Shown here one piece after another: positions 1-64,000 of a stretch of DNA of 64,000 nucleotides (within the stretch, counting starts at the first letter, position 1; each line of letters opens with the position of its first letter). A program made the position numbers and the translations under genes. The stretch comes from Lysobacterales bacterium (GTDB lineage: Bacteria > Pseudomonadota > Gammaproteobacteria > Xanthomonadales > SZUA-5). The notes beneath the pieces were generated by a model that saw only the letters and a list, made by a program, of their open reading frames with translations, did no database searches and had not been told where the DNA came from. The DNA lies in the NCBI GenBank assembly GCA_022844165.1, contig JALHMH010000003.1, positions 64,001-128,000 on the forward strand, read 5' to 3'.

Positions 1-1083
1 TGGTCCAAGTTCCTTCATGTCGCCAAGCACCAGAAAGCGAGGCGCAGGTTCGAGAGCCAGCGTATCGAGCGCGGCGGCCAGTGAACCCGGGTTGGCGTTG
101 TAGCTATCGTCGTAAAGCACGCCGTCATTCCAGTCGATGCGTTTCAAACGACCGCTGACGCCATGGGCCGCATTCAAGCCAGCTTCGATGGCATCAATGT
201 TGGCGCCGACCGCGAGCGCGAGGCTGGCGGCTGCGAGCGCGTTCATCACGTTATGGCGCCCAGGCAGTGGCAAGTCGATCTTTGCGCTCCCGACGGGCGT
301 GGTCAGTGTGAAGCGCGAATGGGCGCCGAGCTCGATATCCATGGCGCGAACATCCGCCTCGTGATCGATACCAAACCGCAACACGCGGTGTTCGCCGATG
401 TCACGCTCGAATGTGGCCACAAAAGGCTCGTCGGCGTTGAGTACCGCAACACCGCCTGACTTCAAGCCGCGATAGATTCCGCCTTTGGTTGCCGCTACGC
501 CCTCCAGGCTGCCCAGACGCTCCAGATGCGCCGGACCGACATTAGTGACCACTGCGGCATCGGGTGGTGCGATGGTCGCCAGCGCCTGGATGTCGTTCGG
601 TTTGCCGGCGCCCATTTCGATCACCGCGAATCGGTGGTTTGCGCCCAGGCCCAGTACCGTCAACGGCACTCCGATTTCGTTGTTGTAGTTGCCCGGCGTC
701 GCCAGCGTGTGGCCGACGCGCTGCAGGATGCTCGCGGTCAGTTCCTTGGTGGTTGTCTTACCGTTACTGCCGGTCAGCGCCAGCACCTTTGAGTTCAACG
801 TCGAGAGCCAGGCGCGGGCCAGTCGTTGCAGTGCAAGCAGCGTATCCGGCACGACAATTTGCGGCAGGCGAGCGTCTGTCTCACGTTCGACCAGCGCCGC
901 TGCCGCATGGTCAACCAACGCCGCAATGAAGCTGTGTCCATCGACACGTTCGCCCTTCAGCGCCACAAACAGCGCGCCCGGCGGCAATGCTCGAGAGTCG
1001 TGCGCAACGCCGACCGCCAGCGCATCAGCGCCGATGAGGCGACCGCCGGTCCATGTCGCTATTTGGCTGGCGAGGGCATTCAT
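1..1083 (-). CDS. murF: UDP-N-acetylmuramoyl-tripeptide--D-Ala-D-Ala ligase (3' end runs off the window)
   Basis: Not in the ORF track because it is open-ended. Hand translation of the minus strand gives VTGSNGKTTTKE and LYDDSYNANPGS...LVLGDMKELG. ATG at 1083 overlaps the murE stop (ATGA). Confidence 0.95.
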   Translation of the reverse strand, partial: MNALASQIATWTGGRLIGADALAVGVAHDSRALPPGALFVALKGERVDGHSFIAALVDHAAAALVERETDARLPQIVVPDTLLALQRLARAWLSTLNSKVLALTGSNGKTTTKELTASILQRVGHTLATPGNYNNEIGVPLTVLGLGANHRFAVIEMGAGKPNDIQALATIAPPDAAVVTNVGPAHLERLGSLEGVAATKGGIYRGLKSGGVAVLNADEPFVATFERDIGEHRVLRFGIDHEADVRAMDIELGAHSRFTLTTPVGSAKIDLPLPGRHNVMNALAAASLALAVGANIDAIEAGLNAAHGVSGRLKRIDWNDGVLYDDSYNANPGSLAAALDTLALEPAPRFLVLGDMKELGP

Positions 1084-2603
1084 GCGGCCTTCCCCAGCGC
1101 CTCGCGCGCCACGTGCGCATCATCGAACGGCAGCTTCTGTCCGGCAATCTCCTGGTAAGGCTCATGCCCTTTGCCGGCGATCAGGACCATATCGTTCGCT
1201 GCGGCCTCGGCGATTGCCCGATGGATCGCGCGGCGACGGTCGCGTTCGACAATCGGGCGGGTTTGCGGCGGAATCCCAGCGAGGATCTCGGCGACGATGG
1301 CATCGCCGTCTTCGCTGCGCGGATTGTCGTCGGTAATGTAGAGCCGATCGGCGGCGGACGCGGCCTGTGCCATCAATGGCCGCTTGCCGCGGTCGCGATC
1401 GCCGCCGCAACCAAAGACAATGCTCAGCGCGTTTGGCTGGTGTGCGCGCAATGCGCTGACTGCAACGCTGATAGCGTCCGGCGTATGTGCGTAGTCGACA
1501 ACCACCGTCGGCGCATTGGGCATCGCGATGCGATTCATTCGGCCAGGTACAGGTTGCAGCTGCGCCAGTGTGGCCGCGATCGCATCGGTTCGAAAGCCGA
1601 GCGCCAACAGCGCGCCGCAGGCCGCCAGGACATTGTCGACGTTGAATCTGCCAAGCAACGAGGTCTGCACTGGTAGCGCCACAGCTTCGTGCCTTGGCTC
1701 ATTCCCACGCGAACGGCATCCGGTCTCGCCGTCATCGTCGGCGAGACGTGCAATGTGCAGATCGAAAGCGATGCCGCGGCTGTCGAGGCGGATATTGCGC
1801 GCACTCAAATCGGCGTTCTGGCCGATTGCGCTATAGGTGACGGCGCGCACGTTGCCTGCGAGCCGTGGCAGCAGCTGGCGACCGTACGGGCAGTCGACAT
1901 TGATCACCGCAACGCGCAGCTTCGGCCACTCGAACAACTTTGCCTTTGCCGCAAAATAGGCTTCCATTGTGCTGTGGTAGTCCAAATGGTCGCGCGTCAG
2001 CTGTGTGAACACGGCGACTTCGAACGGCACGCCATCGACTCGCCCCTGGTCGAGTGCATGTGAGCTGACTTCCATTGCCGTGACGGCAATGTTCTGTGCC
2101 GCCATTTCAGCGAGGAACCGATGCGTCGCACAGACGTCCGGTGTCGTGCGTTCGCCAGGAATCAGCGCGCCGACCGGTCCGGCGCCGAGAGTGCCTTGCG
2201 TGGCAGCAGGTTGCCCGAGCATGACGGCTGCTTGCGCGATGAACTGGGCAATAGACGTCTTGCCGTTAGTGCCGGTGATGCCGACGATGCGCATCGAACT
2301 GACACCGTAGAGCCGCTGTGCGAGTGCGCCGACGAACGCACGCACGTGCGGCATCAGAATCAGTGGCACGTCGATCGATGGTGCATGGTCTGGCGTCTCG
2401 CCCAGTACCGCCACAGCGCCGCGCGCCACCGCCTGTTGGACGTGGCGCAAACCGTGTTGAGTGCCGCCGCGCAGCGCCAGGAATAAGTCTCCGGGGCGCA
2501 CTTCACGGCTGTCGAGGGCCAGGCCATGAATGGGCACAGATGGCACGTCTTGTGCAGGCACCAGGTTTGCCAGCAACACGTCTAATGTGAGAGGCGTATT
2601 CAT
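1080..2603 (-). CDS. murE: UDP-MurNAc-Ala-Glu--meso-DAP ligase
   Basis: GITGTNGKTS, MEVSSHALDQGRV, VVDYAHTPDA, DDNPRSE (DAP-type) and AGKGHE motifs. Start reassigned to MNTPLTL (ATG 2603, ATGA overlap with the ftsI stop). Confidence 0.96.
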   Translation of the reverse strand: MNTPLTLDVLLANLVPAQDVPSVPIHGLALDSREVRPGDLFLALRGGTQHGLRHVQQAVARGAVAVLGETPDHAPSIDVPLILMPHVRAFVGALAQRLYGVSSMRIVGITGTNGKTSIAQFIAQAAVMLGQPAATQGTLGAGPVGALIPGERTTPDVCATHRFLAEMAAQNIAVTAMEVSSHALDQGRVDGVPFEVAVFTQLTRDHLDYHSTMEAYFAAKAKLFEWPKLRVAVINVDCPYGRQLLPRLAGNVRAVTYSAIGQNADLSARNIRLDSRGIAFDLHIARLADDDGETGCRSRGNEPRHEAVALPVQTSLLGRFNVDNVLAACGALLALGFRTDAIAATLAQLQPVPGRMNRIAMPNAPTVVVDYAHTPDAISVAVSALRAHQPNALSIVFGCGGDRDRGKRPLMAQAASAADRLYITDDNPRSEDGDAIVAEILAGIPPQTRPIVERDRRRAIHRAIAEAAANDMVLIAGKGHEPYQEIAGQKLPFDDAHVAREALGKAA

Positions 2604-4351
2604 GGCAGCGTCGCCTCTCCCACAACTTCGGCGACAGCTTCGAGTTCTTCTTCCCGGCTCAGTTGCTGTGCAACGATCAGTGGCGAATCGGGTGCGATGT
2701 TCATCAGCCGCAACGAACCGCCGACGATATTGCCGAACGCAGGCGCGGCGACGAGGCCGCCGTAGTACTGGCCCGCGGTCGGATCGTTGATCACGACGAC
2801 CACAGCGAGGCGGGGGTTGGAGACAGGCGCCATTCCAGCAAACACGGAGATGTAACGTGCTTCGGTGTATCCACCAATACCGGCTTTGATCGACGTTCCG
2901 GTTTTGCCGGCGACGCGGTAGTAGGGCACGGCCGCCTTTGTGGCCGTGCCTGTTGGGCCCGTCACGGTTTCCAGCATCTGCAGCACCGTTTGCGCGAGCG
3001 TCGGGTCGATGACGGCGGTGTCGGGATTCGCGCCACCCTTGACGAACGTCGGCGCGCGCATGCGACCGGAATTGGCCAATGCAGCGTAAGCATTGGCCAT
3101 CTGCAGCGCGGTGACACTCATGCCATAGCCGTAACTGAGCGTGACCTTTTCGATCGGCCGCCAACGCTTGTAATCTGGCAGCACGCCTGGGCTCTCGCCG
3201 GGAAACATCGAGCCGGTCACCGAGCCGAAACCGAAGCGATGGAACATGTCGTAAAGGAACTCACTGTCGATCGCCTGCGCCAACTTGGTGGCGCCGACAT
3301 TGCTCGATTTGGTTAAAACGCCGGTCACGTCCAGGGTACCGAAGTTGCGCACATCCTTGACCACAAATCCGCCACTCACCGGCAGCTGTCCAGGGGCGGT
3401 TTCGATCTTGCTGTCCGGCGTGAACTTGCCCGTTTCCAAAGCCGCGGCAGCGGTGAATGCCTTAATCACCGACCCCGGTTCGAAGACGTCGGTCGCGGCG
3501 CGATTGCGAACGCTGCCGCCGCGATCGCGCGTGCGTGCGTTCGGGTTGTAGCTGGGTTGATTGACCATCGCCAGGATTTCGCCGGTGGGCACGTCGAGTA
3601 CCACAACCGATCCGCTGGTCGCTTTGTTCTCCACCAACGCGTTCTTGAGCTCGCGATACGCCAGGTACTGGATGCGGCGATCGATGCTGAGCGTCAGATC
3701 TTTGCCTGGCTCGGCAGCGCTGATCAGATCGACGTCTTCGACGCGGCGCCCACGGCGATCCTGAATCACCTTCTTCCTTCCCGGTTTGCCGGCAAGCCAA
3801 CTTTCGAAGGCCAGTTCCATACCTTCCTGACCATGATCGTCGATGTCGGAATAACCGATGACATGCGCCAACACTTCGCCGGCCGGGTAGTAGCGTCGGA
3901 ACTCGCGCTGCGCGTGAACGCCCGGAATATCCAGATCGAGTACGCCGTTGGCCTCATCGGGGCTGATATGGCGCTTCAGATACACAAACTCCTTGTCGCT
4001 GCGCTGCACCAGCCTTTGCATTAAAGCGCCGTCGTCGCTCTCCAGTGCAGATGCAAGTTCTGGCACGCGCTCGGCCGCTTCGGCCAGCAGCTGCCTGGGA
4101 TTCGCCCACAGCGACATCACAGGGGTGGACACGGCCAGCGGCTCGCCATTGCGATCCACGATCATGCCGCGATAGGCCGGAATGGCGACTTCGCGCAAGT
4201 GCCGCGCATCGCCTTGGGCCTGGTAAAACTCCTTGCCCAATACCTGCACAGCGATGGCTTTGCCGACCAGCCCCGTGGTTGCGAGCACCAACACCATGAC
4301 CACCGTGTACAGGCGCAGACGGTAATTGGGTGGGCGTAGGCGCGGTTTCAT
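2600..4351 (-). CDS. ftsI: Penicillin-binding protein 3 (cell-division transpeptidase)
   Basis: N-terminal TM segment, RGMIVDRNGEPLAVS, SxxK (GSVIK), SSN and KTG motifs. GGAGG RBS precedes ATG 4351. Position in the dcw cluster fits. Confidence 0.96.
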   Translation of the reverse strand: MKPRLRPPNYRLRLYTVVMVLVLATTGLVGKAIAVQVLGKEFYQAQGDARHLREVAIPAYRGMIVDRNGEPLAVSTPVMSLWANPRQLLAEAAERVPELASALESDDGALMQRLVQRSDKEFVYLKRHISPDEANGVLDLDIPGVHAQREFRRYYPAGEVLAHVIGYSDIDDHGQEGMELAFESWLAGKPGRKKVIQDRRGRRVEDVDLISAAEPGKDLTLSIDRRIQYLAYRELKNALVENKATSGSVVVLDVPTGEILAMVNQPSYNPNARTRDRGGSVRNRAATDVFEPGSVIKAFTAAAALETGKFTPDSKIETAPGQLPVSGGFVVKDVRNFGTLDVTGVLTKSSNVGATKLAQAIDSEFLYDMFHRFGFGSVTGSMFPGESPGVLPDYKRWRPIEKVTLSYGYGMSVTALQMANAYAALANSGRMRAPTFVKGGANPDTAVIDPTLAQTVLQMLETVTGPTGTATKAAVPYYRVAGKTGTSIKAGIGGYTEARYISVFAGMAPVSNPRLAVVVVINDPTAGQYYGGLVAAPAFGNIVGGSLRLMNIAPDSPLIVAQQLSREEELEAVAEVVGEATLP

Positions 4352-4380
4352 GCGTGCCTCCAACAGCTGCAAACGCGGCG

Positions 4381-4522
4381 CACGGGGCACGGGTCACGGG
4401 GCGCGAGTTTGCCGAAACCGGATGGGAAACGAGCTGGCAAGGCAGACGCATCGAAGGAACGGCCTGCAACGTACCGGCAGGACGCACAACGTCGTCCCGT
4501 ATCCCGTGCCCCATGTCCCGCT
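4381..4522. repeat. Imperfect inverted heptad-repeat element in the ftsL-ftsI spacer
   Basis: cacgggg-cacgggt-cacgggg at about 4381-4401 and complementary tcccgta-tcccgtg-ccccatg-tcccgct at about 4495-4522. Confidence 0.6.
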
Positions 4523-4541
4523 TCTCTCGCAATCAAAACGC

Positions 4542-4811
4542 TCATGGCGCAATCACCACGATGTCGCGTGGCGCGACGAAGCTCATGCCCAATTCGCGCG
4601 TAGCGATTTGTTCGACACGATTGGCGTCGGCCCAGGTCGATTGCTCCAACTGCAATTGACCCCATTCGATATTCAGCTCATCGCGTTCTGCGTGCAGACG
4701 CTCGATGGCAAAGAACTTCTGGCGCGCCTCATGGCGCGCGTAGACCAGAGCCACGGCGCTGCCGATCACCGCCGCGACCATCAATCCCAATAGCACGCTG
4801 CGCGCGGTCAT
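4542..4811 (-). CDS. ftsL: Cell division protein FtsL
   Basis: Single TM plus coiled coil, EWGQLQLEQSTWA...RVEQIA motif, located between rsmH and ftsI. Confidence 0.95.
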   Translation of the reverse strand: MTARSVLLGLMVAAVIGSAVALVYARHEARQKFFAIERLHAERDELNIEWGQLQLEQSTWADANRVEQIATRELGMSFVAPRDIVVIAP

Positions 4812-5731
4812 AGGCGCCTCTCGGCAATGCGCAACACGGCACTTCGGGCGCGGGGATTGGCAGCGATTTCCGCCGCGCTCGGCAAAAACTTGTCGCGATC
4901 GATGAGCGTCAAGTGGCTGGCGTCCGGCGGTGGCAACCGGCGCGAAACCACCGGTGGCCGGCTTCGGGTTTGAACAAACTGTTTGACGCGTCGGTCTTCA
5001 AGCGAATGGAAGCTGATGGCTGCCAGCCGGCCGCCCGGCTTAAGGCACTTTTCCGCGGCAAGCAACCCGCGGTCAATCGCGCCGAGCTCATCGTTGACTG
5101 CGATCCGAATCGCCTGGAACGAACGTGTCGCCGGATGTTGAGCTCCGGTTTTGGGCACAAGGCCTGCGATGAACTCTGCCAATTCGGCCGTTCGCGTAAA
5201 CGGCTTTTCGTGAACGCGTGCTTTCAGCGCCCGTGCCAGGCGCCGCGCGTGCTTTTCTTCGCCGAAATCGAAAAGTGCGTTCGCTAACACAGCCTCATCC
5301 ACCTGTTCCAGCCACTGCCCGGCGCTCACGCCGTGAGCCGGGTCCATTCGCATGTCGAGCGGGCCGTCGCGCAAAAAACTAAAGCCGCGCTCCGGCTCGT
5401 CCAACTGGGGCGATGACACCCCGAAATCGAACAAAATGCCGTCCCAGCCCTGCGCTGGGACGACAAGATCAAGCTCGGCGAAATTCGCGTGGTGAATTGC
5501 GAAACGCCGATCCTCCGCCGCCAGTGCCTTCCCAGCCTCAACCGCGCTAGGATCGCGATCTAGTGCCTGCAACTGGCCCATCGATGACAGCCGTGCCAAC
5601 AACGCACGGCTGTGCCCACCGCGACCGAACGTGGCGTCGATGTAGCGCCCGTCCGGCTTGATGCTCAGTCCATTGAGCGTTTCTTCTAACAGCACCGGTG
5701 TATGCCCGGTTTGCACTCCCTCAGACTTCAA
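4808..5731 (-). CDS. rsmH: 16S rRNA m4C1402 methyltransferase
   Basis: HTPVLLEE, DATFGRGGHS, GVSSPQLD, ISFHSLEDR and NPRARSA motifs. Confidence 0.97.
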   Translation of the reverse strand: MKSEGVQTGHTPVLLEETLNGLSIKPDGRYIDATFGRGGHSRALLARLSSMGQLQALDRDPSAVEAGKALAAEDRRFAIHHANFAELDLVVPAQGWDGILFDFGVSSPQLDEPERGFSFLRDGPLDMRMDPAHGVSAGQWLEQVDEAVLANALFDFGEEKHARRLARALKARVHEKPFTRTAELAEFIAGLVPKTGAQHPATRSFQAIRIAVNDELGAIDRGLLAAEKCLKPGGRLAAISFHSLEDRRVKQFVQTRSRPPVVSRRLPPPDASHLTLIDRDKFLPSAAEIAANPRARSAVLRIAERRL

Positions 5732-6180
5732 AACCGCAGCGCTCGCATCGCATCGGTAATCGCACTTTCTGTGATCGGCTGCTCCAGGCGCGCCTGCTGC
5801 GCGCTATCGCTCCAGAGCTCGAATTTCTCACCCATGCCGAGCAGCACCGCACTCTTGCTCAGGCCGGCCGCATGTCGCGCGCTGTGGGGCAGCAAAAAGC
5901 GCCCGTTCGAATCCAGCGACACGTGCGCCGCCGCTCCGATCAGCTTGCGCTGCAGCTCGCGGTGCGCGGCGTCGAAACTCCCCAGACTCACCACTTGATC
6001 GCGCACCCGTTCCCACTCGAGGAGTGGGAAAATCCACAGGCACTCGCGCTCAAACGGGTTGTAGGTGATGACCAATCGGTTCTGGCATAGCGTCGACAAG
6101 GCGTCGCGATACGACGTCGGTACGCTCAAGCGCCCCTTGTCGTCGATCGAAACCGAGTTTTCGCCGTAGAAGAGGCTCAT
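5728..6180 (-). CDS. mraZ: Transcriptional regulator MraZ
   Basis: Two DxxGR repeats (IDDKGRL, LDSNGRF) and first gene of the dcw cluster. ATG 6180 chosen as start. Confidence 0.95.
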   Translation of the reverse strand: MSLFYGENSVSIDDKGRLSVPTSYRDALSTLCQNRLVITYNPFERECLWIFPLLEWERVRDQVVSLGSFDAAHRELQRKLIGAAAHVSLDSNGRFLLPHSARHAAGLSKSAVLLGMGEKFELWSDSAQQARLEQPITESAITDAMRALRF

Positions 6181-6183
6181 GAG

Positions 6184-6246
6184 CCCACAAAAATCCACTT
6201 TTCACCATGATTTCCCACTCTACGCCCGCACATTGCATTCGGTCAA
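6184..6246 (-). promoter_or_regulatory. dcw promoter (sigma70-like) with four MraZ-binding boxes
   Basis: Minus strand reads TTGACC-N18-TAGAGT, followed or overlapped by GTGGG-N5-ATGGT-N5-GTGGA-N5-GTGGG (10-bp period, 6218 to 6184), matching the known MraZ direct-repeat box. Confidence 0.8.
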
Positions 6247-6415
6247 GGAAAAATCCTTGCGTAACAATGACTTAACGGATCTTAGTTGGTTTCGAGAAAG
6301 TCAGCGTAAGTGGTTGAATTTCAACTGATCATTCTCAGTAGTCGTTCGCGTCGCTGACGCGACGCGGCAACTTTCGTGAACGGCGTCAGGAAATTGCCAC
6401 GGTTTGCACCGGGTG

Positions 6416-8332
6416 CTACGGCCCGGCGACCGCAACCGGACAGGCGATGGCCGCCACTTCGTCGCCTCGCGGCATACCGGGTACGAGTGCGGCCACACGT
6501 TTCGGACTGCCGTCGATGCGCCAATCGTAGAGCACAGAAAACGCCATCACTCGCGCGACATACTCGCGAGTTTCTTTGTACGGAATGGTCTCGACCCAAA
6601 GATCCCACGGTGGCAGCGGTTCGCCGAGCCAGCGTTTGACGGCGCCAATTCCTGCGTTGTAAGCGGCCGTGGCAAGCACCGGGTTGCCCTCCAGATCGGC
6701 CAGCCGCCGGGCCAGATATGTGGTGCCCAGACGGATGTTGTGATCGCCGTCGTCGAGTGGCTCAACACGGACATTCAGACTCTTTGCGACGGCAGCAGCA
6801 GTGGCCGGCATCAGCTGCATCAAACCGCGTGCGCCGACAGGCGAACGTGCGCCTGCATTCCATGCGCTCTCAGCGCGAATGAGGCCCAAAATCCAGGGTT
6901 TGGAAAGACCCGTGCGAACCGCTGCCCCTGCCACCGTGCGCTGATGTAGCAGCGGAAAACGCGCATCGTACTGGCGCAGATCCGCTTCGCCATTGAGCGT
7001 GAATATCGCCCATTCGTGCAAACCCTCGCGGCTGGCAACGAGTCCCGCTTCGCGCTTCAACTCCGCTGGAAACTTCTGCAGTTGCCAGAACCACTCTGCC
7101 CTGGCGCGGGTGCGATCGCCCAGCGCCAGCCATTCCAGCGAGCGTTGTACGCCGCCTGCACCAAGCACCTTCAGCGCCCGCTCTGTGTCCAGAAGTGGGC
7201 TTAGCGGACAGATCGCATACGGTGTACCAAGTTGATCTGCGGCCAGGAAGCCGTGGAAGTTCGCTTGCGCAGCGGCTTGTTTGAAAGCGGCCTCGGCGGC
7301 CGCCGAATCCCCGAGCAATTGTTGTACGCGCCCTTTGGCGTAAGCCCATCGGGCTTGCCCTGCGAGCGCGGGTGTCATGCCCTCCAGCGCTTCGAGTGCT
7401 GCCGCATAGTCGGTGCGGCGCAGTGCATAGCGGACTTGCCACTCGCGTAGACCGTCGTCCACGGCAGCCTTGGGCACCTTTCGCGACAGGACCAGGGCAT
7501 TGTCGAGCCGCTCGACGAAGGCATAACGTGCGATCTCTGCCAGCGCCAGACCCTTGTCCGCCTCGGTCAACGGGAATCGTGCAGCGATCCGCAGATAACG
7601 CTCGTAGGCCGATGCCGCGCTGCTGCGCGCGAGGCGCGAAACCGCCATCGCAGCGGCGCGCGAATGCGCGGCGTCGGTCGGCCATTTGTTCGCCGCATTC
7701 AGGGCCACCTGGGGGTCGCGCCGCGCCAGGACCAGGCGTTGCGCGCCCAATTTTTCTGCGGCGGGCAATCGTTCTGCCCACAACGCCGCGAGCGGCAGGC
7801 GGTCAGTCTTGATCGCGTCATCGAAGCGCGCACGTATGTCTTGGGGTGCCAGGGCCGCCTGCCGAAGCGGGGGGTCGCAGGCTGCGATGGCACGATCGAT
7901 TCGCGACAGGATGCGCGGTATCAGTGCCGCCGGTGGTTTGCGCTTCAAAGCGCCAAGCGCATTGAATGCCTGGCAATCGGCCTCGACGCTGGCGTTGTCT
8001 TCGCGATAAATCGCGATCAGGTCGGCGTGCCGGTGGACGCGCGCCAACGCGCTGATAAGATCGGCGCGCAGTCGCTCGCCGGGAAGCGTATCGCCATACT
8101 CTGACAGATAGGCTTCGATGCGCTTGAATGGCTTTTTCAGTGGGTCGCGACGCAGGAATTCGTATTGCAAATAGGGAGTGAGTGGATAGCTGACCAGCTC
8201 AGCTCTCGCGCCCACATCGACGCCGCTCTGCGCCTGGCGCCATGCAGCCGTAAAGGCCTTGCGCTCGGGCGTTCGGTCGGCAGCCAGCAACCCACCCGGT
8301 ATCAACAAGAGCAGCATCAAAAAAACGCGCAT
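6416..8332 (-). CDS. slt: Soluble lytic murein transglycosylase (Slt70-like)
   Basis: Signal peptide MRVFLMLLLLIPGGLLA, alpha-superhelical body, catalytic IRAESAW, GLMQLMP, AAYNAG and ETIPYKETREYV motifs. Confidence 0.92.
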   Translation of the reverse strand: MRVFLMLLLLIPGGLLAADRTPERKAFTAAWRQAQSGVDVGARAELVSYPLTPYLQYEFLRRDPLKKPFKRIEAYLSEYGDTLPGERLRADLISALARVHRHADLIAIYREDNASVEADCQAFNALGALKRKPPAALIPRILSRIDRAIAACDPPLRQAALAPQDIRARFDDAIKTDRLPLAALWAERLPAAEKLGAQRLVLARRDPQVALNAANKWPTDAAHSRAAAMAVSRLARSSAASAYERYLRIAARFPLTEADKGLALAEIARYAFVERLDNALVLSRKVPKAAVDDGLREWQVRYALRRTDYAAALEALEGMTPALAGQARWAYAKGRVQQLLGDSAAAEAAFKQAAAQANFHGFLAADQLGTPYAICPLSPLLDTERALKVLGAGGVQRSLEWLALGDRTRARAEWFWQLQKFPAELKREAGLVASREGLHEWAIFTLNGEADLRQYDARFPLLHQRTVAGAAVRTGLSKPWILGLIRAESAWNAGARSPVGARGLMQLMPATAAAVAKSLNVRVEPLDDGDHNIRLGTTYLARRLADLEGNPVLATAAYNAGIGAVKRWLGEPLPPWDLWVETIPYKETREYVARVMAFSVLYDWRIDGSPKRVAALVPGMPRGDEVAAIACPVAVAGP

Positions 8333-8401
8333 TTCAGGATTTTTTGGGAACGACCGCGCAACACTACCCAAATCCTGCTCAGAATCGCCGATCATCCAAA
8401 C

Positions 8402-8857
8402 ATGAACGTCGCAACGGTTCATCAACACTTTCCACCGCCATCCGGGTTCCCGGAAAAAACTCTGACGGCGTACTTACGCACCCAATACCGGGTTGAGCTG
8501 CCAGGCGGCAGCGCGATTCTGAAGATTGCGCAACCGAACGCGGCGCTGCTGGCAGCCATGCACGAATGGGAATTTGCCGAAGCCTTTTTGATGACCGCGC
8601 ACAACCCTTACAGTCGCCCAACCGCGGCGGCAGAGAATGTGCGGCGACAAAACGCGTTGCTGGCAACCTTGCAAGCGCGCGCCGCCCGATGTTGGTATGG
8701 CACGACCCAGGCACCGGATGCCTGGCCCACCGAACCGTTGGTCATGGTGGCGGGCGTTGAGATCGGTATCGGAATAGATCTGGCGAGACAATTCGAACAG
8801 AATGCGATCGTTGCGGTCGGCCCGACCGCTGTATCACAGCTGGCGTTTGCTGTTTGA
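8402..8857 (+). CDS. DUF3293-like protein
   Basis: AYLRTQYRV, FLMTAHNPYS, W-x-EP and ARQFEQNAIV match my recall of DUF3293. Start uncertain. Confidence 0.7.
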   Translation: MNVATVHQHFPPPSGFPEKTLTAYLRTQYRVELPGGSAILKIAQPNAALLAAMHEWEFAEAFLMTAHNPYSRPTAAAENVRRQNALLATLQARAARCWYGTTQAPDAWPTEPLVMVAGVEIGIGIDLARQFEQNAIVAVGPTAVSQLAFAV

Positions 8858-8861
8858 ACGT

Positions 8862-8904
8862 CGAAGTCTTGCTCCCGTCCAATCGGGAGCAGCCGGAGAC
8901 TTCG
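8862..8904. terminator. Stem-loop between convergent genes
   Basis: cgaagtct-tgctcccg-N6-cgggagca-N5-agacttcg nested inverted repeat; no clear U-tract. Confidence 0.5.
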
Positions 8905-8910
8905 CAGAGA

Positions 8911-9513
8911 TCACGGATCGGCGGGTTCCACTGACACTCTTACACGGAGCTTTTCGCCCGGATCGTATCCGAGGCGCGAAAAGAACACCTCGCCGCGATA
9001 GCGGTATTCGACATCGTAGCCGATGATGCGCCGCTCGTCGTAACCGGATTCCACAACGCGGCAGCGCGTTTCGACCTCGCGATAACTGCTCGGGCGGTTG
9101 TTATTGGCATCCACTTCGCGGCCGACCGCACCGCCAATGACCGCACCGGCAACCGTAGCCGCGCGGCGACCGTCGCCACTGCCCACCGTGTTGCCCAGCG
9201 CGCCGCCGACGATGGCACCGACGATCGTACCCGTCGTGGTGTTCTCGTAGCGACCGCCGGAACGACGCACTTCCGAGTCGTAACACTCCTCGCGTGGTTC
9301 GCTGACGCGCACGGTTTCGTAGATCGGATCGACGCGCAGCACATCGGCATAAACCGTGCGCACATTTTCGTCGGGATATGCCGGCGGCGGGCCATAGTCT
9401 CGCGGTTGTGCCATGGCGCTCGTGGCAAGTCCCAACGACAGCGCAACGGCGAGTCCAGCTTTGCAGCCAGGCCGACATGGAAGAGCTCGATTCATGGAAA
9501 GGAATGAACGCAT
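8911..9513 (-). CDS. Glycine-zipper 2TM exported protein (YcfJ-like)
   Basis: Signal-like N-terminus, GAIVGGALGNTVGSGDGRRAATVAGAVIGG zipper and GYDVEYRY...DPG C-terminus. GGAG RBS before 9513. Confidence 0.85.
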   Translation of the reverse strand: MRSFLSMNRALPCRPGCKAGLAVALSLGLATSAMAQPRDYGPPPAYPDENVRTVYADVLRVDPIYETVRVSEPREECYDSEVRRSGGRYENTTTGTIVGAIVGGALGNTVGSGDGRRAATVAGAVIGGAVGREVDANNNRPSSYREVETRCRVVESGYDERRIIGYDVEYRYRGEVFFSRLGYDPGEKLRVRVSVEPADP

Positions 9514-9664
9514 CGCGATCTCCGAGGAGCACTTAACAGGCCCATTACATCAGCGGGGGGCTGAATGCATTCTGATGCCCTTCGGTTGTCGTCCGGTACA
9601 GGTCGACGGGTGAATCCATCAGGCTGTGGAGAAACGCACAGTAAGTGCGTTTCTCAACAACCTG

Positions 9665-11014
9665 CTATGGGTTGCGCAGTGTTTCGCAATACGCGGCTTC
9701 GAAAACCTCGCGTTGCGCATGTCGACCATTTTTGATGACACTTCGGCCAGCAACAATCACTGTCTTGAGCGGGCGCCGCGCGGTGGCGAATATCCAGGCC
9801 GGCAGCACATTGTGATCGGTCATGGCGGCAAACGCCGCATCGTCCGGATCGAGTTCGAGGAAATCGGCATCGGCGCCGACCGCGATTCCACCAGCCCCAG
9901 CGCCGCACGCCTGCGCGCCGCCCAGTACCGCCTCCGACCATAGATTAGTGGCGACATCGGGTTTGTCCGCACTCGCCAACTCGTTGCGCCGCCCCGACGC
10001 CAGGCGCGCTTGATATTCGAGCCATCGCAGCTCTTCGCGCGGGTCTAAGCCGACATGGCTATCGGAACCGATGCCAAAACGCCCGCCGAGCCGGCGAAAT
10101 TCACCGATCTCAAACAGACCATCGCCGAGATTGGCTTCGGTAGTCGGGCACAATCCAACCACAGCGCCGCAACGCGATATCGCCTCCAATTCGGTGGATG
10201 ACGCATGCGTGGCGTGCACCAGACAGAAGCGCCGATCGACGGGCGCGATGTCCATCAATCGATCGATCGGATAACGGCCATGCATCACCAGGCAGTCTTC
10301 CAATTCGCGGCGTTGCTCGGCGATGTGGATATGGATCGGGCGATTGCTCAGCTCATCGTGCGCGCACAACGTGGCAATGATCTGGGCATCGACGGCGCGC
10401 AAACTGTGGATGGCGGCGCCCAGGCGGAAACCTTCGTCCCTTGCTGCAAGCGAATCCAGCAAATACAGGTAATCGTCGAGAGCGAAGGCAAAGCGTTGCT
10501 GCCGAGGCGCCAGCGGTTCGTCGCGAAAGCCACCGCGTTGATACAACGTTGGCAGCAGCGTCAATCCAATACCGGCCTCCTGAGCGGCGGCGATGAGCGC
10601 ATCGCTCATGGCACTCATCGGCGCGTAATGATTGCCGTTGGCGCGATGGTGCACATAGTGGAATTCGCACACACGTGTGTAACCGGCCTCCAGCATATCC
10701 GCGTACAACAACCGGGCAATCACGAACAGTCGATCCGGATCGAGTGTCGCGGCCTCGCGGTACATCGCCTCGCGCCAGGTCCAGAAGCTATCGTCGGGCT
10801 TTTCGAAACACTCGGCGCGTCCGGCCATCGCGCGCTGAAACGCATGTGAATGCAGATTCGGCATGCCGGGCAGTACATAACGCCCGAGATGGTCGGCCCC
10901 GGCTCGCGGCGCAGCAGTTTGCACGTCGACGATCACCCCGCGATCGACACCGATTTGCACGTCGCTCTGCCATCGCCCCTGCACCAGCGCAAAATCGGCG
11001 AACCATCGACGCAT
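9665..11014 (-). CDS. hutF: Formimidoylglutamate deiminase
   Basis: PGMPNLHSHAFQRAMAG, SFWTWRE, EFHYVHH, HSLRAV, HIHIAEQ, CPTTEANLGDG and GSDSH motifs. Start likely 11014 (alternative 11044). Confidence 0.93.
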   Translation of the reverse strand: MRRWFADFALVQGRWQSDVQIGVDRGVIVDVQTAAPRAGADHLGRYVLPGMPNLHSHAFQRAMAGRAECFEKPDDSFWTWREAMYREAATLDPDRLFVIARLLYADMLEAGYTRVCEFHYVHHRANGNHYAPMSAMSDALIAAAQEAGIGLTLLPTLYQRGGFRDEPLAPRQQRFAFALDDYLYLLDSLAARDEGFRLGAAIHSLRAVDAQIIATLCAHDELSNRPIHIHIAEQRRELEDCLVMHGRYPIDRLMDIAPVDRRFCLVHATHASSTELEAISRCGAVVGLCPTTEANLGDGLFEIGEFRRLGGRFGIGSDSHVGLDPREELRWLEYQARLASGRRNELASADKPDVATNLWSEAVLGGAQACGAGAGGIAVGADADFLELDPDDAAFAAMTDHNVLPAWIFATARRPLKTVIVAGRSVIKNGRHAQREVFEAAYCETLRNP

Positions 11015-11068
11015 AGGTCTTCGCTTGCGAGTTTCGTTGGCCATAATCCTACGCCGAAGGAGGTGACC

Positions 11069-12286
11069 ATGTGGGATCGTTTGATACTCGCGCCAAATGT
11101 CTGGACCGGCGGCGCCAACGCGCGACTTCTGAGTCAGGCAGCGCTCGGGATCGATGCCGGGCGAATCCGTTATGTGGGTCCGGCGAAAGATCTGCCGAAT
11201 GAACCTCAGCGTCTCGCACGCCAGGTCGAACAGCATCGCCAGGGGCTGCTGACGCCGAGTCTGGTCGATTGCCACACGCATCTGGTGTTCGCTGGCGATC
11301 GCAGCGATGAATTCGCGCAGCGTCAGGCCGGTGCCAGTTATGCACAAATTGCGGCGCGCGGTGGCGGCATCCTGGCAACGGTGCGCGCGACACGCGCGGC
11401 GAGCGTCGAACAACTGGTCGAAACTGCCGCCCCGCGCATGCAACAGCTGATTGCCGATGGCGTGGCCGCATTCGACATCAAATCCGGATATGGCCTGGAT
11501 CTGGACAGCGAACGGCGCATGCTGCAAGCGGCACGCGCACTGGGGCGCCGCTTCGGCGTTACTGTTCGCACCAGCTATCTGGCGCTGCACGCGGTGCCGA
11601 ATGATGTGGATCGCGGCCGATACATCGATGCCGCCATCGACTGGCTGCCGACGTTGCATGCGGAAGCGCTGATCGATGCGGTCGATGCTTATCACGAGCA
11701 CCTGGCATTCACCAGCGCAGAAGTCGCCAAGCTGTTCGAATGTGCGGCCTCGTTGGGCGTGCCAGTGCGCCTGCACGCCGATCAGCTCAGTGCGCAGGGT
11801 GGTGCATCCCTGGCAGCGCAGTTCCGGGCGCTATCGGCCGATCATCTGGAATACACCGATGACGCCGGCATCGCCGCGATGGCGGGCGCGGGGACGGTGG
11901 CCGTCATTCTGCCAGCGGCTTTTCTCGTGCTCCGCGAAAAGCAGGCGCCGCCGATCGCGGCCCTGCGCGCGGCGGGCGTACCCATGGCGATCGCCAGCGA
12001 TCTCAATCCTGGCACCTCACCGCTGTTATCGGTGCGTTTGGCGATGGGATTGGCCGTCAATTTGTTCGGCATGACGGTTGATGAGGCCCTGTTGGGCGCA
12101 ACCGCGCACGCATCGCGGGCGCTCGGGCTGGGCACTGACGCCGGCGTTCTGGACGTCGGCGCCCGCGCCGACATCGCTCGCTGGGCGGTCGACCGTCCAG
12201 ATGCACTCGCATATTGGTTGGGCGGCGAACTTTGCCAGGAGACCATCGCTGGCGGCCTGACGGTGTTTCGGCGCAAGGCGCGTTGA
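11069..12286 (+). CDS. hutI: Imidazolonepropionase
   Basis: DCHTHLVF, GGGILATV, KSGYGL, LHADQL, SADHLE and DLNPGTSP motifs. AAGGAGG RBS before ATG 11069. Confidence 0.95.
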   Translation: MWDRLILAPNVWTGGANARLLSQAALGIDAGRIRYVGPAKDLPNEPQRLARQVEQHRQGLLTPSLVDCHTHLVFAGDRSDEFAQRQAGASYAQIAARGGGILATVRATRAASVEQLVETAAPRMQQLIADGVAAFDIKSGYGLDLDSERRMLQAARALGRRFGVTVRTSYLALHAVPNDVDRGRYIDAAIDWLPTLHAEALIDAVDAYHEHLAFTSAEVAKLFECAASLGVPVRLHADQLSAQGGASLAAQFRALSADHLEYTDDAGIAAMAGAGTVAVILPAAFLVLREKQAPPIAALRAAGVPMAIASDLNPGTSPLLSVRLAMGLAVNLFGMTVDEALLGATAHASRALGLGTDAGVLDVGARADIARWAVDRPDALAYWLGGELCQETIAGGLTVFRRKAR

Positions 12287-12430
12287 ATGACGGGGGCCTG
12301 CGCCTTCTGGCCCGTCAGCGCCGCTGCGGCAGAAAAGGTGCGACACTGCGATGCTCGTCGCATTCGGTCATGAAGTGTGCAGCATCGTCCAACAATTGTA
12401 CGCTATCCTTCCAACTCTTAACGTAATCAG

Positions 12431-12865
12431 TTGCGAAATCGCAACGGATGTGACGTGCTGTTTCATCAAGCCTGTCTGCGAGCGGGGTATCAATTGAAGG
12501 AAGAGACTTGGTCCGGCGAAGGCGAATTATTCCTTCACGGCAGTGGCGTCCGACTCATTGCAATCTCAGGCAGCAACGATGTAAGCATCACCTGCGCTGG
12601 GTCCGTACACGTGATTCTCAAAGGCAGCGTGGACACCGCCGTCTTCGACGTGAACGGTTCGTGCATGCTGGATGCACGACGTCTTCAGGCAAAACGGGTC
12701 AATATCGAAATCGGCGGTAGCGCTGCCGCCCGCGTAAACGCCAGCGAGGAGTTGCGGGTGTGGGCTTTCGGGTCCTCCCGGGTGACCCAGTATGGGGCTG
12801 GGAAAATCGTCAGTTCGCGCACGGAAGGCAGCGCTCGCGTGTTGTCCAGGGATCTTCCCGAATAG
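12431..12865 (+). pseudogene. Probable truncated GIN/DUF2807 beta-helix domain protein
   Basis: Repeating xxGSxxV units (SGSNDV, AGSVHV, NGSCML, GGSAAA, FGSSRVTQYG) like DUF2807. TTG start, no signal peptide, N-terminal part appears missing. Confidence 0.5.
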
Positions 12866-13001
12866 CCGTGATTGAAGGGCACCGACTGAATGCCAGCCTG
12901 GCCCGAGACGATGAGACCGCGAAGCACTCGATCACCGATCGAATGGCCAAAGCAGCCAGTATGGCTGCGTAGAACCAACCTACAAAATCTCTGAGGCAGG
13001 A

Positions 13002-15449
13002 ATGGAATCGGCTTTGGCGGTCTTCAGTTTTGCGGCGCGTCGCTTACGGAAAAGGTGGGGAATTACTCTGGTTGTAGTGTTGTCGATCAGCATCGGCGTC
13101 GCCGCCAGCACAACGACACTTGGGTGGGTTCAATCCATTCTTGTCAATCCCCTTCCGACCGTCCCAGACCAGGACCGCATCCTGGCACTCGTCAGCAAGA
13201 CGAATTCCGGTGAGCGTCTGGCCACATCCAACGCCGACTTCCGCGACTTGAAAGAGTCAATGTCGACCCTGACCGGACTTGCCGCCTTTCGCGAAGACTC
13301 TCTGAGCTTTGAGAGAAACGGAAACAGCAGGCGAATCTGGGCGATGTCCGTATCGGGGGGATTCTTCGATGTGCTTGAGATCAGGCCAGTGATCGGCACC
13401 TTCTTCGGATCCGACCCCGCGTCCGTCGACACCACCGGTGGCGCACGCCTTGCGGTCATCAGCTATCGGTTATGGGAGGACGAATTTCTGAGGGATCCAT
13501 CCGTCATCGGGTCAAAGCTATTGCTCAACGGACAAGCGTACACCGTGTCGGGTGTCGCGCCAGCGGGCTTCGATGGGACGGTGGTAGGCCTTGCCTTTGA
13601 TCTTTGGGTTCCGTTGATGCAACGCGACGCATTGCTTGGAGGCGACAACCAATGGCAGGAGGAACGGCGACACCGTTCGCTCAACGTCATCGGCAAGCGA
13701 AGTGGGCTAAGTTCGCTCGAGGATGTTCAAGTGGAACTGGGGGTGGTTGCCGCCAGGCTGGCCCGTGATTATCCAGAACAAAACGTCGGTATCAGCTTTC
13801 AGGCCCTAAAGTTCGCGGATGCGCCATTCGGTGCTCAATCGCTGCTCGCCGATCGGTTGAAACTGATGTATGTCGCCAGCGGTCTTGTGCTTTTGATCGT
13901 CTGCGTCAACCTGATCACGCTCCTTCTGGTACTCACAACGGAACGTCAGCGCGAGTTCGGCGTGCGTTCGGCGCTCGGCGCTACACGCAGCACGATTTTC
14001 CTGCAGGTCCTCGCGGAGGGCGTACTCTTGGGTCTGCTGGCGGCCGCATTGAGCATTCTGGCGGCGCACTATCTTTCGGGTCTGTTGCGCTTTTTTGTAC
14101 CGGATCTGGATCTTCCGATCGCCCTCGAACCCAGGACAGATCGAGTCACCTTGGTCTATGCCCTCGGCGCATCGGTCTGCACTGCCGTGCTCGCCAATTT
14201 TCTGCCAGCAATTCGCGCTTCCAGCATCGATCTCACTCGCGCGCTAACCGACATCACCCGAAGTCAGTCCGTCAGCCGGACTGAGCAACATGTGCAAACG
14301 ACTTTGGTCGTAGCGCAAATTGCCCTTGCTTACATAGCACTCTCCAGTGCCGCGCTGTTCTTAAACGGATACAAATCGCTCACAGAAAGAGATTTGGGAT
14401 TCGAGGCGTCGGGCGTAACGCTCATGGCAACCGCGGCGACTCGTCCCGGACTTGACGCGGCAGCGGTGATTGCATACGCCAACCGGTTACAGACTGGACT
14501 CGTTGAAACGCCCGGCGTTCGATCTGCGGCCTTTGCGGAGTGGGTCCCGATGGGCCTGCACGGTGGCTCCTGGGAGGAGTTGCAGGTGCAAGGGTATTCG
14601 CCAGCGCAGGACGAGAACATGAGGATCCTCAGAAACCTCGTGAGTCCCGCCTATTTCGAGACGATCGGAGTCCCAATTTTGTCGGGACGAGACTTTAGCT
14701 CTCGCGACGTCGGCGAGGCGCCGGCCGTAGCCATCATCAACGAGGAGTTTGCCCGGCGGTTTTTCCGCGGGCGGGATCCGCTGGGTATGCGCCTGATCGG
14801 GTGGGGCCGAGAACTCACGGTGGTGGGGATCGCCCGCGACAGCCGATACACGAAAGCCAATGAACCGCCTCGTCCGTACTTTTATGTCCCGTTTGCGCAA
14901 TTTGCCAATCCTGGGATGTACCCCGTGTTTCACATCTCGTCAGCGATTTCAGCGCGCGAAGCGTCCGAAATGGCCATGTCTGCGTCCCGAAATGCCGGCT
15001 CGGAGATCTATGCCATTTGGACCAAACCGATGTCGAAGTACATCCAGGCTTCGCTTTTCGGCGAAAGAGTAACCGCCATCATCCTTGGCGCACTGGGTGC
15101 TGCGGCCATCTTCATCGCCGCACTGGGCATCTACGGAATGATGGCTTACTCCGTTGCACAAAGAGTGTCCGAAATGGGCACGCGAATGGCACTGGGCGCT
15201 TCGTCGAGGATCGTCCTGGGACTCGTTGCGCGGCGCGGAGCCAGGTTGACCGTGGCAGGCATTGCTACTGGTTTGCTCGGAGCGATCGTAGCCGGGGAAA
15301 AACTGCGAGCACTGATTGGCGGCGTCGTGTCGGAGTTGTGGATTCACGCTGCGGTTGTAACGGCCCTGGCGCTTGTCGCGATGCTCGCGTGCCTGGTGCC
15401 GGGACTGAGAATCGCCCGCCTGCAGCCGGTGGACAGCTTGAAGGGCTGA
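13002..15449 (+). CDS. Duplicated MacB/FtsX-type ABC permease (ADOP-like), no ATPase in window
   Basis: Two MacB_PCD+FtsX halves, RQREFGVRSALGA and RVSEMGTRMALGA motifs, about 815 aa, no Walker A. Confidence 0.88.
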   Translation: MESALAVFSFAARRLRKRWGITLVVVLSISIGVAASTTTLGWVQSILVNPLPTVPDQDRILALVSKTNSGERLATSNADFRDLKESMSTLTGLAAFREDSLSFERNGNSRRIWAMSVSGGFFDVLEIRPVIGTFFGSDPASVDTTGGARLAVISYRLWEDEFLRDPSVIGSKLLLNGQAYTVSGVAPAGFDGTVVGLAFDLWVPLMQRDALLGGDNQWQEERRHRSLNVIGKRSGLSSLEDVQVELGVVAARLARDYPEQNVGISFQALKFADAPFGAQSLLADRLKLMYVASGLVLLIVCVNLITLLLVLTTERQREFGVRSALGATRSTIFLQVLAEGVLLGLLAAALSILAAHYLSGLLRFFVPDLDLPIALEPRTDRVTLVYALGASVCTAVLANFLPAIRASSIDLTRALTDITRSQSVSRTEQHVQTTLVVAQIALAYIALSSAALFLNGYKSLTERDLGFEASGVTLMATAATRPGLDAAAVIAYANRLQTGLVETPGVRSAAFAEWVPMGLHGGSWEELQVQGYSPAQDENMRILRNLVSPAYFETIGVPILSGRDFSSRDVGEAPAVAIINEEFARRFFRGRDPLGMRLIGWGRELTVVGIARDSRYTKANEPPRPYFYVPFAQFANPGMYPVFHISSAISAREASEMAMSASRNAGSEIYAIWTKPMSKYIQASLFGERVTAIILGALGAAAIFIAALGIYGMMAYSVAQRVSEMGTRMALGASSRIVLGLVARRGARLTVAGIATGLLGAIVAGEKLRALIGGVVSELWIHAAVVTALALVAMLACLVPGLRIARLQPVDSLKG

Positions 15450-15509
15450 CTTGTGGCGAATCGTGTCCTAAGCATCGGCATCTCAAAAATCGACACTCAA
15501 GGATCTCCA

Positions 15510-18500
15510 ATGCGCAACGACCTATCGGCATTCACATCTATCGTTGACATCGTAAGAATGCGTGCCCGGGCGGAGCCGAAAAGCGTTGCCTTTCGTTTCT
15601 TAAAGTACCGGCCCAAAGAGGAATCGCTCGTCCTGACGTCCGAAGCTCTGGATGCACGGGCGAAGTCCATCGCTGCCGCTTTGCAACAACACGCTCAGCG
15701 CGGCGATCGGGTGCTGCTGCTTTTTCGGCCAGGCACGGACTTCGTTTGCGCCTTTCTGGGTTGCTTGTATGCGGGAATGGTGGCAGTCCCGTCGAGCGTC
15801 CCTCGATTCGGGCACGGCACGGAACGTCTGCGACGAATCGCCGCGAATGCCGGTGCTTCGATTGCATTGTCCTCATCAGGCGTCTTTGCAGCCATTCGCG
15901 CCGAAGCCAGCCATATAGCGCCCCGCTGGATTGAAATGGAGGACATCGCCGAGACTGATACGAGCGATTCTCTGCAACTTTCTTCAGACGATATCGCGTT
16001 TCTCCAGTACAGCTCGGGTTCCACTGGAGACCCGAAAGGCGTGGTGGTGACGCATGCCAACCTGATGCATCAACTGGCGCTTTTCGCCACCGCCAGCGCT
16101 GCCACGCGGGATAGTTGCATGGTGTCCTGGTTGCCTGTGTTTCACGACCTTGGATTGATCGCAGGGGTTCTTCACCCACTCTATAGCGGCTTTCCCGGCG
16201 TCTTGCTGGCACCGGAGTCGTTTGTCGAAAAACCTGAGCGCTGGCTGCGGGCGATTGCCTCTTTTCGGGCCGATATGACGGCAGCTCCGAATTTTGCGTA
16301 CCAACTTTGCGCTCGGGCCATTTCCGATCAGGAGATGAAGGGTATCGATCTCGCATCGCTGCGTTTCGCATTGAACGGCGCCGAGCCGATCCGCCCATCG
16401 ACGCTGGAGCGATTCGCACAGCGTTTTTCTGCCTGGGGGTTTGATCCTTCTGCCTTCTACCCGGCCTACGGATTGGCGGAAGCCACGCTGCTGGTGACGG
16501 GTGGTGGCGCTCAGGGGGCGAGACCGACGGTCAAGTCCTTCAATTCGCAGTCGTTGGATGACGGCTTTGCGGTACCGGTATTGGACGGTACACCCGGTGC
16601 AAGATGCCTCGCCGCGTCAGGGATGACCATCGAAGGCCAATCTGTGCGCATCGTGGACCCAGAAAAAACCACGGATCTGGGCGCTATGCAAGTCGGCGAG
16701 ATCTGGGTTTCTGGTCAGAGCGTTTGTCGCGGCTATTGGCAGCGCTCTGCAACAACGGAAGAGACCTTCGGGCAGGTGGTGGCGGGGCAGCAACATCCTT
16801 GCTGGCTGCGGACGGGGGATCTGGGATTCCTGTGCGATGGCGAACTCTTCGTTTGCGGCCGCCTGAAAGACCTCCTCCTGATCCGCGGCAGGAACCTTCA
16901 TGCGCCGGATATTGAGGCGACCGTCGAGACGGTTCACGACGGCCTGCGCCCCAATTGCGGTGTCGCGTTTCCGGTGGATATTGAGGGCGAGGAGCGTCTC
17001 GTCGTTGCCCACGAAGTAGACCGGGAGGCCAAATTCGACGATGAGCGACTACTGGAACTCGCGCAAAGCGTTGCAAAGGCCATCGCGCTGCATCATGAGG
17101 TCATGGTTCACGCCGTCGTCCTTCTAAGGCACGGCACAGTGCCGAAAACTTCGAGCGGTAAGCTCCAGCGAAGAGAGGCGCGTCAGCGTTTTCTACAAGG
17201 GAACTTAAAGTCGGTGTTTTCCTGGTCGCCCCCGGCACCAGACCTTGGCGCACCCCAGACACCGGATGCCGCAATCGATGCTCCCACGGATCAAACCCGG
17301 TTGCAGCATCTGCTCGTAGAGGGTCTGGCGGCGATCCTTGGCGTACCCGGAAGCGAAGTCGACATCGATCGGCCGTTCGCCCAATACGCTTTGGATGCGG
17401 CGGGAAAACTCAGGGTCGTCCGCCTGCTGGAGTCAAAGCTGCAACGACCGCTTCCTGCCACTTTGCTTGACGACTTCAAGAACATCAAAGAGCTATGCGA
17501 GACCGGGCAGATTTCCTTCGCCGGAAATGGAGACGGCCTATCGTCCGATGAGCTGGTCAAGGCCGCAGCGGGTGCAATCGCCGCCAGGCCCGCTGGAATG
17601 GTCGAGGACAAAATTGCGATCGTTGGTATCGGCTGCCGATTTCCGGGAGCCGCGAATCCCAGAGACTTCTGGAAGCTGCTGATCGAAGGCGTCGATGCCG
17701 TTACCGAGGTGCCGGCGGATCGTTGGGACATCGACGAGGTATACGACGCTAACCCGCTTGCGTCGAGGAAAATGAACACGCGGTGGGGTGGGTTCGTCGA
17801 AGATATCGATAAGCTCGACCGCAACTTCTTCGGACTGTCCATCCGTGAAGCCGTGCGCATGGATCCGCAGCATCGGTTGATGCTCGAGGTCGCCTGGGAA
17901 GCGCTGGAAGACGCAGGCATTGATCCCGCTACGCTGGCAAACACACAGTCCGGTGTGTTCGTCGGGATCTCGGGTAGTGATTACGCTCAAATGCAGTTTG
18001 GCGACGCATCGTTGGTCGACGCCTACGCGGGACTCGGCTGCGCATTGACCATCGCAGCAAGCAGGATTTCGCACTTCTTGAACCTGCGTGGGCCTGCGAT
18101 CGCGGTCGACACAGCGTGTTCCTCGTCATTGAGTGCGCTTCATCTCGCCTGCGTCAGCTTGCGTCGCGGCGAATGCGAAACCGCTCTGGTTGGCGGCGTG
18201 AACATCTTGCTTTCGCCTGTCGTCACGATGTGCTTGACCAAGGCGGGAATGATGTCGGCCGACGGCCGCTGCAAGGCTTTCGATAGCAGAGCCAATGGCT
18301 ATGTCCGCGCCGAAGGCGCTGGCATTGTCGTGTTGAAGCCACTTTCAAGGGCAATTGCCGATGGGAACGAGATCTATGCGGTCGTTCGCGGTACCGCGTC
18401 GAATCAGGATGGAAGAAGCAGCGGCATCGCGGCACCCAATGGCGAAGCGCAGCAACGCGTTGTTCTAGCCGCTTGCGCAGATGCGGGAATTGCCCCTGGC

Positions 18501-21500
18501 CAGCTGGACTATGTTGAAGCGCACGGAACCGGCACCAGCGTCGGCGATCCAATCGAAGTGAAGGCACTGGGTGCGGTGCTGTCTATGAGCCGTGAAAACG
18601 GGCGCATTTGCCCGATCGGATCGGTGAAGACCAATATTGGTCACGCCGAATCGGCCGCCGGTATTGCCAGTGTCATCAAAGTGGCTTTGATGCTTAAGCA
18701 TCGAATGCTGCCGCCAAGCTTGCATTTCGTGACGCCGAATCCTCTGATCCCGTTCGACGATTTGCCCTTGCGTGTGCAGAGAACCGCAGAGCAGTTCCCA
18801 GATGATCGAGCTCCCCTCCTGGCGGGCGTCAACGGCTTCGGAGTTGGTGGTACGAACGTGCATGCAGTGCTCGAAGAAGCACCTTCGAGTTCGACGTCCG
18901 AGTTGCCAGGCAACACCGGCGCCGGCAATGCACTGCGCCCCTATTTGTTGCTGCTCAGTGCGCGTAGCGCGGCTTCGTTAAGGGGAGCAGCAAGACGGCT
19001 GGCGCAGTATCTGGGCGCGGACGGAGTCGATCGGCCGCTTGCAGGCGTGGCGCATACGTTGGCCGTCAGGCGCAGCGCGATGAACCATAGCCTCGGGATC
19101 ATCGGCGAAGGGCGTGAGGAGCTCATGGCGGCGCTTTCCGCTTATGCAGAGGGTCTTCGTCACCCAGGCGTCCTGCTTGCGCCGACGTCAATATCTGAGT
19201 CTTCGCCCAAACTGGCGTTCGTATTTTCAGGGCAGGGTTCCCAATGGTGGGGAATGGGCCGGAAACTGTTGCAATGCGAACCCGTGTTTCAGTCTGTTAT
19301 TGCGCGTTGCGACCAGCTTCTAAGCTCCATGGTGGGCTGGTCGTTGTTGGATGTGCTGCATGCCAACCAGAGCGATTCCCGCCTGACCGAGACGGCGTTT
19401 GCCCAACCGGCCCTGTTCGCTTTGCAGGCCGCTACCGTCGCGCTGTGGAAATCCTGGGGCGTTACGCCGGATGCAGTCGTCGGTCACAGCGTGGGGGAAA
19501 TCGCAGCGGCGCATGCCGCCGGTGCGCTGACGCTGGACGATTCCATCGCGCTGGTGGCTCATCGGGCGGCATTGATGCAGCAAGCCACCGGGTTGGGCAG
19601 CATGGTGAGTGTTGAGACTTCGCTGGAAGAGGCCGAAGCGGCCATAGACAGGTATCGCGACCGCCTTGCTGTCGCCGCCGTCAACAGTCCGGGATCGATT
19701 GTGCTGTCAGGCGACACTATTGCGCTTGACGAAGTGATATCGCAGTTCAAAGCGAAAGGGACAGTGACCGTCAAGCTGCCGGTGAACTACGCGTTTCACA
19801 GCCCACAAGTCGAGCCGTTCAAGGAAGCACTTTGTCGGGCTGTGGCAGATCTGCGACCGGGCGCCAGCAGTATCCCGATGATGTCGACCGTGACCGGCGA
19901 CTGGTGCAGCGGCGAAACGCTCGTTGCCGGGTACTGGGGCGAGAACATGCGCGGCCGCGTGAACTTCGCTCAAGCCATCGCCAGGCTCGCCGAAGAGGGA
20001 TTCTCACAGTTTGTCGAAGTTGGCCCTCATCCCGTGCTCTGCGGCTCGATATCCCGCACACTGAAGTCCGTTGCGCGTGCCGGCTCCGCGATTCCGAGCT
20101 TGATACGGGACAAAGACGATCAAACGTCCATGCTGTCGGCCTGGTTTGAACTACGATCTGGCCGGCGAAACATGGAGACGTGCCAGTTGTTCGGAAACTG
20201 GCCCGTCGAACGCAGCGTTCCAGGTTACGCCTGGGATCGGCAGCGCTATTGGCTCGACCTGCCCAATAAGGAGGTCTCTCGCTCGGCAATCAGGCATCCG
20301 CTGGTGACATCGCGCCTGCAAACTGCCCAGCCCGCTTGGCAGAGTTTGATCGACGCGCACCAATTCCCGGGCTTGCGTGGTCCCCGCCGTGCTGGAGACG
20401 CCTATCTGTCTCGCGGCGTTTTTGTCGAACTGGCGATGGCCGCAGCGACGGCCATGGTGGGAGAGAAAATTCGTGTTGTCAAAGACCTTGTCTTTGACGA
20501 GCAGCTCATGCTCCCAATGACGGACGCCTACCCTGAACTCCAAACCACACTTCTGAATGTCGGTCCTGACGAAGCAGTGGTCACGGTGCATGTCAGAACG
20601 ACATCTGCTCAGGGCGGCGGTTGGCACCGACAAGCAGAACTCAGGACACCGCTGACACGCGAGGCACCAACGAATCCTGCACGGATCGCCATCGATCAGC
20701 TGAAATCAGGCGGGCTCCGCCGCATAGAGGGCGACGAAATTTACCGGTTGTTCGGCCAGCTCGGACTTGAGTATCCGAATGAGATCCGGTTAGCGAAAAC
20801 TGCCTGGGTGGGAAATGACGAGTCACTGCTGCAGTTGGCCATGCTCGATAGCCAGTTGGAAGGGGCAGAGCGGTATTGCCTGCATCCGATCGTGTTTGAG
20901 GCCATGGAGCAGACGCTGCGTATCGCACTGGGTGCGCGAGGAGCGCGCGCCGAGATGAGATCCGCCAGGCGTTTCCAGGTTGTGGCGACGGGATCGAGTG
21001 CCTGGGTCCACGCAAAATTGCGCAGTGAGCCCGATGCCGATGGGTTACCACGGGTTGACCTTTGCGTATGCGACAACGATGGCAATGTGATCGCAGTCGC
21101 CGAAGGCGTATCCGCAACCAACACCACACTCAACGAAGTGGCAGAGGGCGTACCCACCGATCCAGGCGCCTGGTTGTACCAGGTCGATTGGGTCCAAACC
21201 CTGCCGCTGCGGCAAACGAGCGATAGCGATGCCGGAGCCTGGCTGATTCTCGCCGACGAAAGGGGCGTCGCCAGGCGAATTGCCAAGCGCCTTACGGCTG
21301 CCGGTCAACGCTGTATCAGTGTGCGCCGAGGAGCGTGCCAGTCGCCGGCTGCAGATGATGAGATCGGAGTGCTGGACGATAGTGCGGATTCACTGCGGGA
21401 GGCATTTGTTGCGGCACTCGGATCCGACGAATGCCGCGGCGTGATACACCTGTGGTGCCTTGACCACGCCGAGGCTCCGCCGACATTCGACACCGTGCTA

Positions 21501-24137
21501 TCGGCGCAGAAGTCAGGCGCCCTAAGCGTCATGCATCTAGTCCAGGCACTCGCGCAGCTCCCGTTCCGAAAGCCACCGCGGTTGTGGATTGTGACCTCGG
21601 GAGTGCAGCGCATTCAGCTCGACAGCGCCGACGTCCGTCCGACCCACGCGACCGTCTGGGGTTTGGGCAAGTCAATTTCTATTGAGCATCCCGAATTGCG
21701 CTGCACGCGCGTCGACTTGGGACATGCAATGAACGACGTGCGCGAAATCTCGGCTCTGGCGGCCGAGCTACTCGCGGACGAAGAGGAGGACCAGCTCGCG
21801 TTTCGGGAGGAGCATCGCTACGTCGCGCGGCTGGCACGCTATCGACCCGCAACAGGGGACGCGAGTGCGGAGGCCCAAGCGGGTTCCGATGCCATTCCTG
21901 CGACAGGCAGTTATCGAGTGGATTGGCCAATCGATGCACAAACGCCAATGATCTCCACTGGCAGGTCGAACGCCCTTGCGCCGCACGAAGTCGAAATTGA
22001 AGTGGAAGCGATCGCCGCCGAAGGGGATGCGTTGGTTCGCGGTTTGGGCGTATCCCTCTCGGAATTCGGCGTATCTCACTTTGGTTGCGCCGGACGAATA
22101 AAACGAGTTGGTCATGAGGTGAATGGCTGGGCCGCTGGAGATCGCGTAGCTGCTTTCGCGCATGGGGGAATGGCATCGCAATTGTGCGTACCCGAATCTG
22201 CGCTCGCCCGTCTGCCGGAGAACACGCCAGCGGCGGTCGTGGTCGGCCGATTGCGTCCCGCACTGGCCGCGTCGATCGCACTGCGGGAACTCTCGACGCT
22301 GACGCCAGGGGACCGGGTGTTAATACACGGTGCCGACACGGAAGCTGGCGCGATTGCGGTCGCAATGGCCGTCTCGCTGGGCGGGCGCGTCGTCGCCACG
22401 GCTGCCGATCCGTTGGTCCGCGAGCACCTGACGAATCTCGGCGCCAGCGTATGCCTGGACAGCGCCTCAATCAGTTTTTATTCGGCGTTGCACTCGGCAC
22501 TTGGGCGCGCGGGTGCACGTGTGTGCCTGAATTTGTCGGATCGCGGCGGTCTTGGTGAATTGCAGGCGATGGTGTCGCCGTTTGGCCATTGCATCGATCT
22601 TAGCGGGTGTCTCGGCCGAAAGACTGCCGGCACCAGGCATGTTCGTGTGATCGCCAATGCCTCACTACACGTCGTTGACCTGGAGTGTCTGTTCGACCGC
22701 GGTTCCGCGCTGACCGCACGCATCATGCAGGATGCAACCGACTGGCTTTACGCTGTGCATATGCGGCTAGGTCCTCCTTCCGAAGTCTGTCTTGCCAATG
22801 AGTGGAACCCGATAAGGCAGGCGGCGCGAGAGGCAGTCGCTATCGCTCCGCTGGTCGTGAAGCTTCCCGATCGATCCGGCGAGCAGTCTCCCACCGCCGT
22901 GTCGAGTCAGTTGCTGCGCGACGACGGTACCTATCTGGTCACGGGCGGCTTGGGAGGACTTGGCCTGAGCATTGCGCTGCGACTCACGTCCTCCGGCGCC
23001 AAACATCTGGTGCTGATGGGACGCAAGGCGCCAACACAAATGGCCAGCGAGGTGATTTCGGAGATCGAGCGTCGCGGCGTCGAGGTGCGAACGGTGGCGG
23101 CAGACGTGGCCGACCGCGAGGCGATGATCCGACTGCTATCGACAATACGCAGCGAGATGCCACCGTTGCGCGGGATAGTGCACGCTGCCGGAAGCCTGGA
23201 CAATGCTCTGATGGTTGGAATGTCAGATGCTCAGTTCATGAGTCCGCTGCCATCGAAGGTCCTGGGCGCCTATCTGTTGGATACGCTGACGGCAGACGAT
23301 CCACTCGACTTCTTCGTGATGTTTTCTTCGCTTGCGTCTTTGATCGGATCGCCAGGCCAGGGCAACTATGGAGCTGCGAACGCTTATCTGGACGCGCTGG
23401 CCTGCATGCGTTCGGCGCGCGGGCAGCCAGGACTGGCGATTTGTTGGGGTCCATGGGCGGAAATCGGTATGGCCGCCGACGCGCACAACGCCTCGCTGCT
23501 GGAGCAGTATGGCATGGGCATGTTGGCCCCCGAGAAGTGTCTTGATTTGTTCGAGAACTTTCTCCTGACTGGCACAGGTGTACTTGGTGCGATCGCGATG
23601 GACTGGTCGCTTTGGAGCAAGTCATTTCCTGCACTCTCCGAGAAGCCGTTCATGTCGCTCCAAGTGCCGGGCAAAGACGGGAAGTCGTTAACGGCCGGTG
23701 GGCGCTTGACGGCCGCCGCAATCGCCGCCGTGCAACCAGACGAGCAAATGGCGGCTCTGATCTCCGCAATTCATGGCGCGGTCTGCCGCGCACTTCAACT
23801 CGCCCCGGAGCAACTGACGACCGACATAGGCCTGACTGCCGTTGGCCTGGATTCGATTGTCGCCCTTGAACTCAAGAACCGTATCGAGTCCAGCATCGAT
23901 GTTGTGGTTCAAACCCCAATGCTGCTCAAGGGGCCGACCATCGAGGAACTTGCCGTGCAGTTTCGATCGCAGTTGTTGGGCAACAATTCTGGCGATGCGA
24001 GCAAATCCGGCCGATCCAACAAACGGTCGGTGACCAGGCGCCAGGCGGTCGACTTGCTGGAACGATTGGACGAACTCTCCGACGAGGAGGTCAACGCCAT
24101 TCTTACCGATCTATCCGATGGTGTACTTGCATCGTGA
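15510..24137 (+). CDS. Type I PKS with FAAL loading: FAAL-ACP(Ser-less)-KS-AT-DH(degenerate)-ER(degenerate)-KR-ACP
   Basis: FAAL: FLQYSSGSTGDPKG, YGLAEATL, PKTSSGK. KS: DTACSSS, HGTGT, NIGHAE. AT: GHSVG...YAFH. KR: GGLGGLG, HAAGSLDN, YGAAN. ACP2: GLDSIV. C-terminal docking helix LERLDELSDEEVNAIL. ATG 15510 has an AAGGA RBS. Confidence 0.95.
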   Translation: MRNDLSAFTSIVDIVRMRARAEPKSVAFRFLKYRPKEESLVLTSEALDARAKSIAAALQQHAQRGDRVLLLFRPGTDFVCAFLGCLYAGMVAVPSSVPRFGHGTERLRRIAANAGASIALSSSGVFAAIRAEASHIAPRWIEMEDIAETDTSDSLQLSSDDIAFLQYSSGSTGDPKGVVVTHANLMHQLALFATASAATRDSCMVSWLPVFHDLGLIAGVLHPLYSGFPGVLLAPESFVEKPERWLRAIASFRADMTAAPNFAYQLCARAISDQEMKGIDLASLRFALNGAEPIRPSTLERFAQRFSAWGFDPSAFYPAYGLAEATLLVTGGGAQGARPTVKSFNSQSLDDGFAVPVLDGTPGARCLAASGMTIEGQSVRIVDPEKTTDLGAMQVGEIWVSGQSVCRGYWQRSATTEETFGQVVAGQQHPCWLRTGDLGFLCDGELFVCGRLKDLLLIRGRNLHAPDIEATVETVHDGLRPNCGVAFPVDIEGEERLVVAHEVDREAKFDDERLLELAQSVAKAIALHHEVMVHAVVLLRHGTVPKTSSGKLQRREARQRFLQGNLKSVFSWSPPAPDLGAPQTPDAAIDAPTDQTRLQHLLVEGLAAILGVPGSEVDIDRPFAQYALDAAGKLRVVRLLESKLQRPLPATLLDDFKNIKELCETGQISFAGNGDGLSSDELVKAAAGAIAARPAGMVEDKIAIVGIGCRFPGAANPRDFWKLLIEGVDAVTEVPADRWDIDEVYDANPLASRKMNTRWGGFVEDIDKLDRNFFGLSIREAVRMDPQHRLMLEVAWEALEDAGIDPATLANTQSGVFVGISGSDYAQMQFGDASLVDAYAGLGCALTIAASRISHFLNLRGPAIAVDTACSSSLSALHLACVSLRRGECETALVGGVNILLSPVVTMCLTKAGMMSADGRCKAFDSRANGYVRAEGAGIVVLKPLSRAIADGNEIYAVVRGTASNQDGRSSGIAAPNGEAQQRVVLAACADAGIAPGQLDYVEAHGTGTSVGDPIEVKALGAVLSMSRENGRICPIGSVKTNIGHAESAAGIASVIKVALMLKHRMLPPSLHFVTPNPLIPFDDLPLRVQRTAEQFPDDRAPLLAGVNGFGVGGTNVHAVLEEAPSSSTSELPGNTGAGNALRPYLLLLSARSAASLRGAARRLAQYLGADGVDRPLAGVAHTLAVRRSAMNHSLGIIGEGREELMAALSAYAEGLRHPGVLLAPTSISESSPKLAFVFSGQGSQWWGMGRKLLQCEPVFQSVIARCDQLLSSMVGWSLLDVLHANQSDSRLTETAFAQPALFALQAATVALWKSWGVTPDAVVGHSVGEIAAAHAAGALTLDDSIALVAHRAALMQQATGLGSMVSVETSLEEAEAAIDRYRDRLAVAAVNSPGSIVLSGDTIALDEVISQFKAKGTVTVKLPVNYAFHSPQVEPFKEALCRAVADLRPGASSIPMMSTVTGDWCSGETLVAGYWGENMRGRVNFAQAIARLAEEGFSQFVEVGPHPVLCGSISRTLKSVARAGSAIPSLIRDKDDQTSMLSAWFELRSGRRNMETCQLFGNWPVERSVPGYAWDRQRYWLDLPNKEVSRSAIRHPLVTSRLQTAQPAWQSLIDAHQFPGLRGPRRAGDAYLSRGVFVELAMAAATAMVGEKIRVVKDLVFDEQLMLPMTDAYPELQTTLLNVGPDEAVVTVHVRTTSAQGGGWHRQAELRTPLTREAPTNPARIAIDQLKSGGLRRIEGDEIYRLFGQLGLEYPNEIRLAKTAWVGNDESLLQLAMLDSQLEGAERYCLHPIVFEAMEQTLRIALGARGARAEMRSARRFQVVATGSSAWVHAKLRSEPDADGLPRVDLCVCDNDGNVIAVAEGVSATNTTLNEVAEGVPTDPGAWLYQVDWVQTLPLRQTSDSDAGAWLILADERGVARRIAKRLTAAGQRCISVRRGACQSPAADDEIGVLDDSADSLREAFVAALGSDECRGVIHLWCLDHAEAPPTFDTVLSAQKSGALSVMHLVQALAQLPFRKPPRLWIVTSGVQRIQLDSADVRPTHATVWGLGKSISIEHPELRCTRVDLGHAMNDVREISALAAELLADEEEDQLAFREEHRYVARLARYRPATGDASAEAQAGSDAIPATGSYRVDWPIDAQTPMISTGRSNALAPHEVEIEVEAIAAEGDALVRGLGVSLSEFGVSHFGCAGRIKRVGHEVNGWAAGDRVAAFAHGGMASQLCVPESALARLPENTPAAVVVGRLRPALAASIALRELSTLTPGDRVLIHGADTEAGAIAVAMAVSLGGRVVATAADPLVREHLTNLGASVCLDSASISFYSALHSALGRAGARVCLNLSDRGGLGELQAMVSPFGHCIDLSGCLGRKTAGTRHVRVIANASLHVVDLECLFDRGSALTARIMQDATDWLYAVHMRLGPPSEVCLANEWNPIRQAAREAVAIAPLVVKLPDRSGEQSPTAVSSQLLRDDGTYLVTGGLGGLGLSIALRLTSSGAKHLVLMGRKAPTQMASEVISEIERRGVEVRTVAADVADREAMIRLLSTIRSEMPPLRGIVHAAGSLDNALMVGMSDAQFMSPLPSKVLGAYLLDTLTADDPLDFFVMFSSLASLIGSPGQGNYGAANAYLDALACMRSARGQPGLAICWGPWAEIGMAADAHNASLLEQYGMGMLAPEKCLDLFENFLLTGTGVLGAIAMDWSLWSKSFPALSEKPFMSLQVPGKDGKSLTAGGRLTAAAIAAVQPDEQMAALISAIHGAVCRALQLAPEQLTTDIGLTAVGLDSIVALELKNRIESSIDVVVQTPMLLKGPTIEELAVQFRSQLLGNNSGDASKSGRSNKRSVTRRQAVDLLERLDELSDEEVNAILTDLSDGVLAS

Positions 24138-24183
24138 GCGAATGCGCTCAACCTCCCTTCACTATCCGATAGGCTGAATCGAC

Positions 24184-25854
24184 ATGGAGCTGTTCCGATT
24201 CCTCGTCAAGTACTCGCCAGGACTACTGACGATCGCGGTTCTTGTCGGAGTGATGAGTGGCGTCGCCAGCGCGGCGGTCATGGTGGTCATCAATCTCACT
24301 TTGGCGAGAACCGATTTCGCGACCCCACGGGAGTTGGCCCTGGCTTTCGCCGGGGCTACCACCACGGTGTTGATCGCGAGTCTGGGCGCGCGATGGTTGT
24401 TGCTGCATATGTCGACCAACGCTGTAAAGCGAATGCGGATAAGTCTCTGCTCTCAGATTCTCTGCTCTCCGCTTCGGGATGTAGAGGCGCTCGGGGCACC
24501 GACGTTGATCGCCACGCTGACAGAGGACGTTCTGGCTGTCTCCGATACGCTCGCTGAGATCCCGGTGGTGTGCATCAATATCGCCATCCTAAGCGCTTGT
24601 TTCACCTATCTCGTATGGTTGTCCTGGCCGCTCGCCGTGATTTACTTCGCGGTCTTTTTCGTGGGCGTAGTCATTCATGAAGCCATCGCTACGCGTACCC
24701 GCCCGCACCTCGCAAAGGGCCGCGAGAAGTGGGATGAGTTGATTGCGTACTATCAAGCGCTCATTTTGGGAAACAAAGAACTCAAGCTTCACATGCGTCG
24801 GCGTCAGGCCTTCATGAAAGAGGCGCTGGTACCCACTGCTGAGGAGATGCGCGCGCTTTCATTGCGCTGGCACAAGATCTTCGCGTTTGCCGCTTCCTTT
24901 GGGCAATCTTTCTATTTCATCGTGGTCGGCGCCATCCTCTTTTTGACGCCAGTGCTTGGTGGTTTCGAGCCTGTTGTCGTGACTGGGTTCGTACTCATTA
25001 CGATCTTCATGAATGGCCCGCTATCCGGCCTCGTGGGCGCGATACCGACGTTGCAAAGAGCCGGAGTGTCACTTCGGAAGATCGAGTCTCTTGGCCTGAG
25101 CCTATCCAGACCAGAGCCCCCAGTTTGGGAAAAGGAAGTTCTTGCGCCAGAACGATTCGAAGCGCTTTCGATGCGCGGCGTTCGGTACCAGTACGGCGAA
25201 GACGAAGGTTCGCGGAGCTTCGCCCTGGGGCCGATCGATCTCGACCTCGTACCTGGGGAGATCGTATTTGTGACTGGCGGCAATGGCAGCGGCAAGAGCA
25301 GCTTTGCACGGGTTCTGACCGGACTGTATTTGCCGACCGCGGGTACCATCTCGATAAACGGGATGTCGGTTGACGACAACAACCGCGACGCCTATCGCCA
25401 GAACTTCTCCGCGGTGTTCTCTGACTATTTTCTTTTCACGCGGCTCTACGGTCTGGTCGATGAGCGACTGGCGGCTTTGGTCGACGAATATCTGCGCGAA
25501 CTAGAGCTGTCGGATAAGGTCTCGTTGCGTGATGGCGGCTTTTCCACGACTAACCTGTCGCAGGGGCAACGCAAGCGGCTCGCGCTCCTGACTGCATTCG
25601 TCGAGAATCGCCATATCTACCTGTTCGACGAGTGGGCAGCGGATCAAGACCCGGCATTCAAAGACGTCTTTTACCGCCGAATCGTGCCGCAGCTCAAGGC
25701 CCGCGGCAAGACCGTAGTCGTGATCAGTCACGACAGTCACTACTATCAATATTGCGACCGACTGATTCGATTCGAATGCGGAGAATTGGTCGAAGATAGA
25801 ACGGTAAAGCGAATCACTGGCTCCTGCGAAGTTGCGTCAGATGAACTCGCATAA
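24184..25854 (+). CDS. Cyclic peptide/lipopeptide export ABC transporter (PvdE/SyrD/YojI family)
   Basis: Fused TM+NBD with GNKELKL, GGNGSGKS, LSQGQRKRLAL and DEWAADQDP family signature. Confidence 0.93.
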   Translation: MELFRFLVKYSPGLLTIAVLVGVMSGVASAAVMVVINLTLARTDFATPRELALAFAGATTTVLIASLGARWLLLHMSTNAVKRMRISLCSQILCSPLRDVEALGAPTLIATLTEDVLAVSDTLAEIPVVCINIAILSACFTYLVWLSWPLAVIYFAVFFVGVVIHEAIATRTRPHLAKGREKWDELIAYYQALILGNKELKLHMRRRQAFMKEALVPTAEEMRALSLRWHKIFAFAASFGQSFYFIVVGAILFLTPVLGGFEPVVVTGFVLITIFMNGPLSGLVGAIPTLQRAGVSLRKIESLGLSLSRPEPPVWEKEVLAPERFEALSMRGVRYQYGEDEGSRSFALGPIDLDLVPGEIVFVTGGNGSGKSSFARVLTGLYLPTAGTISINGMSVDDNNRDAYRQNFSAVFSDYFLFTRLYGLVDERLAALVDEYLRELELSDKVSLRDGGFSTTNLSQGQRKRLALLTAFVENRHIYLFDEWAADQDPAFKDVFYRRIVPQLKARGKTVVVISHDSHYYQYCDRLIRFECGELVEDRTVKRITGSCEVASDELA

Positions 25855-26611
25855 GCCGCTGGTTGAAACCATGGATTCGCCCTGGTTCCGTACCCTCGGC
25901 GTTTCGCACGCATCTGCCATGCGGTTGTTTTGCTTTCCGTATGCGGGAGCAGGGGCTTCGGCCTTCGTCGCATGGTCCGCCGCAGTTGGTCCTGAGATCC
26001 AGGTAGTTGCCGTCGTGTATCCAGGCCGCGAAACGCGGACTCACGAAAAGCCGCTGGTGCGGCTCGCAGATTTCATCGCGCCATTGGCCTCTGCAATCCG
26101 AACCTGGTCGGATCGGCCGTTCGCATTTTTCGGACATAGCATGGGCGGAAGGATCTGCTTCGAACTTGCCAGGACGCTGGAGGCGTCAGCCGGTCCGGTC
26201 CCAGAGCATGTTTTCGTCTCCGCAGTCGGCGCACCGCATTTGCGCGAGCCGAGGCCTTTGCATGCACTCTCAAATGCTGCATTGCTGCGAGCGCTGGTGC
26301 AGTTGAACGGGATTCCGAACGAAGTCAAGAGGCGTCCTGAGATGTTGGCCCAGGCGCTCCCGGTTCTTCGAGCAGATTTTGAGGTCTGCGAAGCGAGCGA
26401 GTTGGAGTTGGGCAGTCCTCTGATGGCACCTCTGACCGCATATCTTGCGGAAGATGATTGCCGCGTCGAGCCCGAGCGGATTTCGGCTTGGCGAGATCTG
26501 GCAGGGGTCGCCTTTAGACAGCGGAAATTTCCTGGCGACCACTTTTATCTGCGCGCGCAAAGGAATGCCCTGATTGCAGATATCCGTGGTCAGCTTCTCG
26601 CGGGCTGTTGA
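25841..26611 (+). CDS. Type II (editing) thioesterase
   Basis: LFCFPYAGAG, GHSMGG, LRADF and GDHFY motifs; overlaps the end of the exporter gene. Confidence 0.93.
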   Translation: MNSHKPLVETMDSPWFRTLGVSHASAMRLFCFPYAGAGASAFVAWSAAVGPEIQVVAVVYPGRETRTHEKPLVRLADFIAPLASAIRTWSDRPFAFFGHSMGGRICFELARTLEASAGPVPEHVFVSAVGAPHLREPRPLHALSNAALLRALVQLNGIPNEVKRRPEMLAQALPVLRADFEVCEASELELGSPLMAPLTAYLAEDDCRVEPERISAWRDLAGVAFRQRKFPGDHFYLRAQRNALIADIRGQLLAGC

Positions 26612-26760
26612 AAAACAGCCTGCTGGCGCGAACCAGGGATGGTTCGCGGTTGATCGAGCTTGCAAGTGCTTGATCCATTCAGAGCGAGTCTGGACCTGCG
26701 CCGGACTCGCGACGTTGAGAAAGTGCACGAAGGCACTTTCTCTACATCGTGCTAAAGCAC
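26598..26760. mobile_element. MITE-like or structured multi-hairpin element
   Basis: Five to six back-to-back hairpins, with degenerate terminal inverted repeats tcgcgggctgttgaaaaa (26598) and tttctctacatcgtgcta (26737-26754). No transposase. Confidence 0.5.
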
Positions 26761-26800
26761 GCGAAGAGGCCGTGTTTCTAATTTGGTTTTTGGAGCAATC

Positions 26801-29800
26801 ATGAGTGTTGACGGCGCAGCAAGTACGCCACCGGATCGAACCAAACAACGTGAGGTTCTGGCGAATCTCTTGCGGGCGCGCGCAGGTTGTGCAACGGAAT
26901 TCCCTTTGTCCCGATCGCAAGAGATCATCTGGCTTCATAGCGCCACGTTTCCGGATAGCAGCGCCTACAACATCCCACTGGCGTTCCGCATCAAATCGGC
27001 TCTGGATGCATCAGTGGTTCGCGCCAGCCTTGCCAACGTCATCGAGCGTCATCCGGTGATGAGAAGTGTCGTGTTCGAGCGAGATGGCGTGCCATTTCAG
27101 CGAATCACGACGCCGGAATCGCTCAAGCTTGAAGAGTCATATGAGGCTGCCTGCGAAAACATCGATGCTTTGATTGGGCGACTAACCCAGGAACATGCCC
27201 GCGAGCCGTTCGACCTTTCGGTCGGCCCTCTTTACAGATTCCACCTCATTCACTTTTCCGATAGCGACCATCTGCTGTTGGCGACGATCCACCACCTGGT
27301 TCTGGACGGATGGTCAATCGGCGTCTTCTTGAACGATTTCACTGAATGCTATCTTGCGCTCGCAGCTGGCAGGAGACCTGCGCTCCCGCCAATCCGCGAG
27401 GGATTTCTCGAACACCTGTCGGCTCAACCCCAGGGGACGGTTGGGACCGATAACGAGTATTGGGTGGAGCGCTTCAAGGGGTATTCCGGCGTTCTACCCT
27501 TGCCGTATGACCGGCTTCCAACTGCTCAGACTTCCCACCGCGGCAGTAGTTGCTCGATCGATATACCCACCGATGTGCTGGCCGGGCTGCGCAATCTGGC
27601 CAGGCGCGAAGGCGTTACGCTGTTCATGGTCATGCTGACCGCGTACTACTTGCTCATCGGTCGTATGACTGGCCGCACCGATATTGTGTTAGCCGTATCG
27701 ATCGCGGGACGCGAAAAAAGCGAACATTGGTCAGCCATTGGCCCGTTTTCACACATTTTGCCGATGCGAGCTGATTTAACGGGCTGTTCGCGAGTCGTAG
27801 ATTTCTTGCGACGAGTCCGGGACTCGGCCATCGAAGACTATGCTCATTCCGACCTGTCTCTAATATCTCTTGCAGAAACGATCGCAGCGGTTCGCAACGG
27901 GCGGCGCGAGGCGCTCTTTCAGCTTGGATTCGACTTTCAAAATACGCCATGGCCTACCGTGGCGGGAGAGGAGGAAATCAACGTAGCTGATTACGTGACG
28001 TTACTGGTCGGGGATTCGAGTTCCGCCAAAATCGATCTGAATCTGGACATTCGCGAAGAATTGGGTCGATTGCGATGCACATTCGAGTTTGCGACCGACC
28101 TCTTTGATCTGGAAACCGTAACAAGTATCGCCGAGAGCTACGCTGAGCTTGCGCGGTCCTTTCAGGAGCAAGCGAGCGTAGCGCTTGAGTCAATCGAACT
28201 GGTTGGATCAAGACGGAGGGCGCTGTTGCGAGAGTGGAGTCACGCCTTGCCCGCTCGCGAACGCGAATTGAATTGCTGTACTCAACGCATACTGCAGATT
28301 GCCAAAGACCACCCGCATCGGATCGCTTTCGAAGGGCCGTCTGGTCTTTGTACCTATGGCGAGTTCGCATATCTCGTTCGCCGGATAGCCCACGGTCTGT
28401 TGGCAGCGGGGACGGAGAGCGAAGAGCGCATCGGTTTATGCATGCCTCGCTCTATCGAGCAGTGGATCTCGGTGTTCGGAATCATGGCATCGGGCGGGTG
28501 TTTTGTACCTTTGGATCCCGACTTGCCGTTATCCAGGATTGCCGAAATCGTGGCATCTTCTGGCATCCGTTTGGTACTGGTCGACAGCCCAGATCGAGTG
28601 CTGTTGCCATCAGAGACGCGACACCTGAGCTATCAGAACCTGATCGCAAACGCCCCGGACGGCGAGCTTGCGATACCGTCGGCTAATCAACTTGCATACG
28701 TTACGCATACCTCTGGCACGACAGGACGGCCAAAGGGTGTGCCCATTTGCCGAGGCGCTTTGCTGGACTTCGCCGTGGCGGCCGCAGAGGCCTTTGGTCT
28801 AACGGCGGATGATCGCGTGCTTCAGTTTGCCTCGCTGGCATTCGATGCGAGTGTGGAGGAGGTCTTTCCTGCCTTGGTTTCCGGCGCCACGGTAGTCCTG
28901 CGGCGCGAGGACATGTTCGGCAGCGCTCAGAGATTTGCCAAAGCATGCGATGACCTGCGACTCAGCGTCATGAACCTCCCAACTGCTTTTTGGCGCGAGT
29001 GGGTATCTGGGTTGGCTGATGAGCCTGTCTGCCCTTGTCCCAGTCTGCGAGCCATGATCATCGGTGGCGAGGCGGCGCAGGGTGCCAGCGTTGTCGAGTG
29101 GCAGCGGATTTTCAAGCAAGCGCGTCTCTTGAACACTTACGGTCCATCCGAGGCGACGGTCACCGTCACCTGTGCGGAATTGGACACGCCTCCAGAAGAT
29201 GGACGTCCGGTCAGTATTGGCCGACCGTTTGGCGTCGCGCGGGTATATGTGTTGGACGCTCACCTGAACCCAGTCGCTCCCGGAATGGAGGGCGAGATTT
29301 TCATTGGAGGCCCTTGCCTGGCGCGAGGTTATTGGGACGACCCGGTACTGACGGCGAAGTGCTTCCTGCCCGACCCATTGAACGATGAGCCCGGCGCACG
29401 GATGTACAGAACCGGCGATCTCGGTCGTTTCCGCGCGGATGGAAGTCTCGAGTTCCGAGGACGGCGCGATAGCCAACAGGTGAAGGTCCGTGGCTTTCGC
29501 ATAGAACTTGGCGAGATCGAAGTCGTACTCTGTTCGCATCCGCACGTAAAGAGTGCCGCTGTCGTCGTCGACAAGGACACCGGCGAACAAGGAGACGGTT
29601 TGATTGCCGTTGCAGTTACAGAGCCTGGGCATCGGCTCTCGCCGAAAACGATCGTCGAATGGCTCTCGGAGCGTCTGCCAAAGTACATGGTGCCCTGGAG
29701 AGTTTTGCTGCTCGACCGCATTCCGTTGACGATCAGCGGAAAAGTGGATCGCCGTGCACTATTGGCGAATCTGCCCGAGCTCGACCGACCCACCGCGTCG

Positions 29801-32800
29801 GCGACCGCACCGCGCACGCCCACCGAATCTGTGCTCGCACAGATATGGGCCGAAGTGCTGGGTCTCGATAGCGTGCAATTAGACGATGATTTCTTTCAGC
29901 TGGGAGGGCACTCGTTGATGATGACGAGGGTGCTGGCACGGGTCAATCGAGCATTTCGCGTCGATGTTCCTGTACAGCGCTTCTTTGCGGCTTCGAAGCT
30001 GGCGGCATTCGCCAGCATCGTCGAGCGCGAGCGAGTTGCGGCCACATACACTGAGAAGTTGCCGATCGAGCGAACCTTGACGGATGGTTCTTGGCCGCAA
30101 TCATTCGAGCAGCGCCGACTTTGGTTCCTCGAACGACTGTCGCCAGGCGACACGTACAACCAGAGTTCTGCGACCCGACTTCGCGGCAACGTTGACGTCG
30201 ACGCGATGTCCAAAGCTATCGCCGGCATTGTGGAGCGACACGAGATCTTGCGCACCGCTTTTCTTGAGATAGACGGCGAGCCGATTCAGCAGCTGACATC
30301 TTGCGAGACACCCGAACTGCGAAGAGTCGATCTTTCGCATCTTCCTGTGCCCCAGCGCCAAACTCAGCTGGCGGCTACCTTATCCACGATGGCTTCGGAA
30401 CCGTTCGACTTGACCATGCCACCGCTGTTACGCATGTGTCTGATTCAGATCGATGCGGAGGAGTTCTTGCTGCAAACGTGCTTGCACCATATCGTGTCGG
30501 ATGCCTGGTCGGCCGGGATTCTGGCTCGTGAGTTCGCGGAATTGTATGCAGCGCACGTCCAAGGCCTGAACGCCGAACTTCCGGATTTGGCACTGCGCTA
30601 CGCAGACTATGCCAGCTGGCAACAGGCTTATTTCATTGGAGCCAACGCAGCTCGCCTGACCTCGTACTGGTCCGAGAAATTAGCCAACCTGCCCGATCCG
30701 CCGCTTTTGCCAGAGCGTCCAGGGGCTCATCGGGTCAGCAACGCGGGTCAATCTTGCTGGTACTTGCTTGAGCCGAGCGTCGCTAAAGCCATTCAAGGCT
30801 ATTGCAGATCGCGCGCAACTACGCCGTACATGTTCTTCCTGACGGCTTTCTATGCGCTGCTCAGCAAATACAGCGGCCAGACCGACCTGGCGATTGGCAC
30901 CCCATTTACGACGCGTGATAGCGAAGAACTAGAACGCCTGGTCGGTTTCTTCGTCAACATGGTGGTACTTCGATCGGATGTATCGGGTGATCCCAGTTTC
31001 GAAGGGCTCCTTGAGCGAGTTCGCGATGTCGTAATTGACGCTCATGCTTATCGAGCACACCCATTCGATAAGCTGGTTGGGGAAATTCGGGCAACGACAG
31101 GTCGAGGCGCCGATTCGTTAGTCAAGGTGGTGTTCTCGTTCCACGACCAGGCACCTCTACCGCCGGCGCTCTTTGGTGTCGAGGCAAACCAGATCGATAT
31201 ACCTGTTCGTTCCGTGAAGTTCGACTTAACCCTTGAAGTCGTCCCGCGGCATGGCACCTGGCTGCTCGTTTTCTACTACAGCAGCGACCTGTTCGAAACA
31301 TCAACGATCACACGGATGCTGTCGCACTATCAAGGACTGGTCGCCGCGGTATTGGAGGACCCGAGTCGGCGATTGTCGCAACTTAGGTTGTTGTCTTCCT
31401 CGGAACACGACGATTTGCGGCAGTGGGGAGAAGGCAGGAAGGGCGAAGTCGTTGGGACAGTGTTGTCCTGGTTCGATGCGTTGGTGTTATCGGATGCAGG
31501 CTCACCGGCGCTGGTTGAGGATGGTGAGACGGTGAGCTATGGCTCGTTGCACACCCGGTCTTTGCGTTTAGCGCAGACGCTGGCGGCGCGCGGGGTTGGG
31601 GAGTCAGGCATCGTAGGTTTGGCGTTGTCAGGTTTAGTCGATCGTGTAACGGCGATGTTGGCGTCGTGGCGCTTGGGGGCGGCCTTTTTGCCGTTGGATT
31701 TATCCCACCCGCAAGCACGGTTGCATTGGATGCTGGAGGATGCTGGTGCGGTGATGGTGCTGGCGCGTGGCGATATTGGGTGGGACAAGAGCCGAACGCT
31801 GGACCTGTATGGAATCCAATGGCCCGAGGGTGCTATGGCAGTAGTGCCTGCTGTGGATCTGCCGGCCGGGTTGCTCGCCTATGTGATCTACACGTCCGGG
31901 TCCAGCGGTCGACCCAAATGCGTGGAGATCGACCATAGTGGCCTGGCGAATTTGGTGGTCTGGCACAACAGGACATTCGCGGTAGACAAGACCAGTATGG
32001 CCTCGCAACTGGCAGGACCCGCATTCGATGCATCGTTGTGGGAGATATGGCCTTATTTGTCAGCGGGCGGAACCGTGAGCGCGGTTCCTGCGGAGATTCG
32101 TGTGAATCCCGAGGCCTTGATCCTCTGGCTGAGTGCGCATGGGATGACCCACGCATTTATGCCAACGCCTTTGGGCGAAGCGTGTTTAGACGAACCCTGG
32201 CCCGAGTCGACGCGACTTAAGACTCTGCTGGTCGGCGGGGACGTGCTGCATCGTCGTCCGCGAAGCGGCTTGCCGTTCCGGCTGTACAACGCATACGGGC
32301 CGACCGAGGGGACGGTCGTATCGACGTGCGATGAGGTGCTGTCCGATGAGATCGGATTGCCGCCGATCGGCAGGCCGATCGACAACGTCCGCGTATACGT
32401 GCTCGATGCCCATGGCGAGCCGGTGCCGATCGGGGTGGCAGGCGAGCTGTGCATCGCTGGGCGAGGCCTGGCGCGTGGCTACCGCGGCGACGAGCAGCGC
32501 ACGGCGGAGCAGTTCGTGGAGCATGGCGAGTTCGCGGGCGGGCGCGTGTACCGTTCTGGCGATCGGGCACGATTTCGTGCCGATGGACGCCTGGAATTTT
32601 TAGGTCGTTTGGATGCGCAAATCAAGTTGCGTGGTATGCGTATCGAACCGGGCGAAATTGAGGCCGAACTGCTCGCCATTGAAGGGGTTCGTCGAGCAGT
32701 CGTGGTCCTGGACACTTTCGGTGGGCGCGATCCGCAGCTTGTTGCCTATCTTGAATGGGCGTCGGCAGAGGGCGGTCAAGCCGATTGCAACACCGACCTG

Positions 32801-33307
32801 CGTACGAAACTCAAGGGGCGTCTGCCAGCCCCGATGGTCCCGTCACACATCGTGTCTGTTGAACGGGTACCGCAGACTGCCAATGGAAAGATAGACCTGC
32901 GGCAACTCAAAGCCGTGAACCGAGAGAACAACTTATCGGCAAATCTGGTGCCAGTTGGAGACGCCGAGACACTTGTAGCTGAAATTTGGACCAAGCTGCT
33001 CGGAGCCGCTTCCATCCATCCTCAGTCGGATTTCTTCGATCTTGGTGGCCACTCAATTCTCGCGGCAAAGATCGCCACTCGCTTGGAGAGGATCTTGCGA
33101 ATTCATGTGCCTTTGCAGCTGATGTTCGACCATAGAACTCTTCGGGAATTCGTCACAGCACTAGCCGAGCGTGTCGGTGGGCGAACACGACTGGAGCACA
33201 TCGCGGGGATCTACAAGCGAATCGAAAGCATGAGCACCGCCGAAGCGCGAGCAACTCTCGGCGACGGCGACATGTCACTCGCAGAACTTCAAGATACAGG
33301 TAGGTAG
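26801..33307 (+). CDS. NRPS 1: C-A(Lys/basic-like)-T-C-A(Leu-like)-T
   Basis: C motifs HHLVLDG and HHIVSDA; T motifs FFQLGGHSL and FFDLGGHSI. Hand-extracted A codes DAENIGTVTK and DAWFLGAVVK. No E domain. Confidence 0.95.
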   Translation: MSVDGAASTPPDRTKQREVLANLLRARAGCATEFPLSRSQEIIWLHSATFPDSSAYNIPLAFRIKSALDASVVRASLANVIERHPVMRSVVFERDGVPFQRITTPESLKLEESYEAACENIDALIGRLTQEHAREPFDLSVGPLYRFHLIHFSDSDHLLLATIHHLVLDGWSIGVFLNDFTECYLALAAGRRPALPPIREGFLEHLSAQPQGTVGTDNEYWVERFKGYSGVLPLPYDRLPTAQTSHRGSSCSIDIPTDVLAGLRNLARREGVTLFMVMLTAYYLLIGRMTGRTDIVLAVSIAGREKSEHWSAIGPFSHILPMRADLTGCSRVVDFLRRVRDSAIEDYAHSDLSLISLAETIAAVRNGRREALFQLGFDFQNTPWPTVAGEEEINVADYVTLLVGDSSSAKIDLNLDIREELGRLRCTFEFATDLFDLETVTSIAESYAELARSFQEQASVALESIELVGSRRRALLREWSHALPARERELNCCTQRILQIAKDHPHRIAFEGPSGLCTYGEFAYLVRRIAHGLLAAGTESEERIGLCMPRSIEQWISVFGIMASGGCFVPLDPDLPLSRIAEIVASSGIRLVLVDSPDRVLLPSETRHLSYQNLIANAPDGELAIPSANQLAYVTHTSGTTGRPKGVPICRGALLDFAVAAAEAFGLTADDRVLQFASLAFDASVEEVFPALVSGATVVLRREDMFGSAQRFAKACDDLRLSVMNLPTAFWREWVSGLADEPVCPCPSLRAMIIGGEAAQGASVVEWQRIFKQARLLNTYGPSEATVTVTCAELDTPPEDGRPVSIGRPFGVARVYVLDAHLNPVAPGMEGEIFIGGPCLARGYWDDPVLTAKCFLPDPLNDEPGARMYRTGDLGRFRADGSLEFRGRRDSQQVKVRGFRIELGEIEVVLCSHPHVKSAAVVVDKDTGEQGDGLIAVAVTEPGHRLSPKTIVEWLSERLPKYMVPWRVLLLDRIPLTISGKVDRRALLANLPELDRPTASATAPRTPTESVLAQIWAEVLGLDSVQLDDDFFQLGGHSLMMTRVLARVNRAFRVDVPVQRFFAASKLAAFASIVERERVAATYTEKLPIERTLTDGSWPQSFEQRRLWFLERLSPGDTYNQSSATRLRGNVDVDAMSKAIAGIVERHEILRTAFLEIDGEPIQQLTSCETPELRRVDLSHLPVPQRQTQLAATLSTMASEPFDLTMPPLLRMCLIQIDAEEFLLQTCLHHIVSDAWSAGILAREFAELYAAHVQGLNAELPDLALRYADYASWQQAYFIGANAARLTSYWSEKLANLPDPPLLPERPGAHRVSNAGQSCWYLLEPSVAKAIQGYCRSRATTPYMFFLTAFYALLSKYSGQTDLAIGTPFTTRDSEELERLVGFFVNMVVLRSDVSGDPSFEGLLERVRDVVIDAHAYRAHPFDKLVGEIRATTGRGADSLVKVVFSFHDQAPLPPALFGVEANQIDIPVRSVKFDLTLEVVPRHGTWLLVFYYSSDLFETSTITRMLSHYQGLVAAVLEDPSRRLSQLRLLSSSEHDDLRQWGEGRKGEVVGTVLSWFDALVLSDAGSPALVEDGETVSYGSLHTRSLRLAQTLAARGVGESGIVGLALSGLVDRVTAMLASWRLGAAFLPLDLSHPQARLHWMLEDAGAVMVLARGDIGWDKSRTLDLYGIQWPEGAMAVVPAVDLPAGLLAYVIYTSGSSGRPKCVEIDHSGLANLVVWHNRTFAVDKTSMASQLAGPAFDASLWEIWPYLSAGGTVSAVPAEIRVNPEALILWLSAHGMTHAFMPTPLGEACLDEPWPESTRLKTLLVGGDVLHRRPRSGLPFRLYNAYGPTEGTVVSTCDEVLSDEIGLPPIGRPIDNVRVYVLDAHGEPVPIGVAGELCIAGRGLARGYRGDEQRTAEQFVEHGEFAGGRVYRSGDRARFRADGRLEFLGRLDAQIKLRGMRIEPGEIEAELLAIEGVRRAVVVLDTFGGRDPQLVAYLEWASAEGGQADCNTDLRTKLKGRLPAPMVPSHIVSVERVPQTANGKIDLRQLKAVNRENNLSANLVPVGDAETLVAEIWTKLLGAASIHPQSDFFDLGGHSILAAKIATRLERILRIHVPLQLMFDHRTLREFVTALAERVGGRTRLEHIAGIYKRIESMSTAEARATLGDGDMSLAELQDTGR
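31279..32688 (+). repeat. Direct repeat copy 1 (end of C domain plus A-core of module 2)
   Basis: 1410 bp nearly identical to 37782-39191 (offset 6503); shadow ORFs in the track are duplicated too. Confidence 0.95.
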
Positions 33308-33309
33308 CT

Positions 33310-36300
33310 ATGAGCGAAACACTCACGCCCGAGAAAGAGAAATTGCTTGCCAAGCTACTTGGCGATCACGGAGCGACCGGCAAATGGCATCGGATCGTCA
33401 GGGGAACGGATGGCCCTGAACATCCGCAGTCCTTCGCTCAGCGAATGCTGTGGTTCCAGTATTTGCTTCGCCCATACTCGTCCGCCTACAACATCCACAG
33501 TGCCACACGGCTCCGCGGGCCGCTTCAGGTTCAAGCCCTGAATCTGGCCGTTAACGCGGTCGTGGCTCGGCATGAACCCTTGAGGACCCTGTTCGACGAA
33601 GACAACGGCCTGCCGATACAACGCGTGTCCGCGAGCCTGGAATTGACCGTGCCTACCATCGACCTCACACACTTCGATGAGGAACGAAAGATGGCAGAAG
33701 CGATGCGGCTCATCCATGGCGAGGCCGTGCGGCCTTTCGACCTGCGAAGGGGCCCATTGTTGCGATTGCACCTGATCAAACTCTCAACGCAGGAGCACAT
33801 CTTACTCTTCAATGTCCATCATATCGTTGCGGATGGATGGTCGTTGGGCGTGTTGGCTGGAGAAGTTTCGGAGATCTATCGCGCCAAAATTGAGGGGCAA
33901 GAAGCAAAGCTTGCTGGACTACCCATCCGCTATGCGGATTACGCCCGCTGGCAGCACAAAACGCTGAAAGGGCAAACTCTCGAATCACTGCTCTCATTCT
34001 GGAAGTCGTCGCTCCAGGATGCGCCGCCGATTCTGCAACTGCCCTACAAACGTAGCAACGGTACGACCTCAGCGGACCACGGCTCGGGAATGAGCTTTAG
34101 AGTCGAATACAGAACGACCGAGCTGTTGCGAAAGGCGGCGGGTCGTTCCGGCGCCAGTTTGTTCATGATTCTGTTTGCAACTTATGCCGTTTTGCTCCGC
34201 CGATATTCTGGTCAGGACGACATTGTCATCGGAACCCCCATCGCTGGCCGCCATTCGGAGGAAATGGAGCCGTTGATTGGTCATTTCGTAAACATGTTGG
34301 CCATTCGAGTACGGCTGACCGGTGCACTTGCTTTTGCCGACCTGTTGCTTGATGCAAGAGCAGCTTGTTTGGCAGCGTTTGAACATCAAGCCCTGCCGTT
34401 CGACCGACTGGTCGAGGAGCTTGCTCCAGATCGGAACGTATTGTTTCCACCGATCTTTCAAGCCGTTTTTTCTCTCCAGAATGCACCTGGTGAGCCGCTT
34501 TCGCTGGCGGATTTGAGTGCCACCAGAGTTGAGTACGAACTTAAGCTCGCGAAGTTTCCTATCGCTCTGGACCTTGAAGAGTCGAATGGCGGCCTTGACG
34601 GCGTGTTTCAATTCTCGACAGCACACCTCGATGAAAGCGTCGTTCGCGCCATGATGAGCGACTATCAACGAATGTTGGAGACGATAGCCGTTCAGGTAAA
34701 CGTCGACGTTCGCAGTCTCTCGGCGCCAGATCGCGCCACATATCGGCGTGTGGTCGACGAGTTCAATCGAACGGAACTGGCAATAACTTACCCTGGCGGT
34801 CTGCATGTGCTTTTCGAACGCCAGGCAGAGCTCACGCCGAATTCGGTGGCCGTGGAAGCCGGCGCAAACAAGCGTACTTACGCTGACGTCAACTCGGGTG
34901 CCGACAGGTTCGCTCATGCGCTTGTTGGCCGCAGGGTCAACCGTGGCGATGTCGTTGGCGTTTTGCTCCCACGCTCACCGGTCCTGATCGAAGCGCTCCT
35001 GGGCATCTTAAAGTCCGGAGCAACGTATCTGCCGATGGACCCGGCATATCCCGATGAGCGACTGAGGCTGCTGTTGGCAGACAGCGGTGCGGTCGGCGTC
35101 GTCACCAATGCCGAACTAGGCGCCCGTTTGCCGCATCGGGACAGTTTCTGGAAGCTCTCCAGCGAAATGCTCGAAGAACCACCCGGGCCTGTCGAAAGCA
35201 CTCGGGTTGACCCGGAGCAGGCGGCCTATCTTATCTATACGTCTGGATCTACCGGGCAACCAAAAGGCGTGATCATTGAGCATCAAAACGCCGTCGCACT
35301 TCTGAATTGGGCGTGGACTGCTTATGGCCGCGACGAGCTGTCCCGCGTTCTGGCATCGACGTCGATTTGCTTTGACCTTTCAGTGTTCGAGATCTTCGTG
35401 CCGCTTAGCGTCGGCGGTTGCGTGGTTGTTGTAGACAGCGCGCTGGACTTGGCGGAAAGCCATCGAGTCACTCTCCTGAACACCGTGCCCTCGATCATGA
35501 CCGAGTTGATTCGGTTCGATCGCTTGCCTTCCAGTGTGCGCACCGTCAACCTGGCTGGAGAGGCTCTGCCGCTTTCCCTGGTTAAGGATATCGAGCGCAT
35601 ATCGCCTCACGTCAGGTTGTTGAACTTGTATGGCCCGTCGGAAGACACCACCTACTCAACATGGCACGAAGTCGACCCGAGCGAGGATGTGGCGCCACCG
35701 ATAGGTCGCCCGATCGCCAATACCCAAGCCTATGTGCTGGACGCCGACATGAACCCGGTTCCGTTGGGCGTGACTGGCGAGATCTACCTGGGTGGCGCTG
35801 GCGTAGCGCGCGGTTACCTGGGGCGACCGGAATTGACCAAAGAGCGTTTCGTGAATGATCCTTTTTCAGGTCAGCCTAAGGCACGACTTTACAAGACGGG
35901 AGATCGCGGTCGCCAGCGCAGCGACGGCACCCTTGAGTACTTAGGCCGCGGGGATGGCCAAGTTAAGATCAGGGGTTGCCGCATTGAACTCGCCGAAGTG
36001 GAGGTCGTCGCTGAAGCCTGCGCACCAGGTTTTCGCGTAGTTGTCGATTTCTCGGATGCCGACTCATCGAACGGTCGCCGCCTGATTGGTTTCCTCGAAT
36101 GCGGCATCGACGCTGCGCCGGCCGAAAGAGACTTGATCTCCAAACTCCGATCGCGCCTGCCGGAAGTGATGGTGCCAACAGAATGGTCTTTCGTCGAGAC
36201 ATTCCCGCGCAACAGCAACGGCAAAATCGACCGGGCCAAATTGCGGCTTTCGCTGCCCTTAGGTTCGATTGAACGCGATGAATCCGAATATCGTCCACCG

Positions 36301-39300
36301 GTGACCGAGTTGCAAAAACAGATGGTGGAGATCTGGGAGCGTGTACTGGACCGGGACCGAATCGGTATTGGCGACAATTTCTTCGACCTGGGCGGTCACT
36401 CGCTCCTTGCGACGCAGGTTGTTTCGCGGCTGCGAAAGACCACGGCGGTAGAACTGCCGCTTCAGACCATCTTCGAATTTCCTACGATCGAGACCCTGTG
36501 CCTGAACATTGAGGGGAACAGTTGGGCAAGCACAGTTCCGCCGCCGCCATTGTTGCCGTTGGCGATGGACGAAAGTCAGCCGAAAACCGTAGTTCAGTCG
36601 TTTGCCCAGCAGAGGCTTTGGTTCCTGGATCAGCTTGAACCTGGCAGCACCGCCTATTTGGTCGGCATTGCCATGAAAATGACTGGCTTCCTGGATCTTC
36701 GCGTTCTGCAGTCATGCTTCGATGCTCTGGTGGAACGCCATGAAGCATTAAGAACAGTTTTTGACGTCCAGAATGACCAGATGGTGCAGATCGTACTTCC
36801 CCCAACCTCGCCGCTCATATCAATTGCAAATCTGGACGCACTGCCCGAATCGGAGCGTGACGATCGCGCCAGACAACTCATGAAGGAGGAAGTCGAACGG
36901 CCGATGAACCTGCAAACAGGACCGTTGTTGCGGGTTAATCTCATTCGCTTGTCGGCCGAACACCATCTGCTGCAGATTACCACGCATCACATTGTCAACG
37001 ATGCGTGGTCAATTGGTGTGCTGGTCGACGAACTCTCGGTTCGTTATCGAGCCGGTATCGAAGGCAACCCGGCTTCGCTTCAGCCACTAGCCATCCAATA
37101 CACTGATTTTGCTGCCTGGCAAAAAGAGTGGATCCAGTTTGGCGTTCTGGAGGCCTTGCTTCACTACTGGCGACAGCGCCTCGAAGGCGCGCCGGACACG
37201 GTGGCGCTTCCCTTTGACCGCCCCCGACATGTTTCGCGCGGCTTTCGGGGGGCTCGGGTTGGTTTCGCATTCGATTCGGCCACCACATCGTCACTTCAGG
37301 CGCTTGCAAAAGCCAATAACGCAACACTATTTATTGTCTTGCTCGCGGCTTTCAAGGCGCTTTTGTTTCGGTATACCGGCCAGGACGATATGGTGGTTGG
37401 ATCGCCAATCGCCAACCGCAATCGCGACGAACTCGAGCCGCTGATCGGTTTCTTTGTGAATACGCTTGTACTCAGGACCGATTTGTCGGGAGATCCAGAT
37501 TTTCGTAAGACCATTTCCCGAGTTCGGGATGTCGCGCTCGGCGCATATGCACATCAGGACCTTCCGTTCGAGAAGTTGGTGGAGCAGCTGGGGCCCGAGC
37601 GGCGCTGGGGGCGTTCACCGTTGTTTCAAGTGATGTTCGTTCTACAAAATGCTCCTGCGGGAGAATTGTCGCTTCCGGGATTGAAGCTCTCGCCGGTCAG
37701 GTTAGAAAACACGACGGCAAAGTTCGACCTTAGTCTCCATATCCAGCAGGTCGGCGATCGGATCGAAGGCGAGTGTGAATTCAGCAGCGACCTGTTCGAA
37801 ACATCAACGATCACACGGATGATGTCGCACTATCAAGGACTGGTCGCCGCGGTATTGGAGGACCCGAGTCGGCGATTGTCGCAACTTAAGTTGTTGTCTT
37901 CCTCGGAACACGACAATTTGCGGCAGTGGGGAGAAGGCAGGAAGGGCGAAGTCGTTGGGACAGTGTTGTCCTGGTTCGATGCGTTGGTGTTATCGGATGC
38001 AGGTTCACCGGCGCTGGTTGAGGATGGTGAGACGGTGAGCTATGGCTCGTTGCACACCCGGTCTTTGCATTTGGCGCAGACGCTGGCGGCGCGCGGGGTC
38101 GGCGATTCTGGCATCGTAGGTTTGGCGTTGTCAGGTTTAGTCGATCGTGTAACGGCGATGTTGGCGTCGTGGCGCTTGGGGGCGGCCTTTTTGCCGTTGG
38201 ATTTATCCCACCCGCAAGCACGGTTGCATTGGATGCTGGAGGATGCTGGTGCGGTGATGGTGCTGGCGCGTGGCGATATTGGGTGGGACAAGAGCCGAAC
38301 GCTGGACCTGTATGGAATCCAATGGCCCGAGGGTGCTATGGCAGTAGTGCCTGCTGTGGATCTGCCGGCCGGGTTGCTCGCCTATGTGATCTACACGTCC
38401 GGGTCCAGCGGTCGACCCAAATGCGTGGAGATCGACCATAGTGGCCTGGCGAATTTGGTGGTCTGGCACAACAGGACATTCGCGGTAGACAAGACCAGTA
38501 TGGCCTCGCAACTGGCAGGACCCGCATTCGATGCATCGTTGTGGGAGATATGGCCTTATTTGTCAGCGGGCGGAACCGTGAGCGCGGTTCCTGCGGAGAT
38601 TCGTGTGAATCCCGAGGCCTTGATCCTCTGGCTGAGTGCGCATGGGATGACCCACGCATTTATGCCAACGCCTTTGGGCGAAGCGTGTTTAGACGAACCC
38701 TGGCCCGAGTCGACGCGACTTAAGACTCTGCTGGTCGGCGGGGACGTGCTGCATCGTCGTCCGCGAAGCGGCTTGCCGTTCCGGCTGTACAACGCATACG
38801 GGCCGACCGAGGGGACGGTCGTATCGACGTGCGATGAGGTGCTGTCCGATGAGATCGGATTGCCGCCGATCGGCAGGCCGATCGACAACGTCCGCGTATA
38901 CGTGCTCGATGCCCATGGCGAGCCGGTGCCGATCGGGGTGGCAGGCGAGCTGTGCATCGCTGGGCGAGGCCTGGCGCGTGGCTACCGCGGCGACGAGCAG
39001 CGCACGGCGGAGCAGTTCGTGGAGCATGGCGAGTTCGCGGGCGGGCGCGTGTACCGTTCTGGCGATCGGGCACGATTTCGTGCCGATGGACGCCTGGAAT
39101 TTCTAGGCCGTTTGGATGCGCAAATCAAGTTGCGTGGTATGCGTATCGAACCGGGCGAAATTGAGGCCGAACTGCTCGCCATTGAAGGGGTATCTGAAGC
39201 ACTCGTGGTTGCTGATGACATCTTCACGAATACAAAGCGCCTCGTCGCTTATGTGGTTCCAGCCGCCCATGCGAATCCTGATGTCGACAACCTGCTGGAG

Positions 39301-40635
39301 TCCCTGAGACTGAAACTGCCAGAACACATGGTGCCGACTTCGGTGGTCTTCCTGGACCGGATTCCGGTGACAGCGAACGGTAAGTTGGATCGCACTGCTC
39401 TGCCTTCCCCGAGCCTGCGTCACGCAGACTTTATTGACACCGTATTGCCACCCAGGGACGCGATTGAGCGGGCGCTTGTCGAGATCTGGGAAGAGTTGCT
39501 GGGCGTCAGTCCGATTGGCATATCCCAGAACTTCTTTGCGTTGGGCGGACACTCGCTTCTGGCGGCCCGACTGCAGGGCGCGCTGCGCGAACGATTCGGT
39601 CTGACCGTTCCTTTCCATGCGCTCTTCCAGAATGCGACGATTTCAAACCTGTCCGAGTTCATTCGCGCTCACCACGACGGAGAGACGCGCCCCAGCAACG
39701 CCGTCCGCCCAACCGAACCGGTGAAAGATGGTCAGCAAGCTGGATTCTGGAGTCGATTGAAACAGGTTTTCAGGAGTTCACGACGGCCACCCAAAAGTTC
39801 GGATCCCGCACGGACGTTGAGTGCTGAGGAAGTCAAGCGTGTGCTCGTCTCTTTACAAGAGGGCGACCCAGGAGCAGCGACACTGGTGCTGATCCATCCG
39901 GTCGCGGGGCGCGTGTTCTGTTATGGCGAGCTGGTAGCGGCACTCGGAAAGCAATGCCGGATTTTCGGCCTGGAATCAACGCATTTGCCGAAAGAGGAAC
40001 GGTCGATCGAGACGCTTGCCGACTACTACGCCACCGTCATTGGCTCGCTTGCAGAAATGCAGCGTGAGTACCACATACTCGGGTGGTCGCTCGGGGGACT
40101 CGTCGCGTTCGATGCCGCCCGCCTCCTTTACAAAAGGGGAAATCCCCCGAAGAACGTCGTTTTGATCGATAGCTTTCCGACCGAGCTGAACCGAGCTGAC
40201 GATTCATCCGAGGAGTCGCTACTTGCGCAATATGCGGCCGACCTGGCGGCACAATACGGACAAGTCACCATCGAGTTACCCTCGCCTCCGTCGGCAACAT
40301 CGGAGGGATTCGACGTGCTCTGGCAGACGCTTATTGCCGCAGGCATTGATATCGACCGGCAAATACTCGAATCCAGTTGGCAGGAGTATCGCATTAATAG
40401 AAAGGCGTGGGCTCGTTTCAAACCAGAGAATTACGCGGGCAGAGTGCATTTGATCACCGCTACCGAAACACTCGAGACGCAAAAACGCACTCCATTGAAG
40501 ATCTGGGGTTCCCTGGCCAACGGCGGCTTTGGAATCGACGTCCTGCCTGGAAATCATTACACCCTTTTGAAATCTCCATTGGTTCATGTCGTCGCAAATC
40601 GCCTGGATCAAATTATAAGAACATCCCCGCCTTAA
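33310..40635 (+). CDS. NRPS 2: C-A(Ala)-T-C-A(Leu-like)-T-TE
   Basis: N-terminal docking helix LTPEKEKLLAKLL; C motifs HHIVADG and HHIVNDA; A codes DLFNNALTYK (classic Ala) and DAWFLGAVVK; two GGHSL T domains; TE GWSLGG...GNHY. Confidence 0.95.
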   Translation: MSETLTPEKEKLLAKLLGDHGATGKWHRIVRGTDGPEHPQSFAQRMLWFQYLLRPYSSAYNIHSATRLRGPLQVQALNLAVNAVVARHEPLRTLFDEDNGLPIQRVSASLELTVPTIDLTHFDEERKMAEAMRLIHGEAVRPFDLRRGPLLRLHLIKLSTQEHILLFNVHHIVADGWSLGVLAGEVSEIYRAKIEGQEAKLAGLPIRYADYARWQHKTLKGQTLESLLSFWKSSLQDAPPILQLPYKRSNGTTSADHGSGMSFRVEYRTTELLRKAAGRSGASLFMILFATYAVLLRRYSGQDDIVIGTPIAGRHSEEMEPLIGHFVNMLAIRVRLTGALAFADLLLDARAACLAAFEHQALPFDRLVEELAPDRNVLFPPIFQAVFSLQNAPGEPLSLADLSATRVEYELKLAKFPIALDLEESNGGLDGVFQFSTAHLDESVVRAMMSDYQRMLETIAVQVNVDVRSLSAPDRATYRRVVDEFNRTELAITYPGGLHVLFERQAELTPNSVAVEAGANKRTYADVNSGADRFAHALVGRRVNRGDVVGVLLPRSPVLIEALLGILKSGATYLPMDPAYPDERLRLLLADSGAVGVVTNAELGARLPHRDSFWKLSSEMLEEPPGPVESTRVDPEQAAYLIYTSGSTGQPKGVIIEHQNAVALLNWAWTAYGRDELSRVLASTSICFDLSVFEIFVPLSVGGCVVVVDSALDLAESHRVTLLNTVPSIMTELIRFDRLPSSVRTVNLAGEALPLSLVKDIERISPHVRLLNLYGPSEDTTYSTWHEVDPSEDVAPPIGRPIANTQAYVLDADMNPVPLGVTGEIYLGGAGVARGYLGRPELTKERFVNDPFSGQPKARLYKTGDRGRQRSDGTLEYLGRGDGQVKIRGCRIELAEVEVVAEACAPGFRVVVDFSDADSSNGRRLIGFLECGIDAAPAERDLISKLRSRLPEVMVPTEWSFVETFPRNSNGKIDRAKLRLSLPLGSIERDESEYRPPVTELQKQMVEIWERVLDRDRIGIGDNFFDLGGHSLLATQVVSRLRKTTAVELPLQTIFEFPTIETLCLNIEGNSWASTVPPPPLLPLAMDESQPKTVVQSFAQQRLWFLDQLEPGSTAYLVGIAMKMTGFLDLRVLQSCFDALVERHEALRTVFDVQNDQMVQIVLPPTSPLISIANLDALPESERDDRARQLMKEEVERPMNLQTGPLLRVNLIRLSAEHHLLQITTHHIVNDAWSIGVLVDELSVRYRAGIEGNPASLQPLAIQYTDFAAWQKEWIQFGVLEALLHYWRQRLEGAPDTVALPFDRPRHVSRGFRGARVGFAFDSATTSSLQALAKANNATLFIVLLAAFKALLFRYTGQDDMVVGSPIANRNRDELEPLIGFFVNTLVLRTDLSGDPDFRKTISRVRDVALGAYAHQDLPFEKLVEQLGPERRWGRSPLFQVMFVLQNAPAGELSLPGLKLSPVRLENTTAKFDLSLHIQQVGDRIEGECEFSSDLFETSTITRMMSHYQGLVAAVLEDPSRRLSQLKLLSSSEHDNLRQWGEGRKGEVVGTVLSWFDALVLSDAGSPALVEDGETVSYGSLHTRSLHLAQTLAARGVGDSGIVGLALSGLVDRVTAMLASWRLGAAFLPLDLSHPQARLHWMLEDAGAVMVLARGDIGWDKSRTLDLYGIQWPEGAMAVVPAVDLPAGLLAYVIYTSGSSGRPKCVEIDHSGLANLVVWHNRTFAVDKTSMASQLAGPAFDASLWEIWPYLSAGGTVSAVPAEIRVNPEALILWLSAHGMTHAFMPTPLGEACLDEPWPESTRLKTLLVGGDVLHRRPRSGLPFRLYNAYGPTEGTVVSTCDEVLSDEIGLPPIGRPIDNVRVYVLDAHGEPVPIGVAGELCIAGRGLARGYRGDEQRTAEQFVEHGEFAGGRVYRSGDRARFRADGRLEFLGRLDAQIKLRGMRIEPGEIEAELLAIEGVSEALVVADDIFTNTKRLVAYVVPAAHANPDVDNLLESLRLKLPEHMVPTSVVFLDRIPVTANGKLDRTALPSPSLRHADFIDTVLPPRDAIERALVEIWEELLGVSPIGISQNFFALGGHSLLAARLQGALRERFGLTVPFHALFQNATISNLSEFIRAHHDGETRPSNAVRPTEPVKDGQQAGFWSRLKQVFRSSRRPPKSSDPARTLSAEEVKRVLVSLQEGDPGAATLVLIHPVAGRVFCYGELVAALGKQCRIFGLESTHLPKEERSIETLADYYATVIGSLAEMQREYHILGWSLGGLVAFDAARLLYKRGNPPKNVVLIDSFPTELNRADDSSEESLLAQYAADLAAQYGQVTIELPSPPSATSEGFDVLWQTLIAAGIDIDRQILESSWQEYRINRKAWARFKPENYAGRVHLITATETLETQKRTPLKIWGSLANGGFGIDVLPGNHYTLLKSPLVHVVANRLDQIIRTSPP
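37782..39191 (+). repeat. Direct repeat copy 2 (end of C domain plus A-core of module 4)
   Basis: Near-identical to 31279-32688; about a dozen substitutions by eye, clustered near the ends. Confidence 0.95.
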
Positions 40636-40769
40636 TGACCGCGAATATCCTGGTCGACAAGTATAGAAACCTGTTCTCAAAAAACGATAAGCCGGCAAAA
40701 TCACCGGCGCAGCCACACAACCAGTCGCAGCAATTTTTCTGCCCGCGCTACAGACCTTGTGACACGTAG
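40635..40769 (+). CDS. Possible 44-aa small ORF coupled to NRPS 2
   Basis: TAATG stop/start overlap; MTANILVDKYRNLFSKNDKPAKSPAQPHNQSQQFFCPRYRPCDT. No family recognised. Confidence 0.35.
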   Translation: MTANILVDKYRNLFSKNDKPAKSPAQPHNQSQQFFCPRYRPCDT

Positions 40770-40797
40770 TTGGATCATTGAAAACCGGAGGTAGCTT

Positions 40798-41592
40798 ATG
40801 AAAGTCCGAGAAAAAGAAGTTGCCCTGCGGCCGAAAAAACCGTGGTTCTCTCACGATGGCGGGTCGTTCGAAGGCGCGGAGCCTTTCTACTTCGAAACCT
40901 CGGGTTTTCCGTGGGTGGCGCGCATCGAACAACACTGGGAGACCATCCGCGACGAACTTGTGGGTCTGGCAAATGAACACAATGACAGTCTGCAGCCCTA
41001 TGCGAACACATCGATGATCTCACGGCCGAAAAGCTGGAAGACTTTTGGGTTGATGTTCTGGTCAATCGTCACTCGGAAGAACTGCATAAAGGCGCCCAAG
41101 ACATGGGCGTTATTGAAGACGATTCCCAATATTACCGCAGCGTCCTTCAACTTGCTCGAGCCTGGTGCCACGATAAAGCCCCACAATGGGGATACTAATG
41201 CAATTATTCGTTGCCATCTCGGGTTGGTAGTTCCGGGAACTGCGCCGCAGTGTGCTTTTCGCGTAGGCAGCGAAATTAGAGGCTGGGAAGAGGGCAAGTT
41301 CCTTATGTTCTGCGACGCGCATGAGCACACGGCTTGGAATAATACCAACCAGCTGCGATATATATTAGTTGTTGATGTGATGAGACCCGAATACGCGGCT
41401 CGATCACGAGCGATTTCGGCTCGAGTGTTGGCTTCCATCAATATGCAAATTTGTTACCAGAATTTTGAGTGGCTCCGCCGCCTGTTTGGGAGTGAACGTG
41501 CCCGGAGGATGGTATTCGCGCTTTTCCGTCTTTTCCATAACATACAGCTCCTGGTATGGCTTCCTGCATCGAATAAGCTGCTCCGTTCCTAG
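40798..41592 (+). CDS. Aspartyl/asparaginyl beta-hydroxylase-family (LpxO-like) Fe(II)/2-oxoglutarate dioxygenase
   Basis: W-x-TIRDEL, WKTFGL, LEPGATIKPHNGD (HxD), RCHLGL, WEEGK...DAHEHTAWN and R-x-ILVVD motifs. GGAGG RBS. Confidence 0.9.
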   Translation: MKVREKEVALRPKKPWFSHDGGSFEGAEPFYFETSGFPWVARIEQHWETIRDELVGLANEHNDSLQPYANTSMISRPKSWKTFGLMFWSIVTRKNCIKAPKTWALLKTIPNITAASFNLLEPGATIKPHNGDTNAIIRCHLGLVVPGTAPQCAFRVGSEIRGWEEGKFLMFCDAHEHTAWNNTNQLRYILVVDVMRPEYAARSRAISARVLASINMQICYQNFEWLRRLFGSERARRMVFALFRLFHNIQLLVWLPASNKLLRS

Positions 41593-41653
41593 CGTTCTTA
41601 AGACGATCCCAAAAAATCACTGAACTTGTTTTCTGGCGAGCCAACGACTTCTA

Positions 41654-42493
41654 ATGTACAAGACGGTTCAGTACTGGAAAATGGTGGCGATCGGAAATGA
41701 GTTCGTGCTGATACACGGCGAGGATGTGCCCTGCGAGGCTGACTATGGAGAGCTTGCCAGAACCCTGTGCAACCGAAAAGGCGGAGTCGGCGCGGACGGC
41801 CTTTTGATTCTCTTTTCTCGCGTCCTGAGAATGTTTAATCCCGACGGATCGGAGGATTTCTGCGGCAACGGTCTCAGATGTGCTGCCGTACATGGCTTCT
41901 CTAACGGAAGTCTGAGGGCGGAGGATGTTATCTTGCACCAAGGCGTTCCAGTCCAGATATCAATGACTGGGGAAAGCCGGTCGAAAATTAAACTTCCACC
42001 GGCCAGTTTCGAGCCTGAGCATGTTCCGATACGTGCTCGAAGAGAGATTTTCTCGAAACCCATACTCATTGCGAACCGAGAGAGAGAAATTAGCTGTCTA
42101 AGCACAGGGTCTACCCATACTGTGCTGTTTTCTCCATGCCCTGTTCCAGACGACGAGTTCATTGAGTTGGGCACGGCACTCGAAAATCACCCGCTGTTTC
42201 CGAGGCGCACGTCAACCATGTTTGCCTGTCCGCTGGATGATCGATATATCCTGATGCGACCATTTGAGCGTGGCGTTGGTGAGACACGTGGATGCGGAAC
42301 CGGCTCTGCAGCGGTGGTAGTCGTTTGGGCAAGGAAAAGCGGATTGAGCGGGAGGTTCGCGGTTGTCAATACCGGCGGTATGGTCGAAGTGTGTCTTGAC
42401 GATTGGACCGGTTCGATTACATTGGAGTCCGAGGTTAGTATGATCGAATCAGGTCATTTCTGTATCGAAAAGGCGCCCAATGAATATCGTTGA
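41654..42493 (+). CDS. DapF-fold PLP-independent amino-acid epimerase/racemase (divergent)
   Basis: GNEFVL, GVGADG, FNPDGSEDFCGNGLRC and ERGVGETRGCGTG with both catalytic Cys. The GNPH and NV motifs are altered. Confidence 0.88.
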   Translation: MYKTVQYWKMVAIGNEFVLIHGEDVPCEADYGELARTLCNRKGGVGADGLLILFSRVLRMFNPDGSEDFCGNGLRCAAVHGFSNGSLRAEDVILHQGVPVQISMTGESRSKIKLPPASFEPEHVPIRARREIFSKPILIANREREISCLSTGSTHTVLFSPCPVPDDEFIELGTALENHPLFPRRTSTMFACPLDDRYILMRPFERGVGETRGCGTGSAAVVVVWARKSGLSGRFAVVNTGGMVEVCLDDWTGSITLESEVSMIESGHFCIEKAPNEYR

Positions 42494-43232
42494 TCCGCAG
42501 TTGCGCCTCAGCATGAGTGGCAGGAGTGGATCTTTCCGTGATCTTGGTTGCCAGACAAATCGATCTCTGGTTTTCCGAGGATTCGAATTCGAATCGGAGT
42601 TTGGCATAATAATCGGGGCCATAGCGTCCATTCGATTGATCGGCGATACTTCCCGTCTGAGGCGCTGCGGTCTTGTGAATGACGACGAAATTTCGCGGAT
42701 GCTGTTTTATCGACGTACCGACGATCAAGAGCGCTTTATACTTGGTCGGGCGCTGGCCCGAACGCTGCTGGAATCGTCGAGTGGTTTGAGCGCATCGTGT
42801 ATACGGTTTGTGCCGAGTTCGCTCGGCAAACCTCAAAGTGAGCCGTCTTGTGGGCAATTCAACATCTCACATTCAGCCGAACTCGTGATTGTGGTAGCAA
42901 GCCCGATAGTTCAATTGGGGGTTGATATCGAGTGGCGAGAGGCACGTCCACCATTTGAGATTTCTCGTTCGTTTATGCACGCTCAGGAACTACGGCAAAT
43001 GGGGGCGTGTATTGACGAAGACTCGAGACGGACGTACTTCTATAATGTATTTACGCGCAAAGAAGCTGTTCTAAAGGCGATTGGCGCTGGATTCAGCATC
43101 GATCCAAGCTCCGTATTCGTCGGAGGCAGTGGCGAGCGACTTGAGCGGTTGTTTGACTTAGCGGACCTGGTGGAGGTACGTACGTTGGCGTTGACCGGGG
43201 CATACGCCTGCCACATCGCTGCGATCCGATAG
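42480..43232 (+). CDS. Sfp-type 4'-phosphopantetheinyl transferase
   Basis: GKP, FNISHS, LGVDIE and FTRKEAVLKAIG motifs. N-terminus/start uncertain. Confidence 0.88.
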   Translation: MNIVDPQLRLSMSGRSGSFRDLGCQTNRSLVFRGFEFESEFGIIIGAIASIRLIGDTSRLRRCGLVNDDEISRMLFYRRTDDQERFILGRALARTLLESSSGLSASCIRFVPSSLGKPQSEPSCGQFNISHSAELVIVVASPIVQLGVDIEWREARPPFEISRSFMHAQELRQMGACIDEDSRRTYFYNVFTRKEAVLKAIGAGFSIDPSSVFVGGSGERLERLFDLADLVEVRTLALTGAYACHIAAIR

Positions 43233-43285
43233 GGCTCCAGGAAGAACGCCGATGTCCTGGGTACTTCTGCCGGTTCCTTTGGGCG

Positions 43286-44203
43286 ATGATTGCGACTCAC
43301 GATCGGACTGGGCCGCGCTTGACCACTGCTGAACTGCCACCGGTTTCACTCTTGCGCGCGTTTGATGCTGCCGGGCGTCACGCCAGCTTCAAGGAAGCGG
43401 CCGCGTTCCTGAACGTAACGCCTTCCACGATCAGTCATCAGATTGCCCATCTGGAGCGCTACCTGGGTGTGCAGCTGTTTGAGCGCGGTACTCCGAAGAT
43501 TCGCTTGACCACCGCCGGCGCCGAGTTGTTGGAGGACGTCTCGGCGGCCTTCAGTCGCATGCGCCAGGCAACCGGGCGCATTCGTCGGCTTGGTCAGCCG
43601 GTCACAGTCCGTATTAGCGCAAACCCGTTCCTCGCGGCCGAAGTACTTGTCCCGTCCATCGAATCCTTCGATCGATCCTTTCCAAAGCAGACGATCCATA
43701 TCTCGGCCACCGAGGAGATGCAGGATCCGCGCGACGGCGGCATCGATTTTTGTGTGCGCTTCGGCGATGGCGAATGGCCCGGTCTGGACGTCACGGCGCT
43801 CTATCCGGTCCACGCGGTGGCGGTTGCCGCGACCACGAGTTCTGCAAGTCCTTTAGCACGCATCGACTATCCCTATCGGGGCCAAAGCGTCTGGCAAACC
43901 TGGGAGCTGCGCGGCGGCCCAGCGCTGACCAGTAGCGAGTTGATCCGACATTTCAGCAACTTCGCCGCCGCGATGCGCGCCGCTGAGCAGGGGGTTGGAA
44001 TCGCGATTGCCGTTTGGCCGGTGGTGCAACCGCTGCTGCAGGCCAGGCGGCTGACGAGAGTAGGTACGGCCGCCTTGTCCCTGGGTCACTTGTACCTGTT
44101 GTCGCGCCACTTGAACCCTTCGCAAACGCAGCTGCTCGCCGCGCGCGAGTGGCTCACGAAGGTGTTGCGGCAAGCTGCACACGCGCCAGACGAGCCAGGC
44201 TGA
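43286..44203 (+). CDS. LysR-family regulator (GcvA-like)
   Basis: LPPVSLLRAFDAAGRHASFKEAAAFLNVTPSTISHQIAHLE HTH and D-x-x-VRFGDGEWPGL. Confidence 0.92.
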   Translation: MIATHDRTGPRLTTAELPPVSLLRAFDAAGRHASFKEAAAFLNVTPSTISHQIAHLERYLGVQLFERGTPKIRLTTAGAELLEDVSAAFSRMRQATGRIRRLGQPVTVRISANPFLAAEVLVPSIESFDRSFPKQTIHISATEEMQDPRDGGIDFCVRFGDGEWPGLDVTALYPVHAVAVAATTSSASPLARIDYPYRGQSVWQTWELRGGPALTSSELIRHFSNFAAAMRAAEQGVGIAIAVWPVVQPLLQARRLTRVGTAALSLGHLYLLSRHLNPSQTQLLAAREWLTKVLRQAAHAPDEPG

Positions 44204-44573
44204 TCCAGGCGGCAACCAATACAACGGCAATCAGCGCGTGCCTGGCAAGGGTTGTTGCCGAACCGCCGGCGTTCCAGACCAGATAGAAGTCGCCCAGCGG
44301 CATCACCAGCGCAAAAAGCGCCATGACACTCAGTATCCGATACTGATGAGTCAGAAGCAGATAGCCGGCAAAACTACCCATGAACAGCGCACGCAGCGCG
44401 TAAACGCTGACCCAGGCCGCATCTTGCGGGTTGGCCAGGGGCAGACCCATGTAAGCGCTGTAAGCGTGGCTGCCGAAGGCCACGCGGACGGCATTGCTCA
44501 ACTGTGACAGGGCCAACGCCAATGCCAACCAAAAGCCCAAACGGCGCCAGGACGGTAAACTGGAAGTTTTCAT
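44154..44573 (-). CDS. Small 4-TM membrane protein (DUF4267-like)
   Basis: Four hydrophobic segments, YMGLP, YALR...G, MPLGD and H near the C-terminus. ATG 44573. Confidence 0.65.
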   Translation of the reverse strand: MKTSSLPSWRRLGFWLALALALSQLSNAVRVAFGSHAYSAYMGLPLANPQDAAWVSVYALRALFMGSFAGYLLLTHQYRILSVMALFALVMPLGDFYLVWNAGGSATTLARHALIAVVLVAAWISLARLARVQLAATPS

Positions 44574-44644
44574 GCATCGCTCCCGCAGACATGCGCAGAG
44601 TCTGCCGCGACCCGAATGCAGGCACAAAGGGATAATTTGCGTGC

Positions 44645-44667
44645 GCAGATGAATCAGATGCATCTGC
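44645..44667. promoter_or_regulatory. Putative LysR recognition site
   Basis: GCAGATG-N9-CATCTGC dyad containing T-N11-A, about 70-95 bp upstream of the membrane-protein start. Confidence 0.55.
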
Positions 44668-44785
44668 CCCGATTTGCTCGTGAAGGACCGCAACCGCAAC
44701 GGATCCGCGGTCAGGTTGTGCCAGGCCAACTCGGGCTAGACGACCGCTCGTCTGCTTTTGAGGCCGCACGATGGTCGCTTACCTT

Positions 44786-47700
44786 CTAACCTCCCAACAC
44801 CCGCGCCAACACCGACCTGAGCGCCAACGGCCGAACCGGCTTATGCACCAACTGCACATCCGCCTCGGCCGCTTTGTCTTTCAACTCTGCCGAATGGTCG
44901 GCGCTGATCAGAATCGTAGGCCGATCGCCGCACTTCTTTCGCAGCCGCTCCCGCAACGCCAACCCGGTGAGCCCACCATCCAGGTGGTAATCCAAGATCC
45001 ACACATCCGTCTCGCCTGCGGCGGCGAGCGCATCTTCGAGACCACCGGCGCTGACGACACGGATATCCCACGCCGCCACTAGCTGCGCCAGTGCTGCGCG
45101 TCCATCGGGTTCGTTATCGACGATCAACACGCGCCGACCGGCTGCCAGTCGCGGGCTCGCGGCGGGTTCGGGGCGCGGCACAGCGGCGCAGGCCGGAACT
45201 TCAATGGAGATTGCCGTCCCGCGACCCGGAACGCTGTCCAGCGCAATCGTGTGTCCCAGCAGGCGCGCAATGCGTTGACTAATGGCGAGGCCCAATCCCA
45301 GCCCTTCGGGTGCGGTTTCGCGGGCAGCGTCGAGCCGCTGGAATTCCTCGAACACGCGCAGGCGATCGGCAGGTTCAATGCCGACGCCAGTGTCGACCAC
45401 GGTTAGGCGCAGGTTCGACCTTGAGCGTCGCACGCCGATGAGAACGCCGCCGCGCGCGGTGTATCGAAGCGCGTTGGCGACGAAGTTCTGCAGCACGCGG
45501 CGCACGAGGCCGGCATCCGACTGTGCCCAGGCTTTGGTCGCAACCACGCGCAATGTGAGCCCACGCTCCCCCGCGGAGAGATCGAACTCGGCGGCGAGTG
45601 TTGCGATCAGCTCGCCAACCGCGAACGGCGCGCACTTGGGTTCGGCGCCGCCAACGTCGAGGCGCGATAAATCCAACAGGCCCGCAAGCAGCGCTTCGGT
45701 GGACTTGAGCGCGCTGCCGATCTGGCGCACGTTGGGTGCGTATTCGGCATGTTTGAGCGTCAGCGACAGCGCGTGCGTGTACAACGTCGCGGCGTTCAGC
45801 GGCTGCAGCAAATCGTGGCTGATCGCGGCCAGAAATCGGGTCTTGGCGGCGTTCGCCTGCTCGGCAATGGCGGTGGCGGCCGCCAGCTCGTGTGTGCGTT
45901 CGACGACGCGCGCTTCGAGCGTTTCGTTGCTGGTGCGTAGCGCTTGTTCGGCGGCGCGGAAGGCGCTGATGTCGGTGTAGGTGGTAACGAAGCCGCCGCC
46001 GGGAATGGGATTGCCGCGGATTTCGATTACGACGTCATTCGGCCATTGGCGCTCGAAGACGTAACTCGATCCCGCTTGCAAGAATCCTAAGCGCCGTGCC
46101 ACCAGCTCATCGACGGCGCCTGGGCCTAACAAACCGCGCTCGGCGTTGTAGCGAAACAACTCGGCCACCGGGCGCCCGACGTGCAGGAAATCGGGCGGAT
46201 AACCGAGCAGTGCTGCGTAACGCTGATTCCACGCAACGAGGCGCAAATCGCCGTCGACCACGCTGATGCCCTGGCTCAAGTTGGCCATCGCGGTATCGAT
46301 CAAGGCGTGCGAAAAGCTGACCGCCTCGCGGGCATGGCCAACGACTTCAGTGATCGCGCTCAACTCCTCGCGCGCGCCGCGGCGCGCCGCATCGAGCAGC
46401 AGGCGTGCCGAGGCGGCGCCGATCAGCGCGCTGAGCGCGTGCTCGACGGCAGTCAGCTGTGTTGCGCTGGCGAGACGATCGCTGTCGCCGCTGGCCGGGC
46501 CGAGCAATGCATCGATGCGCTCCGGGTCGAGCAGGCGCCTTGCCGTTGCGCGCAGATCGCTCAACCGCGGCACATTCGCACTCGGAACGACGCCGCGCTT
46601 TTCGCGGCGCGAGGCGAGCACCAGGGTGAAGCTGTTGGCCAGCAAACTCCACAGTACGCCGTGTGTCAGTGGGTCGATGCCCGAGAGACCAAAGAGCGCT
46701 CGCGGCGACAGCCACGACAGCCCAAACGGGACTGCAATCCAGGGTTCGGCGACGAGAGCCGGCAATAGCAGCGTGTAGGCCCACACGGCCAAACCCACGG
46801 CCAGCGCGAACAGTACGCCGCGGCGCTGTGCATTCGGCCAGTACAACGCCGCAAACAACGCCGGAGCCAGCTGCGCCAGCGCCGCGAAGGCGATAGAGCC
46901 CACATCGGCCAAGGCGTCGCTGGCGACGATGAGTCGGCTGTACGCGTAGGCGGCCAGCATCGTTAGTGCGATCACCGCGCGCCGCTGCCACAGCACCGTG
47001 AGCGTCAGATCGCCGCGACCACGGCGCACCACGAGTGGCGCCAGCCAGTGATTGCCGACCATGATCGCGAGAGTCAGCGTGGCCATCACGACCATGCCGG
47101 CGGCGGCGCTGACGCCGCCGAGAAAGGCGATCAATGCCAGCGCATTGGCGCCGGCCTGCAACGGCAAACCCAGCACGAACAAGTCGCTCGGCACCTCGCC
47201 CGCCAGCAGTGTTTGACCGGCGATCGCCAGCGGCAACACGAACACGCTCATCAGCAGCAGATACAGCGGAAAGGCCCAACGCGCCCGGTCGATGTGCCTG
47301 AGGTCGCGGCACTCGACGACGCTCAGGTGGAATTGGTGCGGTAACACGAACATCGCCAGCGCGCCGAGAACGATCAACGTCACGAAGTTCATGCCAGGTG
47401 CGGATGGCACTGGCAACGCGGCGCGCGCTTCAAGTACGGCGCTGAAACCGTCGAACAACCAGAAAACGGTAAAGATGCCGACGGCGCTCAATGCCAACAG
47501 CTTCAACAAAGATTCGAAGGCCATCGCCAGGACCACACCACCGGCATTGACGCCGGCGCGGCGCGTGCCGAACAACATCGCGAACAGCGCCATCGCCAGT
47601 GCCGCCATCGCGGCGCTGTCGTGACCGCGCACGCCCAGCAACGCGGCCGACAGCAAGTCGAAGCTCTGGGCAACGGCTTTGAGCTGCAGCGCCACATAAG

Positions 47701-48079
47701 GCACCAGGCCAACCACCGCGATCAAGGTGGCCAGCGCGGCAATGCCGACGCTCTTGTCGAACCGCGAAGCCAGCAAGTCCGCGATGGATGTTGTGTGCCG
47801 CGCGTGAGCTTCGACCACGAGGCGTTTCAACAGCGGCGTGGCAAACGCAAACACCAGGATCGTGCCGACGAAGGTTGGGGGAACCCACCAGCCGTGGCGC
47901 AGCGCCTGGGTGACCGTGCCGTAAAACGTCCATGACGTGCAGTACACCGCCAGGGACAGGGTGTATATGGTGGCCGCATGGCGCCGCAGGAAATCGCCGC
48001 GATGTTCGCCAAAACGCGCGGCGGCGAACAGCAGCAACAGCCAGGCGGCACCGGCAATGGCGATGACTGTAGGCGACAT
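44786..48079 (-). CDS. SSS-domain hybrid histidine kinase (CrbS/MxtR-like: SLC5-PAS-HisKA-HATPase-REC)
   Basis: LSLAVYCTSWTFYG, VPYVALQLKA, LPHQFH, PAS (WNQRY), SHDLLQPLNAA, GLGLGLAI and REC LDYHLD. Start MSPTVIA at 48079. Confidence 0.92.
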   Translation of the reverse strand: MSPTVIAIAGAAWLLLLFAAARFGEHRGDFLRRHAATIYTLSLAVYCTSWTFYGTVTQALRHGWWVPPTFVGTILVFAFATPLLKRLVVEAHARHTTSIADLLASRFDKSVGIAALATLIAVVGLVPYVALQLKAVAQSFDLLSAALLGVRGHDSAAMAALAMALFAMLFGTRRAGVNAGGVVLAMAFESLLKLLALSAVGIFTVFWLFDGFSAVLEARAALPVPSAPGMNFVTLIVLGALAMFVLPHQFHLSVVECRDLRHIDRARWAFPLYLLLMSVFVLPLAIAGQTLLAGEVPSDLFVLGLPLQAGANALALIAFLGGVSAAAGMVVMATLTLAIMVGNHWLAPLVVRRGRGDLTLTVLWQRRAVIALTMLAAYAYSRLIVASDALADVGSIAFAALAQLAPALFAALYWPNAQRRGVLFALAVGLAVWAYTLLLPALVAEPWIAVPFGLSWLSPRALFGLSGIDPLTHGVLWSLLANSFTLVLASRREKRGVVPSANVPRLSDLRATARRLLDPERIDALLGPASGDSDRLASATQLTAVEHALSALIGAASARLLLDAARRGAREELSAITEVVGHAREAVSFSHALIDTAMANLSQGISVVDGDLRLVAWNQRYAALLGYPPDFLHVGRPVAELFRYNAERGLLGPGAVDELVARRLGFLQAGSSYVFERQWPNDVVIEIRGNPIPGGGFVTTYTDISAFRAAEQALRTSNETLEARVVERTHELAAATAIAEQANAAKTRFLAAISHDLLQPLNAATLYTHALSLTLKHAEYAPNVRQIGSALKSTEALLAGLLDLSRLDVGGAEPKCAPFAVGELIATLAAEFDLSAGERGLTLRVVATKAWAQSDAGLVRRVLQNFVANALRYTARGGVLIGVRRSRSNLRLTVVDTGVGIEPADRLRVFEEFQRLDAARETAPEGLGLGLAISQRIARLLGHTIALDSVPGRGTAISIEVPACAAVPRPEPAASPRLAAGRRVLIVDNEPDGRAALAQLVAAWDIRVVSAGGLEDALAAAGETDVWILDYHLDGGLTGLALRERLRKKCGDRPTILISADHSAELKDKAAEADVQLVHKPVRPLALRSVLARVLGG

Positions 48080-48128
48080 TCGCTCAGGTTTAGACGATTT
48101 CAGGGCGGCTCGCGCTAACATCCGCCGA

Positions 48129-48623
48129 ATGCGCTGCTTTTGTCTACTGCTGGCGATGGTCTTTTGTGCGCCGCTCGGTGCGCAGACGCTGCTCGTGCGC
48201 CATGCAACCGTGCTCGACCTGCCGGCGCCCAGTATTGCGCTCGATCTGCGCGCGGACCTGGGCGAGACAGCCACGGCCGCATTAGGCGCAGGCATCGTAC
48301 TGGTGTTTCAGGCGCAATGGGAATTGCCCGATGGCCGCACGCTGACGCAACCGCTCACCCTGAGCTACAGCCCGCTGCTCGATCAGTATGCGTTGCAGCT
48401 CGGCAGCCGGCCGCCGCAGCGCTTCGACCTGCGCAATGCGCTGCTGGCCGCACTCGAGAACGCCAACCTGAGTTGGCCGGACGCCGAACCTTGCGCCAGT
48501 GTTTGTGCCGGCCGCCTGCGTGTGGTCCTGGACCGCAGCCGACTACCCGCACCGCTCAGGCTCAACGCCGTTGCCGCACGCGGCTGGCAATTGGACAGCG
48601 CATGGACGACAGTCGACAAATAG
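48129..48623 (+). CDS. DUF4390-like exported protein
   Basis: Signal peptide, AL..GI.LVF, LSYSPLLDQY, LDRSRLPAPLR...WQLDS, directly upstream of an NtrY-like kinase. Confidence 0.75.
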   Translation: MRCFCLLLAMVFCAPLGAQTLLVRHATVLDLPAPSIALDLRADLGETATAALGAGIVLVFQAQWELPDGRTLTQPLTLSYSPLLDQYALQLGSRPPQRFDLRNALLAALENANLSWPDAEPCASVCAGRLRVVLDRSRLPAPLRLNAVAARGWQLDSAWTTVDK

Positions 48624-50746
48624 CCTGGCGTCAGGCACTGGTGCCGCTCGCAGCGCTGACGCTGCTGAGTATCGGTGCGCTGTATCTGGCCGGCGAGAAC
48701 AACGAACTCGGTCCGCGCATGGGCGCTGAGTGGCCCTATGTCATCGGCGCGATGTTGGCGGCGCTGCTGGTACTGCTCGGCGCGATCGGCGCGCAAGCCT
48801 GGCGCTTGTGGCGCGACCTGCGCGCGCGCTCGCCCGGCGCGCGCTTGAGCTGGCGCCTGCTCAAGCGCCTGGCGCTCCTGGTGCTGCCGCCGCTGGTGCT
48901 GCTGTTTTTCTTCGCGTTGCGGTTTATCCACGGCGCGGTGGATGGCTGGTTCAAGGTGGATGTGGCCGCCGCCCTCGACGATGGCTTCAAGGTCGCGCAG
49001 CGCTCGATCGAGGTCTCAGAGCAGCAGTTATTGAGCCGTGCCGAGGCTTTGGGCCGCCGTATCAACGAAGGCGAAATCGCCGTCGACGATGCCGCGCTGA
49101 TCCATGCTCTGGACGATTTGGATGCCGATGAATTGATCGTATATGGTGCCGATCGATCAGTATTGGCGCGCGCTGACCTGGACTTGAGCGCGTTGGGCGC
49201 GATGAGTCCGGACGATGCGCTATGGCGCTCGGCGCGGCGCAATGGCACGGCATCGATCACGGAACGGCAGGGCGAGTCGCTGCAAGCCATGGCCTTGGTC
49301 GACTTGCCGGATCGCGATGCAGTGTTGCTGGCGCGATTCGTCCTCGACAACCAGATCGCTACGCTTGCCGGTGCCATCGAGCAGCGCTATCACGACTATC
49401 GGCAACTCGCGGTGATGCGCGACGCGCTGAAATACACGGTCAGTGTGGTGCTCAGCGTGGTGCTGATCGCTGCCGTCTTGTTTGCGCTGTATCTGGCGTT
49501 TGCGCTGGCGCGTGGGCTTGTCGAACCGCTGCGACGACTCGTCGGCGCGACGCGCGCTGTTGCTCAGGGCGACTATCGGATTACGGTGCCGGAAATCAGC
49601 GACGACGAAATAGGTGGCCTGGCACGCGCCTTCAATCAGATGGCCGGGCAACTCGACGAGGCCAATCAACGTCAGTTGCGCTCGGCAGCGGACGCCGAGG
49701 CCGGGCGGCGCTACTTCGAAGGGCTGCTTGATCGACTGTCCTCTGGCGTGCTGAGCCTGGATGGCGCCGGACGATTGCGCACCAGCAATGGTGCCGCGCA
49801 GGAAATCCTCGGCGTCGACCTGAGTTCCTGGCAAGGGCTGGCGATCGAGCGCCTGGGGCGAGCCGATCCACCGTTGCAGCCGCTCGTGCAGCGACTCATC
49901 GAAGCGCTCGCCCAACAACCGGGTGACTGGCGCGACGAAGTGCGCTTGTTGCGCGGCGCACAGGAGCAGCGCCTGTTGCTGCGCGGCGCGCGATTGCCCG
50001 GCGGCGATGGCGAAGTGGGTGGTCTGGTGCTGGTGTTCGACGATGAATCCGAATTTGCGCGCGCGACCCGCGACAGCGCTTGGAGCGAGGTTGCGCGACG
50101 TCTGGCACACGAGATCAAAAATCCGCTGACGCCGATCCAGCTCGCTGCAGAACGCATGCGCCGCAAACTCCTGGAGCGGCTGCCAGCCGAAGACCGCGAT
50201 GTGCTGGACCGCGCCACACACACGATCGTGGCCCAGGTTGAAGCGCTGAAATCGATGGTCAACGCGTTTGGCGACTACGCGCGGCCACCGCGCCTGGAAC
50301 TTAAGTCCATGAGACTGTCGACGATCATTCGCGAGGTGGTTGAGCTGTACATGGGCGACACTTCGCGCGTGGACATCAGTTTGCATCTTCCGGACGACGA
50401 GGCCCCAGTGCGAGCCGATGCCGGACGCGTGCGGCAATTGCTGCACAACCTCATTCGCAACGCCGAAGAGGCGCTGCCAGAGGGCCGGGCGCAGGTCGAG
50501 ATTGCGCTGTATGGAGGTGCCGAGGGGTCGCGCAATTATGTCGAACTGGAAGTCCGCGACCACGGCCCTGGCATCCCGGAAAATCTCAAGGATCGCCTGT
50601 TCGAGCCGTACACCACGACTAAGGCCAAGGGCACCGGCCTTGGATTGGCGATCGTGAAAAAAATCGTCGAGGAACACGGCGGCCACATTCGCGCTGACAA
50701 TCTGCAAGGCGGCGGCGCGCGGTTTCGCGTGCGCTTTCCGATGTAG
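48602..50746 (+). CDS. NtrY-like HAMP-PAS sensor histidine kinase
   Basis: AWSEVARRLAHEIKNPLTPIQLAAER, DHGPG and FEPYTTTKAKGTGLGLAIV. Start ATG 48602. Confidence 0.92.
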   Translation: MDDSRQIAWRQALVPLAALTLLSIGALYLAGENNELGPRMGAEWPYVIGAMLAALLVLLGAIGAQAWRLWRDLRARSPGARLSWRLLKRLALLVLPPLVLLFFFALRFIHGAVDGWFKVDVAAALDDGFKVAQRSIEVSEQQLLSRAEALGRRINEGEIAVDDAALIHALDDLDADELIVYGADRSVLARADLDLSALGAMSPDDALWRSARRNGTASITERQGESLQAMALVDLPDRDAVLLARFVLDNQIATLAGAIEQRYHDYRQLAVMRDALKYTVSVVLSVVLIAAVLFALYLAFALARGLVEPLRRLVGATRAVAQGDYRITVPEISDDEIGGLARAFNQMAGQLDEANQRQLRSAADAEAGRRYFEGLLDRLSSGVLSLDGAGRLRTSNGAAQEILGVDLSSWQGLAIERLGRADPPLQPLVQRLIEALAQQPGDWRDEVRLLRGAQEQRLLLRGARLPGGDGEVGGLVLVFDDESEFARATRDSAWSEVARRLAHEIKNPLTPIQLAAERMRRKLLERLPAEDRDVLDRATHTIVAQVEALKSMVNAFGDYARPPRLELKSMRLSTIIREVVELYMGDTSRVDISLHLPDDEAPVRADAGRVRQLLHNLIRNAEEALPEGRAQVEIALYGGAEGSRNYVELEVRDHGPGIPENLKDRLFEPYTTTKAKGTGLGLAIVKKIVEEHGGHIRADNLQGGGARFRVRFPM

Positions 50747-50872
50747 CGCAGGGAACGGCAGCAATGCCCCGACCTGGCTTTCAGCTAAGGCGCCTCGCGT
50801 AAACGTGGCCGGTTCGAATCCAGTTACTACCCGTCTCCGGATCGGTCACGACGTTGGCGGCCCGAATCGCCG

Positions 50873-51388
50873 CTATCGGGCGTGCCATTGCGCCAGCAAT
50901 TTGCAGGCACTGGCGAGCGCCTGCAGGATCAACAGCACTGCGAAGGTGGGTATCAGGGCCTTGACCATCCACAGGTAAGACAATCCACTGGGTTCATTGG
51001 AACGTTCGCCGATGGCAAAACTGGTAGCGACGTAGGAATAGCTGACGGCCAGCACAAACAGCGCAAATGGCAGGACGACGAGCAGCAGTCCGATGACTTC
51101 GACGAGCAGTTTGGTGCGCGGCGAGAAGCGTTTGCTCAGCACGTCGACGCGCACATGTTCGTCTCGCGCCAGCGCGTAAGAGGCGCCGAGCAGGAAAACC
51201 GCAGCGTTGAGCGCCAGCACCAACTCGCGAAGCCACGCTTCGGAAAATCCGAAGGCATAACGCAGTAACACCACAGCAAACATACCGAACACACCCAATA
51301 CGACCAAGGCGCCGAGCGCGCGGCCCGTCTGCGCGACCGGCCAGGCCAGCAGCGTCGCGGCTCGGTCAAGGAGCTTGGCGTAAGGCAT
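50873..51388 (-). CDS. TRAP transporter small permease (DctQ-like)
   Basis: VVLLRYAF, EL, HVRVDVL and four TMs. Confidence 0.88.
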   Translation of the reverse strand: MPYAKLLDRAATLLAWPVAQTGRALGALVVLGVFGMFAVVLLRYAFGFSEAWLRELVLALNAAVFLLGASYALARDEHVRVDVLSKRFSPRTKLLVEVIGLLLVVLPFALFVLAVSYSYVATSFAIGERSNEPSGLSYLWMVKALIPTFAVLLILQALASACKLLAQWHAR

Positions 51389-53162
51389 CGTCGGCTTCGA
51401 ACAAAGCGATCAAATCGCGTCGCGCCTGATCGCTCGACTGAATCAGTGCCGACTCATCGTCGTGAACCAGATGCTGCTGAGCAAGCAATGCCTCATCGAA
51501 GGCGCGGAACCTTTCGACACGTTCGCTGGCAGTGGCGCTATCCAGGCCGAGTTCTTCGAGCACTTTTTGTGTCATTGACAGCGCACCGTGCAGCGTCTCG
51601 CGAATAATGAAGTCGATGCCAAGATCCATCAACTTGAATGCGTGTTGTCGATTGCGCGCCCGAGCGATGATCTTGACATGCGGGTAGAGCTTGCGCACGG
51701 TTCTCGCCACGCGCACCGAATGTTCGACATCGTCAATTGCCAGTACGAAAACCCTGGCATCGCCAACGCGTGCGGCGCGCAACAACTCCGGGCGCGCCGG
51801 GTCGCCGAAATACAAAGTGGAGCCAAAGCGGCGACTCAAGTCGACTTGTTCAGCAGACGGTTCGATGACGGTAAATGGCGTCTTTTGTGCCGAAAGCACA
51901 CGTCCCGGTACTTGACCGACACGCCCGAAGCCGGCGATGACGACCTGCGAATGGTGATCGGGTATGGCATCGAATTGCCGTTTGCTGGTGTGCGTATCCA
52001 ACTGGCGATCGGCAAACGCTGCAATGCCGAGCACGATGAACGGCGTGCAGGCCATGGCCAGGGCAACGACAAGATTGAGCAACCCGGCGAGATCCGCGCT
52101 GATCAAATTTGCGCCCTCTGCCGTGGCAAACACGACAAAGGCGAACTCCCCGCCAGAGGCCAGCATGGCGGCCAGAAACAGACTTTGTCGCTGCGAGTAG
52201 CCGAAACTGCGGCCGACCGCCCACATCACCAGCAGTTGCAGTGCGAGCACCGCGGCCAACAATCCCAGAATCATGCCCGGTGCAGAGTACAAACGCTGTA
52301 GTTCGAGGCTCATTCCTACGCTCATGAAGAACAAACCCAGCAGCAGTCCTTTGAACGGCTCGATATGCGATTCCAGTTCGTGGCGATACTCGGAATCGGC
52401 AAGCAATACACCAGCAAGAAAAGCACCAAGTCCCATCGATAGTCCCACCTGTTGCATCAGCAACGCCGTGCCGAGCACAACGAGCAGTGCCGCAGCACTG
52501 AACACCTCGACGCTGTCGGTCTTGGAGATCGCGCGAAAAACAGGCCGGAGAAGATAGCGCCCGGCCAGAATAACCAGCGCGATCGCGCCGAGTACCAGTA
52601 ACGCAGACAACCACGGGTCGCGCGTCGATCGCTGGATCTCACCTGCGGCAAGGAGCGGGATCAAGGCCACCACGGGCACGGCGACCAGATCCTGGAACAA
52701 AAACACGCCGAAGCTGCCGCGACCATGTTCGGCTGTCAGTTCACCGCGCTCGGCGAGAATCTGAACCCCAAACGCTGTCGACGACAACGCCAGGCCAAAG
52801 CCGGCAATCCATGCCGCGGCGGTCGGCAATCCCATCCACCAGCCAGCTGTCGCAAAGATCCCGGTCACGAGCAGCATTTGCGATGCGCCCAGACCAAGCA
52901 AAACACGCCGCATCAGCCACAGGCGCTGCGGTGACAACTCCAGGCCGAGCACAAACAGCAGCATGACAACACCGATCTCAGAAAAAGTGAGCAGTGTCTC
53001 CGGGTCCGACACGAGATTGAATGCTTCCGGGCCAACGAGCACGCCAGCAATCAAATAGCCGAGCACCGCGCCCATCTTGGCTTTCTTGCTGATCACGACA
53101 GCCAGAATGGCAGCGGCGAGAAACACCACCGCGTAGAGCAGGAAACCATGAGCGTCGTGCAT
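51366..53162 (-). CDS. KefB/KefC-type K+ efflux CPA2 antiporter with KTN domain
   Basis: VLGYLIAG, LSSTA, LFQDL, SEYRHELESHIEPFKGLLLGLFF and GFGRVGQ motifs. Confidence 0.92.
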   Translation of the reverse strand: MHDAHGFLLYAVVFLAAAILAVVISKKAKMGAVLGYLIAGVLVGPEAFNLVSDPETLLTFSEIGVVMLLFVLGLELSPQRLWLMRRVLLGLGASQMLLVTGIFATAGWWMGLPTAAAWIAGFGLALSSTAFGVQILAERGELTAEHGRGSFGVFLFQDLVAVPVVALIPLLAAGEIQRSTRDPWLSALLVLGAIALVILAGRYLLRPVFRAISKTDSVEVFSAAALLVVLGTALLMQQVGLSMGLGAFLAGVLLADSEYRHELESHIEPFKGLLLGLFFMSVGMSLELQRLYSAPGMILGLLAAVLALQLLVMWAVGRSFGYSQRQSLFLAAMLASGGEFAFVVFATAEGANLISADLAGLLNLVVALAMACTPFIVLGIAAFADRQLDTHTSKRQFDAIPDHHSQVVIAGFGRVGQVPGRVLSAQKTPFTVIEPSAEQVDLSRRFGSTLYFGDPARPELLRAARVGDARVFVLAIDDVEHSVRVARTVRKLYPHVKIIARARNRQHAFKLMDLGIDFIIRETLHGALSMTQKVLEELGLDSATASERVERFRAFDEALLAQQHLVHDDESALIQSSDQARRDLIALFEADDALRQAP

Positions 53163-53432
53163 GGGTGCGCCGGGGAAGTGGATGTCAGCAGTCTACCGTG
53201 CGCGGATGTGTGATTGACTACCCGAGGCTTCGCCTCAGACCGCCGAGCACGGTTGGCTTCTCTCGACGGCGTATACAAGGATCATGGCTAAAGCCATCCG
53301 CAAAAAACGAAAGTTGTGCGGCCATGATCGTTGCGGAAATCTCCGATTTCCCAAACTCCCCGACGGCATAGCCGCCGGTCGTTCGGCTCGGTACGCGCCT
53401 TGCGGCGCGTCATCACTCGATGCTGAGTTTTT

Positions 53433-54365
53433 TCAACGAATGGCAGCAACGAACTGCTTAGGGTTGACCGGCTTGCCTTCGAACCAAACTTCAAAGTGCA
53501 CATGCGTTCCGGTGGCGCGGCCCGTCGCACCCAACTTCCCGATCAACTGGCCGGCTTGCACGACATCGCCCAGATCCACAAGATTCTTGTCATTGTGCGC
53601 GTAGCGGGTAACGTAACCATTGCCATGATCAATGTCGATCATGTTGCCGTAGGCCGGGTGGCGCCCCGAGAATGCAACAACGCCAGTGGCGACACTCAAC
53701 ACATCTGCGCCTTTGACGCCGTCGAAATCGATGCCCGAATGGAAAGCACGGCGACCAGAAATGGGGTCGACGCGATAGCCAAAGTGGGATGAGACGAATC
53801 CGGTACGGACGGGCATTCCAGCGGGCATGAACTCTGCCTCAAGGTCCCGGTCGACAAGCAGCGTTTCGAGGATGCCAAGTTGTTCGGCTTGCACGTTGAA
53901 CTGCTGACGTAACTTATCAAGCGAGTCGTTGAACTCAGGCGCCAGAAATCCCTCTTCGAGCGGCAGCTGATTCTCCGGGCCACCCACATCGGGCAATTCG
54001 CTGAAGTTGAATTCGCCGTCCTCGAGCTTGCCCATCCGCGTCAGTCGAAGGCCCAGCGCATTGAGGCGCGCCGCATGTGCCTGCAACTCGCCAAGTTGCA
54101 TTGCCAGGGCGTTGAGATCGCGTTTTGCCTTGGCTTCGGTTTCATCGAGTTGCGCTTGCTGCGCGAGAAGTTTGCCGCGCATTTCAGCCAAATCGCCACT
54201 GCTGGCCATATCGCCCTGGAGCGCTCGCCCTGCCCAGAAACCGCAGCCAACCAGCAGCGCCAACATACTCACGCCGATGGCCCCGAGTGCCACCCGAATC
54301 CGTGGACAGGTCAATGAAATGACCTTGGAACCAACGCGCGTGCCGCCTGTCAAAATAATGTTCAT
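53433..54365 (-). CDS. M23 family metallopeptidase with coiled coil
   Basis: GEFNF...VGGP, HSGID, TRYAHN and HVHFEV; family normally found upstream of secA. Start MNIIL at 54365. Confidence 0.92.
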   Translation of the reverse strand: MNIILTGGTRVGSKVISLTCPRIRVALGAIGVSMLALLVGCGFWAGRALQGDMASSGDLAEMRGKLLAQQAQLDETEAKAKRDLNALAMQLGELQAHAARLNALGLRLTRMGKLEDGEFNFSELPDVGGPENQLPLEEGFLAPEFNDSLDKLRQQFNVQAEQLGILETLLVDRDLEAEFMPAGMPVRTGFVSSHFGYRVDPISGRRAFHSGIDFDGVKGADVLSVATGVVAFSGRHPAYGNMIDIDHGNGYVTRYAHNDKNLVDLGDVVQAGQLIGKLGATGRATGTHVHFEVWFEGKPVNPKQFVAAIR

Positions 54366-54424
54366 GTCAAACCTGCTCTCAAGTGCCTTCGCCGGTGCGC
54401 GCCTGGACATCCAACAGAGCCGAT

Positions 54425-54727
54425 ATGCCCCGTTATCCCGCGTTAGCTGATGTACTCCAGGACATGCCAATCGTTGCCTCGCTTGTGGAAAAAGCGCGGC
54501 TGCTGGAGGTGTGGGACCAACGCTTGCGCGCGCTCCTGCCCCCCCGACTCGCATCCGAGTGCCAACTTGCCAATGTGCGCAAGGGGCAACTCGTGTTCCT
54601 GGCGCAATCACCCGCGTGGGCGTCCAAACTGCGCCTTTTGAGCCGACAACTCCTCGACGAGGCGAATGACAACCTCGGTCTCGAAGTACAGCGGCTCACC
54701 GTGAAGGTCGCTCGCCCTGATGCATGA
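54425..54727 (+). CDS. DUF721/DciA-family protein
   Basis: CQLANVRKGQLVFLAQSPAWASKLR motif and conserved position between lpxC and the M23 gene. Confidence 0.82.
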   Translation: MPRYPALADVLQDMPIVASLVEKARLLEVWDQRLRALLPPRLASECQLANVRKGQLVFLAQSPAWASKLRLLSRQLLDEANDNLGLEVQRLTVKVARPDA

Positions 54728-54913
54728 ACCCCGTGCATCAACACAACCGACCCAAGTGCATTGCCCGTTGACTTGCGCAATGTGACCGGTGGTGAACCGG
54801 TCAAGATGGCCTCACTGGCCGTTCGACTTCCGTGTCGAATGCTTCCAATTTGTCCTGATTATTCTTCGGTGTGTAACTACCGTCGGGCAGACGACGGATG
54901 ATTCCCTCGTGGA

Positions 54914-55825
54914 TCAGACCGCCTGGGCCGGATGCGCGTAAGAAATCGGTACCTCTTCGGGACGATCGAAAACGACCTCTTCCCAGGCACTCTCGTCGGC
55001 CACGAGGGCTCGCAAGAGCTTGTTGTTCAGGAAATGACCGGACTTGTGCCCGTAGAACGCGCCGATCAGGCTGTGCCCTAACAAGTACAAGTCGCCGATC
55101 GCATCCAGGATCTTGTGTTTGACAAACTCATCTTCGTAGCGCAAGCCGTCTTCGTTGAGCACGCGGTAGTCGTCGAGCACAATGGCGTTGTCCATTGAAC
55201 CGCCGAGCACCAGGTTCCGCTCACGCAGCATCTCCAGATCGCGCATGAAACCGAAGGTCCGGGCGCGGCTCACTTCTTTGACGAACGAGGTCGTCGAAAA
55301 ATCAATCTCCGCGGAACACGAGCGTTGCGAGAACGCCGGGTGATCGAACTCAATCGAGAATCCCACCTTGAACCCATCGAATGGTTCGAAACGAGCCCAC
55401 TTGTCGCCGTCGCGAACGACAATCTCTTTGCGGATCCGAATAAAGCGTTTGTGCGCATCCTGCTCTTCGATACCGGCAGATTGAAGCAAAAATACGAACG
55501 GGCCAGCGCTGCCGTCCATGATCGGCACTTCGGCAGCCGACAAATCGACATAGGCGTTATCGATACCCAGGCCCGCAAACGCACTCAAGAGGTGCTCGAT
55601 CGTCTGCACGCGCACGCCGTCTTTGACGAGTGCCGTCGACAGGGAGGTATCGCCGACGTTTTCGGCGCGTGCCAGGAGACAGACCGGATCTTTAAGATCG
55701 GTGCGACGAAACACAATGCCCGTGTTGACGGCAGCCGGCCGAAGCGTCATGTAGACCTTCTGGCCCGAATGAATACCTACGCCCGTTGCGCGAATGACGT
55801 TCTTCAACGTGCGTTGTCGAATCAT
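54914..55825 (-). CDS. lpxC: UDP-3-O-acyl-GlcNAc deacetylase
   Basis: [34 protein letters not shown] and KSGH motifs. Confidence 0.98.
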
Positions 55826-55952
55826 CGTGGAGGTCTACCTGGGGTGATACGGCGGCAGGAGGCTATCACACGGGTTTGGCGGAGAAAAGACATCCGCTGC
55901 GATTGGCGCAACAAAGTGTTGCGCCAATGCGACAAAGCGGCCAAACGTGGCG

Positions 55953-57638
55953 CTACTTTGTTGCCTCAATGCGCTTGGTGATAACCACCTGCTGGATCAG
56001 GCCCAGCACGCCGTTCGCCAGCCAGTACAGAACCAGCCCTGCCGGAAAGATCGCGAACATCACACCCATGATCAGCGGCATCGTTTGAAAGATGCGTTTC
56101 TGGATGGGATCCATGCCGGGCATCGGCGTGAGTTTTTGCGTGTACCACATCACTGCGGCGTTCAAGATCGGCAACACATACAGCGGATCGCGCACGGACA
56201 GGTCCTGAATCCACCCAAAGAACGGCGCCTGACGCAGCTCCACCGCTTCGAAGATCACCCAGTACAAGGCAAAGAACACTGGCAATTGCAGCAATAGCGG
56301 CAGACATCCGCCCAGAGGGTTGACCTTTTCTTGCTTAAAGAGGTCCATCTGCGCCTGCGCCATCTTCTGGCGATCATCGCCGTAGCGTTCTTTCAGCGCC
56401 TCAAGACGCGGCTGCAGCTTGCGCATTCTGGCCATCGAGCGGTACTGCGACTCGCTCAAACGATAAAACGCCAGTTTCACCAGCAATGTCAGCAGGATGA
56501 TGGCGACCCCCCAGTTGCCAACCAGCTTGTACAGCCAGCTCATCAACCAAAAAAGCGGCGCCGCGATGAACGCAATAATTCCGTAGTCGACTGTGTACTG
56601 CAGACCCTCGGCGACGTTCGGCAGCGCTTCCTGCAGTTTTGGACCTAAGTAAAGCGATGCGCCCACGCTGGCCGAAGCGCCTGGCGCTACTTTCAGCACT
56701 GGCGTCATTTGTCGCATGACATAGCGCGGATTGGCGGTGCCTGCGTCGAGTATTGCGGTGGAGTAAGTCGTTTGCTCGTTTTTGCCAGGTACAAAGGCGC
56801 CCACAAAATAGTGTTGCTGCATCGCCGACCAGCCGCCCGCGACTGTTCTGGAATACGGCGTATCGGCGAAGTCGCCGAAGGGCAGTTTCTGGAAGTACTC
56901 ATCGGGCGTATAAACCGCCGCGCCGACATAAGCGTAAAGCTCCGGATCATTGAATGCGAACATGCTCGGTGCCGGCGGCGGCACGCGCAACATCTGCCGG
57001 TATTGGCTGCCGCTCCACTCGCTGGCACTTTGGTTGTCGACCTCATGGCGCACGCCCACCACAAAACTGCCCCGCGCCAGCGTCAATACCTTGCGCACCA
57101 GGATCCCGTCCGGGTCTCGCCAGGTGAACGGCACGTCCAAGGTGGACTGGCCTTCGGCGAGCGCGAAACGATCGCCTTCGATCTCGAACTGCGCATTGTG
57201 ATCCGGCGCCGACCGGCTGGACGACACCAAACCCGACTGCACGACGAACAGGCGGCTTGGGTCTTCATTCAGTAGCTTAACCGGCGCGTTTTTCTGTTGC
57301 AGACTGAGCGGGTAGGTCAGCAGTTCGGCAATCCGAATTTCCGCCCCACGGGTCGAAACCGTCAAACGCAATACGTCGTTCTCGATCGTGACGCGACGGT
57401 CAGAAGCGGCCTGGGCTGGCACCATCGGCGCTTCGGGCGACGAGGACATCGTCGGCGCCGCCGGCACACCATCGCTGACCGCCGGCGCCACTGGGACGTC
57501 GCCGCCCGAACCCACAGGCCCTGCCTCGGCAGACTGCGGCTCTTGTGGTCGCGGCCCGTAGTCGCGTTGCCAGGCAGCCCATAACTGCATGCCCACCAAT
57601 GCAATACCCAGCAGCAAGAAAATTCTCAAATTACTCAT
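55953..57638 (-). CDS. yidC: Membrane protein insertase
   Basis: QHYF, VDYG, GNWGVAII, NPLGGCLP and PAGLVLYW motifs. Confidence 0.97.
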   Translation of the reverse strand: MSNLRIFLLLGIALVGMQLWAAWQRDYGPRPQEPQSAEAGPVGSGGDVPVAPAVSDGVPAAPTMSSSPEAPMVPAQAASDRRVTIENDVLRLTVSTRGAEIRIAELLTYPLSLQQKNAPVKLLNEDPSRLFVVQSGLVSSSRSAPDHNAQFEIEGDRFALAEGQSTLDVPFTWRDPDGILVRKVLTLARGSFVVGVRHEVDNQSASEWSGSQYRQMLRVPPPAPSMFAFNDPELYAYVGAAVYTPDEYFQKLPFGDFADTPYSRTVAGGWSAMQQHYFVGAFVPGKNEQTTYSTAILDAGTANPRYVMRQMTPVLKVAPGASASVGASLYLGPKLQEALPNVAEGLQYTVDYGIIAFIAAPLFWLMSWLYKLVGNWGVAIILLTLLVKLAFYRLSESQYRSMARMRKLQPRLEALKERYGDDRQKMAQAQMDLFKQEKVNPLGGCLPLLLQLPVFFALYWVIFEAVELRQAPFFGWIQDLSVRDPLYVLPILNAAVMWYTQKLTPMPGMDPIQKRIFQTMPLIMGVMFAIFPAGLVLYWLANGVLGLIQQVVITKRIEATK

Positions 57639-57700
57639 CGCGTCGACAGTTCCTGGTTCTGCGGCTCGGTTACCCTTGATTGCTCAGCGGCCAACTGAGG

Positions 57701-58048
57701 TCACAGGGTCATCTGCAGTCTCGCAAACAGCGCATCGAGATCGGCTCGCAACGACCGACGGTCGCCGCGGCTGACTTCGCGCCCTGGTGCGATCACAATA
57801 TCCACACTCGGCAGACGTTCCCTGGCCTGCCGAAAGGCCTCGCGACCCAAACGCTTGACAAGATTGCGGTCGTGGGCGGCCGGCAGATGCTTCTTGCCAA
57901 CGGCAAACCCAATGCGCGCGGATTGAAGTCCGTTGGCATGCACGACAGCCATAAAAAAACGGCCGCGTTCACGGCGGCCGAGTTGAAACGTTGCGTCGAA
58001 TTCTTCAGGCTTCAGCAGTCGGACGCTGCGCGGAAAGGCGCGCGACAC
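57701..58048 (-). CDS. rnpA: Ribonuclease P protein component
   Basis: FPRSVRLL...F, RIGFAVGKK, AHDRNLVKRLGREAFR (RNR-like motif). Confidence 0.93.
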   Translation of the reverse strand: MSRAFPRSVRLLKPEEFDATFQLGRRERGRFFMAVVHANGLQSARIGFAVGKKHLPAAHDRNLVKRLGREAFRQARERLPSVDIVIAPGREVSRGDRRSLRADLDALFARLQMTL

Positions 58049-58071
58049 AGCAACGAAGCCCCGGCGCGCGG

Positions 58072-58206
58072 TTAAGGAATGAGCTTGTGGCGGCCTTTCG
58101 CACGGCGGCGGTTCAGCACCGCTCGACCAGTCTTAGTGGCCATGCGAGCGCGAAACCCATGGGTACGAGCTCTCTTGAGATTACTGGGCTGAAACGTGCG
58201 CTTCAC
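58072..58206 (-). CDS. rpmH: 50S ribosomal protein L34
   Basis: GTG start with GGAG RBS; (M)[38 protein letters not shown]. Confidence 0.98.
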
Positions 58207-58253
58207 GGCAACTCCAACGAAATGAGCGAAGAAAAGAGCGGCATAGTAGCGGT

Positions 58254-59801
58254 ATGAACCTTGGCAAGTCAAAATTTCGCGGCTGGCGGTTAAGCATCGC
58301 GCTGGGTTGGATGTTGTTGGGCGCCTGCGCCCACATCGACTGGCGCGCGCAACCACAATCTGCATTGCCATCCGCGGCGGACGGCGAGATCGCGGCGAAC
58401 GTGGCGGCAATGAACCTCTCCAAGGGAGAGTCCAGCTTTCGATTGTTGCAGTCCAATAGCGACTCGCTGTTGCTCAAACTGGGCACGGCCGAACGTGCGA
58501 CGACCAGCCTGGACTTGCTCTATTACATGTGGCACAACGATGTCAGCGGGCAATTGCTCGCGGCCGAGGTGCTGCGCGCCGCCGACCGCGGCGTGCGCAT
58601 ACGCCTGTTAGTCGACGACACCTATCTGCGCGGTCTTGACCCCACCCTGAAGGTCATCGATAGACACGAGAACATCGAAATTCGCGTGTACAACCCCTAT
58701 CGCACGCGCGCCAACGTCTCGCTCAACGTATTCGAATTTGTGTTCACCGGCTTTCGGCCCAATCACCGAATGCATAACAAAGCCTGGATCGCCGATGGTC
58801 TGGTCGCGATCGTCGGCGGACGCAATATTGGCGATGAGTACTTTGGACTCGATGAGGGCTTTCACTTTCGGGACCTGGGCGTGCTGCTGACGGGCGAGGC
58901 AGCCACGGAAGCACAACTGGATTTCGATGCATACTGGAACGCATCGGTGGTGGTGCCGATCGCAGCTATCGAAGATGAGGTCCCGTCGAATCCGACGCTG
59001 GCACAAGCCAGGGAAACGCTGGAGGCCAGCCGCAGCCGCACCATCGCCGATGGTACCGTGGCCGCGCTGCACGCGTCGCCGCTGGTCGCGTCGTTGGGTA
59101 AGAGCGGGATGCATCGGGGCACGGCCGCCCTGATTTCGGATCCGGCCGATAAGTGGCTTCGCAACGACAAGGCGCCGGTCGGTGTCGCCGCAACCTTGGA
59201 GCGGACCATCGACCGTGCGGAGCGGGAAGTGATTTTGATCTCGCCTTATTTTGTGCCCGGCCAACGAGGCGCCAGATGGCTGGCATCGCTGGAGAAACGC
59301 GGTGTGCAAGTCAAGGTATTGACCAATTCGCTTAACGCCACGGACGTCGCCGCCGTACACGGCGGTTATGCCCGGTACCGCAAGCGTCTACTGAAAGCCG
59401 GCATCGAAATCCACGAGCTGAAGCGCACGGCGGGCGCGCTGCCGATGGAGTCTTCGTTCCGCGGATCCTCGCGCGCCAGCCTGCATACCAAGGCGGCCAT
59501 CATCGACGGCGAGATCTCGTTCGTAGGTTCCTATAACCTCGATCCGCGCTCCATGTGGCTCAATACCGAAATGGGCGTGCTGATCGACGATGCGGCCTTC
59601 GCCAGACAAGTGCGCGAACACTACGAACTGGCCCTGCTTCCCGGTGCCAGCTTCGAACTTGGCCTCGACGGAAGTCGCCTTGTTTGGACGGAAATCAAAG
59701 ACGGCAAGGTTGTCACACACTACCGCGAGCCAACACGCAGCTGGTCGCGACGCATCGTCAGTTTTCTGGCGCGGGTTCTGCCGGTGGAGCGGCACTTGTA
59801 G
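58254..59801 (+). CDS. Phospholipase D-family protein (ClsC/YmdC-like cardiolipin synthase), probable lipoprotein
   Basis: LGAC lipobox, [10 protein letters not shown]...[19 protein letters not shown]...GSYNLDPRS and TNSLNATDV motifs. Confidence 0.9.
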
Positions 59802-59839
59802 CCTGCGATAAACGGGCCGCGACGGCGGTCGCTGGGCAC

Positions 59840-60124
59840 CTATAAGAGGCTATGACGAATTGCCGCGGCGGCTTGTTCATCGAGCGCATCATTGCGCGGG
59901 AATTGCAGGTGATATCCGAGTTTGTCGATGTTCGCGATGACCACTGCCGCCTCGACCTGGGCCAGTTTACGTTCGGGCGTCAAGACGAAGCGTAGTGATT
60001 CGCACAACTCGCCGAGCGCCTGCCTGAGCGCCGTCGGGAGCTTCTCCAGCGCGGCGGCATCGCGTACGTAAACATACGCGCCGAGACGCTTCTCGCTGCG
60101 AAACACGATGCACTCAAGGCTCAT
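59840..60124 (-). CDS. ycgL: YcgL domain protein
   Basis: CIVFRSEKR...YVYV...LP..L...LTPERKLAQ...GYHLQFP. ATGA overlap with the GT2 stop. Confidence 0.85.
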   Translation of the reverse strand: MSLECIVFRSEKRLGAYVYVRDAAALEKLPTALRQALGELCESLRFVLTPERKLAQVEAAVVIANIDKLGYHLQFPRNDALDEQAAAAIRHSLL

Positions 60125-60858
60125 TCCTCGATCACCTCTGCCATGGACGATCGGCGTCGCAGCCACATCACGCCTGCGATATCGACGAGGCCCACCCACA
60201 GTCGATCCCAAATGCCGTACTTGCTCACGCCGCCGGTGCGTGGTCGATGGCTGACCGCCACACTTTGCACCTGAAAGCCAGCACGCTGAAACAGTGCTGG
60301 CAGAAAGCGATGCATGTGGCTGAAGTATGGCAAGTCCAGGAACACCGCGCGCTGAAACAATTTCAAGCCACATCCGGTGTCTGGTGTGGCATCGCCCAGC
60401 GCAGCGCTGCGTGTCGCGTTGGCGATCTTCGACGACAGACGCCTGATCGCATGATCGTGGCGCCGTGAGCGCCAACCGGCAAACAGCCCCATTGTCGCCG
60501 ATGCCTCGTCGCGCGCTGTCAGCAAAGTGACGATATCCGCCGGATCATTCTGTCCATCGCCATCCAGCGTGACGACCCAAACCGCTCGGGCAGCCTTGAC
60601 GCCATTGCGCAGCGCGGTGCTCTGGCCAGCCCGCTGCAGATGGCGGATGACGCGTAACCAGGGATGCTCGCGTTTGAGCGACCGCAGCACCTGCAACGTA
60701 TCGTCGTTGCTGGCGTCGTCGACAAATATCACCTCGTAGTCGATGGCGGTACTGCGCATCGCCGCCATGATCTCGAAGAACAACGGCGCGACGTTGTCGC
60801 GCTCGTTGTGCACCGGGACGACCACCGAAAGTTGCACAGCATCGGTGCCGCCCGACAT
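60121..60858 (-). CDS. GT2 glycosyltransferase (DPM1/polyprenol-phosphate glycosyltransferase-like)
   Basis: SVVVPVHNE, VDDASND, LDGDGQNDP, DTGCGLK, HRFLP and HRPR..G.SKY motifs. Confidence 0.92.
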   Translation of the reverse strand: MSGGTDAVQLSVVVPVHNERDNVAPLFFEIMAAMRSTAIDYEVIFVDDASNDDTLQVLRSLKREHPWLRVIRHLQRAGQSTALRNGVKAARAVWVVTLDGDGQNDPADIVTLLTARDEASATMGLFAGWRSRRHDHAIRRLSSKIANATRSAALGDATPDTGCGLKLFQRAVFLDLPYFSHMHRFLPALFQRAGFQVQSVAVSHRPRTGGVSKYGIWDRLWVGLVDIAGVMWLRRRSSMAEVIEE

Positions 60859-60861
60859 CGG

Positions 60862-62364
60862 TTATTTCACTCCATGCATCAGTTTGTTGAGCAAGGGCGC
60901 GGTGAAGAAATACAGCGCACCGATGATCAGGCCGATCCAAAACAGCTGCATGAAGACGGCGCTATATTGCAAGATGCCGCTGGCTTCGCCATGGCCGCCA
61001 CCGCCGCCGCCCGTGGCGAAGTACGAGATCACGCCGGCCGCGTAATTGCCGCCAGCGATCGCCAGGAACCAGCCGCCCATCGCCAGCCCCGTTTCTTCTG
61101 GCCGCGCCAGCTTCGTCACCATCGATAGTCCGATCGGCGACAAACACAGTTCGGCGAGCGTGTGGATGAGATAGCACAGGGTCAACATGGTCCAGGAAAT
61201 CTTGCCGTTCGCATCCTGCATATTTCCAATAGCAAACACCAGGATGTAGAAGCCAACGGCGACGCCGACGAGTCCAAGCGCAAATTTGCGCGGAATGGAC
61301 GGGTTGACATTGGAACGATCCAGCGCCGGCCACATCATGGCAAACACCGGCGCGAACATGATGATGAAAATCGCGTTCACCGACTGGAAGATGGTGAAAG
61401 CGGGCGTCCAGCCGAAAATGGTGGGCATGTTCACATAGTCGCGCGCCAGGAAGTTCAGCGACGATCCTGCCTGTTCGAACAGCGCCCAGAACAAGGAACA
61501 GGCCAGGAACAGCGACAGCATGGCGATGTAACGATGCAACTGCTCTTTGCTGCCGCTCTTGATGCCGCTGTAGACAAACCAGACGATCATGGCGGCCATC
61601 ATCACCAGCAAAAGCGTGCCGAGGATCTCGCTCTGGTCGAGCAGGAAGTACACCGGCACAACCATCAACACGGCTGCAATCAGCACTTGTACCAGGGGCA
61701 TCGGGCCCTCTTTGCCCTTAGGTGCCGTGCCAACATGACCCAACCAGGCGCGCAGACCATGAAACACCGCAAGTCCGAGCACCATTCCGACACCAGCGGT
61801 GAGAAATCCCCAGCGGTAGCCATACTTCTCGCCAATCAACCCTGCGCAGACGATGGGCGCCAGTGCGGCGCCCGCATTGATGCCCATGTAGAAGATCGTG
61901 AAACCGGAATCGCGACGCACATCGGCGGGCGCATAAAGCTTGCCTACCATTGTTGAGATATTCGGCTTGAACATGCCGTTGCCGACAATGACCACGGCCA
62001 GGCCCATCAAAAATGTGGGCAAGTCGGGCGCCATCAGCATGAACATGCCCACCGACATCATCGCGCCGCCGAGCATGATCGAGCGCTGGTAACCGAGAAT
62101 GCGATCGGCGACAAACCCACCGAGAATGCCGGTCATGTACACCATTGATGTGAAGCCGCCATAGGTCAAACTGGCTTGCGCGTCTGCCTGATCGCCCATA
62201 TGCGCAAAAAACGCCGCCGCAACGTGTACCGCCAGCATGGCGCGCATGCCGTAGAACATGAACCTTTCCCAGAACTCGGACATGAACAAGTTCCAGAGCG
62301 CTTTGGGATGCCCCAGAACTTCGCCGGGCGGCGGTGGGATGAACTGGTTGGGCACGCCGCTCAT
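60862..62364 (-). CDS. POT/PTR-family proton-dependent oligopeptide transporter
   Basis: EFWERFMFYG (ExxERF), GNGMFKPNIS, FYMGINAG and ELCLSPIGLS. Start MSGVPN at 62364. Confidence 0.95.
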   Translation of the reverse strand: MSGVPNQFIPPPPGEVLGHPKALWNLFMSEFWERFMFYGMRAMLAVHVAAAFFAHMGDQADAQASLTYGGFTSMVYMTGILGGFVADRILGYQRSIMLGGAMMSVGMFMLMAPDLPTFLMGLAVVIVGNGMFKPNISTMVGKLYAPADVRRDSGFTIFYMGINAGAALAPIVCAGLIGEKYGYRWGFLTAGVGMVLGLAVFHGLRAWLGHVGTAPKGKEGPMPLVQVLIAAVLMVVPVYFLLDQSEILGTLLLVMMAAMIVWFVYSGIKSGSKEQLHRYIAMLSLFLACSLFWALFEQAGSSLNFLARDYVNMPTIFGWTPAFTIFQSVNAIFIIMFAPVFAMMWPALDRSNVNPSIPRKFALGLVGVAVGFYILVFAIGNMQDANGKISWTMLTLCYLIHTLAELCLSPIGLSMVTKLARPEETGLAMGGWFLAIAGGNYAAGVISYFATGGGGGGHGEASGILQYSAVFMQLFWIGLIIGALYFFTAPLLNKLMHGVK

Positions 62365-62564
62365 GGCAATCTCCGGGTTCAGATGGCGCGACGAACCCGG
62401 CGCCGAATCGGGCCGCGCACATCTAGCGGAGTGTGATGGCCGCGTCAACTGCTGGTGATGGAAGAGTGTTGGTTCGGCGCATCGCGGCATCGCGTATCTT
62501 TCGGCTGTTGGTTCCTACGAACCGCGCCCTGCCAATTGCAACCATCGATTCATCACCAACGAAC

Positions 62565-64000
62565 ATGCTCGGCATCGATCTCGGCACTACCAATTCGCTG
62601 GCGGCGGTTTTCGTCGATGGCCGAACCCAACTGATCCAGAACACACTCGGCCACGTGATGACGCCATCGGCCGTCAGCGTCGATGCATCGGGCACGGTCC
62701 TGGTGGGCCTGGCCGCCCGCGAGCGGCACGCCACGGCGCCGCAAGACACGGCATTGGCGTTCAAGCGTTACATGGGCACAGATCATGTGGTGAAACTCCA
62801 GGGTCAGAAGTTTCGCAGCGAGGAGCTATCGGCGCTGGTGTTGCGTGCGCTCAAGGCCGACGCCGAAGCACATCTGGGCCATACCGTCGAAGAGGCGGTG
62901 ATTACGGTACCGGCGTACTTCAACCAGTTGCAGCGCAAGGCCACCCAGACGGCAGCGACGCTGGCGGGTTTGAAAGTGGCGCGACTGCTGAACGAACCCA
63001 CCGCCGCCGGGCTGGCGTACGGTTTGCAAGAGCGAGCCGACCACACCACGTTTCTGGTGTTCGATTTGGGCGGCGGCACCTTCGACGTGTCGGTGCTCGA
63101 GTACTTCGACGGGGTTGTGCAGGTGCGCGCGAGCGCCGGCGATACGCGACTGGGGGGCGAAGATTTCGTGCGCGCGCTGCTCGACAGCGCGTTGTCGACA
63201 GCGAAGCTGAGCGCTGTGCACAAAGAAAAACTGCGCAGCAACGGGCATGCGCTCCGCGCGGCAGAACAAGCCAAACGCGATTTGAGCGATCGCGTCGAGG
63301 CGATCTTGCAACTGCCCGGCGGCGACCCGCAAACCATCAGCCGCGAGGCCTTCGAGGCGGCGTGCAGCGAGCTGATGCTGCGGCTGCGCCGACCGATCGA
63401 ACGCGCGCTTGGCGACGCTCGCCTGAACTCTGGAGAACTCGGTGAAATCGTTCTGGTCGGCGGCGCGACGCGCATGCCAATGATCCGTCATGCGGTCACG
63501 CGCCTCTTTGGCAAACTGCCGTTGCGCACGATCAATCCGGACGAGACGATCGCGCGCGGTGCGGCGATCCAGGCAGCGTTGCTGTCGCGAGACGCGGCGC
63601 TGGAAGAGGTGGTGCTCACTGACGTCATGCCGTACTCACTCGGCCTCGGTATCGTCGACGACCGCTTTTCGCCGATCATCGAGCGCAACATGCCGGTGCC
63701 AGTGTCGCGCGTCGGTCGTTACCACACGATTCGAGATCACCAGACGCAGCTGGATCTGGACATTTGCCAAGGCGAATCGCCCATCGCGAGCGAAAATTTG
63801 CAGCTACAGCGCGTGAGCGTGAGCGTGCCCTCATTGCCCAAAGGCGAAGCGATGGTCGACGTGCGCTTCACCTACGATGCCAATGGGCTGCTGGTGGTTG
63901 ACGTGGCGGATGTGCGGACTGGCGAAGTGACGAATGTGGTCATCCAACAGCGCGAACATGAGCTGGTTGGTGAGGCACTGGCGCAAGCGCTCAAGGCACT
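62565..64000 (+). CDS. hscC: Hsp70-family chaperone, HscC-like (runs off the window)
   Basis: Not in the ORF track because it is open-ended. Hand translation: [71 protein letters not shown]. Confidence 0.88.

What the first reader, a model, noticed from the sequence alone, without database searches (positions are those of the whole stretch)
13002..43232. Apparently uncharacterised FAAL-PKS/NRPS lipo-tetrapeptide cluster with its own hydroxylase, epimerase and two exporters
Seen: one co-directional, tightly packed gene set (permease, PKS, PvdE exporter, TEII, NRPS1, NRPS2, dioxygenase, DapF-like, PPTase). Complementary docking helices (PKS C-term LDELSDEEVNAIL; NRPS1 C-term IESMSTAEARATL; NRPS2 N-term LTPEKEKLLAKLL) support the order PKS to NRPS1 to NRPS2. 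Established: FAAL-ACP-PKS starters make lipopeptides; DLFNNALTYK is an Ala code and DAWFLGNVVK a Leu code. Inference: the product is roughly (3-hydroxy)acyl-Lys(or other basic residue)-Leu-Ala-Leu, released or cyclised by the TE through the beta-OH or the Lys epsilon-amine, and tailored by the dioxygenase and epimerase. I do not recognise a known compound with this architecture. Third-position AT content is visibly higher than in the flanks, suggesting horizontal acquisition.
Basis: partly seen in the sequence, partly recalled or inferred. Interest (0 to 1): 0.88.

Follow-up and report, generated by a model that had tools for sequence, protein, structure and literature searches.

The report
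Orphan lipo-tetrapeptide gene cluster
This is a real, intact gene cluster for a small fatty-acid-capped four-residue peptide whose product is unknown; it is a fairly ordinary orphan natural-product cluster, though it belongs to a rarely seen cluster family.

Summary
Window 13002-43232 carries nine co-directional, tightly packed genes: an ADOP/MacB-like permease, a FAAL-KS-AT-DH-KR-ACP synthase, a cyclic-peptide ABC exporter, a type II thioesterase, two bimodular NRPSs (the second ends in a TE), a PF05118 AspH/LpxO-type dioxygenase, a DapF paralog and an Sfp-type PPTase.

- The repeated pocket code is DAWFLGAVVK, not DAWFLGNVVK.
- The carrier-like domain after the FAAL has Ala at the aligned attachment-Ser position.
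- The GC3 dip is weak except in the last three genes.

New findings:
- Five other places carry parts of the same cluster plan: a second cluster in this genome, Tahibacter soli, Dyella jejuensis, Alteromonas sp. a30 and, on thinner evidence, genome G067. Four share the core gene order at 38-50% identity, all six places have the same module-1 pocket, and they carry 1-5 PF05118 hydroxylases.
- The sister species has no match to the dioxygenase or the FAAL part of the PKS.
- No protein above 40% identity turned up in 5.8 billion clusters, and seven paper searches found no described product.

Best reading: acyl(+C2)-(Lys/Arg-like)-Leu-Ala-Leu, all-L on the assembly line, hydroxylated once and exported. 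It is an orphan cluster of a known kind, with moderate interest.

The parts
12275..44785 (.). Stretch with no counterpart beside the matching flanks of the sister-species genome G001. It holds the cluster plus a truncated DUF2807 ORF, a LysR gene and a DUF4267 ORF.
   Evidence: tblastx of the G001 flanks stops at window 12274 on the left and resumes at 44786 on the right.
13002..15449 (+). ADOP-family duplicated MacB/FtsX-type permease, 815 aa
   Evidence: TIGR03434 scores 630.3 bits against a cut-off of 622.3. MacB_PCD and FtsX each match in two stretches.
15453..24137 (+). Hybrid loading/PKS protein of 2894 aa: FAAL, ACP-like domain without the aligned Ser, KS, AT, DH, ER remnant, KR, ACP
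   Evidence: Pfam domains. The FAAL part ranks with solved FAALs at 240-485 bits, against 84 bits for the acyl-CoA synthetase FadD13.
17313..17501 (+). ACP-like domain after the FAAL (PKS residues about 621-683). It has Ala at the aligned phosphopantetheine-Ser position.
   Evidence: PP-binding scores 32.8 bits. The aligned motif reads ALDAAG. At that column the relatives have Gly (Tahibacter), Gly (Alteromonas), Thr (Dyella) and Pro (second own cluster). Alteromonas and the second own cluster have a Ser one residue earlier.
21981..22538 (+). Degenerate enoylreductase-like remnant in the PKS (residues about 2177-2362)
   Evidence: ADH_N at 21.1 bits and ADH_zinc_N at 20.6 bits are both below their cut-offs. 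Where I recall the NADPH glycine motif, the window and three relatives show nothing like it.
23766..23954 (+). C-terminal ACP of the PKS with a canonical GLDS motif, followed by an acidic docking-like tail
   Evidence: PP-binding scores 41.3 bits. The motif and tail are conserved in 4 of 4 aligned PKSs.
24184..25854 (+). Cyclic-peptide export ABC transporter with fused permease and ATPase, 556 aa
   Evidence: TIGR01194 scores 484.5 bits against a cut-off of 286.2.
25832..26611 (+). Type II thioesterase, 259 aa
   Evidence: PF00975 scores 144.1 bits.
26801..33307 (+). NRPS1: C-A-T-C-A-T, modules 1 and 2. The likely start is the ATG at 26801.
   Evidence: Pfam. The protein collection holds this protein as a 2168-aa entry. 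Pocket codes are DAENIGTVTK and DAWFLGAVVK.
33310..40635 (+). NRPS2: C-A-T-C-A-T-TE, modules 3 and 4
   Evidence: Pfam. Pocket codes are DLFNNALTYK and DAWFLGAVVK. The TE has GWSLG and a downstream His.
31279..32706 (+). Copy 1 of a 1428-bp direct repeat covering the end of the C domain, the C-A linker and the A core of module 2
   Evidence: blastn gives 98.7% identity, 18 mismatches and no gaps. All 18 mismatches lie at the two ends, and 31607-32599 is identical to copy 2.
37782..39209 (+). Copy 2 of the repeat, in module 4
40798..41592 (+). PF05118 (AspH/LpxO/OlsC-type) Fe/2-oxoglutarate dioxygenase, 264 aa
   Evidence: PF05118 scores 162.5 bits. The OlsC model scores 148 against a cut-off of 450 and the LpxO model 89 against 500. 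Human AspH scores 95 bits, and two His of the query pair with His of the AspH chain. There is no strongly hydrophobic segment.
41654..42493 (+). DapF-family two-cysteine epimerase/racemase paralog, 279 aa
   Evidence: TIGR00652 scores 142 bits against a cut-off of 114.65. The housekeeping dapF scores 253.6 bits on contig C36. Both Cys motifs are kept and two pocket Asn positions are Ser.
42480..43232 (+). Sfp/HetI-type 4'-phosphopantetheinyl transferase, 250 aa. It overlaps the DapF paralog by 14 nt.
   Evidence: ACPS and AASDHPPT_N domains. The HetI model scores 65 bits, below its cut-off.
43286..44203 (+). LysR/GcvA-like regulator, a possible cluster regulator
   Evidence: HTH_1 and LysR_substrate domains. 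GC3 is 0.716. It lies inside the stretch missing beside the G001 flanks.

Best explanation
The region is an intact hybrid fatty-acid/polyketide/non-ribosomal-peptide assembly line. It most likely makes a small secreted lipopeptide.

**Shown by domain content**
- A fatty acyl-AMP ligase domain is fused to one PKS module: KS, AT with GHSVG and YAFH motifs, a DH-like domain, a dead ER remnant, KR and ACP.
- Four C-A-T modules follow on two proteins, and the last ends in a thioesterase.
- The cluster also encodes a type II thioesterase, a PPTase, an ABC exporter and a MacB-like permease.

**Inferred course of synthesis**
1. The FAAL adenylates a long-chain fatty acid.
2. The domain that follows has Ala at the aligned attachment-Ser position. 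The acyl group is therefore probably passed to the KS by way of the C-terminal ACP.
3. The KS adds one malonyl unit, and the KR, possibly with the DH, leaves a 3-hydroxy- or 2-enoyl-acyl-ACP.
4. The first C domain couples this acyl group to residue 1, a Lys/Arg-like residue.
5. Leu-like, Ala and Leu-like residues follow, all as L-amino acids.
6. The TE releases the product. It may cyclise it through the acyl 3-OH or the residue-1 side-chain amine. That would explain why both features are conserved across the related clusters.
7. The single PF05118 dioxygenase groups most closely with one hydroxylase in each of two related clusters. I infer that it hydroxylates a conserved part of the product, either the acyl chain next to its carbonyl or residue 1.
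8. The DapF paralog is a working-looking two-Cys racemase with an altered pocket. It occurs only in this cluster and its substrate is unknown.
For: **Architecture and tight packing:**

**Catalytic motifs present**
- KS motifs DTACSS, HGTGT and NIGH, and AT motifs GHSVG and YAFH.
- KR Tyr and the ACP2 GLDS motif.
- HHxxxD in all 4 C domains.
- TE motif GWSLG.

**FAAL identity:** solved FAALs score 240-485 bits against 84 bits for an acyl-CoA synthetase.

**Pockets**
- Modules 2 and 4 match McyB at 8 of 9 readable positions in the PDB alignment.
- Module 1 is nearest to ApnA A1.
- Module 3 reads DLFNNALTYK.

**Stereochemistry:** all four C domains score 153-252 bits to TycC6 (2jgp), against 61-130 bits to SrfA-C (2vsq) and 65-120 bits to TycB1 (9bfd_B). 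No E domain is present.

**Order of the three synthases:** acidic C-terminal tails and basic N-terminal helices recur in the relatives.

**Conserved plan in related clusters**
- The order FAAL-PKS, ABC, TEII, NRPS ... TE, then 1-5 PF05118 genes, holds in four other clusters.
- All 6 places examined have the module-1 code D[AT]E[ND][IV]GTV[TSA]K.
- The window's dioxygenase groups with one Tahibacter hydroxylase and one from the second own cluster, with moderate support of 83/89.
Against: - There is no metabolite or expression evidence.
- The genome looks like a low-coverage metagenome assembly. The only runs holding the sequence are metagenomes, at depths of about 2-8.
- The post-FAAL carrier has no Ser at the aligned attachment position, so loading may be impaired or may work in a way I cannot show.
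- The DH has Glu at the position where I recall the second DH motif having its catalytic Asp. The KR reads LDN where I recall B-type KRs having LDD. The oxidation state of the acyl C3 is therefore open.
- The substrate calls rest on pocket codes placed in a register I recalled. That register was checked only against two PDB alignments. No trained predictor was available.
- The L-donor and D-donor labels of the PDB reference C domains are recalled, not tested.
- The targets of the dioxygenase and of the DapF paralog are inferences.
- The 993-bp perfectly identical core of the A2/A4 repeat could be an assembly collapse. Contigs from other runs show variants inside it.
Confidence: 0.7

Rival explanations
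1. The product is not a secreted antibiotic or surfactant. It is an envelope-resident aminolipid-like molecule: an NRPS-made analogue of ornithine or lysine lipids. The LpxO/OlsC-type dioxygenase would 2-hydroxylate the acyl chain, and the MacB/LolCE-like permease would place the molecule in the outer membrane.
For: - The dioxygenase's best NCBIfam hits are the acyl 2-hydroxylases OlsC (148 bits) and LpxO (89 bits).
- The permease is of the MacB/LolC type.
- The conserved start of all six products is an acyl group on a basic-type residue.
Against: - Both dioxygenase hits are far below their cut-offs of 450 and 500.
- The enzyme scores as well to human AspH, a peptide hydroxylase.
- Relatives carry up to 5 paralogs alongside 7-8 modules, which suggests that peptide residues are targets.
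- A cyclic-peptide exporter is conserved in the family, but the permease is not. It was adjacent on the same strand only in Alteromonas.
Confidence: 0.1
2. The cluster is silent or functionally impaired. It would be an acquired remnant whose loading step is broken by loss of the carrier Ser, so that no product is made.
For: - The aligned Ser is Ala in the post-FAAL carrier.
- The ER is degenerate.
Against: - No stop codon interrupts the nine ORFs, which span about 30 kb, and the other catalytic motifs are intact.
- No Ser stands at the aligned position in any of the 5 aligned PKSs, although two have a Ser one residue earlier. This looks like a family trait under conservation rather than fresh decay.
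- The C-terminal ACP is canonical.
Confidence: 0.12
3. The product is a lipopeptide siderophore or metallophore that binds metal through hydroxylated residues.
For: By general knowledge, hydroxylated residues are metal ligands in many lipopeptide siderophores. A hydroxylase is present in the cluster.
Against: - None of the four pocket codes reads as Asp, His or hydroxy-Orn by my recalled code assignments.
- Pfam found no catechol or hydroxamate enzymes and no TonB-receptor or siderophore-uptake domains in the cluster proteins and the small ORFs scanned in 12275-44785.
- There is only one hydroxylase.
Confidence: 0.03
4. The cluster as read is partly an assembly artefact: a chimera, or a collapse across the 1.4-kb NRPS repeat, in a metagenome-derived genome.
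For: - The two repeat copies share a 993-bp perfectly identical core.
- Coverage is low and the independent contigs are fragmentary.
- One X1 contig differs from the window at 8 places inside the repeat.
Against: - The two copies have distinct ends and unique flanks, and both keep the reading frame.
- Short contigs from four runs in two studies match many parts of the region with 0-1 differences.
- The gene order matches that of the independent relatives.
Confidence: 0.03

Closest known systems
Mycosubtilin/iturin (MycA) and ralsolamycin (RmyA/RmyB) assembly lines
   Same: An N-terminal FAAL is fused to a ketosynthase-containing module that feeds a multi-modular NRPS ending in a TE. A cyclic-peptide transporter sits next to the synthetase genes. 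I read this in passages of PMC4989320.
   Different: - Those lines carry aminotransferase domains, and RmyA also carries monooxygenase domains, which produce beta-amino fatty acids (PMC4989320 passages). Here Pfam finds no aminotransferase and finds AT-DH-KR instead.
- Ralsolamycin has 10 predicted adenylation domains (PMC4989320 passage); the 7 residues of mycosubtilin are recalled. This cluster has 4 modules.
- Sequence identity was not measured.
FAAL-PKS fusions such as micacocidin and the desmamides; puwainaphycin FAAL plus PKS/NRPS
   Same: A FAAL primes a type I PKS and/or NRPS. I took this from one passage of the FAAL review PMC11837247 and from the search-listing abstract of PMC4219810.
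   Different: [quoted passage not shown] Here that domain has no Ser at the aligned attachment position.
- The tailoring set of a PF05118 dioxygenase and a DapF paralog is not mentioned in the passages I read.
AspH / LpxO / OlsC (PF05118 Fe/2OG hydroxylases)
   Same: The fold family is the same. Two His residues pair with His in the human AspH alignment, and I recall these as the iron ligands. From recall, all three known enzymes hydroxylate a carbon next to a carbonyl.
   Different: - The protein is below the NCBIfam cut-offs for OlsC and LpxO.
- It has no strongly hydrophobic segment.
- It is embedded in NRPS clusters, in 1-5 tandem copies.
DapF and DapF-family racemases of secondary metabolism (DcsC O-ureidoserine racemase)
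   Same: Both catalytic Cys motifs (CGNG and CGTG) are present. The protein is above the TIGR00652 cut-off. The DcsC structure 7vdy is among the PDB hits at 62 bits.
   Different: - It is a second copy beside a stronger housekeeping dapF.
- Two pocket Asn positions are Ser (SMGNPH becomes STGSTH and RTNTEF becomes RTSTMF). That these Asn residues bind the distal end of DAP is recalled.
- The substrate is unknown.
McyB module 1 and ApnA A1 adenylation domains (solved structures 8hlk and 4d4g)
   Same: - The pocket of modules 2 and 4 equals that of McyB at 8 of 9 readable positions.
- The module-1 pocket shares the D-x-E-x-I-G pattern with ApnA A1.
   Different: - Position 322 is Ala here and Asn in McyB.
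- Module 1 differs from ApnA A1 at 5 of 9 positions.
- The substrates of the two reference domains (Leu; Arg or Tyr) are recalled, not taken from a call.

Membership tests
FAAL-primed hybrid PKS-NRPS lipopeptide synthetase | N-terminal fatty acyl-AMP ligase domain | tested here: met
   AMP-binding scores 210 bits. Solved FAALs rank first at 240-485 bits, and the acyl-CoA synthetase FadD13 scores 84 bits.
FAAL-primed hybrid PKS-NRPS lipopeptide synthetase | Carrier domain with a phosphopantetheine-Ser directly after the FAAL | tested here: not met
   The domain is recognisable as PP-binding at 32.8 bits. The aligned Ser position is Ala. No Ser stands at that column in any of the 5 aligned PKSs, and 2 of the 5 have a Ser one residue earlier.
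FAAL-primed hybrid PKS-NRPS lipopeptide synthetase | Active KS, AT, KR and ACP extension module | tested here: met
   The motifs DTACSS, HGTGT, NIGH and GHSVG are.
FAAL-primed hybrid PKS-NRPS lipopeptide synthetase | Co-linear C-A-T modules ending in a TE, plus a PPTase | tested here: met
Iturin/mycosubtilin/ralsolamycin type (beta-amino fatty acid lipopeptides) | Aminotransferase domain after the KS | tested here: not met
   None of the 17 Pfam families matched on the PKS is an aminotransferase.
Lipo-initiation by a starter C domain (surfactin, daptomycin or Pseudomonas CLP type) | The first C domain is of the starter type and takes an acyl-CoA or free ACP donor | tested here: not met
   The first C domain scores 153-154 bits to TycC6 and the fuscachelin PCP-C structure. 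It scores about 60 bits to 7c1h, and CDA-C1 is not listed at E<=1e-10. I recall 7c1h and CDA-C1 as starter C domains. The donor here is an in-line PKS ACP.
D-residue-containing NRPS line | E domains, or D-donor or dual C/E condensation domains | tested here: not met
   Each NRPS has only two Condensation matches and no E domain. All 4 C domains score higher to TycC6 than to SrfA-C or TycB1. The reference labels are recalled. No dual C/E reference was available.
DapF (true diaminopimelate epimerase) | Score above the equivalog cut-off, and two catalytic Cys | tested here: met
   The protein scores 142.2 bits against a cut-off of 114.65. CGNG and CGTG are aligned with those of solved DapF structures.
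DapF (true diaminopimelate epimerase) | Conserved substrate-pocket Asn residues, and being the genome's only copy | tested here: not met
   Two Asn positions are Ser. A 253.6-bit dapF lies on contig C36.
LpxO / OlsC acyl 2-hydroxylases | Score above the NCBIfam equivalog cut-off | tested here: not met
   The OlsC model scores 148.4 against 450 and the LpxO model 89.1 against 500.
PF05118 Asp/Asn beta-hydroxylase superfamily | Pfam gathering score, and the two His positions | tested here: met
   The protein scores 162.5 bits against 22.6. Two His of the query pair with His in the AspH alignment. Their role as metal ligands is recalled.
   484.5 bits against 286.2

The most novel reading that the evidence does not exclude
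The window cluster is the smallest seen member of an undescribed family of Gram-negative lipopeptide lines. Three things would set the family apart.
- The FAAL loads without a carrier of its own, because the following domain has lost the aligned Ser.
- The product always starts with a C2-extended acyl group on a Lys/Arg-type residue.
- AspH/LpxO-type dioxygenases, which I cannot recall being described as NRPS tailoring enzymes, hydroxylate carbons next to carbonyls. One core enzyme would act on the conserved acyl-residue-1 head, and extra paralogs on variable residues.

The products would be NRPS-built, hydroxylated aminolipid-like peptides.
Probability: 0.2. Interest if true: 0.6.

Novelty: new variant of a known kind. 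Interest (0 to 1): 0.4.

Why it matters
Orphan NRPS/PKS clusters are very common, so the cluster by itself is a routine genome-mining lead for a short, probably cationic, lipopeptide.

Three points give it some extra value.
- It is the minimal member, with four modules and one hydroxylase, of a sparsely distributed cluster family with a conserved head group. That makes it the easiest member to express and solve.
- PF05118 dioxygenases as the family's hallmark tailoring enzymes, and a FAAL followed by a carrier-like domain with no Ser at the aligned position, are biochemically testable oddities.
- The 1.4-kb near-identical exchange between modules 2 and 4 is a natural example of the C-end, linker and A-core recombination unit that NRPS engineers try to copy.

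Tried and rejected

**Paper searches that found no described compound or cluster of this plan**
- Pocket codes as words (0 papers).
- FAAL, lipopeptide and Xanthomonadales.
- Dyella, Tahibacter, lipopeptide and NRPS. I read passages of two hits. PMC12964202 concerns the variovoracins and PMC13291983 concerns PUFA-type hybrids. Both deal with other clusters.
- PF05118 with nonribosomal (0 papers).
- Asparaginyl beta-hydroxylase, lipopeptide, NRPS and FAAL.
- LpxO with lipopeptide cluster.
- Aspartyl beta-hydroxylase, NRPS and depsipeptide.

**Other searches that added little**
- The Atlas look-ups gave only family-level names.
- The order-level scan with NRPS1 gave 30 of 399 genomes at E<=1e-200, all at 30-41% identity. 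That is generic NRPS similarity, not orthology.

**Expression:** no RNA holder was listed for the sequence, so expression could not be addressed.

**Signs of a mobile element or a promoter**
- No tRNA was found in the window.
- No flanking direct repeats were found.
- The 12200-13100 intergenic stretch had 0 promoter-like and 0 terminator-like sites, which is within the shuffle expectation.

**Considered and dropped**
- D-amino-acid supply by the DapF paralog to module 1. The downstream C domain scores as L-donor type, and the module-1 code is the same in relatives that showed only one DapF match per genome, at 29-35% identity, none inside the cluster stretches I fetched.
- Diaminopimelate as residue 1. 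I could neither support nor exclude it.

**Not run:** Complex prediction, structure prediction and the search of protein representatives. The module order already follows from the domain logic, and a pass would not have changed my odds.

Full report
**1. What is there**

Window 13002-43232 holds nine ORFs on the + strand. The gaps between them run from -23 to +189 nt. Pfam and NCBIfam identify them as follows.

| Coordinates | Product | Key score |
|---|---|---|
| 13002-15449 | ADOP-family MacB/FtsX-type duplicated permease | TIGR03434, 630 bits (cut-off 622) |
| 15453-24137 | 2894-aa protein: FAAL, carrier-like domain, KS, AT, DH, KR, ACP | see section 2 |
| 24184-25854 | Cyclic-peptide export ABC transporter | TIGR01194, 484 bits (cut-off 286) |
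| 25832-26611 | Type II thioesterase | PF00975, 144 bits |
| 26801-33307 | NRPS1: C-A-T-C-A-T | |
| 33310-40635 | NRPS2: C-A-T-C-A-T-TE | |
| 40798-41592 | PF05118 dioxygenase | 162.5 bits |
| 41654-42493 | DapF-family protein | TIGR00652, 142 bits (cut-off 114.65) |
| 42480-43232 | Sfp/HetI-type PPTase | ACPS 49.7 bits |

The ORF list starts NRPS1 at a TTG at 26783. The ATG at 26801 gives the 2168-aa protein held in the large protein collection. A LysR/GcvA-like regulator follows at 43286-44203.

**2. Details of the PKS**

- The N-terminal 600 aa score 240-485 bits against solved fatty acyl-AMP ligases. They score only 84 bits against the acyl-CoA synthetase FadD13.
- The KS has the motifs DTACSS, HGTGT and NIGH. 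The AT has GHSVG and YAFH. From recall of AT motifs, YAFH points to malonyl rather than methylmalonyl.
- The segment after the FAAL is recognisable as a PP-binding domain at 32.8 bits. Where my alignment and recalled ACP consensus place the attachment Ser, the window has Ala. Tahibacter and Alteromonas have Gly, Dyella has Thr, and the second cluster of the same genome has Pro. Alteromonas and the second own cluster have a Ser one residue earlier.
- The C-terminal ACP is canonical, with GLDS.
- Between the DH and the KR lies a degenerate ER-like stretch. ADH_N scores 21.1 bits and ADH_zinc_N 20.6 bits, both below cut-off. Where I recall the NADPH glycine motif, the window and three relatives show nothing like it.
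- The DH keeps its His (HPLVT). It has Glu where I recall the second DH motif having its catalytic Asp.
- The KR reads LDN where I recall B-type KRs having LDD, and it lacks the Trp I recall for A-type KRs.

The acyl chain is therefore extended by one malonyl unit. It is left as a 3-hydroxy or a 2-enoyl acyl group, and I cannot say which.

**3. Substrate pockets**

I read the ten specificity positions from the core motifs. The register was recalled. I then checked it against two PDB alignments.

- **Modules 2 and 4** both read DAWFLGAVVK. The best solved match for this pocket region is McyB (8hlk, 102 bits). At the same columns McyB reads DAWFLGNVV, so 8 of 9 readable positions agree. I recall McyB module 1 as loading Leu.
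- **Module 3** reads DLFNNALTYK in my manual register. The automatic alignment misplaced one gap.
- **Module 1** reads DAENIGTVTK. Its nearest solved pocket region is ApnA A1 (4d4g, 89.6 bits, against 54.2 for the next hit). At those columns ApnA A1 reads DVESIGVIA. I recall that domain as accepting Arg and Tyr.

Residue 1 is therefore a Lys/Arg-type residue with moderate confidence. No trained predictor was available.

**4. Stereochemistry and the DapF paralog**

Each NRPS has exactly two Condensation matches and no epimerisation domain. The four C domains score as follows against solved structures.

| Reference | Type (recalled) | Bits for the four C domains |
|---|---|---|
| TycC6 (2jgp) | L-donor | 153, 201, 205, 252 |
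| SrfA-C (2vsq) | D-donor | 61, 96, 107, 130 |
| TycB1 (9bfd_B) | D-donor | 65, 84, 93, 120 |

The line therefore looks all-L.

The DapF-like protein is a second copy. The housekeeping dapF scores 253.6 bits on contig C36. The paralog keeps both catalytic Cys motifs, but it has Ser at two pocket Asn positions (STGSTH and RTSTMF). The O-ureidoserine racemase DcsC is among its PDB hits. It looks like an active PLP-independent racemase with a changed substrate.

The relatives showed only one DapF match per genome, at 29-35% identity. None lay inside the cluster stretches I fetched. I cannot assign its role.

**5. An internal exchange**

A 1428-bp direct repeat of 98.7% identity links 31279-32706 in module 2 with 37782-39209 in module 4. 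It covers the end of the C domain, the C-A linker and the A core.

All 18 mismatches lie at the two ends, and 993 bp in the middle are identical. This explains the identical pockets.

Low-depth contigs from public runs show a few variants inside that core. Some collapse during assembly is therefore possible.

**6. Relatives**

A scan of one genome per species found only four loci related to NRPS1, at 26-38% identity. The cluster plan nevertheless recurs.

| Cluster | PKS | ABC | TEII | A domains | PF05118 genes |
|---|---|---|---|---|---|
| Tahibacter soli | 43% | 50% | 47% | 7 | 3 |
| Alteromonas sp. a30 | 38% | 49% | 41% | 8 | 5 |
| Dyella jejuensis | 40% | 48% | 44% | at least 3 | at least 2 |
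| Second cluster, own genome | 43% | 50% | 50% | not complete | 4 |

- In Alteromonas the permease is also present, at 32% identity.
- The Dyella cluster is broken over contigs.
- The second own cluster is split between contig C32 and the far end of contig C3, about 140 kb from the first. It has one hydroxylase on C32 and three at the end of C3.

The first module has the same pocket pattern, D[AT]E[ND][IV]GTV[TSA]K, in all 6 places examined. Genome G067 of the same family is included in that count.

In a tree of the 15 hydroxylases and one outgroup, the window's enzyme groups with one Tahibacter copy and one copy of the second own cluster. Support is 83/89, so this is moderate and not decisive. 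Other copies form a separate clade with 100/99 support.

I take the window cluster to be a minimal member of the family, carrying only the core hydroxylase.

**7. Distribution and origin**

Close homologues of the hydroxylase (E<=1e-55) are rare.
- In a class-level sample, 2 of 400 scored genomes had one, counting the window's own genome. One further genome could not be scored.
- In an order-level sample, 3 of 399 genomes had one, again counting the own genome. The other two belong to one genus of the same family.

The only other species of the genus, G001 (99% complete), has no hydroxylase match at E<=1e-20. Its only matches to the FAAL-KS part of the PKS are to the KS.

Synteny with G001 stops at window 12274 and resumes at 44786. 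In G001 the two flanks lie on different contigs. The G001 DNA that continues beyond the left flank matches other contigs of the window's own genome. The window flanks themselves are housekeeping genes, such as mur ligases, rsmH, slt and yidC.

I found no tRNA, integrase-type repeat or other mobility mark. Gain here and loss in the sister lineage are both possible. The patchy distribution favours gain.

**8. Novelty**

- In the 5.8-billion-cluster protein collection, the module-1 half of NRPS1 has no listed relative above 40% identity. Of 8000 candidates scored, 7058 reached E<=1e-100, and the best 120 are listed at 32-40% identity.
- Seven paper searches found no compound or cluster with this plan.
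- MIBiG and antiSMASH were not available, so 'uncharacterised' remains the best available statement and not a proof.

**9. How it probably works**

The model is the one given under Best explanation, together with its marks of what is shown and what is inferred. In short, a fatty acid is adenylated, extended by one malonyl unit and coupled to a Lys/Arg-like residue. Leu-like, Ala and Leu-like residues follow, and the TE releases the product.

- The acidic PKS tail and the basic helix before the first C domain recur across the family.
- The conserved acyl 3-OH (or 2-ene) and the conserved basic residue 1 are both candidate nucleophiles for cyclisation by the TE. The data do not choose between them.
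- The core dioxygenase most likely acts on the conserved head of the molecule. This is an inference from conservation. It also draws on the recalled chemistry of AspH, LpxO and OlsC, which all hydroxylate next to a carbonyl.

**10. Caveats**

- There is no expression or metabolite evidence.
- The sequence was held only by low-depth metagenome runs.
- Several labels are recalled and marked as such: the C-domain types of the PDB entries, the substrates of McyB and ApnA A1, the roles of the DapF pocket residues, and the KR, DH and AT motif rules.

Noticed in passing
G000 contig C32:32768-54553 and contig C3:245134-248889 (outside the window): The same genome holds a second cluster of the same plan, at 37-60% identity to the window genes. 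It has a PF05118 gene, a FAAL-PKS, an ABC exporter, a TEII and an NRPS that runs off the end of C32. A T-TE end and three tandem PF05118 genes sit at the end of C3. The two pieces probably join across a contig gap.
   Followed up: partly
window 31279-32706 and 37782-39209: A 1428-bp repeat at 98.7% identity swaps the C-end, linker and A core between modules 2 and 4. Its central 993 bp are identical. Contigs from other runs carry variants inside that core, for example at 31809/31810 and at the matching 38312/38313. The core may therefore be partly collapsed in assembly.
   Followed up: partly
window 17313-17501, and the same domain in L001, L002, L036-L038 and G000:C32: The carrier-like domain after the FAAL has no Ser at the aligned attachment position in any of the 5 aligned PKSs. 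Two of them have a Ser one residue earlier. How the FAAL hands over its acyl group is unexplained.
   Followed up: partly
L033-L035 (Tahibacter soli) and L036-L038 (Alteromonas sp. a30): The longer relatives use a second kind of inter-protein junction. The upstream proteins end in ...EEMQW or ...EVEW, and the downstream proteins begin with a roughly 60-aa N-terminal domain that resembles the N-terminal docking domains I recall from some NRPSs. Tahibacter has four consecutive modules with one identical pocket. By recall of the codes it looks Gln-like.
   Followed up: no
window 24001-44000 in public runs X1-X3 and X5: Short contigs with 0-1 differences to the window occur in runs of two studies. 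The runs are labelled drinking-water and activated-carbon metagenomes, and depth is about 2-8. The best holder may be the source sample, so it is not independent support.
   Followed up: partly
window 12431-12865 and 44154-44729: Two small ORFs lie at the edges of the stretch missing from the sister species. One is a DUF2807 fragment that matches only model positions 103-179 of 181. The other is a DUF4267 protein on the - strand.
   Followed up: no
window 1-12300 and 44786-64000: The flanks are core chromosome. Genes include Mur ligases, rsmH/mraW, slt, hutF, a NahK/ErcS-like hybrid kinase, a Na/H exchanger, an M23 peptidase, yidC, a PLD-type enzyme and a POT transporter.
   Followed up: no
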